Assembly (NCBI RefSeq): GCF_036588685.1
Contig: NC_086383.1
Span: forward strand, 19,158,001 to 19,222,000
Direction of reading: 5' to 3'
DNA: 64,000 nucleotides
From: Mytilus trossulus
Lineage: Eukaryota
In this document: positions 1 to 64,000 of the stretch, piece by piece
How positions within the stretch are numbered: position 1 is the stretch's first letter
Layout of the letters: each line of letters begins with the position of its first letter
Position numbers and translations under genes: made by a program
Notes under the pieces: model-generated
Database searches by the model: none
Told to the model about the DNA's origin: nothing
What the model saw: only the letters and a program-made list of their open reading frames with translations

Positions 1-101
1 TCATCATAAAATTTAAGATATCAAATTAAATTGCACAAATTATTGGTTTATAAAAATTAAACCTTATATGAAAAGGGTGAAAAATACAGATTTTATTATA
101 C

Positions 102-148
102 CTTGGTTGAAATAATCATCTTCTTGATTACATCACAAGTGTCTGAAG
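102..148 (-). CDS. Possible next exon (TSDTCDVIKKMIISTK)
   Basis: TAG acceptor and AAG|GTATAA donor, phase 1 start compatible with the previous exon, open frame. Weak pyrimidine tract and no recognisable domain. Confidence 0.35.
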
Positions 149-1231
149 CTACATTTAATTATATGTCAAGATAGATTTTTTATGTTTGAACAAAGGTCAT
201 TAAGGCATCAAAATTTAACCATGGAAATATTATATTCAACATATAATTATTCCATGATCAAACCAAATTTTCTTTGTTTCTATCTTTCCATGAGACACAA
301 TTTATCAATAGCAGTTTAAGATTAATCCAATTATTGTGACTTTTGCACCCGATTTACATACATCAGTTTGTATATACATGTACATATACATTTGTATTTA
401 AAACAACTCTAGCTAAAAATTATATAAGTTGCACTTCTGTTAATTATTAAAAACAATGCAATTTCGCATAGGAACTATGGGTACCTTTACAGCTCAAACT
501 ATGCCCTCTTTTACTATGAAGTTTCATATATTATTATTATACTCCTTAGTATTATATACTAAAATGGCAAGTTGTTGATATGTACTTCTATTTTATTCAA
601 AGGTCAAAACAAAAGGCCATGCAGCATATCCTTTTAACATTTACATACATTTAAGAATGGCTAAGAGTTTAAACTAATTTATACTTGATAATTCTGTAGT
701 ATATCCCTACCCGGGCTACCCTACCCATCATATGTCATATCTCATATCAGTATATACACAAAACAAAATATATATGAATAATATATCCCCTATAAAGAGA
801 CAGTCTGTGAAAAAACTGTCTTTGCAAAGTGCAACCTATAAAATGAATTGAACAACATTTTTAATGCTCCTGCTCTCTAAATTTTAACCTAACTATCACT
901 GTATCAAAGTTTTGTCTCCTCTCCAATTATTTTGAAGTCTTTTAAGAGATGTACATACATAGAACTCTTGTGTTTTATACCTGGAAATAATGATTTGCAA
1001 AGAAATCTTTTCTGGAAATTCTTAATGACTTCCAGTAAATATTATGTGGAAATTACCCTACCCTTGGAAAAAATCATGGAATTTCTTGTGCACTAATAGA
1101 CAAAAAGTTTGGAAATTTTTTGTCGAGGTTGGAAATTTGTCTGGAAATTTAGAAAAAATCAAGAAAAAAAAATCTGGAATTCCAATGTCTTCCATAGGGG
1201 GGGGGATGGATTATTTCTGGAATAGCCCATT

Positions 1232-1392
1232 TGGCACAACGTTTTGGAATTTTGAGTCCACAATGCTCTTCAACTTTGTATTTCTTTGGCTTTACAACTA
1301 TTTTGATATGAGCGTCACTGATGATTCTTATGCAGACGAAACGTGCGTCTGGCATATTAAATTATAGTCCTGGTACCTTTGATAACTATTAT
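1232..1392 (+). mobile_element. Fragment of a hammerhead-containing interspersed repeat (retrozyme/Penelope pLTR-like)
   Basis: Surrounds the hammerhead motif at 1312-1355. Boundaries approximate. Confidence 0.55.
1312..1355 (+). ncRNA. Minimal type I hammerhead ribozyme motif (slightly degenerate)
   Basis: gcgtca-CTGATGA-ttct tatgc agac-GAAA-cgtgcg-TC-tggcat: core boxes intact, near-palindromic stem III, GUC cleavage triplet, mismatch at the base of stem II. Confidence 0.7.
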
Positions 1393-2022
1393 ATGAAATG
1401 ATTTATTGCAATACTTAAGTACAATCATGGTAAAAATGAATGTAACTAATGTCTCCTAGAGTTTTTTGGTAAGATTCCTTATTAATTAAAAAATCCAACT
1501 GGGTTTAATTCTATTTGGATTTCATATGCATTTGAAGTGTGGATCATGTCCAATTAGACAATGACAAGGTTTTTTTTAACAACATCGACTACCCATGAGG
1601 GTGTTGCAAGGTCGTTCATGATAACTCCAAAAGCTTTTAAAACTTGAACCAAACCTATGAACATTGGTAATGTTATGAATATGGGATAACACCAATTTAC
1701 TCGGAACTACACAGACTTGGGTTAACTATTACCAGTGTTCATTCGGAAGACGACTACGTCATATCAAATAGTTCCGGGGTTTTCCATAGTATATTTGAGT
1801 CATTACCCAAGTTGTTATCCAGATCAAACGTCCCAAGTTGTCGAGCTGCCTAAAAGATAGCTAATGACTCAAGCCTAGGATTGTGATATTATAGGTAATA
1901 TATTGCATACACTATCCCTATAAAATCATTACAGTATTAAACATTTGATAATTTGACAAATTGTTAATCATAACAAACACATATGAATCTGATAGTCAAT
2001 TAAATAACTTATTTTTTCTTAC

Positions 2023-2367
2023 TACTAATTGGACAACTCTGTCCTTCCATCAAGGTTACATCATCAATAGCAACAATGGCGGGTGCTAAAAAGGAAGTGT
2101 CTCCATAGGCAACAAACTCAATAGTTGTCTCCCCTGCAGGAAGTTCAAAAGATCCTTCCAACCAATCATCAGTCTCCACATAGATTCCATTGGCATAGAA
2201 TACCAACTGCCTTACTCCAGATCTTCTTGAATAAACTTTCAGTTCTGCTGACACGCCCCCTTCCATGTTGTAATAGAATTTTACACATCCTCCAGGTGTT
2301 GTCAGATAAGGGGGAGAGGTCAAGGTTGCTGTCTGTCTACTGTCAGATGTGACAAACATGTAGTGAC
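2023..2367 (-). CDS. Exon, MAM14 C-terminal part (GHYMFVTSD...[17 protein letters not shown])
   Basis: CAG acceptor, GTAAG donor, 345 nt, phase 1-1. Confidence 0.93.
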
Positions 2368-5300
2368 CTGGAAAAAAAAAACAACATGAAAATTTATCAC
2401 ATCATAGACATTGACACATTATGAACAAGAACCTTTTAATAGTAGATATGCTCAAATTTCCATGACTCAACTATAAATAATTGTGATCTCTGACACATAT
2501 CTATTATCTTATTTTAGGTTTCCCAAAACCACTTTTTTGCAAAAATTTCAGTCTAGCTTTAATTACTATGACATTTATTCTTTTTATCTAGGGGTACAAT
2601 AAATTATCTTCAACTTAGACCCTGTTTACACTTGTAAAAAAAGATTATTTCCTGAGATAGATCGAGATCAATCTAAAAGAGATCAACCTGTAGTCTAATT
2701 TAAACGAAAAGATCAATCTTTAATCGGTCTTTAAAATGCACCTCCAGAGGTGGTTTTAAAAATATCAATCTTATTCGAATCGATCTTTCTTTAAGTGTAA
2801 AAGCTAAGATTAATTGCGAACTACCCTTTTTCAGGTGAATATTATATTTAGAATATGAAAATAAATCTGCGCATATTCAATTTATCAAATAACACTCTTT
2901 TGAAGTGTTTGGTTGGGGTTTGAATAGACAATTAGGGTAAAATAATGGTTAGGGTTCCAAAGAACTGAATATCTTGCCATCTTTTGCTATTAATAGCAGG
3001 CTCAACAAAAATGAGGGAAAAAAAATCAATTAAAATTTTTCCTCTAGAAACTATCTTTTGATTGTAAGAAGCTTCTGTCCAAAATTGGTAAAAATTCAGG
3101 ATAGTTTATGAATCAAATGAATGTTATAAAACTTCAGACTGTGTGTAATGTTAACTGGTAGAAAAAACTAAGTTCATTTATATGTAAAATACGGATTTTT
3201 CTTTCTTTTTTTCTTTACAAATTTCCTTCTGGATACTATCTTATAATCATAAACAAGCTTCTGTCCAAGTTTGTTAGAATCCAGGATAGTTTAAGAAAAT
3301 TATAAAAATATAGTATATATACCAATACACATAATTAACAGCGCCTGGTGATGTTTTATAGCCTGACCGGTTTTGGTCCATAAAGGACCTTCATCAGAGG
3401 CAGAATGGTGGATTAATGTTTGCACCCTATTTATATAGATATGGTAACCGGCAGTTGAGTTAACCGGCAGTTGAGTTGACCGGCGGTTGAGTTGATCGGC
3501 GGTTGAGTTAACCGGCGGTTGAGTTGACTGGCGGTTGAGTTAACAGGCGGTTGAATTGACCGACGGTTGAGTTGACTGGCGGTTGAATTAACCGGCGGTT
3601 GAGTTGACCGACGGTTGAGTTGACTGGCGGTTGAGTTGACCGGCGGTTGAGTGAACCGGTGATAAATCCCAGTGGGATTTTCCATGGTTACAGTTATCTA
3701 TATTTGGCTAATGTACATGTTACAGTAAACTTTTTGACATGTTACGGTAAACATTTTTACATTATACGGTAAACATGTGACCTGATGATATAACCATATT
3801 TGGGCTTTAGCATTCGATAAAGGGTGTTTAATCATTTAAGAAGTACATGGTAACCATTTAGTCTTGATCTTTGGCTTATGATACACCTAAATATCAAGTC
3901 TTGGAATAGTATTTCATGGTAGTTAACCGTCGGTCAATTCAACCGCCTGTTAACTCAACCGCCAGTCAACTCAACCGCCGGTTAACTCAACCACCGATCG
4001 ACTCAACTGCCGGTCAACTCAACTGCCGGTTAACTCAACTGCCGGTTACCATATCTATATAAATAGGGTGCAAACATTAATCCACCATTCTGCCTCTGAT
4101 GAAGGTCCTTTATGGACCGAAACCGGTCAGGCTATAAAACATCACCAGGCGCTGTTAATTATGTGTATTGGTATATATACTATATTTTTATGCTTTTACA
4201 TTTTTCTCACTGATACACATAGTTAATATGGCTTCTACTAAGGAAAACTCCATTTGGAGTTAATGTGTTTAGAGACTACTTATGTCAGTACACCTTTCCT
4301 ATATTGCCTAGTTTAAGAAAATTATTAAAATTTCAAAAACTTTAACCACAGAGTGAATATTTGTGGACACCACCCCCAACAATGAGGTTGACAGAATGTA
4401 GAATCACTATGTCTTGCTTCTTCGACTAAAGTCGAAGACTTGAAGGCGTGACAAAAAATAGAAAATAAAAAACAATGGGGTGTTAAAGTCATTTGAAACC
4501 TCAAATTACAAAAAAATATGCATATGTTTTTTATAACTAACTGGATAGTTTTCATTATACAACTTATGTACATATACTTTTTTCTGTGGAAAATTCTTTA
4601 ATTTGTCCACATTTAGAAGAAGTTTACTTATTCTTAATTGCTTGCTTCCAGGAAGCAATTCGCCAACATATTTTCTGTATGCATAGTGACCCGAGCGTAA
4701 CCCTCCACGTAAATCTCTGGTGATCGCAATACGCATGGATCTGTCATTGAAATAAACAAATATCTGATTATACATGTTAAACACGTGCTCAATACCCATG
4801 CTTTTTGTGATTTGTTTACTATAAGGTGACAATCAGTAAAACTCGGCTTTAAAACACGGCATTTAATGAGCAGCCACATTTGTTAAATAATAACAAACAG
4901 AGAGAAAAAAAATTGACGATTATTTGACATATATGCGAAAATAATGATAAAATCGTGCATAGAGGACTAAGTTTATGATATATACATGCATTGGATCAAG
5001 AATTGGATCAACATTATTTTTCACCACTCACTCATTTCATATGACTTTAAAATAGAATAATTGGCAAAAAAAAAATTGAGAATGGAGATTACTGTCTTAA
5101 TTCATTTAAGAACACAGATAATATGATCCCAAATTTAGAAATTATATAAGTGTAAATTCAGAAATTATTGCTTGCATTTATTATGCTATTTTTGACAAAA
5201 ATGTGATATAAATTTTTGCGATATTGAGAAAAATCCTGTTTAATTCATAACAAAAAAAAAATTCAAAATGCAACTTTAAATTAAAATTATTGCAAATATA

Positions 5301-8300
5301 TTATATTATATTTTCGCAAAAATAAAAACATTAATTTTTTTTTTTAAATTTTGCAGTATTTTAAATTGTCTATATGTTATTACCTGTGTGGTTACCAGCA
5401 CCCATGGTGTGATCAGCTGCTGGCAAATGGTGAACAAAAGCATCTCTCCAAATATAGCTACCAAAATAATATCCACATCCGTAAGGCTGCTCAAAGTCAC
5501 AACTTATGCTAATGGCTGAAATGGTAAATAGTATATAACTTCATTACCATGACAATTTATGTTACAAGTGTCAAATTTTAAGCATCTAAAATGTTTTTGA
5601 AGATCCATTGATGACCTTGGGCTGTTTTCAGCTCTTTGGTGGAGTTGTTGACTTTTTGACATATTCCCCATTTTAAATCACATTTTTAATAAAAATCGTG
5701 TGTCTTAATATTATATATAGATAAAGAAGACCTACATACTGCTGACTTGGCTTTATCAAATTTACCAGAAATCATATGCTCCTTTAGTGTAAGGTCCAAT
5801 AAGAATGTGTCCAAAGTACACCGATGCCCCACTTGCATTATTATTTTCCATGTTCAGTGGACTGTGAAATTGGGTCAAAACTTTAATTTGACATTAAATT
5901 AGAAAAATCATTATTAACCATAGGGAACATTTGTAATAAGTTTCAAGTTGATCTGACTTCAACTTCATCAAAAACTACCTTGACCAAAAACTTTAATCTG
6001 GGCAGACTGACGGATGAACTACCGGACACATAGACTGAAAAAACAAAATGCACCTAAGTTGGGTATAAAAAACAAATTCAAATCAACTTACGGCAGTCTG
6101 CCTCATCTTCACCAGAGGGACACTGGGAGATCTTATCACATTCTATCTTCTCCTCAATACATATACCATCTTTATGACAGGGTGACAGACCACTTGGACA
6201 AACTGCAAAGAAAAGAAAAACAAATTTTTCAATATACAAGATAAAATATATCATCTGTAAATGCAGTATGCAGGAAAAATTGCAACATGTGTTTATCATA
6301 TGTTTTCAAAACATATGAAAAACATATGTTGCAATTTTTCCTATGTACTATATATAAAAACTGCAGATTCAATTTGTTTATAATAAAAATTTCTTTGAAA
6401 ATATAATTAAAAATAAATATTTTGTAAATAAAAACAGCAGATGAGACTCTCCCAAGGTCAAATGAACATAAAAATCATCAGAACATATAGCACACTGAAT
6501 TTGCAACAAGGGCCAATATATGAATATCTTTTCCAAAATACAAGGATAGATAACACTTTTCAATGTGAATATAACTTTACTTTTTAATTTTTTAAAATTT
6601 AGAGGTTAATGTTATGACTAAACAGAGGTTAATATCATCCTTATAAAGAGGTCAATGTCATCACTATATAGAGGTCAATGACATCATTTTATAGAGATTA
6701 ATGTCATCACTATACATATGTCAATATTGTCACTATACAGAGATCAATGTCATCACTATACAGAGCTCAATGGCATCCCTACTGTAAATTCAGACACTTA
6801 TTATTGCGATTTTGCCATTTTAGACAAAATTCTACTTTAAATTTTCTTATGATTTCGAGAAAATCTTGTTTAATTAATATATAGTATTTCAAAATGCGAG
6901 TTTAAATTATTGCCTTTACAACTCTATCGCAATTTTAGCAATAATTAAAACCTTACAATAATTTCTGAATGTACAGTATATATACAGAGGTCAATATCAT
7001 CACTATACATTGGTCAATGTCATCACTATATAAAAAGGTCAATGCCATCACTATACAGAGGTCAATGTCATCACTTTACAGAGGTCAATGTCATTGCTAT
7101 ACAAAAGTCAATGTAATCACTATACAGAGGTCAATGTCATCACTATACAGAGGTCAATGTCATTGCTATATAGAGGTCAATGTCATCACTTTACAGAGGT
7201 CAATGTTATTGATATACAGAGGTCAATGTCATCACTATAAAGTTGTTAATATCATCACTATATATATATAGAGGTCAATGACATCACTATACAGAGGTCA
7301 ATGACATTGCTATACAGAGGTCAATGTCATCACTATAAAAAGGTTAATATCATCACTATATATAGAGGTCAATGCCATCACTATAAAGAGGTCAATCTCA
7401 TCACTTTATAGAGGTCAATGTTATCACTATGCAGAGGTCAATGTCATTGCTATATAGAGGTCAATGTAATCAATATATATAGTATCAAAGACATCACAAT
7501 ATAAAGGTCAATCTCATCACTATAGAGGTCAATGTTATCACTGTATAGAGGTCAATGCCATCACTTAACAGAGGTCAATGTCATCACTGTACAGAGGTCA
7601 ATGTTATCACTATACAGAGGTCAATTTCATTACTATATATAGATCAATGTCATCACAATATAAAAGTCAATATAGTCACTATACAGAGGTCAATGTCATC
7701 ACTAAACTGAAGCAAATGTATGAATATATTCCAAATGTACTGGCTGGTTATAACACTTTTCAGTGTGGACATAATTCTATCTTTACTTCAAACTAGAACA
7801 ATGGTATCACTATATAAAGGTCAACAGCATCCCTATATAGAGGTCAATATCAACACAATATAGAGATTAATGGCATTGCTATATATAGGTCAATGCATAT
7901 TTCATCCCTCAACAGAGGTCAGCCTCATCACTATATAGAGGTCAATGTCATCACTATATAGTGGTCAATATCAACACTATATAGAGATTAATGTCATTGT
8001 TATATATATGTCAATGTCATCACTATATAGAGGTCAATATCAACACTATATAGAGATTAATGTCATTGTTATATATAGGTCAATATCAACACTATATATA
8101 GGTCAATGTAATCACTATATAGGGGTCAATGTCATCACTATATAGAGGTCAATGTCATCAATATATAGAGGTCAATGTCAACACTACATATAGGTCAATG
8201 TCATCACTATATAGAGGTCAATGTCAAAACTATACAGAGGTCAATGTCATCACTATATAGGGGTCAATGTCATCACTATATACAGGTCAATGTCATCACT

Positions 8301-11300
8301 ATATAGAAGTCAATGTCAACACTATACAGAGGCCAATGTAATCACTATATAGGTCAATGTCATCACTATATAAAGGTCAATGTCATCACTTTATAGGTCA
8401 ATGTCATCACTATATAGAGGTCAATGTCAACACTATATATAGGTCAATGTGATCACTATAAAGAGGTCAATGTCATCACTATACAGAGGTCAATGTTATC
8501 ACTATACAGAGGTCAATTTCATTGCTATATATAGATCAATGTCATCACAATATAAAAGTCAATATAGTCACTATACAGAGGTCAATGTCATCACTAAACT
8601 GAAGCAAATGTATGAATATATTCCAAATGTACTGGCTGGTTATAACACTTTTCAGTGTGGACATAATTCTATCTTTATTTCAAACTAGAACAATGGTATC
8701 ACTATATAAAGGTCAACAGCATCCCTATATAGAGGTCAATATCAACACAATATAGAGATTAATGGCATTGCTATATATAGGTCAATGCATATTTCATCCC
8801 TCAACAGAGGTCAGCCTCATCACTATATAGAGGTCAATGTCATCACTATATAGTGGTCAATATCAACACTATACAGAGATTAATGTCATTGTTATATATA
8901 GGTCAATGTCATCACTATATAGAGGTCAATATCAACACTATATAGAGATTAATGTCATTGTTATATATAGGTCAATATCAACACTATATATAGGTCAATG
9001 TAATCACTATATAGGGGTCAATGTCATCACTATATAGAGGTCAATGTCATCAATATATAGAGGTCAATGTCAACACTATATATAGGTCAATGTCATCACT
9101 ATATAGAGGTCAATGTCAAAACTATACAGAGGTCAATGTCATCACTATATAGGGGTCAATGTCATCACTATATACAGGTCAATGTCATCACTATATAGAA
9201 GTCAATGTCAACACTATACAGAGGCCAATGTAATCACTATATAGGTCAATGTCATCACTATATAAAGGTCAATGTCATCACTTTATAGGTCAATGTCATC
9301 ACTATATAGAGGTCAATGTCAACACTATATATAAGTCAATGTGATCACTATAAAGAGGTCAATGTCATCACTATATAGAGGGCAATGTCATCACTATATA
9401 GAGGTCAATGTCAACACTATGCAGAGGTCAATATCATCACTATATAGAGGTCAATGTCATCACTATATAGAGGTCAATGTCAACACTATATAAAGGTCAA
9501 TGTCATCACTATATAGGTCAATGTCATCACTATATAGGTCAATGTCATCACTATATAGAGGTCAATGTCAACACTATGCAGAGGTCAATATCATCACTAT
9601 ATAGAGGTCAATGTCAACACTATGCAGAGGTCAATATCATCACTATATAGAGGTCAATGTCATCACTATATAGAGGTAAATGTCAAAACTATACAGAGGT
9701 CAATGTCATCACTATATAGAGGGCAATGTCATCACTATATAGAGGTCAATGTCATCACTATATAGAGGTCAATGTTATCACTATATAGGTCAATGACATC
9801 ACTTTATAGAGGTCAATGTCATCACTATATAGGTCAATGCCATCACTATATAGAGGTCAATGTCAACACTATGCAGAGGTCAATATCATCACTATATAGA
9901 GGTCAATGTCATCACTATATAGAGGTCAATGTTAACACTATGCAGAGGTTAATGTAATCACTATATAGAGGTCAATGTCATAACTATATAGAGGTCAATA
10001 TCATTACTATATAGAGGTCAATGTCATCACTATATAGAGGTTAATATCATCACTATATAGAGGTCAAGTTCATCAACTATACAGAGGTCAATGTCATCAC
10101 TATACAGAGATCAATATCATCACTATACAGAGGTCAATGTCATCAACTATACAGAGGTCAATATCATCAATATACAGAGGTCAATATCATCAACTATACG
10201 GAGGTCAATGTCATCACTATACAGAGGTCAATGTCAATACTAATCAGAGGCCAGTGTATAATTATCTATTCAAAACTTACCCAACGGAGGACAATCTCCA
10301 GGGGTTATTTTTACATCATCTATTCCAAAGTATTTAACATCATAGGCGTAATCATATAAACGAAAGTTGATTTCCATCCTTCCAGGAGCAATGGGCATCT
10401 GCAAATAAAATATTTGATGTAAACTCTTGATAGACCAAAAAGCCTTGTAAAATTTGTATATCAATTATATATAAGTTATATTGTGGGTTATAAATGTCTT
10501 CCAATAAAATAAAATACAAGTTTAAGGTGGTACACAACACTTTCACTTAAACTAATTTGGCTCGTTTAATTTTTATAAAATTTTGTCAAAGGATTTATTT
10601 TGACCCTTTAACAAAAATATAAAAATTTCACAAATTTTGAACCAACCGTTTTAACAGAAAATTACACTGGTAATATAGCAGTTTGACAAACACTAATTTT
10701 GATCAAGCTTAATATTCCTTTTACAACACAATGTACTTAAAACATTTAGCGGACTTTACAGATTCATCTCCATGTAGTGTTAGGTAACACCTTAAGACCG
10801 CATCAAGAGTTTGTGTTGTAACCTTTGAACTCAATATCATCCTATTCAAACTTGTTATCTCTGTAAAATGGAAAGTTTCCATAATAATATTCCTACTGTG
10901 ACACTAACCAAATTGCACCTATTTTGACAGTTTTTTCAACTACGTTTTTTTATGATGAAGACAAACATTTCCATTTGTGTATCCTTCTTTATTATATAAA
11001 TACACCAATTTGATTTTCAATTCATATGGAATCATAGAAAAATTGGTCTGAACTAGCCTCCAAACCATCAATGATTTTGTAATGAGGAGTACCCAAATTG
11101 CATCCATGCCTAAATTTGCATCGTCAAAAGTCAAATAACAAAGCTTTTGTTTATTTTTTTCAAATATTTTGAACAATTGGATATTTGTCCATGCTTAGTC
11201 TTTTTTTTTTAAGAAATGGATACTTGAAACATATTGTATTTGCTAATTTTAAAAAGATGATGTTTTAATAACGTGGCATGGCGATGTTTCAGTACATTTT

Positions 11301-14300
11301 GCTTTTTCAGTAAACACTTCATCTGTTGATAAATACTGTAAACGTTTTGTGTATATCTAAATATATTTACCTATGTTGAAAGACGTGCATACTATTGGAT
11401 CATAAAAATACAACTTATTTAGTCTCTAGGAAATCTTGTAAGATTTCCACTGCTATTTTTGCTAAATAGGTGCAATTTGGGTATTCGTTGCAATTTAGGT
11501 ACCGTTACGTTATACGTTAAAGCAATTAAAAAAAACCACTGCTTCTTTGTCTTTTATATTTTTTTTCAATGATATTCTAATAAAAAATATACTACCAATA
11601 TTAATAGTGTAAATTAGAAATTATTGCAAGGTTTTTATTATTGCGAAAAAAATGCAACAGATTTGTAAACGCAATAATTTAAACTTTATGTCTAAAATGA
11701 CAAAATTGCAATAAATGCAGGCAATAATTTCTGAATTTACAGTATCACATTAACCAAGGGAGCAAACTCTTACCTGTGTTGGTTTCCAAACATTGGACAA
11801 AGTTGTCATGGTCGAATAAACAGACATTGTATTGTTAAACATTGTGCTGTTAAATGTTCCATTTCTGGATATAATCTCAAGGTCAAGGTAACTGACCTCA
11901 AATTCAAATAAATTTACATGACCTATATAATATAGTGAGAGACACGAGGGGACTGTAACTTCTTCTACTGGAGAGCTGAAACTGAAACTGCTGCCAGCAT
12001 AACTGACCATTCCATAAAATGTGCCTGAAAATTAAAACAAAAAATTGAAATTTCAATGTTTGATGTGTTGATATTTAAAGGCAGTTCAATTTTTCAAATA
12101 ATTTATATATAGGAGAAAACTTTTTTTCAGATAATTTATAAATATATATAGGAGAAAACTGCAACCAAACATGGTTGTATACATTTCATTCAATTTCGTA
12201 AAAGTTTTTACTCTAAAAATAATATGTATTTGGTAGCTTTCAATTGTGTAATTTCTTTAAGTTTCTTCTTTTGCCACAGTTTCTAATAAACTTTCTATAG
12301 TTATCTCAACTAAAGTTGTCTCTCCTCTCTCAACCACACCCAGCAGGCACTCAACGTTTAATAAACGTTGAAATGAGGTTGAAATGTGATCAACGTATAT
12401 TCAACGTTGAAACAACATAACATTTTCAACGTTGAGGAATAAACCAACATTCAACGTTGAATAAACGTTGATCATTTCAACGTTGCAATTGGAACGTTGA
12501 TTCAACATTGAATCAACATTAACTTATTTACTCATAGAAGGCCTATATAAAAAAATCATTATCAGAAGGCAATATATGCATAACTGTAGAAGTATATATT
12601 TATAAAGAAAAGAATGAAAAAGAGTTTTGGGTTTCACAAAACAGTAAAGTACTAACTATTGGTCACTATTTCAACTTGAGTTTTGCGTCACCGTGACGGT
12701 ATGAGAAAAGGGGGGGAGGTACATGTAAGTCGTTTGATACTAAATTTCTAGGGAATAAGAAATATAATTTATTCATTTCATTTCACATAACTTTAATTTG
12801 AACATAAAGATAACAATGTAAAGAAATTTAAAATAGTTGATTATTCAAACGATTTCTTTCATTCATATTTTTGCGGGATTTGAACAGGAAGTTAGATTGC
12901 CCATGCGCATTATTCAAACACGCACCTTTCCTGTATTTGAAAAAGAACAACAAAGTCAAAGGACGAAGTCGAAAGAGAAACTTCCCGTTTATCACGTATA
13001 TTTATGGTATGTATATGTTTGCATGTGGCTATCACGGTTTGTCATATTTACGAATTGTGTTTAGAAACTCTAATTTGGTATCATATTGCACAATTAGAGA
13101 AAATTATAACGTCAACATTGTATTCCAGAAAACAGATCAGAACACATGGAAGGGCCATCATATATAACTTCCTCCAATTATACTATTTCTAAGAGCATTT
13201 AATGTGGAAAGCATATTTAGTTTCATTTTAAAGTTTAGGTAAAGATTGTTACAAATATTATGCTTAAAGATTCATATAAGAAAAAGGGGGGATAAGCAAG
13301 TGTTTACATTATTTTGCTCAGGTAAATTTCCCAACATGTTTACTTTATACTATATATATGCGATTCTTTTAGTTTAACTTTAAGGCTTGGTAAATCACAT
13401 ACTTTTTGACAATCATATTAAACAATGAATTTCAACTGGACAACACAGTATTGAATTTGAACGATCATGGAAAATTGATACTTTTATTGTTTTATTTTTA
13501 CAAAAACAAGTCAGTCTGAGCCTTTACTGATCTTCAGGCCTAGGTGATCTCTAACTCTGAGTAATGTGAGAAATGCATGTTTACTTTAATGTGTACGTAA
13601 CCTTGTTTTGAATGTTATAGCAGTACATTATCTGATATCATGAACATGTATTATTTATTTTACAGAAGCTTGTCAAACAGATCAATGGCTAAAAGGCATC
13701 AAGTGGAGCAAAATTAAAATTCAGTTTTGGGAATTCCAGTCTTTAAAATCATCAAAGGTAGGTTTTTTGTCTGTATAGCTATATACCATTTGTGTCCAAA
13801 GATTAATCTTGTTTATTCTAATTTTGTTTACCTTACATACCATAATATGTTTGTCTTTATATCTAAGCTATTCTAGTAAAGCTCTTTATTTTATGTTAAT
13901 GAAATTGTGCAGTCATCAATAAAAAAAAACATCTTACTTAGGTAAAGTGTTTTCATTGTTATCAATAACATAGTGAAACCCACAGTCTTACAAAACTTAG
14001 GTTGAAGCTTCTTCATTAACAAAAAACTACTAATAGTAAACATTAATGTATATATTTTTATTAATGATTATCTTATTACAATATGTGCTTCGTCATTATG
14101 GTTTTATTAATTTTGAATGCTTCTAGAAACAAATTAAAAGTGGCTCAAATTTAAAATATCTTTTCAGGACATACAATTTATATTTATTATATATATATAA
14201 TCTGATTTTTTCCAGAGTTTAAATATACTGCAAGAGTAAAAAGATGTCACTTGGAAATACTTATCTGATAAAGACCACTCCAGCTTAAAATTTACCGCTG

Positions 14301-17300
14301 AAAGATCCCGAGGTGGTGGAAGAATGATGACATGCAATAAGGACAAAAAGAGACAAAAACAAGTGAAACTGTGAGCTACTGCTCACTGATGATACCCCCA
14401 CCGCAAGTGGATAATATTAATAGTGTAAAAATATGCAAGTGTTCGGTAAACAGGAAGTTGTCAAGTGATGAATCTGAAAACGCATCACACGGTATAGCTG
14501 ACTTAAATAAATCCTGAAACCAAATTTGAGAAATCCTTGTATTGTAGTTCCTGAGAAAAATGTGACGAAAATTTCAACTTGGCTATCATGTGTAAAATCA
14601 TACAAGTGTTCGGTAAACAGGAAGTTGTCAAGTGATCAATCTGAAAATGCATCACACGGTATAGTTGACTTATATAAACCCTGAAACCAAATTTCAGAAA
14701 TCCTTGTATTGTAGTTCCTGAGAAAAATGTGACGAAAATTTTCAACTTGGCTATCAAGTGTAAAATCATACAAGTGTTCCGTTAACAGGAAGTTGTCAAG
14801 TGATCAATCTGAAAACGCATCACACGGTATAGTTGACTTATATAAACCTTGAAACCAAATTTCAGAAATCCTTGTATTGTAGTTCCTGAGAAAAATGTGA
14901 CGAAAATTTTCAACTTGGCTATCATGTGTAAAATCATACAAGTGTTCGGTAAACAGGAAGTCTATGAATGATGAATCTGAAAACGCATCACACGGTATGG
15001 CTGACATATATAAATGTTGATACCAATTTACAGAAAGAGTGGATGTGTAGTTCCTGAGAAAAATGTGACGAAAGTTTCATGGGACGGACTGACGGACTGA
15101 CAGACAGAGGTAAAACAGTATACCCAAGCGGGGGTATAATTAAGAAATAATTCATGGAAGCCATAGATTATTGGAAATTTACACATGGCCTGGGCCGTGA
15201 TATTCGAATTTTATCCTGAGCTTTAGCGAGGGATAAAATCAACGAATATCACGGCCCAGGCCATGTGTAAATTTCCAATAATCTATGGCTTCCATGAATT
15301 ATTTCGATTCTAATAGGAAAAATACGATCATTAAAAAAACTGAAGCGAGGGTGGGTAAATTTGTGTGTATGGCTGTTCTTTTTTACTCCCTGTTAGATAA
15401 AGCTAATCATTTTAATAGATCCGTAGCTTGCACGGATTATTTCGTGAACAACTGCTGAAAAAAAATATGCTTCATTCTCAAAACCAACAGTTGTCATGTT
15501 GATTTATATGTTTTTCCCGTGAGCTACCGTCAAATCCAAAGTTGACATTTCGTAACCAATGAGCCGCCATGTTGACTTGCTGAAATCAGTACATATGCGA
15601 ATAATGCAATAGAATAGAAAATCAAACATAACCTACCTTGATAATCAATTTTAATACAATTGTAAACGACATGTCAATAGTTTACGTAACAGAAAACGTT
15701 CAACTCTAGAGTTTTCATTTGTATGACGTCATGTTTTGAAATGACTTAAATGCGCCAAAAACATTAATAGACTTTCACGGAATTTTATTTAATTTTTATT
15801 TTGTTGGTTTCTCCGAGCTCTTATGCATTACTTCTTTTTATTATGCATCCGAATAAGACTAAAAGTGATTTTGTCTTTTCTGAATTGCAATTTTTAAAAC
15901 AATTAAATCGACAAAGGGTTTGCAATTAGGTGTCAATACATGTGGATTTACGTGGGAAGTATATTGTAACAGCCATTATTATGTACACCACGGAGTCTGC
16001 GCTAAGTATAGATATATCGAGAATTTTATCACAGTGTTGTTTACAAAGCGAAAGAAGCACGTCATATTAGAATAACAAATGAATTTATAAAATAAATCTT
16101 GTATCAAAAGAAATATCATTGTATTACTTTTTTTGATATTGTTGTTCCTGAGTAAATAAGTATTAATGTAAGGGTCCTACTAAAATGCGCCCGGGAGCGC
16201 CCGGGTGAAGAAAAAGCGCCCCTGGAAAAGAAAAAGCGCCCGGGGAAGAAAACATAGCGCCTGGGGAAAAGAAAAAGCGACTGGGGAAAATATAAAAAAT
16301 ATTTTGTTGGCTTGAGACAACTTTGTGTCGATGAAATCAGTTATGAACATTGATTTTTTTTTAATTTTAGACAAGTTATTTGCAAATTCAGATAATAGAC
16401 ATTTGTAATGAAGCACAAAAACAAGTAAGAATGTTTCAATTTTAACAATAATATATGAATACTATTTCGAAAGACAGATAATACTGGATCACAGTTAATG
16501 CGGAAGATTTATAAAATGTAACACGTCAAAATACATGTTTTTAAAAACGATATCAACATGAAAAATGTAAAAAAAAAACAACCTTAAATTTAAGTCACAG
16601 ATAAATATTAATTTAATCAAAATTAAATAAATTACACATAATTAATCAGCAGATAAAGCAGTACTATACATGTACCGGAGTTAGAACACGGGGATAAAGA
16701 GCAGGAGTTTTGTGTCAATTTAAAACTTTGCATTAAAACCCTGATAAGCATAGCCATTGGAACAGTTATAGCTTAACAAAAAGATATAATAAATATGTAT
16801 CAGTATCTGAATAAGAAAGTGTTCACCATGCAGTTGCGAAAATATTACACCTCAGGCACTGATTATTTTTAAATAACAAACTTATACATTTTGATTGAGG
16901 ACAATATCGTTCATGATTCTTCTATACACTCTAACTTATATTTAAAGAAAAAAAAAAAAATTTTTGTTTAATTTTTTTATTTTAATTTATAATTTTCTCC
17001 TCCGGGCGCTAATTTCCCTTTTCTGGGCGCTTTTAGGTTTTCCCCGGGCGATTTTTCTTTTCCCGGGCGCTCTCAGGCGCTTTTTAGTAGGACCGTAATG
17101 TAATGGTTTATGATGGTAATATATACATTTATATAAATTATATTATGTATATATAATCAAGGACCTTCGTTTTTTGTGGATAGTTGTCCGGTTAGAAGAC
17201 ATGCAGCATCTTCTTATTTTCGTAAATATTGCGATCATCCTGAACACACATTGGATCTAATAATGTCTTCACTCTTCCTAGTTATATATACTACTTTCAA

Positions 17301-20300
17301 GAAGGGTTTAACATTGGGTTGGTCGTTTAATAAAAACTACTTTGAACTTGTGAGAATTGTTTAGAACTATTCAACATACCGTATTATTTCCTTTCTGTGG
17401 TGTCAGGGAATAAAGTGCATGTCTTAGTTTTTATGCAAACTGTGCAAATTCATTGAATGATTTGTCTTTTTAAAGCTATTCACAACAAGAAAAACTACAA
17501 GTAAGAATATATCAAAAATGATAGGTGTCCACTTATAAATTGAATAGATAATTATGTCTATAGTTATTGTTAAATACAAGTGGACATACACAATCATTTC
17601 AGCTATTCTTTCTGCCAACAGGATTTTAAGATGTGACATTTATGGTCTAGATTTTTGACTTTGTACAAGCACCAAATGTTGTTTAAAGTAACAGTTGATG
17701 TCTTTATTTAGATGTCTTCCATTTAACTTATCTATTTTGTTCATATGTGTATTGTTGAGAGGGAAAAACATTTTAAAAAACCATGTTCAACCACACTGCC
17801 TGTTTACCATCTAACAACAGCAAAAATTTGGAAAGCAGGTAAAAAATGTGGTGTTTGTAGCTTTATAATAAATTTCATTATTATACTTTCAACTACTATT
17901 CAACCTTGAATCAACTTTGAATGGATGTTGAAACTTCAACGTTGAAATGACAACGTTATTTCAAATTTTTAAAATCAAACATAAATTTTACATTGTTTCA
18001 ACGTTGAATCAACTTTGTTTCAATGTTGAATCAACGTTGAGTGCCTGCTGGGCAGTGATCTCCCCTTTCTCACCCAATTGACTGCCATAAGAATGATCCC
18101 ATTTTTCTCTAATTTTGGTGCTATTTTCACATTTCTTGATCTGTGCGAGAAAAATATCCCTCACTATGTTGAAATATCTGTTCTCGGAAAATGATAGTTG
18201 AAATTTGATTATGACGTCGAAATGTTTTGTTTTCTTCTGAATTTTCCTATTGTGACGTCATGAAAAAAGGCGATTCTGACCCTATAACTTATGAATAACT
18301 ATATTTCTCCACTCTTGTCAGTTAAATCTTAATTATTTGAAAAGCTCGGCAAGCCTTACGCTTAATAAATAATAAAATTTAACTGTCTCATGTGGAGAAA
18401 TATGGTAATACACTTAAGCTTGTTGCAGTGTGGGAATAAATATTGTAGCTATGCTTCTAAAATGTTGTAAATTACAAAATTTTCAAGAAAAAAATATCTC
18501 ACAAACAGGCTTTCAAAATTTTGGCAAAATGCATGCTTCCAAAATGTTGTATGTGAACTTGAACTTTTTTGTAAATAGCAGTGAAATAAAAACTTTGACA
18601 TTTCTGGATTATCCAAGAACTTAATTATTTTCACAGAAATAAAGAAATGTACAATTATTTTTTTCATAAAGCAATTCTACAACAATATTCAAGTTTTTAT
18701 ACAACATTTTGGAAGCAAACTTTACAAACAACTGACATTGGCAATTTTGTAATATGTCTTATTTCACACATTTTGATTGGTCTAACTGTATGCTATTTTG
18801 TAAAACCAAAGATTTCCTCCCCCCAGACCATTTGTGTCAAAAAGTATTTTTTGCCAAAAAAGTCATATACAACATTTTAGAAGCCAATATATATCTCATG
18901 TCTCTCACCTGATTTATTGCCATAAGTATGATCATAGATCATCTCTTGATAGATAACTTGTTTGGACTCTATCACGTCATAACTACTGTAATATCCACAC
19001 CGGAACTTATCTTCAAAGTCACAACTTATACTTCTATCTGTAACAAGAAACATCTTATCTTTAGGAATGTATTAATTCTGGCATCCATTAGATAATATAA
19101 AAAGTTAGGGCTGTGTTTTAATTTATAAGACAAAAATAGGGGGGATGGGAGACACTCTAATTAATTAAATATGGGTGGATGAATTTTCATCAGATCACAA
19201 AGAGTATTCATTATTTTAATGAATAATAAGTAAAAAATATTATATTATTGAGTCTCTTTAAGGTGGTACCCAACACTTTCCCCAAAATAAATTTGGCTCT
19301 TTTAATTTTCTTAAAATTTTAAAAAGTATTTACTGTGACCCTTTTACAAAGATATAAAAAAAATCAAAAAATATGAACCAAGCGTTTAATCAGAAAAATT
19401 ACACTGGTTATATAGCAGTTTAACAAACACTAATTTTGATCATTGAGAAGCTTTCCATTGCCTTCACAATGCAACCTAATTCAAACGTTTAGCTGATATT
19501 ACAGAGTTATCTCCCTGTATTGTTAGGTACCACCTTAATAACCAGTAAATTTGTTTTTAACAATGATAACATTACTATTTCTCCAGTAGTTTTATATATG
19601 AAAATATTTTCCCAATATGAATATTTTTGTTTTATTAGTACAATATTGAATACACCTTATCGCTATTTATCCGCCATTGCTGGAAGTTCACACAGGTTCC
19701 CGTAAAATGTTGACGTCACAAAACAAAATATCTGACGCCACAATGGAAAAGTGATTGTTGTTGACGTCAAAAGTTCAAGCGGCAGGGTCAGCCGGGATTA
19801 GCGATAAGGTGTATTGCACGATTATTCAGTAGCTATAGTGAAATCTGTTTTTTAATGATTTCGAAAATTAGAAAGTAAACTTTGTTTTCCGTCATCCAAT
19901 TATCTGTAAATTGATGTGTTCTTGCTTAGATCTCCATTATGGTCACTAAAGGGAAATAACATTTGATCAAAATGAATTAAGTGTAACATATTTAGAAATT
20001 TTTTAATTTGAATCTGAAGGTGGTACCCGACACCTTGACTAAAATTAATTTGCCCCATTTAATTTTCATAAAATTTTACAAAGCATTTATTTTAATCCTT
20101 TGACAAAAATATAAAAATTTCAAAAAATTTCAACCGACCATTTTATCAAAAAAATTACACTGGTTATATAGCAGTTTGACATGCACTAGTTTTGATCTTT
20201 GAGAAGTTTAATATTCCCTTAACTACACAATGTGATTAAAACATTTAGCTGATTTTACAGAGTTATCTCCCTGTAGTGTCAGGTACCACCTTAATAAACA

Positions 20301-23300
20301 GCTTACCACACAATGTTGTCTCATCGGAATGATCGTCACAGTCAAAATTGAGATCACAAACTTTACTCAAATCTATACAATAATAACCACAACTAAACTG
20401 TCCTGGACATGCTGAAAAATAAAATAATATTATACAGTGAAACCTATCTTAACTGTCCTGGACATGCTGAAAAATAAAATATTATTATACACAACTTTCT
20501 ATTTGTTGTTATTGGCCTTGAACTAAGTTTTCAGTGAATGTGAGTACTCTCAATATGTATGCATTGTGTCTTTTAGTTTTGTTTTTTGTAACCTTTTTTT
20601 GTGTGCTTTTTTTCAAGTCTGATGAACCTTATTCAAATGATTTTAATAGTTGTTCTCATGTTGTTCTGTTCCATTACCGACCCAGGTTAAACAGTGGCTT
20701 GACCACCTGCAAACAAGTTCAACCCTGAGCCAAATTTTTTGCTTGATTGTCCAAAGTCAGGAGCCTGTAATTCAGTGGATGTTGTTTGTTGCTGTTTATC
20801 ATATACTGTGGATTCATTAATTTTCTTGGGTACCAAATTTCGTGGATTCAGGAAAACTTGCATGTTCGTTGATATTTAATTTCGTGGTTTTGCAAGGACT
20901 GCTTGCACACCTATATAAAATATGCCATTTGTTGAACATTTAATTTCGTGGTTCACTTGTACCCAAGATAACTACGAAAATTGGTATCCAACGAAAAATA
21001 ATGAGTCCACAGTATTTGTTTTCCTTTAGTAGGCAGTAAGTTTTTATATTTGAATTGTTTTACATTATTCATTTTGTAGCCTTTAAAGCTTGCTATGAGG
21101 TATTGGATTTGCATTTTGTTGATGGCATTACTGTGACCTAAAGCTGCTTACTTTACACCATTTGTTCTATGTTGGAAAGTTGTTTCATAGGCAATTATAC
21201 CACATCTTCTTGTTGTTATACCTAATCTAAAAACCTTCATCATCTGAGAAATGAATGAACAGTTAATGGATGGATAGATAGATATGGTCAGTTGCACAGA
21301 CCAAAAAAATAATGCCAATTTAAATATCGTAGACAGGGAAGGAAATTACCAAATCTAAAAATTCTTGTCGGGGAAATTTTGTACATAGAATTTTTGTTGA
21401 TACATGTATTGACTTTTAATTGACTTCTGTGTGAGCCAAGACCGTATTTTGACCTAAAAATATTTTTTTTTGGACAAATTGTGACTATAATGGAGAGTTG
21501 TCTCATTGACACTCATCACATCTTCTTATATCTATGTATTTTTTAAAAAAGATTTGTAAGTTCAGTAAGGTATATATTTGGCTTGATTATTTAGATGTTT
21601 TAGGATAAAGAATGTTTGAGTTGATAAAAACACTTGTGATACGTTAAATAGAATGTATTTTTGTCAAAGTTTTATTTGAAAGCATTGTAAACCAATTTGT
21701 ATTCGTGGATACTTTACTTTACATTTTCTAGTCCAATTGTTTTTTCAATTTCCAGATGTTCTGATTCACTGGAGGTAAACAGATAAGGGAAAATACAAGT
21801 TTAATGTTTCTGTGACGATTTTAATTCGTGTTAAGTTACATTAGTACTTGTGAAAATCAGGAAAATAAATTGCTTGCAAAAATTGGTAGGTTTACAGTAA
21901 TTATAGTTAAAATAAAAGTGTACTTACTTATCTCTTGACAATCTCCTGGTACAATAGCAATGTTATCAATTCCGGCCTGTCCAAGTTGCATGTCAATAAT
22001 TAGAGAAGCATCTGTTAAATTTCCTGTATATTCAAACTGTCCTCGATTCCAACTGCCTGAGTCTCTTCTCATACTCCATGCAGGGGTCCAAACAACATTT
22101 CCGAAACGGTATGACATCATATATATAGATAATGACACATTATATCCTGCCAGAAACTTAGTATAGTAATCAAAAGTTATACAGGATTTCTCTGTTACTG
22201 ATAACATTGGTGATAACACACTGCAGCCGTCTTGGAAGTTACTAGAATTACAATATAAAAACCGTCCTACAAAAAACAAAAACATGTTAAAAGCTTTTGT
22301 GAAATCATTTAATTTTGTGGATACAAGTTTTTGGTAGATTGAGGAAAAAGTTGAATTGTCATTCATATTTGGTTCAATAATTCTCAAATTCTGGATTCAA
22401 GCCTGCGGAAGATGTTTTCTTCGTTGAATGTTTGTTTAACTTATACCCACTCAAACAGCTATTCAATTTACTGTGGATTCATTAATTTTCATGGGTACCA
22501 ATTTTCGTGGATTTAGAAAAACTTGCATGTTCGTCGATATTTTATTTCATGGTTTTGCAGAAGTCTGCGTGTATGCCTATATAAAATATGTCATTACATT
22601 TGATTTTGTGGTTCACTTGCACCCATGAAAACCACGAAAATTGGTATACAACGAAAAATAATGAATTCACAGTATGATTTTAGATTTGAAGAAATTGATT
22701 GAAATAATGGAAGATCTTCAAAAGTCAATAAGTAGCATGTACCAATATCTGAACTTAAAACATGACCTTGACCTCCGACATTTTGCTTTATTACCAAATA
22801 AAAGCTATATCAATCTGAACACCTTCTGTTTTATACTGTATGGTTTTAATTTGTTACAATTTTTTTAACAAAATTTAAATCTTCAAAGGTCAATAACTAG
22901 AACATACCAGTATCTGAACTAGCTACAGCAGCCATATTGTCTGAATCATGTGATGCTGACGTCCAACCACTATCACTTAACAGATTAGTGTTATTTCTGT
23001 AACCACATAGGAAAGTCTCATCCTCAAAATCACATGGTACAGTGGTCCCTACAAAATAAATATATGTATGCAGAAATAATTGTACGTTTTTAATATGAGG
23101 CAGGCATTACCTGTGAACGCTGTCATTAGGTAACGTCTTTTTTATAACAAACAATTTTTAAAATTTTTAAAAATGAATTTTTATTGAGTTCCTTTCTTTG
23201 ACTGATAAATATAAATTTTATTCAGTCTCATGCAAACAAGACCAGAAACGGAAGTAGATATCTGCGCAGACCTGGAAATTACAAAACGAATTTGAGTTCA

Positions 23301-26300
23301 TTAGTACAATGAAAAATTTGGGACTTTTCCTGTCAGATTTTTTTTCTACTGTAATTCAAATAATAATGCAACTGAGTGAGTATAGCAATATGTAGGAACT
23401 TATATTTTGATATCAGATTTACATATACAATTGTATGTAGATTTTTTTTTAAATTGGAAAACTAACCTTGTATTTCTGTCCTTTCCACAAAAATTGTCAC
23501 ACATGTAAATACAAATGCACACAATAAAATCTGAATTTACAGTACACAGAAATAAGACAGTGAGCATCAAGTCTGTCTAAAACAAGGATAAAAGATTCTG
23601 CCCTGATTAAAACATATTGTCCATTTTTGTTTGCACCAGTGTTCAAGGTTAGTTGAGGGTAAGGCACCCGCCAATATGGTTAAACACAGTCACCTTGTAT
23701 TTGTGTGTGTCCTTAATTCAGGATCCTAGTGTCATTCACAGCTTATCATTGGTAACAGGTCACAAGTGCCATTGTTATATTTCATATTTTCTTTGTTTAT
23801 AGTTTCAGCATCAGTCTGTTATTTTTCTCTGTTAAATGTTTTGTATTTTGAAATGTTTGGGTTCTTTTATATAGCTAACTATAATGTGTGGATTTGGTCA
23901 TTGTTGAAGGCTGTATAGTGAACTTAATGACCTCAAACCTACATCCTTTGTTCTCAGGTGAATAGTTGTCTCACATTTTTTAATTAAAGTCAAATAATTT
24001 CCCACAAAATGTGGTTTCACAATCTGTGAAAAAGTGATTTTACATGATGCTAGAAAGTTATTTGGAGGCAGATCTGGGATCTTTCTAAGAAAAGTATGCC
24101 AATTACCCTCAAGCGTAAGTACATCTAATAGAAAAATAACTTTAAATATTACCTGGGCAACTGCCATCCATAACATAAATATTATCTACTGCTATATCTC
24201 CTTTAAATCCTGAAGCTTTGGTTGCCACAAAATATATATTCTGTTCTGTGCCAGATGGTAAGGAGACACACCCTTTAATCCATGCCATATCCTGCTGCCC
24301 TGTCTTAGTCCAGAGCTGGGTAACAGTAGATGTACCTGTGTCATGTGACATAATGTCTAGTGTGCCGATATCATCTCCTAACATGTGGTAGGAGAAATAT
24401 AAACTGCTGGGATTATTACTGGTGAATGATGGGAAGGATAAGTAGGTTGTATCGCCTGGATTACCATGGGAACTCTCAACATACATAAAATGTCCTGTAA
24501 ATGAAAACATACTTTGATATTATCCCTCTGTGAATGATAATGACAATTACAACAATGTCTCTTGGTTATTTATGACTGATAAAAAGATGCAAAGTATGAA
24601 TATCTCAGATAAACTAGAAAGAATTTACATACACTATCTTAAACATGTATAATTTTTACTAAATCTGTACTGAATAGAAGAGAAAATATTTCAAAATTAA
24701 GTCAGTCCCACTAAAAAAACTGCATTTGCAGGGGCAGACCCAGCCATTTTAAAAAGAGGGGATTCCCAACCCAGGACAAAAAAAGGGGGGGTTCAATCTA
24801 TATGTCCCCATTCAAATGCATTGATCGGCCCAATAAAAAGGGGGGTTCCAACCCCGGAACCCCCCCTGGATCTGCCACTGATTTGCTAGTCTTTTCCAAA
24901 CAACATTGGTACCCATGAAGATAAATCAATTCATAGTAATTATCTCCCTGTATGGTATGGGGGACAGTACAAGCATGCTATTTGTCCTACATTGTAGGGA
25001 ATTTAGACACATTTAAAAGTACATATAATGGAAGCGTAATGCTTAGCACCATTTTTTTCTTTAATCATTATATTCTGTAGTGTAGCAAACATAATGTATA
25101 AATTACCTGCAAGATTTCCATAAGCATCACCATATGGCCCCGTGTTATCTGATGGGGTCTTACTTTGCTGTCTGGACCATTGATATTTAGACCCTATGGT
25201 ACAATTGGAGGAGTACTGACAAGTGTTGGTCCCCTCAAAGTTACATGTAACTTCATCCAGTCGTTCTGCAAATATATTAGAATACATCTACATACAATTT
25301 TTTTTTCAAAATTAAAAGCAGGCAAATATGACCTGTAACAATTCTTAACTGTTGGTTTCATATAAACAAAACTAATATAGAACAGTATACCTAAGAATAC
25401 CCTGAACTTTTAAATTTATACCTATACTAAAGAAATTATTCTTTAAAATTTGAACATTGAAAAAATTAATGGTAAGTAAAAAAGGTCAGTGGAATTAAAT
25501 GATCATACTTGAAAATGTGAAAACTTAAAACATATGGAATTAAAACATTTCTATGGTTTAAGAAGTTTTCATTGTAATAATAGTAATTAATTCATCACAA
25601 AAATTAGCCATTTCACAATCAATTGCATCCTGCCAATTTCTGGGTGATATTTTCAAAAGGGTACACCAAAACTTTGTGATTGGTTTAAAATGTCAAGAAC
25701 AATAGAATTTCAACCAATGATGTGAAATTCATTCTGGTGTACAAACAATGAGATTACCAATAGTCCTTTAGATTCTGAAAAGATAAATATTGACACTTAC
25801 CTTGACACATTCCATCTGAAATCACGACATCATCAAGAGCGAACACAGAATCGCATCCGTCACCCAAAACAGCGGAAAATGTTACAGATGCATTACCGGT
25901 TGGTAGATTTACACAGGAATAATACCATTCGTCACTCTGACTTCCAGCCATTGAAAATACCAAAGACGTTTGGACTACAGTACCGTGTTGGTTTACAGAA
26001 ACTTGGAATGTTCCCATGTTGAGTCCATTCATGTGGTAGTAGAACGATGCCTTCATTGGTTTGGATGGCTGCACCTCAAATGGAACGGTGGTAAGATGGG
26101 CAAGGTTTCCTTCAAATGTGTTGGGCAAACATGTTGAAGTATACATGTAACCTCCTACAAGAATAAGGAAATCATCTGTATATCAAAAATAAAAAAAACA
26201 TGTATTTCAGGACACAAATGCCCCAACTCAAATTGGTTTGACAGATGGTAAGACAAAACAACTTAAGGGGGAAAGGACGGAAAGACAAAAGGACAGATGG

Positions 26301-29300
26301 ATTGGAAACAGAAAGACAGAAAGACGAAGGTTAAGGTTACAATTAATGCCCCTGCAAAAGCCTCCATTGTCAACGACTGGGGCATAAAAAGTTTTAAATC
26401 TCTTTGAAAAACTATACATTAACCAAACATGATTAATGGTCAAATACACAATATTGACCATTATGCATTTTGTTTTCATTTCTTTAGTATCAAATAAGTA
26501 GAAAATCACTCAAACATTTCAAAGCATTATATATTTATTGTAATGATATAAACATAACAAGAACGCATGCTAAGCATGCACTTACTTGTAATTCAAAGTA
26601 TTGGTAGACAGGAAGTAGGTGTCTGACAGATCTGCCTGTTCAGTTGCAGACCAGTATACAATTATCAAATCAGGGATCCAGGAAAAACCTACCTGAACTG
26701 GTACCTTCTGTATGATCTACTCTTGGTACATACTGTGCCGCCATGGAAGAATAGTTTTGCATCAGATTGTATGTTCCCCAATTCCATGCAAAGGGTGACT
26801 CTGACAATCTGGTGTAACGACAGAATGTGGCCGACTGGAAATCACATGACGCAAAATCTACAATAGAAAGGTTCATAAAGAGGGTCTCAAAAGGTTTTAA
26901 TGAATAATCTAATATGATGTGCTTCTTTTGTTTTGTAACCAAAACCTTGATAAAATTCTTAATATATCTATACTTGGCACAGACCCTGAGATGTACATAA
27001 TTATGGCTGTTACAATATATCTCTACTTAAATACACATGTATTGTGTATAACCTACATAATTATGGCTGTTACAATATATCTCTACTTAAATACACATGT
27101 ATTGTGTATAACCTACATAATTATGGCTGTTACAATATATCTCTACTTAAATACACATGTATTGTGTATAACCTACATAATTATGGCTGTTACAATATAT
27201 CTCTACTTAAATACACATGTATTGTGTATAACCTACATAATTATGGCTGTTACAATATATCTCTACTTAAATACACATGTATTGTGTATAACCTACATAA
27301 TTATGGCTGTTACAATATATCTCTACTTAAATACACATGTATTGTGTATAACCTACATAATTATGGCTGTTACAATATATCTCTACTTAAATACACATGT
27401 ATTGTGTATAACCTACATAATTATGGCTGTTACAATATATCTCTACTTAAATACACATGTATTGTGTATAACCTACATAATTATGGCTGTTACAATATAT
27501 CTCTACTTAAATACACATGTATTGTGTATAACCTACATAATTATGGCTGTTACAATATATCTCTACTTAAATACACATGTATTGTGTATAACCTACATAA
27601 TTATGGCTGTTACAATATATCTCTACTTAAATACACATGTATTGTGTATAACCTACATAATTATGGCTGTTACAATATATCTCTACTTAAATACACATGT
27701 ATTGTGTATAACCTATGTCCAAATGTTATACAATATACAGATTAAAGAAATTGCTGATTCAAAATTGCAATTGAAAAACTTACAGTTTCTTTTTTGTTAT
27801 TATGAGGCTTTTTTTTCATCACATCAAATTGACTGTTTTTAAACCTGTTTAGCTAACAGAATCGATTCAAAGAACAAAAAGAGTTTAAATTAACATGACT
27901 GTTTTTAACCTGTTTAACTCAAAGGAACAAAAGTTTTGTTTTTCCCAGATTAGAATCAGTAGGTTGCATTCATGGAAAAGCGATCAGGATTGTAGTTACG
28001 ACAATAGAAGTATAAACTTACGTGGACATTCAGTTCCTAACAGTTCAACATCATCTACTTCTATATCATTAGCATATGAGCTCCCTCTAGTGGCAACAAA
28101 TTCAAGTTGACCATTGATTATCTCCCCTGTGGTGAACTCTGACATTGGCACACAAGCTGATTCCCATGATCCATAGGTGTCCAGAGAGTCTTTCAGGAAT
28201 ATTTGTTTTGTTTCTCCATTGTGGTTCAAATTTACCTTGAATAAAATAAACATGATCTTTGATAAGTATTTGTTTTGTTACTCCATTATGGTTCAAATTC
28301 ACCTTGAATAAAAGAAAACCTGATTATTTGGAATATAATGTATAAAGTTATAAAGGGACATAACCAATATAAAGTTATATAGGGACAAGGCTAACTCAAG
28401 TTAAAGAAGGAAAACAAAAATTCAGCAATTTTTGCATTTGCAAAGGAGCATAACTCCTGTAACAATTAAAGTGACACCCCTAAAATTTAAACTTGATCTG
28501 TATTTTGTGGTAATAAGCATTGTGTATAAGTCTCATAACATTTGGTTAAGGTGAAGATAAGAGAATGGAATTCAACTTTGGTAGGTACAGACAACCAATA
28601 GTAACTCTTAATGCCCCCTCTGATGGGGGCGTGATGGGGGCATAAAAAGTCTTTCTCCAGGCACTTCAACCACCAATAAAAAAGGGCCACCATGAAATAG
28701 CCCAAAGGCGGTGCTTAAAAGTGGCGTTAAAAATGCAAAATATCAAATCAAATCAAATACTGGAATACCTGTAAAGATCCACTACAGCTATCATTTCTGC
28801 TGCCAGTATTCCTATATTTTAATTTCAGATTGTGACTGGTTGTGGCATTGAGTGGCAATGTAAATTTGGCCTTGTCCTCATGTCTTCCAAATGATGCATC
28901 TGCTGTTAGATATTTACCAGCATCTAGGTGGAGTAAAAAAAAAAAGTTAGTGGAAAAAAAAACAATCAATAAGAATAAATTAATATGAAAACAATATTGT
29001 TAAAAAGCAGCAAAAATGGCTAGAAAAGACTTAACACTAAATATAGAATTGTCAAAGTTAAATTGGTCAATCTGAAAATTGTGCAGTTATTATCTTTTAT
29101 TATACAAACCACTAGAAGATCCTAGAACTAAGCAGACCAAAATAAGTGTATAGGAAGATTGTGCATGTAAGCAAATAATGTGATTCATCCTCCAAATATG
29201 ATATTGCATGAATTAAAGTATACAACATAAGTTCACTAAGAATATTTTAGCATGCTTCTTAAGTACAGAGGTGTCTTAATTGTTTTTTTACATACTATAA

Positions 29301-32300
29301 TAAATTGAGAATTGAAATGGGATATATGTCAAAGAAATAACAACCTGACCAAAGAGCATTTAGTATCATATTATCATAAGCATATATTAACTTAAATATT
29401 AAAAATTACCTGACAAAGAAGTATTAAAACCTGCCCAAACCCATTGGAATGGAATTGGATCAGCTATTCTGGTAGAGCATTCTATGTCCCATGGACAATT
29501 CTTATCAAATTCACATATACTATACGGGAAAGGCTCTGTAAATAAAAAAAATAATAACATATAAAAACAAATTCATATACTGTTTATTGCATATATAAAC
29601 TGCAAATTTTTGTTTTCTTATTTTATATACATGATAGTTTGCATATATAAACCTAGAATTCATAAATTTTTGCAATGTAATATACTATGAATTTTGAGGA
29701 AAATGCAACACAATATATGTCATAAAATTCAAAACTCCCATTTTCATAAAACCGAATTTTGACTCTTGAATTTTTCATTTTTTAACAGGTTACTTATAGG
29801 CTGTACAGTGACCTATAGTTGTTAATTTCTGTGTCATTTTGGTCTATTGTAGAGAGTTGTCCCATTGGCAATCATACCACATCTTCTTTTTTTTTTTATA
29901 TATATATATATATATCAAATTTTAAGTTTTCATTCATTGATATCCTAATGTATCATAATTTGCTTACTTTTGAATCATGTTCATTTCATTAAATTATAGA
30001 GAGGAGAAGGTCACGGTAAGGCCCTAAAATGGCTCCTATTTCTTACTTAAATTTGGACTTACCGCATAGTTGGTTATTTTCAAGGGGTGTAAATTTTTCG
30101 CTAATTTCGCAGATAGAACAAAATCACCAAAATAAATTCTGTTAACTGCAAAGTGTACATGCAGAGGTATTGATAAAAGTTTATAATCCACCAAAATATT
30201 TCGTATAACTTATTTAATGAAAATAGTGAAATTTTACACCTACTAAAATAACCCGCTATACAGTATTGACCAATACCACAATGAATCATATATAGCATAT
30301 ACAATGACTATATAGGCAAGATGTCTTTTTGTGGAAAATTCTATTCACTATGTTAAAATTGCATGTAGCAATCTTTTTGATTTTCAATTATAGGTAAATC
30401 TCAATTTTTTACCTACCAGTACATTAAGGTGATACCTAACACTACAGGGAGATAACTCTGTAAAATCAGCTAAACGTTTTAATAACATTGTGTTGTAAAG
30501 GGAATAATAAGCTTCTCAATGATCAAAATTGGTGTTTGTCAAACTGCTATATAACCAGTGTAATTTTTCCGACAAAACGGTTGGTTAAAAATGTTTGAAA
30601 TTTTTATATTTTTGTTAAAGGGTCAAAGTAAATACTTTGTGAAAATTTTATCAAAACTAAACGAGCCAAATTAATTTTTGTGAAAGTGTTGGATACCACC
30701 TTAAATGTTAAAATCAATGCTTTCAAATAAAACTTTGACAAAAATACATTTTCTATTTAAAACTTATCACAAGTGTTTTTATCAACTTAAACATTCTTTA
30801 TCCTAAAACATCTAAAGAATCAAGCCAAATATATCCCTTACCAAACTTACAAATCTTTTTAAAATACATAGATATAAGAAGATGCGGTATGAATGCCTGG
30901 CATTAAAACACTCTCCATTTAAGTCACAATGTGTAAGAGTAAACCATTATAGGTCAAAGTACGGCCTTTTACAGAGTCTTGCCTCATATCTAATATGATT
31001 ATGCAAATGAGGCTTACTAAAAATAGATATGTTTATGGGAAAAATTAAGTGGTAAAATACTTTTATCTTATGTCAAGGATTAAGATGATATATGAGAATT
31101 GTCAAGTTCTGATTGTTGATGTGGACAATTTTCTGAATATTGCATGTTTTTTTGGAGGTTTTAACACAAAGCTTATATGTATGGGTTTGTGTTGCTTATT
31201 CTTTAGTTTTCTATGTTGAGTCATGTGTTCTATTGTTTGTCTGTTTGTCTTCTTTCGTTTTTAGCCAGGCGTTGTCAGTTTATTTTCTATTTATGAGTTT
31301 GATTGTCCCTCTGGTATCTTTCGTCCCTCTTTTATATATCTTTAGACAAGTAAAATTTCAATAAATAAAGTACATAACATCAATTAAATGTACTCACTTG
31401 GACATATCTCTTGCTCTTGAACTTTGATCTCATAAACATAAGCCTTTATATATGTATAACTTCCAGAAGGAAGAGGAGAAGTAAGTTTTCCTGTTATAAC
31501 CAAGTTACCATTTACTAATGATGGTAAATCATAACAAGCACTTGTATCTCCAGGTTCGGCATATCCAAGGTCGTAGGTCATATCCGCTGTCTTAAGTTGG
31601 ACATGTAACTGTACAGCCGGATGAAAAATTGTCAAATTTAGGAATACACTTCCACTAGATGGCGTTGTGAACATGTTGGATATTAATTCTGATGATACAC
31701 CTCCATATATATTAGAATATAAGGCAAAACCTGTGAAATAAACAGATAATTGATTTCTCTATCATTGAGTAACTTGCAAATCTGAAACAAACTTTGAGGA
31801 AAAGTTTGAGGCACGCAACAGGGTACTTTCATGACGAATAATAGTCAAAAATCTTGCGAAAAGACATTAATGGTAACTTTTTGTGCACTCTTTATACCAG
31901 CATATGTGACAATAAAACAATCAACTGATTTTAACAAATCACATTAATTATTTTCCTAAAATGACAGTAACGGTCAATTATTTAAGACATTGAGCTCTGA
32001 CAAATCACAATAAGAAACAGAAAACCCCACATACCATAACTATGTTGCGACCATCCATTGCCGTAATTGTTGACTGTGTAGGAACAGGTTCTCTGATTGT
32101 AAATACCAAACTTGCAATCTATTGCACTACTCTGAACAGCATCAACTAAAACAGAAAATTAAAAATAATATCTATTTTACTTAATAAAAAAGCTTAAGGA
32201 TATGGGTATAATTCATGACACAAAAAAAGGGCATACACACCATTGTGTTAAAAAAAAAAAAAAAAAAAAAAGACAGTGCTTTTATTGCTTAAATCCATCG

Positions 32301-35300
32301 CAGTCGTGGTGAAGTCTTCAAAATAGGGCTTAAACTCTTGTACCTTTATAGATTTAAGATAATCCCTAGCATCGGTTTATTTGCCTGTTTTTTATCTGTC
32401 ATGTATTTCTATTACTAAATGTTTGTGTCATCATTCAATGGCAATGGTAAAAAGTTATTTACAGGATATTTTTTTTGTAGGGTTTGATTGTAATTGTTTC
32501 TGTGCATTAAGGTAGTACCTAACACTATATGGAGATAACTCTGTAAAGTCAGCTTAACGTTTTAATTACATTGTGTTGTAAAAGGAATATTAAGCTTCTC
32601 AATGATCATATATAACCAGTGCACTTTTTCTGACAAAACGGTTGGTTCAAATTTTTTAAAATTTTTGTTAAATTTACTTTGACAAAATTTTATGAAAATT
32701 AAATGAGCCAAATTAATTTTAGTAAAAGTATTGGTAACCACCTTAAATGGATTATTCAAAGGTGTGTGCAAATATGGAAATGAACAGAAACAAATAAGCT
32801 TAGTTTTAATTTATCATTCATTGTGAAATGAACATTATTTTTCTGTAAGTTTTCATTACAATGAGATACTGTAAAACAACTAATTTCGTGAAAAAAAAAA
32901 AGATCCCAAATATAAATTGCAGCAAATATGTTAATCTTGGATCTTTCCTAACTAACTACATCAAATATATTTCATAATAGCAAAATGCCAAAATCAAATC
33001 TCCATTGAGTAAAGTAGAAAGGGCTATTTTTAAAAGTGAAATGAAGTACATGTATCTGCAAACATAAATAGGATTACAGTTAGGTCAAATAAAAACTATG
33101 TGTGGTTCAAGTGACCTTACCTACCCTACTTTTTAGTCTTAATAATAGCCTATCCTAAAGATTTTTTGGTCATTTTTCATTAAGCACAGTTAAAGTGAAA
33201 TATATTTGTCATTTTGTGATTAGAAGCTTAAATAAATGATAAAATTGTAAAATTAAATACCAGAAGATAGCTTTTAGAAAATCAAAAAGGGTCACCATGC
33301 ATTTTTTCTGCCTAAAATACATTTAAGCAAAATTCCATGTAGATTCCTTCAGAAAATGCACTATTTTAGTGTTATCTCCCCTTAAAATGCAAATTTAAAA
33401 ACATTAAAAATCAAGCAACAATAACCTATTCTTGTAAAAATATTAATATTTATAAGTTATAATCCTAATAATTTGTTCTTTTAAATGCAAATTCACATAA
33501 GTTATCTGCATTCCTGCATCAAATTTTGCTAATTTGATTGAAAATCTGGCCCTTAGATTCTCTGTTTTTTACTATCCAAGATGGCGAAAGATACCCATAC
33601 TACCTTAATTGTGGGTCTCTTTGGGTTTAAGCGTGACAAAGGATTGCCGATTTTTTTGTAAGCGTGACACGTGAAAGTCATATATTTTTGTCGTGAAAAT
33701 GGGAAATGAGGTCTAGCAGGACCCAGGTAATGACGAAAAAATGAGAATTGCTTACTTATTTAGTGTAAGTGGGATACAGGAATTTGACAAAACAGTAAGC
33801 GGGATCCGGGATCGTAACCCCCCAATGAGACCCCCTTAATTCATAGACTTACCACATCTTACTAAAGTTACAGAGTAAGTAGTAGTTGAGTAAATGGAAC
33901 AATCAGACAGATGTTTACTGGAAGATACACAATGTACCTGCTGTTTAGGAAGATCGTATTCACTAAAGCTTCCTGCTGCTGATCCAGTCCTGAAAATAGA
34001 AAATTAACAAGTTGAAATTGATTGTAAAAGAGGGGGGAAAGATACCAGAAGGACAATCAATTTTGTAGATCAAAAATAAACTGACAACACCATGGTTTAA
34101 AAATAAAAAGAATCAAAGCCTGAAAGGCTGTAAAAGCAATTGCTGCCATGTTTATGTTTTGGGGACTTTTTTTCATCCACATATATTTAAGAATTAAACA
34201 TGACAGGAGTGTTGTCTAGTGAGAATTAAGAAGGTTTTAACTTTATATCAATTAAAGACTTTAGCAGAAAGTCATTTTTAATATGTTTTATATTTCACAA
34301 GGAGACAACACGTTTACCAGGCTAAAGTTGGGGTCAAATATACATGTGCTGAAACATATAAACTCCAAGAGAAATTATTATGGATTATCCCCTAGTAGTG
34401 TTTGTAACTGGGCAATAATTTCCTTTATTGATGAAATTTTCATAATTAATTTAAATTTAACACTTCAGTTAAAACATTTCAACTTTCCAGACGCAAATGT
34501 TGAAAAACGGGAAAGAAACAAAATATTTTACAAGAGATAAACATGTAAAAATTAAATATATATTTCAGCTGACTAAAAATATTTTCATAATGTTACTTTG
34601 TCATCATTTCTTAAAAACTAAGTCCCAAACATTATTGCTCAGTTGATATGTGTCATCCTCATGCAGTACGAGATAACTATAATTCTCATGCAATCCCGAA
34701 AAGAGGGGCCATCACAGACAAACATGACATTAAATCGTCATTATACGAACAAGAACAAACAGCTCTAAGTTGCTTTGATATTTATCCAATTTCCAGGAAA
34801 CATTGTGAAAATGATCTTCAATATTTCGCAAACATGTGAAATAAAATTGCAAACACGGTGTACCGTCGAGGGTCAACAAACGTAGTAGACTCGTCCATTG
34901 GAAAGACGAGGATAATGGTTTCATCATTTGTCATGCATACCCAGTTTTGAATATGATATCCAAAAAGGATGTACTTTTTTTAATCTATGAAACTAGAAAA
35001 TTCCAAATTGTAAATATCTCTTCATCTGGACTTGTAAGGTGATCGATAAATCTTACGGAGTTGACAAAAAAGGAAAACAAACTTATTGTTATGTGTTTCA
35101 ACAAGGGTTTCGTTCCTCCAAATTATTTGCGCAAACAAATCAACAAAATAGGTCAGTTAACTTTGTCTATTTTTAGATTACAGGTAATCATTTGACACTA
35201 CGTATAACCTGATAACCTGTGTAGTGATTTTGATTTTACGATAAATTTATGAATGAAAGACAATTTTATGAATGAACAAGAGCACCTGACCTCTTTCTTA

Positions 35301-38300
35301 AAAAAACAGCAATTAAACATATAAAACCGTATATTATAAAAGATAATTCAGTCCAATTTTCAATACTAAATCAACAACTGAAATGATTCCATATTTTGTT
35401 GAAACATCGTACGAACGGAAAACGGAATCGCAGGTATAAAAATGCATTTTTTCACTCGGACGTCTATGTTTTTTTGATAGTCAAACGGTTGTCCCCCTAA
35501 ATACAAAAATACATCTACAAGAACGTATGCTGAACTTTCTTAAATCCACTAACGTTTTTCAAAAGTTTCAAGCTATGTATTGCATTAGAAAACATACATA
35601 GGTGTTTAACAATGACAGACCAGGAGCCTGTTTAACGAAATACTATGGCTTGATCTGGGCGGAGTCTCTGATCTGGGTCACAAAGATGGCCATACGCGAC
35701 GGCATGAAAGCAATTGCTTTAAAAACAGACAAATAATAGAACACAACACACAACATAGAAACTAAAGACTAAACACGAACTCCACACAAAACTGGGGGTG
35801 ATCTCAGGTACTCTGGAAGGGTAAGCAGATCCTGCTCCACATGTGGCATCGTCGCAATACATGAGACAATAATCCATCAAGAGTACAAATGACATGGATG
35901 TATGCAACTAGAGGTCACAATACTGCCTTCAATAGTAAGCAAGACCCAGGCGCTATAGAAAGCTATAAAAGGCTTCCAGGTGCTGGATTTGCACGCTGCA
36001 TTGAAGACTGATTGGTGGCATTTGACTGTCATCTGCTCTTTGGTAAGCTTGTTGTCTCTTTGACACATTCCCAATTTCCATTCTCAATTTTATTGACACG
36101 AAAAATATTGAAACTATTCATATCATATAACCAATGGCCTGATTCATTTCTAAAGAGTCATCTCCTATTGGTCAATCTATTCAATTGATATAACCAATGG
36201 CCTGATTCATTTCTAAAGAGTCATCTCCTATTGGTCAATCTATTCTTCTGTCAGTTCTATTGTCCAATTGAATAAACACGATAATACCAACAGACTAGAG
36301 ATAATTATTGGACTTACGCATATCCTAGATACTGACATACTAGAGACGGACAGTATGCTGTATCATAACAATACACATAACCAAATTGGTTGTTGATAAC
36401 AATTTCCACGATCCCTTCAATGGCGGAAGTGATATTAGTTGTTGGTAGTACATCCATATGGGATATCTTGGCTATAAAATACAAACAAAATTAGAAGCAA
36501 TACATCATTTTAAATATATTTGTGCACATTCTTTAATTATAAATGAAGAATGACTGTGTTCATGGGACAATGTACACTGTAGATGATGCCCCTTGCGTGT
36601 AAAGTTAAAGGACACTGAGTGAGCTAGAGAACTGTAAAAGTGACACAACTCAAAGTTCAAAAGCTGTGATAATATTAGCATTGTGTATAAGTTTAATAAC
36701 ATTTGGTTGAGGCAAACTAAAGTTAGAGAACAGAAACTAATTTTTTGACTAACACATCTTAAATCTTAGATGGTAACATGTCATTGGGCATCACATTTTA
36801 TTGTACTTTCTAACACATACATATGTAATCTACAGAAACAGAAGATTGTAATCATATAAATATACAATTTATAGTCATAGTGTTTTCCCCAAGCATGCAT
36901 GTTGAGCATGGATAGACGCTTTGCCATTTTAAAATGACACTATGCCCTTTTTCACTTCTTAGGATGACGCCAGTGTCCCTTTAATGCCTTAATAGAAGTC
37001 TTTACAAAAATAAAATTTCAAAATTTTCATGCCCATCGGCAGTCAATACTTACTTGTTCCATATGGAGTAGTTCTAGGGGTTGTATTAGTGGAATAATTG
37101 GTTGATAGGCAGTCAATACTTACTTGTTCCATATGGAGTAGTTCTAGGGGTTTTATTAGTGGAATAATTTGTTGATAGGCAGTCAATACTTACTTGTTCC
37201 ATATGGAGTAGTTCTAGGGGTTGTATTAGTGGAATAATTTGTTGATAGGCAGTCAATACTTACTTGTTCCATATGGAGTAGTTCTAGGGGTTGTATTAGT
37301 GGAATAATTTGTTGATAGGCTGTCAATACTTACTTGTTCCATATGGAGTAGTTCTAGGGGTTGTATTAGTGGAATAATTTGTTGATAGGCAGTCAATACT
37401 TACTTGTTCCATATGGAGTAGTTCTAGGGGTTGTATTAGTGGAATAATTTGTTGATAGGCAGTCAATACTTACTTGTTCCATATGGAGTAGTTCTAGGGG
37501 TTGTATTAGTGGAATAATTTGTTGATAGGCAGTCAATACTTACTTGTTCCATATGGAGTAGTTCTAGGGGTTGTATTAGTGGAATAATTTGTTGATAGGC
37601 AGTCAATACTTACTTGTTCCATATGGAGTAGTTCTAGGGGTTGTATTAGTGGAATAATTTGTTGATAGGCAGTCAATACTTACTTGTTCCATATGGAGTA
37701 GTTTTAGGGGTTGTATAAGTGGAATAATCTGTTGATAGGCAGTCAATACTTACTTGTTCCATATGGAGTATTTCTAGGGGTGGTATTAGTGGAATAATTT
37801 GTTGATAGACAGTCAATACTTACTTGTTCCATATGGAGTAGTTCTAGGGGTTGTATTAGTGGAATAATTTGTTGATAGGCAGTCAATACTTACTTGTTCC
37901 ATATGGAGTAGTTCTAGGGGTGGTATTAGTGGAATAATTTGTTGATAGGCAGTCAATACTTACTTGTTCCATATGGAGTAGTTCTAGGGGTTGTATTAGT
38001 GGAATAATTTGTTGATAGGCAGTCAATACTTACTTGTTCCATATGGAGTAGTTCTAGGGGTTGTATTAGTGGAATAATTTGTTGATAGGCAGTCAATACT
38101 TACTTGTTCCATATGGAGTAGTTCTAGGGGTTGTATTAGTGGAATAATTTGTTGATAGGCAGTCAATACTTACTTGTTCCATATGGAGTAGTTCTAGGGG
38201 TTTTATTAGTGGAATAATTTGTTGATAGGCAGTCAATACTTACTTGTTCCATATGGAGTAGTTCTAGGGGTTGTATTAGTGGAATAATTTGTTGATAGGC

Positions 38301-41300
38301 AGTCAATACTTACTTGTTCCATATGGAGTAGTTCTAGGGGTTGTATTAGTGGAATAATTTGTTGATAGGCTGTCAATACTTACTTGTTCCATATGGAGTA
38401 GTTCTAGGGGTTGTATTAGTGGAATAATTTGTTGATAGGCAGTCAATACTTACTTGTTCCATATGGAGTAGTTCTAGGGGTTGTATTAGTGGAATAATTT
38501 GTTGATAGGCTGTCAATACTTACTTGTTCCATATGGAGTAGTTCTAGGGGTTGTATTAGTGGAATAATTTGTTGATAGGCAGTCAATACTTACTTGTTCC
38601 ATATGGAGTAGTTCTAGGGGTTGTATTAGTGGAATAATTTGTTGATAGGCAGTCAATACTTACTTGTTCCATATGGAGTAGTTCTAGGGGTTGTATTAGT
38701 GGAATAATTTGTTGATAGGCAGTCAATACTTACTTGTTCCATATGGAGTAGTTCTAGGGGTTGTATTAGTGGAATAATTTGTTGATAGGCAGTCAATACT
38801 TACTTGTTCCATATGGAGTAGTTTTAGGGGTTGTATAAGTGGAATAATCTGTTGATAGGCAGTCAATACTTACTTGTTCCATATGGAGTAGTTCTAGGGG
38901 TGGTATTAGTGGAATAATTTGTTGATAGACAGTCAATACTTACTTGTTCCATATGGAGTAGTTCTAGGGGTTGTATTAGTGGAATAATTTGTTGATAGGC
39001 AGTCAATACTTACTTGTTCCATATGGAGTAGTTCTAGGGGTTGTATTAGTGGAATAATTTGTTGATAGGCAGTCAATACTTACTTGTTCCATATGGAGTA
39101 GTTCTAGGGGTTGTATTAGTGGAATAATTTGTTGATAGGCAGTCAATACTTACTTGTTCCATATGGAGTAGTTCTAGGGGTTGTATTAGTGGAATAATTT
39201 GTTGATAGGCTGTCAATACTTACTTGTTCCATATGGAGTAGTTCTAGGGGTTGTATTAGTGGAATAATTTGTTGATAGGCAGTCAATACTTACTTGTTCC
39301 ATATGGAGTAGTTCTAGGGGTTGTATTAGTGGAATAATTTGTTGATAGGCAGTCAATACTTACTTGTTCCATATGGAGTAGTTCTAGGGGTTGTATTAGT
39401 GGAATAATTTGTTGATAGGCAGTCAATACTTACTTGTTCCATATGGAGTAGTTCTAGGGGTTGTATTAGTGGAATAATCTGTTGATAGGCAGTCAATACT
39501 TACTTGTTCCATATGGAGTAGTTTTAGGGGTTGTATAAGTGGAATAATCTGTTGATAGGCAGTCAATACTTACTTGTTCCATATGGAGTAGTTCTAGGGG
39601 TGGTATTAGTGGAATAATTTGTTGATAGGCAGTCAATACTTACTTGTTCCATATGGAGTAGTTCTAGGGGTTGTATTAGTGGAATAATTTGTTGATAGGC
39701 AGTCAATACTTACTTGTTCCATATGGAGTAGTTCTAGGGGTTGTATTAGTGGAATAATTTGTTGATAGGCAGTCAATACTTACTTGTTCCATATGGAGTA
39801 GTTCTAGGGGTTGTATTAGTGGAATAATTTGTTGATAGGCAGTCAATACTTACTTGTTCCATATGGAGTAGTTCTAGGGGTTGTATTAGTGGAATAATTT
39901 GTTGATAGGCAGTCAATACTTACTTGTTCCATATGGAGTAGTTCTAGGGGTTGTATTAGTGGAATAATTTGTTGATAGGCAGTCAATACTTACTTGTTCC
40001 ATATGGAGTAGTTCTAGGGGTTGTATTAGTGGAATAATTTGTTGATAGGCAGTCAATACTTACTTGTTCCATATGGAGTAGTTCTAGGGGTTGTATTAGT
40101 GGAATAATTTGTTGATAGGCAGTCAATACTTACTTGTTCCATATGGAGTAGTTCTAGGGGTTGTATTAGTGGAATAATTTGTTGATAGGCAGTCAATACT
40201 TACTTGTTCCATATGGAGTAGTTCTAGGGGTTGTATTAGTGGAATAATTTGTTGATAGGCAGTCAATACTTACTTGTTCCATATGGAGTAGTTCTAGGGG
40301 TTGTATTAGTGGAATAATTTGTTGATAGGCAGTCAATACTTACTTGTTCCATATGGAGTAGTTCTAGGGGTTGTATTAGTGGAATAATTTGTTGATAGGC
40401 AGTCAATACTTACTTGTTCCATATGGAGTAGTTCTAGGGGTTGTATTAGTGGAATAATTTGTTGATAGGCAGTCAATACTTACTTGTTCCATATGGAGTA
40501 GTTCTAGGGGTTGTATTAGTGGAATAATTTGTTGATAGGCAGTCAATACTTACTTGTTCCATATGGAGTAGTTCTAGGGGTTGTATTAGTGGAATAATTT
40601 GTTGATAGGCAGTCAATACTTACTTGTTCCATATGGAGTAGTTCTAGGGGTTGTATTAGTGGAATAATTTGTTGATAGGCAGTCAATACTTACTTGTTCC
40701 ATATGGAGTAGTTTTAGGGGTTGTATAAGTGGAATAATCTGTTGATAGGCAGTCAATACTTACTTGTTCCATATGGAGTAGTTCTAGGGGTGGTATTAGT
40801 GGAATAATTTGTTGTAAACAGTCAATACTTACTTGTTCCATATGGAGTAGTTCTAGGGGTTGTATTAGTGGAATTATTTGTTGATAGGCAGTCAATACTT
40901 ACTTGTTCCATATGGAGTAGTTCTAGGGGTTGTATTAGTGGAATAATTTGTTGATAGGCAGTCAATACTTACTTGTTCCATATGGAGTAGTTCTAGGGGT
41001 TGTATTAGTGGAATAATTTGTTGATAGGCAGTCAATACTTACTTGTTCCATATGGAGTAGTTCTAGGGGTTGTATTAGTGGAATAATTTGTTGATAGGCA
41101 GTCAATACTTACTTGTTCCATATGGAGTAGTTCTAGGGGTTGTATTAGTGGAATAATTTGTTGATAGGCAGTCAATACTTACTTGTTCCATATGGAGTAG
41201 TTCTAGGGGTTGTATTAGTGGAATAATTTGTTGATAGGCAGTCAATACTTACTTGTTCCATATGGAGTAGTTCTAGGGGTTGTATTAGTGGAATAATTTG

Positions 41301-44300
41301 TTGATAGGCAGTCAATACTTACTTGTTCCATATGGAGTAGTTCTAGGGGTTGTATTAGTGGAATAATTTGTTGATAGGCAGTCAATACTTACTTGTTCCA
41401 TATGGAGTAGTTCTAGGGGTTGTATTAGTGGAATAATTTGTTGATAGGCAGTCAATACTTACTTGTTCCATATGGAGTAGTTCTAGGGGTTGTATTAGTG
41501 GAATAATTTGTTGATAGGCAGTCAATACTTACTTGTTCCATATGGAGTAGTTCTAGGGGTTGTATTAGTGGAATAATTTGTTGATAGGCAGTCAATACTT
41601 ACTTGTTCCATATGGAGTAGTTCTAGGGGTTGTATTAGTGGAATAATTTGTTGATAGGCAGTCAATACTTACTTGTTCCATATGGAGTAGTTCTAGGGGT
41701 TGTATTAGTGGAATAATTTGTTGATAGGCAGTCAATACTTACTTGTTCCATATGGAGTAGTTCTAGGGGTTGTATTAGTGGAATAATCTGTTGATAGGCA
41801 GTCAATACTTACTTGTTCCATATGGAGTAGTTTTAGGGGTTGTATAAGTGGAATAATCTGTTGATAGGCAGTCAATACTTACTTGTTCCATATGGAGTAG
41901 TTCTAGGGGTTGTATTAGTGGAATAATTTGTTGATAGGCAGTCAATACTTACTTGTTCCATATGGAGTAGTTCTAGGGGTTGTATTAGTGGAATAATTTG
42001 TTGATTGACTAGTTCCTGTACTGCTATTTCTCAAATAGTCTGAAATAAAATTAATATTACACTCTAATTAAAATGTATTAAAGAGTTCAATTTTTGCATC
42101 AATGTTGTTATGAAAATTTACTCTTAAAGTTTGACAACTCAGGGGTGTGGAAATATTTGTTGTGAGCACTTGTCCCCGGGCAAGTGAAACCTAAAATTTT
42201 ACTTGTCCGGAAAAAAATTTACTTGCCCTGATGATCCCAATAAATATTGAAGTATTTCTTGTTTTATGTAGCTAATATATGATTTTTACTTAGCACTGTT
42301 GTGCATCACAAACAAATGAAATCCATTTGTTTATATGTGTAATAAATAAGGAAAGTAGGATAGGGTTTACATCAATTGGACAGAAACCTAATAGCAAACC
42401 AACCAATGAAATGACATGTATAAAAGGACAATTTTGCAGCAGTTTTGGAATAAAAATTGAAGCCAGTCATATACTAAATTTGAGGACAGTGATTGAAGAA
42501 ATATAAACTAAATAATAGATAAACTATTGATTTTGTGGTGTTTCTCTCAACTGACACACTTGATTTTTTCTTGATTATTTATTATTGTCTTGATGGGCAA
42601 TTAAAGCGTCCCTTCAGTCTTCTTTTTACCACTTGGACAACAAATTATGTTGATCTTTCATCTATAAATAAGACAAAAACTTAATTTATTTTCCGAATTT
42701 CCATAGATAACCAGGGGCAATTTGATATTCACGATGTCTGAAATTCTTGCTTCCGTTTTTTTTTTTTAAATACTCTGTGTCCTTCATTTGCATTTAAGGT
42801 TTTCTAATCGACTCATGACTCTTTTTGTCTTGCTTGCCCAGCTTTTTATTAAGTATTTATTAATCTGAATCTCAATACAAAATTTAAAGAAATGACACTT
42901 CCGGTAAATGATGGATAAAACCTAATCGACGATCCCGGGTCAATGGACAAAGCCAATGGCAATGTTACGCGACTTGGGTTCGCATACTTTTTTTAATTTA
43001 TTTTGGTAAGCGATCTATTTCCAGTATAATGTAATAATTATCGTCATGAACATTGATGTTTTTACTTGCTGAACATTGGTTTCTTTTACATAAATTAAAC
43101 ATCTTTATACGTTTTGAAATTAATTTTATGTTTTTGTTGGATTTGAACCTTGTCTTGTATATTTTTTTACTTGTCCACGGGCAACCAAGACAAAAATAAT
43201 TACTTGTCCGGTTGTTCAAATGTACGAGTCGGGCGAGTCGGGCATAGCATTTCCACACCCCTGCAACTAAATATTTTCTTTTAAAATATTTTAATATTGT
43301 GTTTCTGAAAAAAAAAATATTCACTCACACGCTAAAAATGTAAAACAATTAGAATGAGAAAATAACAGCCTAATTAATAACAAAAGAAATTACAAAACAC
43401 ATTATGACTTTAACTCCATGACAACCAATGAACTTCAGTCTCCTGACTTAGGGCAGGCACATAAAGAATTTGGTTGTGTTAAACTTACCGGGACAAGTGG
43501 TGTAACAGCACATTTTATTGTCATTGTCAATATAATGGTATTTCATGTGACTGTCATACAAGTGAGAGGTATAGCTAGCTATAAAACCAGGCTTAAACCA
43601 CCATTTCTACATAGAAAATGCCTATACCAAGTCAAGAATATGACAGTTGTAGTCCATTCGTTTGATGTGTTTTATCATTTGATTTTGCAATTCAATTAGG
43701 GACTTTCCGTTTTGAATTTTCCTTGGAGTTCAGTATTTTTGTGATTTTACTTTTAATCATAAACAAACGTATAGTAGGCGTCACGTCTTGTATGTACTTG
43801 CATACTGTGCAAATACAATAAAAGGTAGGACAGTAGTAGATATTTAATTGGATTTGTCTTCCGCTAATTAAAAAGCATGATCTCGAGTAAACACGGTCGA
43901 TATTTAAGAAAATTTTGACAAATCGTGATGCCAATTTTACGTGACGGCAACTATAGTAACATACCTGGTAGCTTTATACAATCCTTATCATCACGCAACA
44001 GATTACAGTAGTAAACCAGATTGTAGTTGTTCAATAAATTGTGGTGACGACATACTCCAAAATGTAATGTATGGAAGGCATCTAAAAAATATATTTAATA
44101 CTGACATTCATTCAAATAGCGGTGAAAAAATAATATCAATTTGCATCTGAGCTGTGTCAGATAAAAATCGTAAATAACAAGATATCTTATTTGCAACACT
44201 TTTGACAAAGGTGAAAACAATATATCAAAAATTTGAAGTTGCCAGTGTTTTGTCTATCATCTCATAGACATAGTCATGTAACTATGACATTATCAATGTT

Positions 44301-47300
44301 TTTTCATAATTTACTCTGGCTTTGAATGAAATTTAAAATCAAAATCAAAGGAATGACTGTAATAATTTTTCTGCATGTTCAAAGTAACATAAAAATGTGG
44401 TGCACACTTTAAAATAACTCACTGCACGGGTTATTCAGTTTACACCACATTTTTTTATGTACTTTCTTCATTGGCAGAAAAAATATTACAGTCATTCCTT
44501 ATTTTTCCTATTCTATAAGCACCATCTAGAGACTCACGAAGAAAAATGCTTAGATATACATATTTCAGTGTTTAGTATGACGTCCATTTGTTTAGGGGCC
44601 AGTTGAAGCACACTTCCTTGTGCAGGATTTTCTCGCTGCGTTGAAGACCCATTGATGGCTTTCGGCCATTATCTGCTCTTTGGTTTGGTTGTTGTCTCTT
44701 TGACACATTTCGCATTTCCATTCTTCATTTTATTAATTAAACATATGGAGGATTTTGTTTGTAACATTTGTTAGTTTTAATACATACCCAGGCAACTTTG
44801 TCTACAGATCTGTTGAGTGGTACCATTCTGACAGGTTGGAAGTGACAAAGCACACAATGTGTGTGAGTACACTGTACTACAAGTATCGTATGGGGTTCTT
44901 GCCCAAGAGTACCATTGGTCCATTGCTTCATATAGATTCATCTGACCGAAAACATTTGGGAATGATGTAAAATTCATTCCAAAATAATCAGAACATATGT
45001 ATGTGTTATGGCTAATACATCCATCTGAAAGATATAAGGTTTTACTGTAAATTCACTAAAACATATATATGAGTTATGGTTAAGACATCCATCTGAAAGG
45101 GTAACCTCTGAAAAATAAGTCAGTATAAGGTTTTACTGTAAATTCACTAGAACAATATGTAAGTGTTAGGGTTGAGACAAACATCTGAAAGATATAAGTC
45201 AGTATAAGGTTTTACTGTAAATTCACTAGAACATATATAAGGCCAATTAAAAATAATTGCTAGATTTTCATCCCCGCCCGCCCCTCTTAAATCGTCCCGC
45301 CCTGATTTTTTTTATTTAACAAAAATATGATTTCCGGATTTTGTTCATGTCAGTTACCGGGAACCATCGATAATTTCGTTTCATTTAAAACTTCCTGTTT
45401 CAAATTTCGTTTTTGTATTTTTTCAAGTAATCTAACGAAAATGATTAAGTCGACATATTCTGCTGCTCTATGATGACAATATCATCTACCGAGAATAGAG
45501 ATTGATAACGAGAAGGGCATGAAATATTCGAGTTACGAGTAAAATGCCTTGTCCTAGAACGCAAATTGCGGTAGTCACAAGTGAATCGAAAACTGTGTTT
45601 TTTACTTTATTTATAATACAATGACTTTGTGTCAGGAAATTTGGACTGAATGATTTCCAAAGCGCAAGAATTGTAGAACAAATTGGTACAAAAGAACATG
45701 ACTGGATTAAAGAAATTGACACAAGCGCGAACTTATTTGATTTATGACCGTATATTGAGAAAAAAAAGTCGACAAACACACATTTTAATTATAACAAGCC
45801 CTTATATTTACCCATGGCTATTGTTTTTGTTGACAAACAGCAAACACCTTCTGTAACTGTCCCAATACCCTCAATTTAGTCATTAAACGTGTTGCATACA
45901 ATTGTACCAATACATTTTCCTGATTCTATGGGGACTACAAACCATTGCTTAGAAAGCAAAATAAATTTGGTGTAGGTATAGTCCAACTGAAGAGAGCATT
46001 TCTCTTCTTTTTGATGTATACTATAAATAGGTTTCTAAGGCGGAAATTACATGTATAACAGTTGTTGCCAATCAGGGATTTTTATTTAAGAGTTTAAAAA
46101 ATAGTGTAGGATTCCTTATACAGCATGTATGTACATTATACAACTTGTTTTCCACTAGCATATACTCCGCGGTATGAAAAACTCGTGACGAGTGTTTCAT
46201 ATGAAATAAAATTTAAAAAATAAAATCCTCCCACCCGCCCCATTTTTTTCAAAAATTTGGATGAAAATCTACTAATTAATTTTAGTTGGCCTAAGTGTTG
46301 TGGTTATAATAACCATCTGAAAGATATAAGTCAGTATATAAGGTTTTACTGTAAATTCACTTGAACATATATAAGGCCAATTAAAAATAATTGCTAGATT
46401 TTCATCCCCGCCCACCCCTATTAAATCATCCCGCACTAGAACAATATTTAAGGAGGCTTGCGGGTATAAAATTTTCAGAAAAAAATCAAACGTTTATTTT
46501 TCATTACAAATTTTATTAGTTACCTTAAGAAGTTGTTACTTTATCATATGGTACAAAAATTCATCCAAAAAATCAATACGTGTTGGCCCCAGGTGAATTT
46601 TAAAATGTAGATATCATTGAAAAAGCTCCAAATTATCTCCCTTTGGTGCAAAAATGCCATTTTTTGGCCTTAAAATTTAAATATCTTGTTTAACTCATCG
46701 GTGACCTATATTTTTTATTGTTATTTTCGAAAAAGCCGTACATAAACTAGATAATTGTAAAATTTTAACCATTTCTGTAATTTAGTTCTCTTTTCATTTC
46801 TATATTACCACTTTTTCTCCTATAAGTTCAACAGAAAAAAAGGACATTAGCAAAAATGTATGCTTTTTTCGAAAGCAGATTGTGAGCGTAAATGAACTGT
46901 GACCCCATTTTTTTATTTCATTTTTCTATTAGGTATAAGATAAAGTTAATTTATAGAAAAATATAGCGAAATCTTATATTAAATAAAAAAAAATATTTAG
47001 ACCCGCGAGCCCCCTTAAGTGTTATGGTTAATATATCAATCTTAAAGATTTAAGTCAGTATAAGGTTTTACTATAAATTCACTAGAACAATATTTAAGTG
47101 TTATGGTTAATACATCCATCTGAGGAAACTAGTGGCTCTAAAGAGCCTGTGTTGCTCACCTTGGTCTATGTGCATATTAAACAAAGGACACACTTGGATT
47201 CATGACAAATTGTGATTTGGTGATGGTGATGTGTTTGTACATTTTACTTTAATGAACATTCTTGCTGCTTACAATTATCTCTATCTATAATGAACCTGGC

Positions 47301-50300
47301 CCATTAGTTTCAGAGGAAAATATTTTGTACAAATTTACAAAAATTTACAATTTTTTTTTAAATTGTTTAAAATTTACTATAAAGGGAATAACTCCTTAAG
47401 GGGTCAATTGAACATTCCAACATGACGTCCTTCAAACGCTTTGAGTACACAACCGTGGTAAAATATGAATATATTATAAGGGCTGTTCCGATTGTTCTCC
47501 CACATAACATGTTTTTTTATGAATGAGCTACTCGACGTCATAGAACAATGACGTCAGAATATAAGCAATTTACTGGAAAATACATGCACACAACAAGGAA
47601 ACGTAAACAAATGATGCTAAAACGAGTTATATTAGCCATTTTTGTATACATATGAGACATATAAGTACAATAATGATTAAGTTCATCTAAAATTATCTAA
47701 ATATGTTATTATAAATAGTTTAAGCATCATTATTTGTTCAGTTTGCTTCGTTATTTAAGTCAATTTAATTGTGCGTTTATTTATTGGAAAGGCAAAAAAT
47801 GCCATCACCTAGAGCGCTTCAATCCAAAATAATTGCCATATTTGTCCTATTAGAATCGAAATAATTCATGGGGACTAGAATGTATCTAGATTTTACCACC
47901 GGTTGTCCCTTTATGCCGATATTATACCCCCGCTATCGCTCAGGGTAAAATATTTGTCATAAAGGGCCAACCTGTGGTAAAATCATGATATGTTCAAGCC
48001 CCCATGAATTATTTCTTAATTTTGATGATCTCAACCTGATTGCCACTTTTATCCCTTTGTAAGATTTGCTCTAAATGCTTTAGTTTCAGAGATACATGTA
48101 CAAGCCAAACACTGCATTTTACCACTAGGTTCTATTTTTTGCCATATCGGCCATTTTAGTTGGTGGGCAGGATCATTGGACACATTTTTTACACAAGATA
48201 TCTAAGTGATGAGTGTGGCCAAGTTTGGTTTAATTTGGCTCAGTATTTTCAGAGAAGATTTTTGTAAAAGTTAACAGATGACGAACGATGGACGCCAAGT
48301 GAGGAGAAAAGCCTTTGGGCCAGGTGAGCTAACAAAAAGTCAGAATAAGATTTTAATATAAATTCAGCAAAAACATATGTACATACATACTGAAGGTAGT
48401 GCACAATTTGCGATTTGCGATACATTCACCTAAATTTGGCAGTTTTAGTCTCATTACTCCAGATCTGGTCACAAAAATTCACAATGTTTGATCAAAGCAT
48501 TATCTTGTTTTTGTATGTCAGCAAACACAGCAAATGAACAGAGGTTTACTTATATACTAACTATATAATGGCAACATGTAAAATGTCTCAGCCAAGATAT
48601 GAACATGGTAGGACTGATAGGCTGAATCTAATGTTTGAAAATTTTCACGGTAATAAATCAACATATTTGCATTAAAAGTAAACATTTTTTGTATTTCAAT
48701 ATAGACAATAGAAGTATATATTTTTGTATTTCAATACAATTGCTTGTTTGAACTTATATGTCACTTACCATTGAATGGTGATCTTGGCATTGATGTTGTT
48801 CCAATTTCTGTTGTTTGTCCATTTTCTGGTTCCATATTGGTCGTGAATTCTGAATTAGTGGGTCTATTTTCTGGTTCAGCATATGTCGTGAGTTCTGAAT
48901 CTGTTGGTCCATGCTCTGTCTCAGATTCAGTAGTTGGTCCATTTTCTGGCTCAGATTCAGCAGTTGGTCCATTTTCTGGCTCAGATTCAGCAGTTGGTCC
49001 ATTTTCTGGCTCAGATTCAGCAGTTGGCCAATTTTCTGGCTCAGATTCAGCAGTTGGCCAATTTTCTGGCTCAGATTCAGCAGTTGGCCAATTTTCTGGC
49101 TCAGACTCAGCAGTTGGCCAATTTTCTGGCTCAGACTCACCAGTTGGTCCATTTTCAGGCTCAGATTCAGAAGTTGGTCCATTTTCTGGCTCAGATTCAG
49201 CAGTTGGTCCATTTCCTGGTTCAAAAACAGTAGTTGGTCTGTTTTCTGGTTGTAAATTAGTAGTTGGTCCATTTCCTGGTTGTAAATTAGTAGTTTGTCC
49301 ATTTTCTGGTTGTAAATTAGTAGTTTGTCCATTTTCTGGTTGTAAATTAGTAGTTGGTCCATTTCCTGGTTGTAAATCAGTAGTTGGTCCATTTTCTGGT
49401 TGTAAATTAGTAGTTTGTCCATTTCCTGGTTGTAAATTAGTAGTTTGTCCATTTTCTGGTTGTAAATTAGTAGTTTGTCCATTTTCTGGTTGTAAATTAG
49501 TAGTTGGTCCATTTCCTGGTTGTAAATCAGTAGTTGGTCCATTTTCTGGTTGTAAATTAGTAGTTTGTCCATGTTGATATTCAGCAGTAGTTTCCTCTGT
49601 GGTCTGCCATTGCCATGCATAAGGAGTTGTGACATCTACATCTGCATTTAACATTATCAATAAATAAAATAATGCAACTTTTCAAAATCATGATAAAATT
49701 GTCAAAAAATTAACATGCTCAAACTTCAAAAGCATAGATAAAATTACCAAATGTGCAGAAAAAACTCACTTCTTTATTACATAAAGAGAAAAAAGCATGC
49801 TCTAGGACCAAAAGATACCATATCTAATACAAATATCATTTCAAATCATAAGCAGATAAGTGAGATAATTCTTATTTAGTTCCATTGTAAAGCAATATTG
49901 TCCTATGAAATATTGTACCACAAGACAATATTTCATTACTATGTATCATGAAATATTGTCCTCGTCTATGGAAAAATGTCCAAAGGACAAATTTTCATGT
50001 TGAAATTTTGTCTTGTTAAAGGGAGGTTATATTTTGTGAGAATTGAGACAATATTTCACAGAGGAATACTATGAAATTTTGTCCTCTTAAAGGGAGGTTA
50101 TATTTTGTGAGAATTGAGACAATATTTCACAGAGGAATACTATGAAATTTTGTCCTGTTAAAAGGAGGTTATATTTTGCGAGTATTGCGACAATATTTCA
50201 TTGACAGTTTGTCATGGAATTTTGTCTCATGAAGGGTAGGTTATCAACATATATTCATGTAAAAGAAGGTATATAGGATTTGGTTTTCCTGCGACACACG

Positions 50301-53300
50301 CCTGTATATATTTACAAAATAAATGACTGTCAGTACATTACTTATATTTGTAGTACATTATAATGTAAAACAATGAAACTTATACGTTAGCCAATTCTTT
50401 AATCTATAATAAACCATTTGTGATGTTTTTATGCAAATTTGAAACTCACTATTAGTAATACTTTAAATTCCTTGCTATACAAAACCACCATTTCATTTAT
50501 AAATCTAAAAATGTGCATGATGCATGCTTGTGTACTATTTCTAATTGTGTACTAATTTGATTAAGAAATATTTTTAAAGCCAGTATTTCAAAATTGTCTG
50601 TCGGACAAAATTTCTTTTAAAATATTGTCCACTGACAGAATTTCATAGTGAAATATTGTCCAGAAGGAGGTGACAAAATTTCATGGACAAAGACAATATT
50701 TCATTATGAAATACTGTCAGTGGACAATATTTTATATGAAATTTTGTCCGACAGACAATATTTTATATGAAATTTTGTCCGACAGACAATATTTAATGGG
50801 GGACAATATTTTATGTTACACCAACTGCTCAAATTGATCAGCCTATCAAAGTATTACAACAGAGGGACAAGTAGAGATTGACCTATAAACAAAAATACAT
50901 TTATACATTATAACAGGTTTGACTGTTCTTTAGTTTATAAGACCAATTCTGCCCAAACATGTAGCTTTACCTCTTTCCTCCATTGAAATATTTTTTTTTG
51001 CATACCTGATTCGCATAGGATTTTTTTAATAAAATGCTGAACATATGCTTTTAAGTATTAAGGCATTGCGAAAAACAACTATTTCATCCAATAAATTTCA
51101 GTCCAATTTTCCTATGATATTCCTTTTCATATTGGATACGAATTTTATTAAGTCTACTGCAGACACTTTGTAGTCAAAGTGTCTCAACTGAGGTACTACA
51201 CAGGCGTCAAAAGGTGTCATTATGAAGTAAAGTGGGTGGCGTCAAAAGGCGTCATTATGGAGGAAAGGGTTAAGAGATATCTGTATTGTATTTTAAGCTC
51301 AGGCCGCATCAATTGGTGATGTGATGGTTGCAAATTGAGTTTTCTGATGCCGTTAGAGCTTAAAATACAATATTGTTATACCCATATCACGTCAAATCAT
51401 TTAAAATCTGTTGTATTTTGTTTGCGCTTGGGAGAACATTTTCATTGCATCGACAGTAAATTGATGCAATGAGAATTGGTGATGTTATCCAATCAAAATG
51501 AACAGTACAAACTATGTTGCATTTTAGAATTTAAACTCATGTTGATATAAAATACAAATTATTACTAACCTGAACAGCTTCCATTATATAACAGAATATC
51601 GTCAATAGCTACCACTGACCTATGACCACCAGCGGTAAACCTCAAACTAAACACACCAGCATCTACAGGGAATTCACCTCTCTGCCACTGAAGGTTAACA
51701 TCTGTCCGATATTCGACCAATGAAAACACTTCATTGTTCATGTTAGAAGTGTTCTGATGAACTGTCAAAAGTGCTGATGAATATTCATGAGGTCTGATAA
51801 CAATATAGAAAAATTCTACACACATTGGATTATTAGTTTGGAGGTAAGGAGAATTCATTTCTTTGTCTTCGTATAATCCATCCAAATCACCAGTGTACAT
51901 AAAAGATCCTGTTAAAAAGATAATATTTTTGTTAAACTGCATCTTAATTAGGTACCGTATGTTTTTCTTAGTCCTTGAATACAGACAAAGTAATTCAACA
52001 TATATCGACCCTATATCATTTTCCTGATACTGTGATTATTGATGAAATAGTAATTTTTTAGAATGGCAATGTAGAGTTGTCTCATTGGCAATCATACAAC
52101 ATCTCTTTCTACTTCTTCTTTTGCATGGATAGCCTTCCATTTATGGAATACCATATACAATTGTAAATGTGTATTGAGATGTGTTACACAATTCGTGTTG
52201 AGATGTGTCAAACAATTTTAAAACTTATTTAAACTAATAAATTTAAAATTTTAGTGGAGGCTTAAATTTTATACAGTATTAATATGGGGAGTCAAGTTTT
52301 AAAATTTTTATATGAATATAAATTCAAAATCTAGAAGAATACTTTATACAGTAAAAGTTAAGTGCGAATGAGCGTTGAGTCTTAAAGGGTACTTTAAATA
52401 GATTGTAAGTTTAGCAGTAAGCTTAAAAACTGAAAGCGTGTTTTATACAATGCAAGTTATTATTCATTATGCTTTACCTGTATGAGAGGAATTGTGAAAG
52501 GTGTGATCCTCCAGGTTAAATTCTGAATCAATAAAACCGGATCTCTTTGTCCATGAACCAATATCATATTCACACATAAGTTCTTCTTCAAAAGTACAAC
52601 TTATACTATATTCTGAAAAAGAATGATCAAATGATTTAAATTAGTTAATTATTATTGGTCTTGGTTGCATATTCTGTGTTGATAATAGATTTCAATGTTT
52701 TCAAACAAATTTCATATAAACCAGTTAATTAAAAAAAAGACTTTTATTTGTTAAATCATAAAACTTAATCTAATTGTCAGAAATCTCATACCCCTAAAAA
52801 GCTTGTCATCCCCACCAAATATTCCTCAAATCTGCTATCTTACCACAGTTTTGTTCGTCCTGTCCATCAGAGCATGCCCACTGTCTATCACATACATTAT
52901 CCTGAGGTATACAAAGGTCATCCATGGAACAGTTAAAATATCCATCTCCACAACCTGTAATTAAACAAATAAAGCTATCTTATTTCAGGCTGCATGTGAG
53001 CATTAAAAAAATGCAACTTTTTATACTTTGCAAAATCACGTCATTTCAAAAATAATAAAACATGAGTATATGTCCTTGGGGAAACCATGCTACGGTCTAT
53101 CAGATTTCAACACTTTGTGTTGCTCAATATTTAGTTTTCTGTGCAATTTTTTGTTATTCTTGTTTTTCCTTTTTTTCTTTGTTGTTGTCTGCTATTATTA
53201 GACATGGTGTCTTCTCATTTTCTGCCCATGTTCAGGGAATAATAAAATCAGTTTAAACACTAATACAGCACATAATTTTAAAAGCTCACACCATAATGAA

Positions 53301-56300
53301 CAGCATATATACGTGTACTAAGAGTCAAATTTTCTCGTTTGAATTGTTTTACATTGTCATTTTGGGGCCTTACATAGCTGATTATGCAGTATGGGCTTTG
53401 CTCATTGTTGAAGGCCGTACAGTGACCTTTAGTTGCTAATTTCTGTGTCATTTGGTCTCTTGTGGAGTTGTCTCATTGGCAATTATTATTTTGTAACCAC
53501 ATCTTTTTTATATATCAATCATAGTTAAAATACTTATTTGGAAAAACTTTTTGAAAGAACCTATTAACTTACCTTCCATGCATTCCCCTGGCTGTAATAC
53601 AATATCATCAATTCGTAAACCTCCATAATTATTGGACGGGAAAAATGTCTCAAAAATCACACTGAAATTTCCACTTGGAACAGTGGTCTTGTACTTTACC
53701 CAGAATGCACTTCCAACCATGCTATCAATTGTATACAATGGTGTGACAAGACCATCTGTATCTTGGAGTGCCACTCTCAAGTGACCATTGGTAAAAGGAT
53801 AGGACTGGGTCAAGAATGACAAACAAGACACGGTAGGAATATATTCCATTGGCGAGCGTAGTAAGTGGAAGCCAGCCATGGAGATATATATGTGATGATT
53901 GCCACCTGAAAATATAAATAAGGATAGATTAAATTCTCACATTATTTTATTATAAACCTAAACCCAGTTTGAATACTGTACATTCAGAAGTTTTAACATG
54001 CATTTATTATTGCAATTGTTGAAAAATGGACAGATACTTCGAGATTTGTTATAATGATTTTTAAAAAGAAATTACAATAGGAATAAAATTTTACATTTTT
54101 GTTTTAATTTGTTGATGTGAGATGTATCTTGTTTCTTCAGATAGTTTTGAATATTGATTTTCCTGTTTGAATGGTTTTACACTAGTCATTTTGGGACCTT
54201 CATAATACTTTCGATGTGAGCTAAGGCTCTATGTTGAAGGCTGTACTTTAATTGACCTATGATAGTTTATACTTTTTTTTTCAATGAAAATCATCTCTGA
54301 ATGAACTTCTAGATGCCTTTAGATTACATGTGGTTTTTGTTTTTTTGTTTTCTGTTTTATTGATGTGTAAATGATAGGGTATTGTCTTCCTATCATGTTA
54401 TACAACTTAGTATATACAAACAGAGTGAATAAGTTACTTAGGGAGTCACATGAACTACAAATAATGATAGACTGGGTGTGTCCTTGGATAAATCAAAACT
54501 AGAGATATATACAGTTTATTTACTGTGTATAAAAAATGGGCTTAATATTCAGATTTTTTTTTATGGAGAATAAGTTATTTATAATATATCTAATAAAATA
54601 ACTGAATACTATATAATAAATATTCCTACTTACTTGAGTCATTGACTCTGATGATATAATTGCCTGTTATGTTGTATTCACAAGCTCGAGCAGACTCAAA
54701 ATCACAAGAGATGGAGGAATCTGAAATTATAAAATTGCATAGGATAAATATTCAAGTGGAGACAATTTAGTTTCAAGGGAGATAACTGTTAACACATAAT
54801 GAATGTTGTTGCTAGCTTTTTTTTTATAACATATATATATACAACAGAATCAATCTAGCTGGTACTTTTTTTTAAAGAAATTTAAAACCTTTAAAGTCTT
54901 GATCAATGTTAAATATGGGTGGTGAAAAGTAATTTGCTAGAATCTTTAAAAAAAAAACACCAAAAAACAGGTCAACATTTTTGCAATCTTTTGACATGTT
55001 CATGCAGATACGAAAATAATTATATATATACAAGGAACTACTTGAAAACACTGACTATTGTATCATGTTTGTTTTTAAAAGTACAGATTTCATTCCCGTT
55101 TTATATTTGTTTTTGTATTTTTGCTGGGAAATCATATGGTATTTCATTCCAAAGGATATTTTCAAGGGAAATATAACTCACCGCATGATTTCTCATCACT
55201 TCCATCATTACAATTTTCAATACCATCACAAACAGAGGATTCTGGGATACATTGGAGGTTAGAAGCACATCGATGTTCATCAGCATCACAAACTGTAAAA
55301 AAATGGGGTTTTTTTAATCAGATTTTTATGACATAGCTTATTTATTATCAAATTTTCATGAAATTATCTTTTTAAAAATAGTTTTTCCTGAGTTTTGTTC
55401 TTTTTTTAACCAGATTTTCATGACCTTGTTCTTTTTTAATCAGATTTTCATGATATTGTTCTTTTTTAATCAGATTTTCATAACACTGTTTCTTTTTTAA
55501 TCTCAGATGATGCAGAAGTGAATATTGTGACCTTTAGGATTGTTTCATTTCTTAAAAAAGGTAATGAAATCTATTTGATAAATGTAACTGCCAGTGAGGA
55601 ATATTTATACCTCTCTGTTCAAATTGTCTGTGTTTATAAGAAGCTTTTAATTAAAAGTTTTTATTTAAACTAACTTCAATTTCAAACAGTCACATACTTT
55701 CTGTAGAAATGTTTTCAACCCTAAATAGGTTAACAAATGTAATGATATTCATTTGCATAAGGTCACTTACTCAGGGTTCTCTTAAAGACGCGAATACGCA
55801 TCCTGGACGCATGAAAATCGAGCTGGAGATGTTATTTTTGTATCCCCTAAGTCCGAAACACATCGTCTGGCCAAGAAGATTCATGATCACTGACAATGTT
55901 TTGGCAGAAAACTAAACTGGAAGTTGATGTGGAAAAATTTATGTAATACATAGATCCCAGGGCTCACCATGAAAAATTCCTAAGTGAGTACCCTACTTAC
56001 TATCAAATGCAGCTTATTTCTAATTGACTGAAATTCTTACTCACCAATTGGAGGACAAATTCCTGGTGAAATAGATATATTATCAACTCCAGCTGTTTCA
56101 ATACGGGAAGAACTCATTGAAAAGGGAGCTAACTCAAAATTAATGAAATCAAACTGTTCCTCTATCTGGTACAGGAAGTTCTTCCATGTACTGGTTCCCT
56201 GTAAGATGACTCTAGTAGATTCTGAGTTTTCTCTATTGAGTAACAATGTAAGATGAGCAATTGAACTCCCTGTGAACGTGTAATTGAACTGTAAACACTG

Positions 56301-59300
56301 AGTATTACTCGAGTCGAGGTGGTTTGGTGAAACTAACAAGGATCTAGAGTAACTGGTGGCTGTGACTGACATGTAAAAATCTGTAATATAAATGTTAAAG
56401 AGTTTAATCTTCTTCGATTTAAACCAAATAAATAAAAGATATTCAAGAAAGTTTACTGTTTTTTTATGATTTTATCATGCATAGAAAACATAGAACAGAA
56501 ATTTTTCCCTCAAAATTGTACAAATTGTAAGCTAGATTTTACTTCTTGAAATTGATCACAGTTAACCAAGTACCAGATGTCCTACCAAAGAGTAGGTAAC
56601 CTGCAGAAAAAATGTAAACTCTGGAGTCAAAAGTCGGTAATTGGCTGTTTCAGAATTTTTCATAAAGCAGCATGGGCAATTTCATTGTTCGTACCCCAAA
56701 GTGAAAATAACGACTTGACATTGGTTAAATTTCCATTGTTTTGGACATTTTCATCCTATTACGACGTTTTTGTGTACGCTTTTGAAAATATTACCCAGAA
56801 TGCATTAGATTCTGAAGGCGAATTAGAAAAAAGTCGATTTCATTTAGCAGTCACTTTTAAACTGAATAATATCACTAAATACTCTACTGTGGATACATTA
56901 TAATTCATTGGATACCAATTTTTGTTTATTTCGAAGGTACAGATGAACCAAAAATTTAAATGTCAAACAAATAACAAATTTTCCTTAGGACTGTACGAAG
57001 AATTCAACAAACTTGTAAGTTTTGCTTAATCCACAAAAATTGGTACCCACGAAAATAAATGAATCGTCAGAATTCTCTATATTTAGACAGTTGTATAGTT
57101 TGCATATAGCCTATATCAATCTTACCTCCCATCTTGTTGTCATGTTCTTTTCTCTTCCAGGCATCCGACATGTAGTATCCACATACGGCAGAGTCATCAA
57201 AATCACAGGACAAAGATTTAACTGTAAAGATTTAATAAGTTTATATAAATACATTCCTATCAACTTTGGCCTCTACATTCAATCTAAAATTTGTCTACAG
57301 CTAAGTAAATAAATTGTTATCATGTATTTCACATCCCTTTTACGTCAAACATTGTAAAAAGGTGATTCTTTTGTAAATTCCATTCGTTAAACTTGACAAA
57401 AATTGAGGCTAGTTTTAGTAAACTCATAGAATTTTAACCACAGGTGATGATTCTGTGTCTCTAAAGAAGGTCAATGACGAACTATTGTCAATAAGTGTGA
57501 AACTATAAAGCACAACCTGACACTTTTAGTTGTGTGCTTTTTTATTTGTTGAAATTTATATCAAAATATTATGTAGACTTCAATTTAAACATGTGTCTTA
57601 TATGGTCCTTTATCTGTGAAAATTACTCTTCAGGAGGATTTTAATTTCGTTGTTAAAGACCATAAAAATGAATAATGAATATAGCAAAGATTTTCGGGTG
57701 TCCCATCTAAGGATCAAACTCTGAGCAAAACCTAACCAGAAAATAACCCAATTTACAGTAATAACTTACCTGGACAGGTTTTAGCTGACAACACAACATC
57801 ATCAATATATACATCAGTATGGTTATTCATTTGAGTTTTGTCAGCCTTAAATCTCAGTGTTACCTCCCTTGGAGATGGTACAATAACACAGTATGCCTGC
57901 CATGCAGCTAATATTGGCTTAGTTGTCATAACTGTTGTAAAATCTCCATCTTTACTGATGGAATACATCAGGTTTTGAGCACTGTTCGAATTGTTTATCA
58001 TATATTTGAAATGTAAGTACATCGTAGATGATATGGTGATATTGGGAAATTCTACCATTGTTGTATCCCCTTCCTCTCCTAGTGATCCATTGGCAACCAA
58101 AAAATTATCTGAAATCAAATCATAAATAGTTAACTCATTGGTAATCCAAACATTATCCTTTTTGATATACATTGTTTTTTTTGTCAGAGCTTTCCACCCC
58201 ATCCTCAAATATCAACAATAAATGCAAATCTTGAAACTCATTAAAATTTCAATACATTACATCAGCAAACAATCACACACCATATATTTATCATCAAGTC
58301 TTCTGTCCCTTACCCTTGAAAAGATCTGATAGCTTCAAGTACTTTAAAGAGTACAACAATTCACGTTTCAGAATCTAATGCATTCTGGGTTATATTTTTA
58401 AAAGCAAACACCAAAAGGTTGTGATTGGTTAAAAACGTGATAAGCAATGGAAATTCAACAAATCACCTAACTTTCATTTGGGTGTAAGATCAATGAGATT
58501 ACCCATAGTCCTTCAGATTCTGAAAAAGTGTAATCTTTTTTTCAACAGATATTTCCCATGATTCATACTTACCACCATTAGAGTTGTGAACAGTCCATTT
58601 GTATGTATATACTGTGGGACATTTATCTGGTGTGATGATATTATATCCACACAAATCAGAGGGATCAAATCCACATACAGATTCGTGAATACCATCTACA
58701 ATAAATAAAACAACATTAGATGAATGATTGTAAATAGGTAAATAACGCTGTTTTGAAATATACAATGCTTTGATTCTCACTTATAACATATATATGGCAT
58801 TTAGTCAATTTCTTCATGTTCATGTATGCAATTCATAAATTAATGATCAGCACTTGTATTGTAAATTAAATAATTATGTTAAATATTTAATTATTTATAA
58901 CAGTTTAACATTGAACTGATGATTGTTGCAAGCTCAAAACTTACCATTACAACCACTTGTTGATACTTCAACATTATCCACCGCAGTTATCTGAGTGTAC
59001 CAAACAGTAGTTGTATGTACATATACTATTGCTATATTCCCAGTCACGGCACCCAAACTTATACATTTCTTTGTCCACTGATCAGCTTGACTAGTTGTTG
59101 TCCATAAAATATTGATGTCACTATATTCTATGCTTCTCATGGTAGTATTACCAGATTGTTCACTAATCCATCCAACTTCAAACTTTGTGTAACGAGAGTT
59201 CAAATAGTCAAAGGTAACACTCTCTGTACCATAAGCTTGGAAAAATTTGGTAAAAAGAAAAGTCTGACTTCCTTCGTATGAACTGCCACTTAAAGCATAA

Positions 59301-62300
59301 AAGTAACTTCCTGAAATAAAAATATTTTTTTTAAAGTCTAATTTTTTTAATGTTAAATAAAATATTGGAAGAAACACTAGTATAAATGAGAACTTTATTT
59401 AATATCTTTGCTCCTATTCACTAAGGCCGTTTTTATTAAATAAGTTGGTTTACGGATCCGCCGACCCGAATTTTCGCTAATTCAAATAAAAATAAACGCA
59501 CATTTGTCCTTAAAAATTATTTCCGCCTACCTCATATTTATCGATTTACTAAGAAAATTTTAAACGGAATTTTTGTCTTTAAGTTTCGTATTCTGGTTCC
59601 TATTACTGCATTAAAAAAATCGTAAACCAGTGCACCGGAAACGTAACTGGTTATCTTTCCCTGACACCCAAAAGCGAAAAAAGGTCGCCCTGTTCTTGAC
59701 GATACCAGTCGCATCCGTCATCGGACATTTTCAATTTTTAACAAGTTGATGAAACATCGTTTTTTTATTGATAATTTAAGAAATTAAGACATAAACGGTT
59801 CATTATCTTAAGAAAAGAGGCTGTTCAAAGCATTGTATTTGCAGTGTGTAGCATTTTATTTGATAAAAAATACAACTCAGCACCTCGAACATTTTTGCAA
59901 GTTCTGGTGCTTGTCACTCGAAAACGTACATCAACCTAAATTTCGACGGCAAAATAAGTTTGTTACTTCATTTAAACGTGATAAAAGTTGCCTCTAGTAA
60001 ATGTTTAATCCATTTATTGCATTGAAAACGTCATGTTCCTTTCCAAATAACTTGTCAAACATCGTTTATTTTTGTAAATTTTCTTGCATTCGTTCGCCAT
60101 TTACCGATTTCTAAACTACGGATCTGAACCGGACCAGCTAAGACCGAAATCCGTACTTTTACAATAATTATTATGGACGCACCGGCGAAACAGCTGACAG
60201 ACGAATATTGACCACAAAGGGAAAAATTATGTATGTCACATGCATTAAGAGGCATTTTAGTTACATCTAATTGATTGGTGTCTATAATTCCCTTTATTTT
60301 TTATAGATTAAATTTGTTTCAAACTTGATTAAAGTTGCTTAACTCTGAGACTATCACAGTTAGCTAATATCAATATATTATGGACCAGGTTAATAACTTA
60401 TATATTTTTTGATGAGAAACACTGAATTTTATACTTAAGATAGTTTTGAATTAAATTGTAATTGATATATTATAATTTCTTTACATTTTTCAAAATAAAA
60501 AAAAACCAATTTAGTGCTAGATATTAAATATTTAGTTGGAAGTTTCTCACAAGAACCTAAGTAAACTTTTGATTTGAAATGTTACTTTAATTGTATACTC
60601 AGATATGAATTGAACAATATAAAAAGAACATTATTTACATATGACCCTTTATACTATAGTAAAATCCAAACATTGTAGGGCACCACACGAATGAGCACTT
60701 CTCTTTCAAATCTCACCACTTCTCCCTATCAGTTTCAAAAAGAGAAGTTGCTTCTTCCTATAATTCTGAAGAAGTGTGAGCCCTGCAGATATCCGTAAAC
60801 CAAATAAAAAAAAACCTGGAAAGATCTAGTTTAAATTTATTTATTTTCCCTCCTCCTACCCTAAGTTTTTTGGGCTGATGTCTGTAAACCAACTTATTAA
60901 ATAAAAACGGCCTAAAATCTTACCTTGTTTGACCAGCAATATATTTTGGCAAACTTTGCACTAAGAAAATGATGTCAAAACAAATTTACACAAAAACAAG
61001 TTAAAGTTGACTCTTCTCCTAATGTGAAAACATGAACATATTTCGGAAAAAAGTAGATATTTGCATATTTAATTTTTACATAAATCAAAACATTGTTATG
61101 TTTTACCTGCAATGGTGTTATTTGGAACACCATTAGCTTGACCTCTGACCCACTTCACACGGTAATCGTTCCAGGTAACAAGATAACCACATGACCCATA
61201 GGAAAAGTCACATGATGCTAGATCTGAAATTACATAAAGAAAATGTTTATTTAAACAATTAACAAACTTTTATTACAAAGACAACAACATAAAATTGCAA
61301 ATGGAAATGGGGATTGTGTCAGAGACACCAACCAATCAAAGAGCAGATAACAGCTGAAGGACACCAATTGGTCTTCAATGTAGCGAGAAAATCTCGCACA
61401 GGAGGCATGCTTTAGCTGGCCTCTCAACATTCTATCTATGAAAAATCTAAAATTTCATCTACAATTAAGATTTTAGTAAAAATCACTCAATGTTAACTAT
61501 CCTCCAGCAGTTATTTCTTTCCACATTTTTTTTATTTTCAAGCCAACATTATGTAATGTTAATTCTAAAATTTATTCAAGGTATATTTCACAATTCTGAC
61601 ATTGATAATCATAGGTTTTTAGTATCCTTGTCAGAAATCAACCTTATGCAAAGGTACATATACATGTAAATGTACAAGACTTTGTATGAATTAGGAACAT
61701 TCAACTACAAAATAAAAGATGAACTTTCAAATTGGATTGTTTTGGAAGTTTTTTTATATCAACTCAATTTTTAAACAGTTACAGTAAAAAAATTAACAGT
61801 ACCAATTAACTTGCACCAGATGCACATTTCAACAACATTTCTCTTCAGTGATACTCGTGGCCAAAATATTTGAGATCCAAAGCTTATATAAAAGATGAAG
61901 AGCTATAATCCAAAAGGTCCAAAAAGTATAGCCAAATCCCTGAAAGGAATCAGAGCTTTGCATGAGGGAGATACAATCCTTAATTTATAATAATTTCTAA
62001 TATTTTGTAACAGCAAATTTTGATAACACAAAAAAATCAGTATTTTCATGCCAGTACCGAAGTACTGGCTACTGAGCTGATGATACCCTCGGGGACTAAT
62101 AGTCAACCAGCAGAGGCATCCACCCAGTGGTAGTAATAAAATCAACGGAACTATGCAAGGAAATTTTCATATTCATTTGCATCAGGTCAATTTCTATCTG
62201 ATGCAGCTCATAAGAAAATTCATAATAAAGTTTTAAAAAAATCTATCTGTTTTAAGGATCATTTTATTCACAGCTAGTTTGACAAGAAAAGATTTTAATT

Positions 62301-64000
62301 GATTTGCAAACTAAACTTACGAGGACAATCTTCCTCTGTTACTAGAACATCATCTATAGCAATGTCACCAAGGGGACCATCTCCATGGACTGCTACAAAA
62401 GTTAATTCTACGTCAGTGCCAGCTAGTATAGTAAGTGGCATGCAAACCTGTTTCCATTCATCCAAATGAGGACCAGTTAAAGTCCAGACTGTTGTAAGAG
62501 AATTATCTCCCTTATCTTTGGCTTGAACCAATAATGTGCCTGTATCATTACCATACATATGATATTTAAACTGAAGTTTCTGACTTCCTGTTGCTTTGAA
62601 TTCTGGGAAGGTTAAGGCTGTTGCATCACCAAGGCTACCATATGTTGCTTCAGCATACATATAATATCCTGAAATATACAGAAATTTTCATCTTTCAAAA
62701 AAAAAATTCATTCAAAATTTTAAACTTGTTATGCAAAGGATGATAACCTCAGGAAATTGAGTTGAAAATAACCTGGGAACAGAACTAACAGAAAATGATC
62801 CTGATAGGTCTTTTAATTGTCTATCATAATGTTAACATCTTTAACTTATATCTACTGTAAAAGCTACTAAAAATAACTACAACTGTTTATATTTTATTAT
62901 ATTTTGTGTATTTTCCTGGATACTCAGAAAGTATTTCACAGGGGTACTTTATTGAAGCTTGGACAATGAAGTAAAGTTGTAACAAGCAATTTTAAAAGAA
63001 TATTTATATTTTGTTAAAAAAAAAATTAAAAACTACTGTAAAAGCAGTGGAGGATTTGACAATTTTGTTTGTTTTTTTTGTGGAAAGAATATATCAACGA
63101 AATTAAAACCTCCACAAAAATGTGACCATCATATAATATCACTTCCATTTAATGGTAACCACACCACTAAATCCCTAAAAAAATCTTATATAGAGACAAA
63201 ACCACAAAAGTTTAACCCTTCTAAAAATGACTGTTTCTGCTGTATAAAAGCTATACAGTACCATCGCTGTCGGAGTCTGGTCCAGTCTGTTTAGACATTG
63301 TTGGTCCACTATGTCTGATCCACTTATACGTGTGTGATGGTAGTGTACAGGTACAGTTTACACTGTAGCCACAGATTAATGGCTGCTCAAATCCACATTT
63401 CTCTTCTGATATTCCAACTGTAAATTATAAAAAAAAATACTTTAATTTTATGGGTAAAAGTAACCACAAATTTATTTATGGTTATTCAAAAATATTTTAC
63501 ATTGTGTCTTCTATAAAGTAATTAACAAGGTTTTCTAGGAGTAATTTTAAAAATTGAAGACTTATGGATGCAAAAATTAATAAAATTAATTAGTAAAAAT
63601 TCTACATCAAGATGTTTTCGACATAAAATCACAGCACAAAAATGTGCATTTGAAAAATTAACCACCCATTACATTGCATTTTTAAAGTTGTGCAATTGTT
63701 TGAAATAAACTGAGTCAAAATATAACTAAATTGTTTTACATCATTATCGTAAAAAAAATTATGCCATAATATGCCAATAGTTTATGGATATAATCTTACC
63801 ATGACATGGTTCATCTGACACTGTCACATTATCAACAGCAATCACTGCATCATCACCGCTGCTCCGGGATGCTACAAACTCCAGCGACAAATCTCCTTCC
63901 TGTGCGAGGGGTACACAGGACATAAGCCATCCTTCATCTTGTTCACCCTCTCTCTTCCATAATGAAGATCTCTGACCATTGCCATTTACTGTGGAAACTT
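2023..64000 (-). CDS. Partial multi-exon gene: large MAM and LDL-receptor class A domain protein with mucin-like repeat, Frizzled CRD and SRCR-like domain (MALRD1/MLRP-like architecture)
   Basis: 39 exons with GT/AG borders whose phases chain without frameshift or stop (8433 nt, ~2810 aa). Contains 14 MAM (CxFE..C..W / GxxMY..IAxDDV..C), 4 LDLa, 1 FZ and 1 SRCR-like domain. Start and stop are not in the window. Confidence 0.92.
3361..3401 (-). ncRNA. Hammerhead ribozyme motif, GAAA box mutated to AAAA (probably inactive)
   Basis: Reverse complement is identical to 4092-4132 except for one change at position 3374. Confidence 0.7.
3447..3660. repeat. 16-bp minisatellite (GGCGGTTGAGTTGACC), ~13 copies, mirrored at ~3925-4045
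   Basis: Read directly. It explains the repetitive ORF 3431..3685. Confidence 0.9.
4092..4132 (+). ncRNA. Minimal type I hammerhead ribozyme motif, core intact
   Basis: gcct-CTGATGA-a-ggtcc tttat ggacc-GAAA-ccgg-TC-aggc: stem I gcct/aggc, 5-bp stem II, palindromic stem III ACCGGT, GUC triplet. Confidence 0.82.
5384..5515 (-). CDS. Exon, MAM14 N-terminal part ([22 protein letters not shown]...[10 protein letters not shown])
   Basis: CAG/GT borders, 132 nt, phase 1-1. Confidence 0.9.
6092..6202 (-). CDS. Exon, LDLa domain ([36 protein letters not shown])
   Basis: Six Cys with C-terminal acidic motif, 111 nt, phase 1-1. Confidence 0.92.
6600..10252. repeat. 23-bp satellite (GAGGTCAATGTCATCACTATATA) with an 892-bp higher-order duplication
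   Basis: Read directly. Block ~7570-8460 is repeated at ~8462-9352, consistent with ORF pairs 7945/8837 and 7796/8688. Confidence 0.95.
6781..6977. mobile_element. TA-flanked MITE (ACTGTAAATTCAGA...TCTGAATGTACAGT) inserted in the satellite
   Basis: Terminal inverted repeats. Related decayed copies near 5150-5355, 11607-11744 and 53976. Confidence 0.65.
10281..10398 (-). CDS. Exon, MAM13 last part ([12 protein letters not shown]...[15 protein letters not shown])
   Basis: CAG/GTAAG, 118 nt, phase 0-1. Confidence 0.9.
10526..10791 (+). mobile_element. TTAA-flanked MITE (GGTGGTAC...GTACCACC termini, Kolobok-like), copy 1 of 5
   Basis: TIRs and TTAA on both sides. Same internal sequence as 19262, 20019, 30428 and 32511. 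Confidence 0.75.
11774..12024 (-). CDS. Exon, MAM13 middle part ([13 protein letters not shown]...WKPTQ)
   Basis: CAG/GTAAG, 251 nt, phase 1-0. Confidence 0.88.
14357..15140. mobile_element. Helentron/HINE-type non-autonomous element with ~168-bp internal tandem repeats
   Basis: About 3.8 tandem units (14437, 14604, 14772, 14940), GGAC/GACA microsatellite at ~15082-15107, terminal short palindrome TATACCC...GGGTATA. Confidence 0.65.
15144..15305. repeat. Long palindrome with perfect 63-bp arms
   Basis: GAAATAATTCATGG...GATATTCG and its exact reverse complement around a 36-nt spacer that can itself partly pair. Confidence 0.9.
16172..17095. mobile_element. MITE with GGTCCTACTAAAA TIRs, GC-rich subterminal repeats and 8-bp TSD
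   Basis: TSD TAATGTAA at 16164-16171 and 17096-17103. AGCGCCC(C)GGG repeats at both ends. Confidence 0.75.
18909..19037 (-). CDS. Exon, MAM13 N-terminal part ([17 protein letters not shown]...DHTYGNKS)
   Basis: CAG/GTGAG, 129 nt, phase 1-1. Confidence 0.9.
19262..19534 (+). mobile_element. TTAA-flanked Kolobok-like MITE, copy 2
   Basis: GGTGGTACC...GGTACCACC termini, TTAA TSD. Confidence 0.75.
19649..19815. mobile_element. Small MITE-like element with 17-bp TIR AATACACCTTATCGCTA
   Basis: Perfect inverted termini about 165 bp apart. Confidence 0.55.
20019..20290 (+). mobile_element. TTAA-type Kolobok-like MITE, copy 3
   Basis: Same termini and internal sequence. Left TSD reads TGAA. Confidence 0.72.
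20307..20411 (-). CDS. Exon, LDLa domain ([35 protein letters not shown])
   Basis: Six Cys with DCxDxSDE motif, 105 nt, phase 1-1. Confidence 0.93.
20660..21212 (+). mobile_element. Decayed SINE fragment (Nin-domain-like) interrupted by a TA-flanked MITE at ~20805-21013
   Basis: GTCCAAAGTCAGGAGCCT motif and 3' tail ending CATACCACATCTTC, shared with ~23610-23975, 29798-29890, 53325-53510 and 54160-54270. The MITE is also present at ~22470-22674 and 56886-57070. Confidence 0.5.
21928..22266 (-). CDS. Exon, MAM12 C-terminal part (GRFLYCNSS...[15 protein letters not shown])
   Basis: TAG/GTAAGT, 339 nt, phase 1-1. Confidence 0.92.
22908..23048 (-). CDS. Exon, MAM12 N-terminal part ([19 protein letters not shown]...SGW)
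   Basis: TAG/GTATGT, 141 nt, phase 1-1. Confidence 0.88.
24153..24494 (-). CDS. Exon, MAM11 C-terminal part (GHFMYVESS...[16 protein letters not shown])
   Basis: CAG/GTAAT, 342 nt, phase 1-1, canonical MAM motifs. Confidence 0.95.
24729..24880. mobile_element. Small MITE, CAG...CTG termini, 5-bp TSD ATTTG
   Basis: CAGGGGCAGACCCAG / CTGGATCTGCCACTG termini, ATTTG on both sides. Confidence 0.65.
25107..25265 (-). CDS. Exon, MAM11 N-terminal part ([18 protein letters not shown]...[11 protein letters not shown])
   Basis: CAG/GTAAT, 159 nt, phase 1-1. Confidence 0.93.
25801..26154 (-). CDS. Exon, MAM10 C-terminal part (GGYMYTSTC...[14 protein letters not shown])
   Basis: TAG/GTAAGT, 354 nt, phase 1-1. 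Confidence 0.94.
26693..26857 (-). CDS. Exon, MAM10 N-terminal part ([14 protein letters not shown]...[11 protein letters not shown])
   Basis: TAG/GTAGG, 165 nt, phase 1-1. Confidence 0.92.
26994..27715. repeat. 60-bp tandem repeat, 12 identical copies
   Basis: Successive 60-nt sequence lines are identical. Confidence 0.97.
28022..28235 (-). CDS. Exon, MAM9 last part ([13 protein letters not shown]...[15 protein letters not shown])
   Basis: AAG acceptor, GTAAGT donor, 214 nt, phase 0-1. Confidence 0.85.
28769..28923 (-). CDS. Exon, MAM9 middle part ([13 protein letters not shown]...SGSLQ)
   Basis: TAG/GTATT, 155 nt, phase 1-0. Confidence 0.85.
29410..29535 (-). CDS. Exon, MAM9 N-terminal part ([20 protein letters not shown]...FQWVW)
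   Basis: CAG/GTAAT, 126 nt, phase 1-1. Confidence 0.87.
30428..30700 (-). mobile_element. TTAA-flanked Kolobok-like MITE, copy 4 (inverted)
   Basis: Reverse complement of copies 1-3, TTAA both sides. Confidence 0.75.
31183..31335 (+). mobile_element. SINE/LINE 3' tail fragment
   Basis: Ends GGTATCTTTCGTCCCTCTTTT. Reverse copy split at ~34025-34110 plus ~35720-35850, and a decayed copy at ~53116-53220. Confidence 0.5.
31398..31730 (-). CDS. Exon, divergent MAM8 C-terminal part ([21 protein letters not shown]...VQEQEICP)
   Basis: CAG/GTGAGT, 333 nt, phase 1-1. Confidence 0.85.
32035..32145 (-). CDS. Exon, MAM8 N-terminal part ([18 protein letters not shown]...GW)
   Basis: TAG/GTATGT, 111 nt, phase 1-1. 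Confidence 0.82.
32511..32742 (-). mobile_element. TTAA-flanked Kolobok-like MITE, copy 5 (inverted, internally deleted)
   Basis: Same termini, TTAA both sides. Confidence 0.72.
33853..33989 (-). CDS. Exon, SRCR-like domain C-terminal half (TGSAAGSF...[14 protein letters not shown]...LVRC)
   Basis: CAG/GTAAGT, 137 nt, phase 2-1. It restores the frame with the 154-nt upstream exon. Confidence 0.82.
34112..35720 (-). mobile_element. Helentron/Helitron2-like non-autonomous insertion splitting a SINE tail
   Basis: Asymmetric inverted motif AAAGCAATTGCT near both ends, subterminal hairpin AGCCTGAAAGGCT, A/T-run target. The flanking SINE halves rejoin across it. Confidence 0.55.
36126..36245. repeat. 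Two-copy ~62-bp tandem duplication
   Basis: ATATAACCAATGGCCTGATTCATTTCTAAAGAGTCATCTCCTATTGGTCAATCTATTC occurs twice. Confidence 0.85.
36318..36471 (-). CDS. Exon, SRCR-like domain N-terminal half ([17 protein letters not shown]...LVCQYLGY)
   Basis: Resembles the SRCR pattern EGxVEV..WGxVC..VCxxLG. TAG/GTAAGT, 154 nt, phase 1-2. Confidence 0.85.
37038..42005. repeat. 70-bp satellite, ~71 copies, each containing an exon 3' end and a GTAAGT donor (minus strand)
   Basis: Unit GCAGTCAATACTTACTTGTTCCATATGGAGTAGTTCTAGGGGTTGTATTAGTGGAATAATTTGTTGATAG. The last copy is part of exon 41953-42039. Confidence 0.97.
41953..42039 (-). CDS. Exon, Ser/Thr-rich linker ([29 protein letters not shown])
   Basis: TTTCAG acceptor, GTAAGT donor, 87 nt, phase 1-1, open frame between the FZ and SRCR exons. 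Confidence 0.78.
42140..43263. mobile_element. Non-autonomous DNA transposon with hAT-like TIR CAGGGGTGTGGAAAT and 5-bp TSD CAACT
   Basis: Perfect 15-bp TIRs and ACTTGTCC/ACTTGCCC subterminal repeats. Confidence 0.75.
43965..44081 (-). CDS. Exon, Frizzled-type CRD C-terminal part ([11 protein letters not shown]...[15 protein letters not shown])
   Basis: TTTTTAG/GTATGT, 117 nt, phase 1-1. Supplies the last three Cys of the domain. Confidence 0.82.
44788..45024 (-). CDS. Exon, Frizzled-type CRD ([27 protein letters not shown]...CALSLPTC...ICRQSCL)
   Basis: C-x7-C..NxTxxPNxxG..C..C..PxC..CRxxC pattern. CAG/GTATGT, 237 nt, phase 1-1. Confidence 0.88.
45241..46291. mobile_element. Non-autonomous DNA transposon, GGCC termini, TAA TSD (Zator/Harbinger-like)
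   Basis: Imperfect ~33-bp TIR GGCCAATTAAAAATAATTGCTAGATTTTCATCC. Left end repeated at ~46375-46433. Confidence 0.72.
46452..47014. mobile_element. TTAA-flanked MITE (GGAGGCTTGCGGGT...ACCCGCGAGCCCCC), Kolobok-like
   Basis: Imperfect TIRs and TTAA on both sides. Confidence 0.72.
47126..48336. mobile_element. Helentron/HINE-type element with a nested insert
   Basis: Subterminal hairpin GGCTCTAAAGAGCC, inverted motif GCTCACCT/AGGTGAGC, A-run target. The nested palindromic element ends at ~48019. Confidence 0.55.
48769..49641 (-). CDS. Exon, mucin-like acidic Thr/Pro/Glu repeat of 10-aa units ([11 protein letters not shown], then [12 protein letters not shown])
   Basis: CAG/GTAAGT, 873 nt, phase 1-1, 30-bp coding tandem repeat. 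Confidence 0.85.
49886..50820. mobile_element. Non-autonomous element with TGTAA...TTACA termini and many AAATATTGTCC subterminal repeats (Ginger-like)
   Basis: Inverted repeat clusters at both ends. Flanks CCAT/CCAA (imperfect 4-bp TSD). Confidence 0.55.
51570..51908 (-). CDS. Exon, MAM7 C-terminal part (GSFMYTGD...[14 protein letters not shown])
   Basis: CAG/GTTAGT, 339 nt, phase 1-1. Confidence 0.93.
52478..52612 (-). CDS. Exon, MAM7 N-terminal part ([21 protein letters not shown]...DHTF)
   Basis: CAG/GTAAA, 135 nt, phase 1-1. Confidence 0.9.
52844..52954 (-). CDS. Exon, LDLa domain ([36 protein letters not shown])
   Basis: Six Cys with acidic motif, 111 nt, phase 1-1. Confidence 0.93.
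53573..53905 (-). CDS. Exon, MAM6 C-terminal part ([11 protein letters not shown]...[14 protein letters not shown])
   Basis: CAG/GTAAGT, 333 nt, phase 1-1. Confidence 0.92.
54634..54720 (-). CDS. Exon, MAM6 N-terminal part ([20 protein letters not shown])
   Basis: CAG/GTAAGT, 87 nt, phase 1-1. Confidence 0.88.
55182..55292 (-). CDS. Exon, LDLa domain ([36 protein letters not shown])
   Basis: Canonical CDGxxxCxDGSDE motif, 111 nt, phase 1-1. Confidence 0.95.
55309..55502. repeat. Degenerate ~30-bp tandem repeat (TTTTTTAATCAGATTTTCATGA..TTGTTC)
   Basis: About 6 degenerate copies immediately upstream of the LDLa acceptor. Confidence 0.7.
56045..56380 (-). CDS. Exon, MAM5 C-terminal part ([10 protein letters not shown]...[15 protein letters not shown])
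   Basis: CAG/GTGAGT, 336 nt, phase 1-1. Confidence 0.92.
57126..57221 (-). CDS. Exon, MAM5 N-terminal part ([24 protein letters not shown])
   Basis: CAG/GTAAG, 96 nt, phase 1-1. Confidence 0.9.
57770..58108 (-). CDS. Exon, MAM4 C-terminal part ([11 protein letters not shown]...[15 protein letters not shown])
   Basis: CAG/GTAAGT, 339 nt, phase 1-1. Confidence 0.92.
58573..58695 (-). CDS. Exon, MAM4 N-terminal part ([20 protein letters not shown]...YKW)
   Basis: TAG/GTAAGT, 123 nt, phase 1-1. Confidence 0.9.
58945..59310 (-). CDS. Exon, MAM3 C-terminal part (GSYFYALSG...[14 protein letters not shown])
   Basis: CAG/GTAAGT, 366 nt, phase 1-1. Confidence 0.92.
59425..60912. mobile_element. Non-autonomous DNA transposon, GGCC termini, TAA TSD (Zator/Harbinger-like)
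   Basis: ~28-bp near-perfect TIR GGCCGTTTTTATTAAATAAGTTGGTTTAC, TAA on both flanks. Confidence 0.75.
61107..61223 (-). CDS. Exon, MAM3 N-terminal part ([17 protein letters not shown]...KWVR)
   Basis: CAG/GTAAA, 117 nt, phase 1-1. Confidence 0.88.
61786..62152 (-). mobile_element. ~350-bp retrozyme-like monomer with short terminal redundancy and a degenerate hammerhead (61813-61854)
   Basis: Minus strand gtatca-CTGAAGA-gaaatgttgtt-GAAA-tgtgca-TC-tggtgc. Similar words AAAATTAACAGTAC and AAAATCAACGGAAC at the two ends. Confidence 0.55.
62321..62668 (-). CDS. Exon, MAM2 C-terminal part ([11 protein letters not shown]...[16 protein letters not shown])
   Basis: CAG/GTAAGT, 348 nt, phase 1-1, canonical MAM motifs. 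Confidence 0.95.
63262..63417 (-). CDS. Exon, MAM2 N-terminal part ([13 protein letters not shown]...[16 protein letters not shown])
   Basis: CAG/GTACT, 156 nt, phase 1-1. Confidence 0.9.
63800..64000 (-). CDS. Exon truncated by the window edge, MAM1 C-terminal part ([12 protein letters not shown]...[14 protein letters not shown])
   Basis: Open frame with MAM C-terminal motif, GTAAG donor, phase 1. Confidence 0.92.

Follow-up and report, generated by a model that had tools for sequence, protein, structure and literature searches.

The question raised by this locus is how a gene-less piece of about 1 kb, built from two facing copies of the same sequence, came to be pasted into the genome of Mytilus trossulus. 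The window, a stretch of 64,000 nucleotides of contig NC_086383.1, holds this insert at 3304–4308, flanked by exact 17-bp direct repeats at 3287–3303 and 4309–4325. An earlier note, made from the letters of this DNA, had taken it for a recent insertion of a family mobilised by Penelope-like elements (PLEs). This reading is upheld with some corrections: the insert derives, with truncation, from a 1.18-kb unit that is non-coding and carries a predicted hammerhead. With a probability of roughly 0.8, we read it as a 5'-truncated, two-armed copy of this repeat that was likely pasted by an endonuclease-bearing PLE enzyme acting in trans. Mobilisation by a PLE is supported by two fixed ends, by the rule that each two-armed insert pairs one of them with the other, by a target-site duplication (TSD) of ~16 bp, and by an NTT preference on both strands. 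The features of the locus are given below, where unit position 1 is the first base 3' of the predicted ribozyme cut and the window arms were mapped on a natural unit (L031:3059–4239).

2009..2401, minus strand: host gene exon region with a MAM domain (Pfam PF00629, E 4e-14), downstream of the insert
3287..3303, plus strand: left TSD copy, 17 bp, exact repeat, single copy in 11/11 host-repeat paralogues
3304..3925, minus strand: tail-less inverted arm, unit ~668–1181 then 1–~59, outer end at start site B
3361..3401, minus strand: hammerhead motif with G12>A at 3374 (CpG transition), likely inactive
3447..3652, minus strand: 16-bp minisatellite, 12.9 copies, belonging to the family unit
3925..4308, plus strand: tailed direct arm, unit ~978–1181 then 1–176, outer end at start site A
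3925..4048, plus strand: 16-bp minisatellite, 7.8 copies, cut by 5' truncation at the inversion joint
4092..4132, plus strand: type I hammerhead motif with full core, letters seen directly, predicted cut after 4128
4153..4228, plus strand: tentatively predicted 20-bp hairpin, its loop containing start site B
4190..4308, plus strand: tail of ~115 nt between start sites B and A, present on one arm only
4309..4325, plus strand: right TSD copy, 17 bp, exact repeat of the left copy, the sequence being single in the paralogues
6078..6305, minus strand: host gene exon region with an LDL-receptor class A repeat (Pfam PF00057, E 4e-4, a match below the curated cut-off), upstream of the insert

The 17-bp duplication is indeed a perfect direct repeat, and it is a true TSD because a sequence resembling the 17-mer occurs only once in all 11 host-repeat paralogues, 9 of which continue for at least 50 bases into the right flank of the window. 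The joining of an inverted to a direct copy was also borne out: the arms at 3296–3568 and 3925–4197 span 273 nt and are 98% complementary, and the minisatellite reported for both arms is present in each. The few arm differences mentioned in the note amount to 4 of 265 positions, every one a CpG transition (CpG accounts for 32 of the 265). The tail, which had been called unique and ~120 bp long, is absent from the other arm, but it measures ~115 bp and is family sequence, hence not unique beyond the insert. The longest stop-to-stop frames over the insert are 79–90 aa and the longest ATG frame in two parent units is 97 aa, in agreement with the claim that there is no ORF of note; a 59-aa frame in the tail matched family copies only. 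The word "recent" holds loosely, with 2 differences from the nearest copy compared over 277 bases of the right part of the insert, besides the arm differences given above. For the predicted hairpin, the fold of its L031 equivalent gave a z of −2.49, and three pairs are changed on both sides, a number reached by 11 of 500 shuffles.

Splice signals of the AG/GT type were seen. We infer that the two host exon regions belong to the same minus-strand gene, in which the insert is likely intronic. The fold predicted for the host-gene strand of the insert contains a stem with 261 long-range pairs, in accordance with the ~265-bp stem envisaged previously; a single copy such as this one would at most give an intron a predicted stem of ~260 bp. 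The insert lies within a very high-copy host repeat (779 candidates and extreme read depth) that occupies ~2990–3303 and 4309–4400 of the window. Paralogues of this repeat show a tandem core and a GCC/GAC triplet run, and we take it to resemble the bivalve HINE/pearl-type elements. It dominates the contigs of four DNA runs, in which the joints across the insert derive from paralogues. RNA reads came from runs under another species label, whose flank differs from that of the window at 16 of 306 bases. One RNA-seq run contained 35 family reads in 12.4 million records, two small-RNA (miRNA) runs contained 2 and 3, and a fourth run gave 24 contigs, all from libraries not made for circles. Most reads continue into other sequence, as would be expected of embedded copies, and in these runs of another species label neither abundant family RNA nor an end pile-up at the cut site was seen. 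The window further contains several tandem arrays, namely a 23-mer ×140 at 6981–10236, a 168-mer ×3.9 at 14423–15077, a 60-mer ×12 at 26994–27715 (100%), a 70-mer ×71 at 37038–42005 (98%), and a 30-mer ×21.5 at 48927–49572.

The note had described twin hammerheads. The right-arm motif has an intact core with a 4-bp stem I, a 5-bp stem II followed by one extra base after position 9, and a short palindromic stem III, but the left core is broken by G12>A at 3374, a change that should inactivate a hammerhead. The assignment relies on direct inspection of the core letters and stems, together with 107 exact matches to the pattern in the genome, compared with 0 for the reversed pattern. Rfam hammerhead families gave no match up to E=1 or E=10. 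Single-strand MFE folds did not produce the hammerhead fold, as expected because stem III is weak, and a two-strand fold did not produce the canonical dimer. A short palindromic stem III and an extra base after position 9 have been described for metazoan and PLE hammerheads (PMC4209133), by analogy with which such a stem III suggests that self-cleavage may depend on dimer formation. The idea that the left, host-sense hammerhead was selected to die is not supported; the same CpG is changed in 12 of the 111 copies that could be scored, so that chance suffices for its decay. Decayed hammerhead-like motifs were also observed at ~1310–1360 (plus strand) and ~61800–61850 (minus strand) of the window. 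The former resembles a second hammerhead family with a 360–361-bp tandem spacing and 245 pattern matches, which is likely the published mussel retrozyme, the Mytilus repeats being given as 350–390 bp in PMC7229834.

The parent of the insert is an 1181-bp, non-coding, low-GC unit arranged in head-to-tail arrays, as exemplified by L031, where four hammerhead motifs lie 1181–1219 bp apart. The family is dispersed over the 107 intact motif sites, often as short tandem arrays, and the window copy has less than one unit per arm. It was first searched with a 259-base query, which yielded 430 candidates, of which 40 were scored. Copies consist of 5'-truncated arms and tandem units within TSDs of 11–19 bp, and many are one-armed or tandem; each copy has its own arm lengths and inner joints. 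The inverted two-armed anatomy was found at 47 of the 91 loci examined, each with flanks of its own, and so the inversion is not a local assembly error, the artefact considered in the note. The parent unit also has a poly-C/poly-G hairpin (L031:3422–3463, unit ~364–405) and a 55–69-bp internal repeat, which are absent from or cut off in the window copy. The family is best filed as a long retrozyme-like family that behaves like a non-autonomous PLE with endonuclease (EN+ PLE). No paper naming this family of 1.18 kb or its symmetric 16-bp target was found in a literature search that covered neither Repbase/Dfam nor paper supplements; those of PMC7229834 and bioRxiv 10.64898/2026.07.22.740005 may list this family.

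The outer ends of the copies bear on how they were inserted. Terminal ends from 71 loci fall into two clusters in 108 of 110 cases, 57 at unit positions 168–192 (site A) and 51 at 40–86 (site B), counted after two duplicate loci were dropped and on a sample that is not random, as the first 20 loci had been chosen with a query holding end A. At the junctions, site A is sharp at position 176, and site B is spread over ~55–75 in A/T-rich sequence. The RNA reads labelled another species break off at unit 175–178 as loose ends, indicating that site A is common to relatives. Among the 47 two-armed inserts, 44 combine A with B, 3 combine B with another end (one of these is a duplicate locus), and none has A+A or B+B. 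Every hammerhead-bearing arm crosses the ribozyme cut site unbroken, and neither end of the copies carries a poly(A) or simple-repeat tail. For the 41 two-armed inserts with a TSD, its length is 16 bp in 18 and 14–18 bp in 37, with edges uncertain by 1–2 bases through microhomology. The variable-length TSD of the earlier note needs amending: over copies the lengths range from 11 to 19 bp, but they are narrowly centred on 16 bp and not freely variable. NTT follows the top-strand boundary in 24/41 (background 0.13, p 9e-12) and the bottom-strand boundary in 20/41 (background 0.13, p 3e-8), in a table of which one row duplicates another locus and from which L088 and three duplicate loci were left out. 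The window's own site is without NTT on both sides. Such a mirror-image preference, with the two sites at a near-fixed spacing on opposite strands, would point to a nuclease that acts as a dimer.

These ends were compared with what other types of insertion leave behind. Long inverted arms inside a TSD, seen in the window alone, might be attributed to a DNA transposon or fold-back element with long terminal inverted repeats, or to an assembly artefact. The fixed symmetric ends and constant short TSD of a TIR DNA transposon or MITE, which the note had named as evidence against its own reading, are not what the copies show: the ends are asymmetric, the arms and inner joints vary from copy to copy, many copies have one arm or are tandem, and in the window itself the arms differ at 4 CpG sites within a TSD validated by paralogues. 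The transposon or fold-back reading is refuted by the family survey, and the chance left to it together with the artefact is negligible. Twin priming of a SINE-like RNA by a LINE has the TSD on its side, as L1-type insertion typically leaves duplications of 13–19 bp and 5' inversions. L1 twin priming, however, yields non-overlapping segments with a second site that is not fixed, whereas here both arms hold the same region and the outer end of the inverted arm is fixed; in addition, neither end has a poly(A) or simple-repeat tail. The A+B rule largely refutes this explanation, which we regard as very improbable. What the copies have in common with EN+ PLE insertions is an inverted 5'-truncated arm with a one-sided tail, found in 44/47, and a TSD around the whole unit in an AT-rich target.

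The PLE-mediated insertion that we prefer would proceed as follows. A dimeric PLE enzyme would nick both strands ~16 bp apart, leaving 3' overhangs. One of the ends would prime reverse transcription sharply at unit position 176 (site A), and the other would prime at ~55–75 (site B), aided by short A/T matches. Both cDNAs would be copied upstream through the cut site, from an uncut multimer or a re-ligated circle, and would end at random points, which in this insert are the minisatellite and position ~668. The two would then be joined head to head, and the left hammerhead would have decayed afterwards at its CpG. Since both start sites are downstream of the cut and the arms cross it, the template was presumably not a cut linear monomer read once.

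An enzyme for this process was sought among the PLEs of the genome. The unit has no ORF with RT plus GIY-YIG, and no PLE ORF is joined to it in sense at the fetched loci. The autonomous RT+GIY-YIG partner with the same terminus, for which the note had asked to search, did not turn up in 50 GIY-YIG loci and 8 Naiad loci; DNA comparison of the terminus with the 50 GIY-YIG loci, drawn from the 150 that were scored among 615 candidates, gave nothing significant. Seven sites with hammerhead variants carrying another stem I yielded no partner, and the 4 previously unseen ones mapped to the family. A pattern past end A hit 26 sites, of which the 2 previously unseen are family copies. Several candidates were rejected. 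The ORFs beside copies belong to a GPCR-like gene, to LINEs and to host genes; neither the Naiad at L102 nor the old PLE-like element at L280, which a copy interrupts, is a sense-joined partner; and the PLE families with C-terminal EN that make two-armed inserts sit in (TA)n and share no convincing terminus, their one match being 22 nt at a non-equivalent place and equalled by 5/200 shuffles. These several autonomous C-terminal GIY-YIG families (L225–L236) insert into (TA)n as two-armed copies whose tail, present on one side, is ~40–96 nt long and exceeds the published 30–40, so that a long tail is not unique to the present family. A young Naiad family of 1056 aa was also observed (L239–L268; 3008 candidates), which ends at one T-rich point. 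One short family copy (L098:3991–5163) with an 11-bp TSD lies just upstream of an intact 352-aa GPCR-like frame in the opposite orientation. Another copy (L102:3855–5898; G000:C4:59.39 Mb) meets a truncated Naiad-type PLE of similar divergence (93%), the two 5' ends facing each other, and no TSD is evident; this composite could be a two-RNA chimeric insertion or a chance adjacency.

The identity of the enzyme and the form of the template are where the remaining explanations diverge. That the mobiliser is an abundant Naiad-type PLE is brought to mind by the L102 composite, in which the 5' end of the element abuts a 5'-truncated Naiad, and by a T-rich match of 25 nt (84%) that pairs the site-B region with the 3' end of the 1056-aa Naiad family. 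None of 200 shuffles reached the score of this match, but it is the best of 7 families, chosen after the fact. Against it, the 1056-aa family has a TSD of 10 bp or more in 0/23 testable copies and a short inverted arm at 1/30 loci, alignment of the whole region is no better than shuffles (28/300), the start of a 1000-aa Naiad gives no match, and no TSD was found around the arm of the L102 element or, by eye, around the composite. We therefore consider Naiad improbable as the source. A bolder form of our own reading holds that a 1.18-kb circular hammerhead RNA hijacks the dimeric PLE enzyme at a symmetric AAN-16bp-NTT site, where the subunits, committed to different start sites, would each roll round the circle, so that one event would write both the arrays and the inverted arm. 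We offer this tentatively, as a rather unlikely though not fanciful proposal. Its competitor, which falls somewhat short of an even chance, has the same PLE enzyme copy a linear read-through multimer, with the arrays homogenised later by unequal crossover or conversion and no circle involved. Units differ by 2.0/kb inside insertions (12 pairs) and by 8.0/kb between them (159 pairs), private substitutions recur in every unit of L032, L034 and L035, inverted arm included, and multi-unit arms sit inside intact 16–19-bp TSDs, all of which speak against the linear multimer. This homogeneity within an insertion hints at the re-reading of one, possibly circular, RNA, as proposed for the monomer in retrozyme circles (PMC7229834). 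The linear multimer is favoured by the alternation of two unit types in L033, which needs a dimer circle or a linear multimer, by the RNA ends that do not pile up at the cut site, and by the 3/159 between-insertion pairs that are identical. Hammerhead cutting, moreover, was not needed for insertion in vitro (PMC11167929), and local amplification of tandems is favoured in bioRxiv 10.64898/2026.07.22.740005. Opposite arms are of the same subfamily type in 20/23 inserts, with a chance figure of 0.30 that ignores the different activity times of the subfamilies. The 3/23 inserts with arms of different type count against our main reading, as do the partner search that yielded no such element, a tail of ~115 nt that exceeds the published 30–40, and the thin RNA support.

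Two questions are open: how PLEs complete their integration, and by which enzyme animal retrozymes are moved. If the rolling-circle proposal is true, the family would be a genomic record in which one mechanism accounts for the circles of retrozymes, the tail of PLEs and the inverted pLTR. Retrozymes have been proposed to be mobilised by PLEs, a link argued from shared hammerheads, co-occurrence and pLTR similarity (PMC7229834; bioRxiv 10.64898/2026.07.22.740005). To this the present family adds evidence from junctions: the tail characteristic of PLEs is present, the two strands show the same NTT preference at a stagger of 16 bp, and each strand has its own start site. It also makes an in vitro test possible, with a short defined RNA (~200 nt after the ribozyme) and a defined target. 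The anatomy itself has been published; what the family contributes is the two-arm, one-tail rule for a hammerhead monomer without genes, along with a symmetric target of 16 bp and the homogeneity within an insert.

The family resembles the metazoan non-LTR retrozymes (Cervera and de la Pena 2020, PMC7229834; Li et al. 2026, bioRxiv 10.64898/2026.07.22.740005) in having a non-coding, low-GC tandem unit with one type I hammerhead, consecutive hammerheads along the array, dispersed monomers and short multimers, long TSDs, and PLEs in the same genome. It differs in unit size, 1181 bp versus 350–390 bp for mussel retrozymes (PMC7229834) and 51–972 bp in the preprint; it thereby falls outside the usual 150–450 bp, which is a size range and not a mechanistic property. 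It also has an internal minisatellite and only ~10^2 intact motifs, and its circular RNA is putative. Two-armed inverted insertions with two fixed ends, seen here, are unmentioned for retrozymes in the portions of these two sources used for comparison. They are familiar from EN+ PLEs, whose published layout is an inverted pLTR and a one-sided tail inside one 8–10-bp TSD (PMC3846280; PMC8557442). Units such as Pen2a_Av share with our family the head-to-head inverted 5'-truncated arm, the tail at one end, a hammerhead in the terminal repeat and a TSD around the unit; unlike them, it has no RT/GIY-YIG ORF, its tail is ~115 nt instead of 30–40, and its TSD is ~16 bp compared with 8–10 bp in Adineta (PMC3846280). 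Chlamys MRC1 and Chlamys-N4 (PMC8557442, PMC9977147) are likewise gene-less, head-to-tail multicopy and PLE-mobilised, but their 3' end resembles an autonomous partner and their targets are microsatellites, whereas here there is neither a partner match nor a microsatellite target. In PAc, the Poseidon of Anolis, two internal RT start sites bound a genomic tail, and the protein, a predicted dimer, acts on both strands with ATT as its most frequent cutting site (Frangieh et al. 2024, PMC11167929). The start sites downstream of the hammerhead, the cutting of both strands and the ATT-like preference on each are similar to those described above; for PAc in vitro, the start site was not seen to differ between strands, whereas 44/47 inserts of the mussel family have one A and one B.

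Follow-up and report, generated by a model that had tools for sequence, protein, structure and literature searches.

Local copies across exon-intron borders in a Mytilus trossulus gene and in unrelated genes, with an excess over the intronic background at donors

Six exon borders of one gene in a 64,000-nucleotide stretch of the Mytilus trossulus genome (hereafter the window) carry local duplicates that straddle the splice site, and comparable copies were found at 31 of 1,130 junctions in genes unselected for this feature (other MAM genes, myosins and dyneins). These copies exist and are local; at donors they outnumber what the intronic background would give, whereas at acceptors an excess is not clear. 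The individual cases are ordinary mirages; what is new here is the rate per donor and per acceptor in a 2-Mb sample of the genome, in which donors alone exceed the background. On balance we lean toward regarding the junction-spanning duplications as neutral by-products, tolerated because splicing of the gene continues at the original site.

The host gene was modelled on the minus strand with 38 exons, 2744 codons and no stops, and one of its exons (44081-43965) was detected from contigs alone. Pfam matches were obtained to MAM, Ldl_recept_a and Fz, while 3 of 10 and 4 of 6 scanned pieces matched no Pfam family. Exons 36471 and 33989 have a putative SRCR-like look. None of 33 candidates was a full-length orthologue, and a further search gave 24 matches, the best being 55% identical fragments.

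2023..63417, minus strand: host gene for a protein of MAM, LDL-receptor class A and Fz repeats, extending beyond both window ends (stop-free model, Pfam, spliced contigs)
43965..44081, minus strand: exon between 44788 and 42039 (contig joints 42039-43965 and 44083-44790; borders checked)

All six duplicated sites are exon borders of this model, and the duplicates originally noticed at them are all real by local alignment. Three of the sites are donors.

18903..18933, minus strand: true donor 18909 plus 25 bases of exon, the original of the echo (local alignment)
18068..18098, minus strand: degraded copy of donor 18909, lying 835 bases inside the intron (26/31 identical)
22835..22920, minus strand: true donor 22908, comprising 13 bases of exon and the start of the intron (local alignment; used in contigs)
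22669..22755, minus strand: decayed copy of donor 22908 (67/88 identical, offset 165)
37038..42005, minus strand: array of 71 copies of a 70-bp unit, with true donor 41953 in the first unit (repeat scan, alignment, contigs)

The echo of donor 18909, anticipated at about 18072-18098, is the weakest of the six cases, with an alignment score of 37 that was reached in none of 469 other 3-kb pieces. Its donor score is 6.5 versus 10.8 for the true site, and a dispersed repeat (18104-18444) sits between the two. This pair went uncounted in the scan described below, which required at least 8 bases on each junction side, because only 6 intron bases are covered. The copy of donor 22908 is likewise genuine, although it extends further than the expected 22716-22757; its donor score is 2.7 versus 10.7, and it abuts a dispersed repeat at 22460-22688. 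At donor 41953 the supposed amplification of about 70-fold came to 71 copies of a unit with about 54 exon and 16 intron bases. The same 9-base donor is present in 71 of 71 units, so that 70 decoy donors lie behind the true one, and an in-frame stop stands just behind the first donor. The units differ by variants of their own in 13 variable columns of the 70-mer, and the 9 columns that form the donor are all invariant (P=0.13). A mobile repeat was ruled out as the source of the 70-mer, since all 70 matches in a whole-genome search fell inside its own array.

The acceptor side comprises two pairs and one family of several copies.

20393..20436, minus strand: true acceptor 20411 of an LDLa exon, with 25 intron and 19 exon bases (local alignment, Pfam)
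20448..20491, minus strand: decoy acceptor 20466 (42/44 identical, offset 55)
20433..20453, plus strand: 21-base piece bridging both 20411 copies and recurring elsewhere in the genome
28189..28250, minus strand: true acceptor 28235, phase 0, AG then GT, with 47 exon bases (local alignment)
28256..28317, minus strand: decoy acceptor 28302, 67 bases upstream (54/62 identical, offset 67)
44990..45069, minus strand: unit with true acceptor 45024 of an Fz exon (local alignment, Pfam; contig end 45025)
45060..48381, minus strand: five decoy acceptors of the 45024 family and an intron-only piece (alignment, repeat mask)

Duplicates had been placed 55 and 67 bp from acceptors 20411 and 28235 and were recovered at these offsets. 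Decoy 20466 is of nearly full strength (13.1 versus 13.5 for the true acceptor), and its use is predicted to give a stop; decoy 28302 scores 4.9 versus 7.9. The 21-base piece has 21 exact matches versus none for a reversed control, at one of the other loci it has an inverted partner 210 bases on, and the piece probably represents a terminus of a small DNA transposon. The count of about six repeats given for acceptor 45024 holds, since there are five further AG-bearing copies (45092, 45184, 46316, 47040 and 47119, scoring 6.3, 10.6, 10.6, 3.4 and -2.3 versus 10.4 for the true site) and one intron-only piece (48342-48381). The intron end of the 45024 unit carries a 13-mer present at 23 distant places of the sample, and later repeat insertions split the copies of the family. 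The frameshifts and stops expected from decoy use were reproduced as TCPGQLR* and YGTSKY*, with offsets 67 and 68 shifting the frame to a stop.

Tandem copies across exon-intron borders, at both donors and acceptors, have been described as mirages in lancelet globins BflGb6 and BflGb9, Adh3, troponin C and PGBD5; their units measure 10-160 bp, many keep AG or GT, splicing is reportedly undisturbed, and they have been proposed as seeds of intron gain (PMC3087553, PMC3902484). The repeat units of the window are alike in that six of six span an exon-intron border and are of mirage size (70, 55, 67 and about 68-90 bp), and in that many copies retain AG or GT. The cases at 18909 and 22908 are looser members, with copies spaced 835 and 165 apart, and in three of the six the copies are separated or broken up, unlike the clean lancelet arrays. 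Lancelet mirages have been described as single loci, whereas here six occur in one gene along with those elsewhere. The available parts of the lancelet accounts contain neither a chance test nor a donor/acceptor comparison (PMC3087553, PMC3902484), and searches of the open-access literature yielded case reports of junction-spanning copies and no test against chance. In the 37-bp VNTR of human F7 intron 7, the true donor lies in the first unit with identical pseudo-donors behind it, and the first alone is used (PMC1557585). The 41953 array resembles it in that, of its identical donors, contigs use the one furthest upstream, although contigs inform on the major form only; F7 has 5-9 sites versus 71 here, and the 70-bp unit is mostly exon. 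Acceptor pairs 20411 and 28235 resemble in sequence layout human CBS 844ins68, a polymorphic allele with a 68-bp duplicate of an intron/exon junction, in which the distal site is favoured and the mRNA is normal (PMC2630376).

The chance test and its repeat mask were both based on the 2-Mb sample. Junctions were called with a matrix trained on this window, and 135 of 177 and 253 of 283 junction pairs were accepted in the first pass. A diagonal scan was adopted because self-BLAST had missed the 55-bp pair at 20411; it covered copies up to 3 kb apart. Before counting, 14 partial-copy profile matches in one gene (C9) were excluded by hand, as were isolated matches more than 6 kb upstream of the window, and 8 matches in myosins and dyneins were excluded by rule. 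The counts leave out several probable events whose borders had not been called. The dynein set was added after an early myosin-only result (3 versus 2.0-2.4 expected, no excess).

The proposed overlap of duplications with junctions beyond chance was borne out in these unselected genes, where the 31 junctions with a local copy compare with 11.6 expected with dispersed repeats masked (P 3e-7) and 18.6 expected unmasked (P 0.003). Among events at least 90% identical, 18 were observed versus 6.4 expected. The copies were distributed over a MAM paralogue (8/242), other MAM genes (2/110), myosins (4/272) and dyneins (17/506); myosins alone showed no significant excess (4 versus 2.0-4.9 expected). 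The window itself, which was chosen for the feature, has copies at 5 of 76 junctions versus 1.0-2.0 expected (P 0.002-0.04), and against the rate in unselected genes it is merely a high draw (P 0.02-0.06). Matching for G+C content adds just 1.03-fold, which removes base composition as a cause.

Donors and acceptors differ in frequency. Copies were found at 22 of 577 donors (~4%, 1 in 26) versus 9 of 553 acceptors (<2%, 1 in 61; P=0.028), a difference independent of the null chosen. The position-based donor fold is 2.6 (95% 1.8-3.7) with masking, ranging over 2.4-2.6 across masked nulls, versus 1.4 (0.9-1.8) unmasked, where the nulls give 1.3-1.4 (P 0.09-0.15, not significant); against the local intron background it is 5.7 masked and 2.6 unmasked. 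The corresponding acceptor fold is 1.1 (0.5-2.0) masked and 0.6 (0.2-0.95) unmasked. General closeness to exons is ruled out as a cause, as intronic duplicates occupy 0.5-0.9% of positions within 400 bases of exons versus 1.6-1.7% deeper, a scarcity that is partly geometric in that long events there cross the border and get removed. Donor-like motifs within introns show no excess (25/1203, 2.1%).

The copies also differ in shape and age. Donor units are exon-heavy in 19 of 24 cases (P=0.007) and in 12 of 16 true tandems (P=0.08), in which the median intron part is 24 versus 32 simulated (P=0.16). All 12 acceptor units include at least 13 intron bases, with lower values among donor units. Acceptor pairs are the more diverged, with 46/380 exon-part mismatches versus 58/889 in donor pairs. 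Median two-copy identity is 0.89 for junction pairs (n=12) versus 0.91 for intronic ones (n=107; P=0.52). Breakpoints coincide with repeat ends in 4 of 18 junction, 8 of 113 intronic and 46 of 1015 control cases (pooled P=0.03); transposon ends were rejected as a general cause with just 4 of 18 junction events, in a test that missed the 20411 spacer.

Splicing was assessed from assembled contigs of 15 runs presumed to be RNA; contigs drop rare isoforms. True sites were seen at three of the six borders (41953, 22908 and 45024), and no decoy use was seen among these major forms. A first comparison, dominated by repeat-derived contigs, showed neither 18909 nor 20411, and 28235 fell outside the stretches compared. 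Donor 41953 is used in two runs from two studies (the 1296-nt record 1 of X1, leaving the stretch at 41953, and record 7 of X12, leaving it at 41948); the first decoy unit (about 41884-41952) had no contig cover, which informs on the major form only. For donor 22908, X12 record 13 shows use directly, and the spacing of records indicates it for X1 record 6 and X2 record 19. Acceptor 45024 is represented by one contig of depth 2.1 (X12 record 13, ending at 45025), and the lack of contig cover at 45048-45260 carries no weight against decoy use. Record 1 of X1 has 1043 letters outside the stretch, equal to six exons (1016) plus 27, a sum that does not discriminate between the acceptors at 28235.

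That the excess is not real, through a null artefact (incomplete mask, merged events, window-trained matrix) or arrays that are assembly artefacts, is very unlikely. The outcome does depend on the mask, with a pooled position-based fold of 0.9-1.0 unmasked, and one counted event (C7:49.50 Mb) falls in a multi-copy, possibly frameshifted exon. However, the event-based test remains positive unmasked (fold 1.5-1.7, P 0.003-0.013), and since the mask covers just 14-17% of the intron ends next to junctions, a masked or local null makes the fairer comparison; the donor/acceptor difference is independent of the null, the array units carry their own variants, and several probable events went uncounted. 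A regulatory splice switch coupled to NMD is one whose decoy is used at a measurable level and conserved. The original suggestion that decoys tune expression through NMD was not supported, and a wider form, in which decoys send transcripts to NMD or alter splicing efficiency with copy number as the dial, is very unlikely. It could draw on the 70 flawless decoy donors that follow an in-frame stop, on the GT or AG retained in 33 of 36 nearest decoys, and on two 45024 decoys that score as high as the true site. Yet nearest decoys are open in frame in 2 of 20 events versus 17% simulated (P=0.30; dynein events lie outside this test), so that selection for poison frames is ruled out on these 20 events, with stops and frameshifts at chance level. 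Decoy donor signals have 13/211 mismatches, the rate of the exon parts beside them, and the invariance of the 70-mer donor columns reaches only the P value given above; contigs use true sites, unrelated genes have comparable copies, and the F7 pseudo-sites are silent (PMC1557585). As for the suggested seeding of new exons or introns, no exon or intron built from a copy was seen.

Under neutral persistence, duplications would be born by slippage or break repair like purely intronic ones, two or three of them perhaps at a transposon end. An exon-internal copy would be purged, while a border-spanning copy would leave one exon intact. The first of several donor copies would keep its full upstream context and be used, and therefore later copies would be silent and free to expand into arrays; at an acceptor, an upstream decoy would inherit the branch point and pyrimidine tract of the native site and compete, and therefore more acceptor copies would be removed. 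With one copy held by selection, a junction pair could last up to about twice as long as an intronic pair, and more frequent births may be required for a share of the donor excess. Of the two sources first offered, junction-focused mutation or survival bias, the second fits the donor/acceptor difference, and the first, which the counts neither establish nor refute, is the less probable. Neutrality agrees with comparable copies in unrelated genes (MAM, myosins, dyneins), with the decay of old decoys and with the splicing reported for F7, CBS 844ins68 and the lancelet mirages; against survival, longer persistence predicts older junction pairs, which the identity medians lack, and shielding from deletion predicts more near-exon intronic duplicates, which are rarer instead. 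A possible but less probable account is that duplications form oftener at exon 3' ends or in coding DNA, the copies still being neutral, perhaps through repair or recombination between divergent haplotypes slipping at the exon-intron edge or through transcription- or splicing-linked lesions, with survival setting only the donor/acceptor difference. Donor folds above 2 in masked nulls and against local flanks point this way, as do the excess kept at 90% identity or more, junction pairs that are not older, the exon-heavy donor units and the lack of excess at intronic donor-like motifs; the non-significant unmasked donor fold, the weaker exon-heavy trend in true tandems, the myosins alone and the breakpoints at repeat ends, which suggest a general cause, point the other way. 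Equally tentative is the proposal that small duplications have genuine hotspots at exon 3' ends, with births several-fold above introns, perhaps where a conserved exon meets a haplotype-divergent intron, and with acceptor copies selectively removed.

If the pattern is genome-wide, it shows splice-site choice filtering mutations, makes the origin of mirages testable, and warns that gene prediction may mistake partial copies of exons for exons, as happened with the profiles in this analysis. A hotspot at exon 3' ends, if true, would give mirages a mechanism, explain their recurrence in highly variable marine invertebrates, and provide natural tests by the thousand of how the first donor is chosen and how introns are gained by duplication.

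Local alignment recovered duplicates at all six exon borders (6/6) where the original prediction had placed them. Their host gene was modelled with 38 exons, 2744 codons and no stops; it carries MAM, LDLa and Fz domains (Pfam), and several of its joints were confirmed by spliced contigs from presumed RNA runs.

Host gene and junction-spanning copies (window positions unless a contig is named)
63417 to 2023, minus strand: host gene, part of
18909, minus strand: donor pair, 26/31 identical, the weakest of the six
20411, minus strand: acceptor pair, 42/44 identical
22908, minus strand: donor pair, 67/88 identical
28235, minus strand: acceptor pair, 54/62 identical
41953, minus strand: donor array, 71 units of 70 bp
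45024, minus strand: acceptor with five AG-bearing copies
Contig C9 near 52314000 (fetched stretch L010:3989-5361): donor array in a MAM gene, about 13 units of 104 bp each, one among the 8 events counted there

The echo score at 18909 was reached by none of 469 control pieces. The copy family at 45024 is split by repeat insertions, and the 70-bp unit of 41953 was seen at this locus only in a search of the whole assembly (1.30 Gb, 541 contigs). At acceptor 28235 and its decoy, the copied site at 28302, each AG is followed by a good GT donor; judging from the sequence, use of the decoy would recreate a donor, and excising the 67-base GT-AG piece so formed, a possible proto-intron, would restore the normal mRNA. 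Three other repeats were noted in the gene. The 873-base exon at 48769-49641 holds an in-frame 30-bp repeat (21.5 copies) encoding a T/E/P-rich linker; here the gene tolerated a duplication internal to an exon. A perfect intronic array of 12 x 60 bp (26994-27715) stops 137 bases short of acceptor 26857 and does not span it, and a high-copy dispersed repeat (20017-20301) starts about 5 bases past donor 20307; contig depth over it is very high in 4/4 runs.

Splice-site use was read from assembled contigs, which represent major forms and in which rare forms are invisible. The first among the 71 identical donors at 41953 is the major one, because a 1296-nt contig of run X1 (exon 44788 to 44081-43965 to 42039-41953) departs from the window exactly at 41953, a contig of run X12, from a different study and organism code, departs at 41948, 5 bases beyond, in a piece differing at five letters, and the presumed RNA contigs, blind to rare forms, gave no other coverage of the decoy unit. 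For donor 22908, X12 record 13 passes directly from 22907 into 22265, and exactly 141 letters are left for its exon in two further contigs. At acceptor 45024, a single thin contig terminates at 45025.

Comparison with chance covered 2.04 Mb (the window and fetched stretches), scanned on all diagonals at offsets of 10-3000 bases, with dispersed repeats masked by cross-matching. Junctions were called from profile hits and a splice matrix trained on the window, and events were counted when at least 8 bases were spanned on each side. One dynein exon end recurs in part three times, at a spacing of 118 bases and ~4.3 kb beyond the exon (C8 near 54054600-54055000, stretch L189); these copies lie outside the 3-kb scan and are uncounted.

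In the window, which was chosen for the feature, 5 of 76 junctions were spanned against 1.0-2.0 expected; its 5-6/76 is a high draw from a rate of 2.7-2.8% (P 0.02-0.06). Among genes not picked for the feature, spanned junctions numbered 8/242 in the C9 MAM gene, 2/110 in other MAM genes, 4/272 in myosins and 17/506 in dyneins. Pooled, these 31 events compare with 11.6 expected when repeats are masked (fold 2.7, 95% 1.8-3.8) and 18.6 when they are not (1.7, 1.1-2.4); a lower score cut gave 32 against 13.8 and 21.2, respectively. Under a stricter position-based null the pooled excess disappears when repeats are unmasked. The idea that copies overlap junctions above random expectation was borne out at donors, to an extent that depends on the null (22/577; fold 2.6, 1.8-3.7, masked and 1.4 unmasked), but not clearly at acceptors (9/553; 1.1 masked, 0.6 unmasked). 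Against local flanks the donor fold was 5.7 masked and 2.6 unmasked, because the intron ends adjoining junctions (14-17% masked) hold fewer duplicates than deep intron. The donor-acceptor difference in frequency (P=0.028) and the donor excess, whose size varies with the null, are the firm outcomes.

Poison decoys, whose use gives a stop or frameshift, had been proposed as a possible tuning device. This was not supported: among the 20 nearest decoys available for the test, 2 keep an open frame, compared with 17% under simulation (P=0.30), so selection is not required for the poison outcome. Decoy donor signals carry mismatches at 13/211 positions and exon parts at 58/889, and older decoy sites have decayed.

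We infer that duplications arise widely and that exonic copies are lost unless they keep the frame. Copies across a donor would be silent because the first donor wins, as observed for the major form at 41953 and as established for human F7 (PMC1557585). Acceptor-spanning copies would give the decoy the native branch point, and some of them would be removed; consistent with this, all 12 acceptor units retain at least 13 intron bases and acceptor pairs show greater divergence. The anchoring of one copy could contribute up to about twofold. Pure survival has against it that junction pairs are no older, that intronic duplicates near exons are no commoner (in a 2-Mb sample, purely intronic local duplicates occupy 0.5-0.6% of positions up to 200 bases from an exon vs 1.6-1.7% beyond 400, a partly geometric difference) and that donor units are exon-heavy; a birth bias, with duplications originating more often at donors, therefore keeps a minority share of the probability as the less likely reading.

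Duplication can proceed through repair at transposon ends. The 20411 spacer belongs to a 21-mer matched exactly at 21 places in the genome, one of which has an inverted partner 210 bases on. At the end of the 45024 unit lies a 13-mer found at 23 distant places, and a repeat word lies within the 22908 spacer. Together these suggest that such repair lies behind some duplications. Of 18 junction events checked for this sign, just 4 carried it, and a literature search for support of the mechanism found none.

Preferring differential survival, we regard the six duplicates as real, probably neutral, and additional examples of an already described class; the excess at donors is the portion deserving follow-up. 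Known relatives are the lancelet mirages, tandem duplications across exon-intron borders (PMC3087553, PMC3902484), and human F7 (PMC1557585) and CBS 844ins68 (PMC2630376); a literature search of incomplete coverage found no published enrichment test for junction-spanning duplicates. Two further MAM loci drew attention. Near C7:49502200 (L055), a MAM exon in multi-copy sequence is divided between two reading frames, possibly a frameshift or pseudogene. At C9:52350763-52361220 (L014-L015), a single 3512-aa open frame of MAM and LDLa repeats lies within an otherwise intron-rich MAM gene and is perhaps a block of lost introns.
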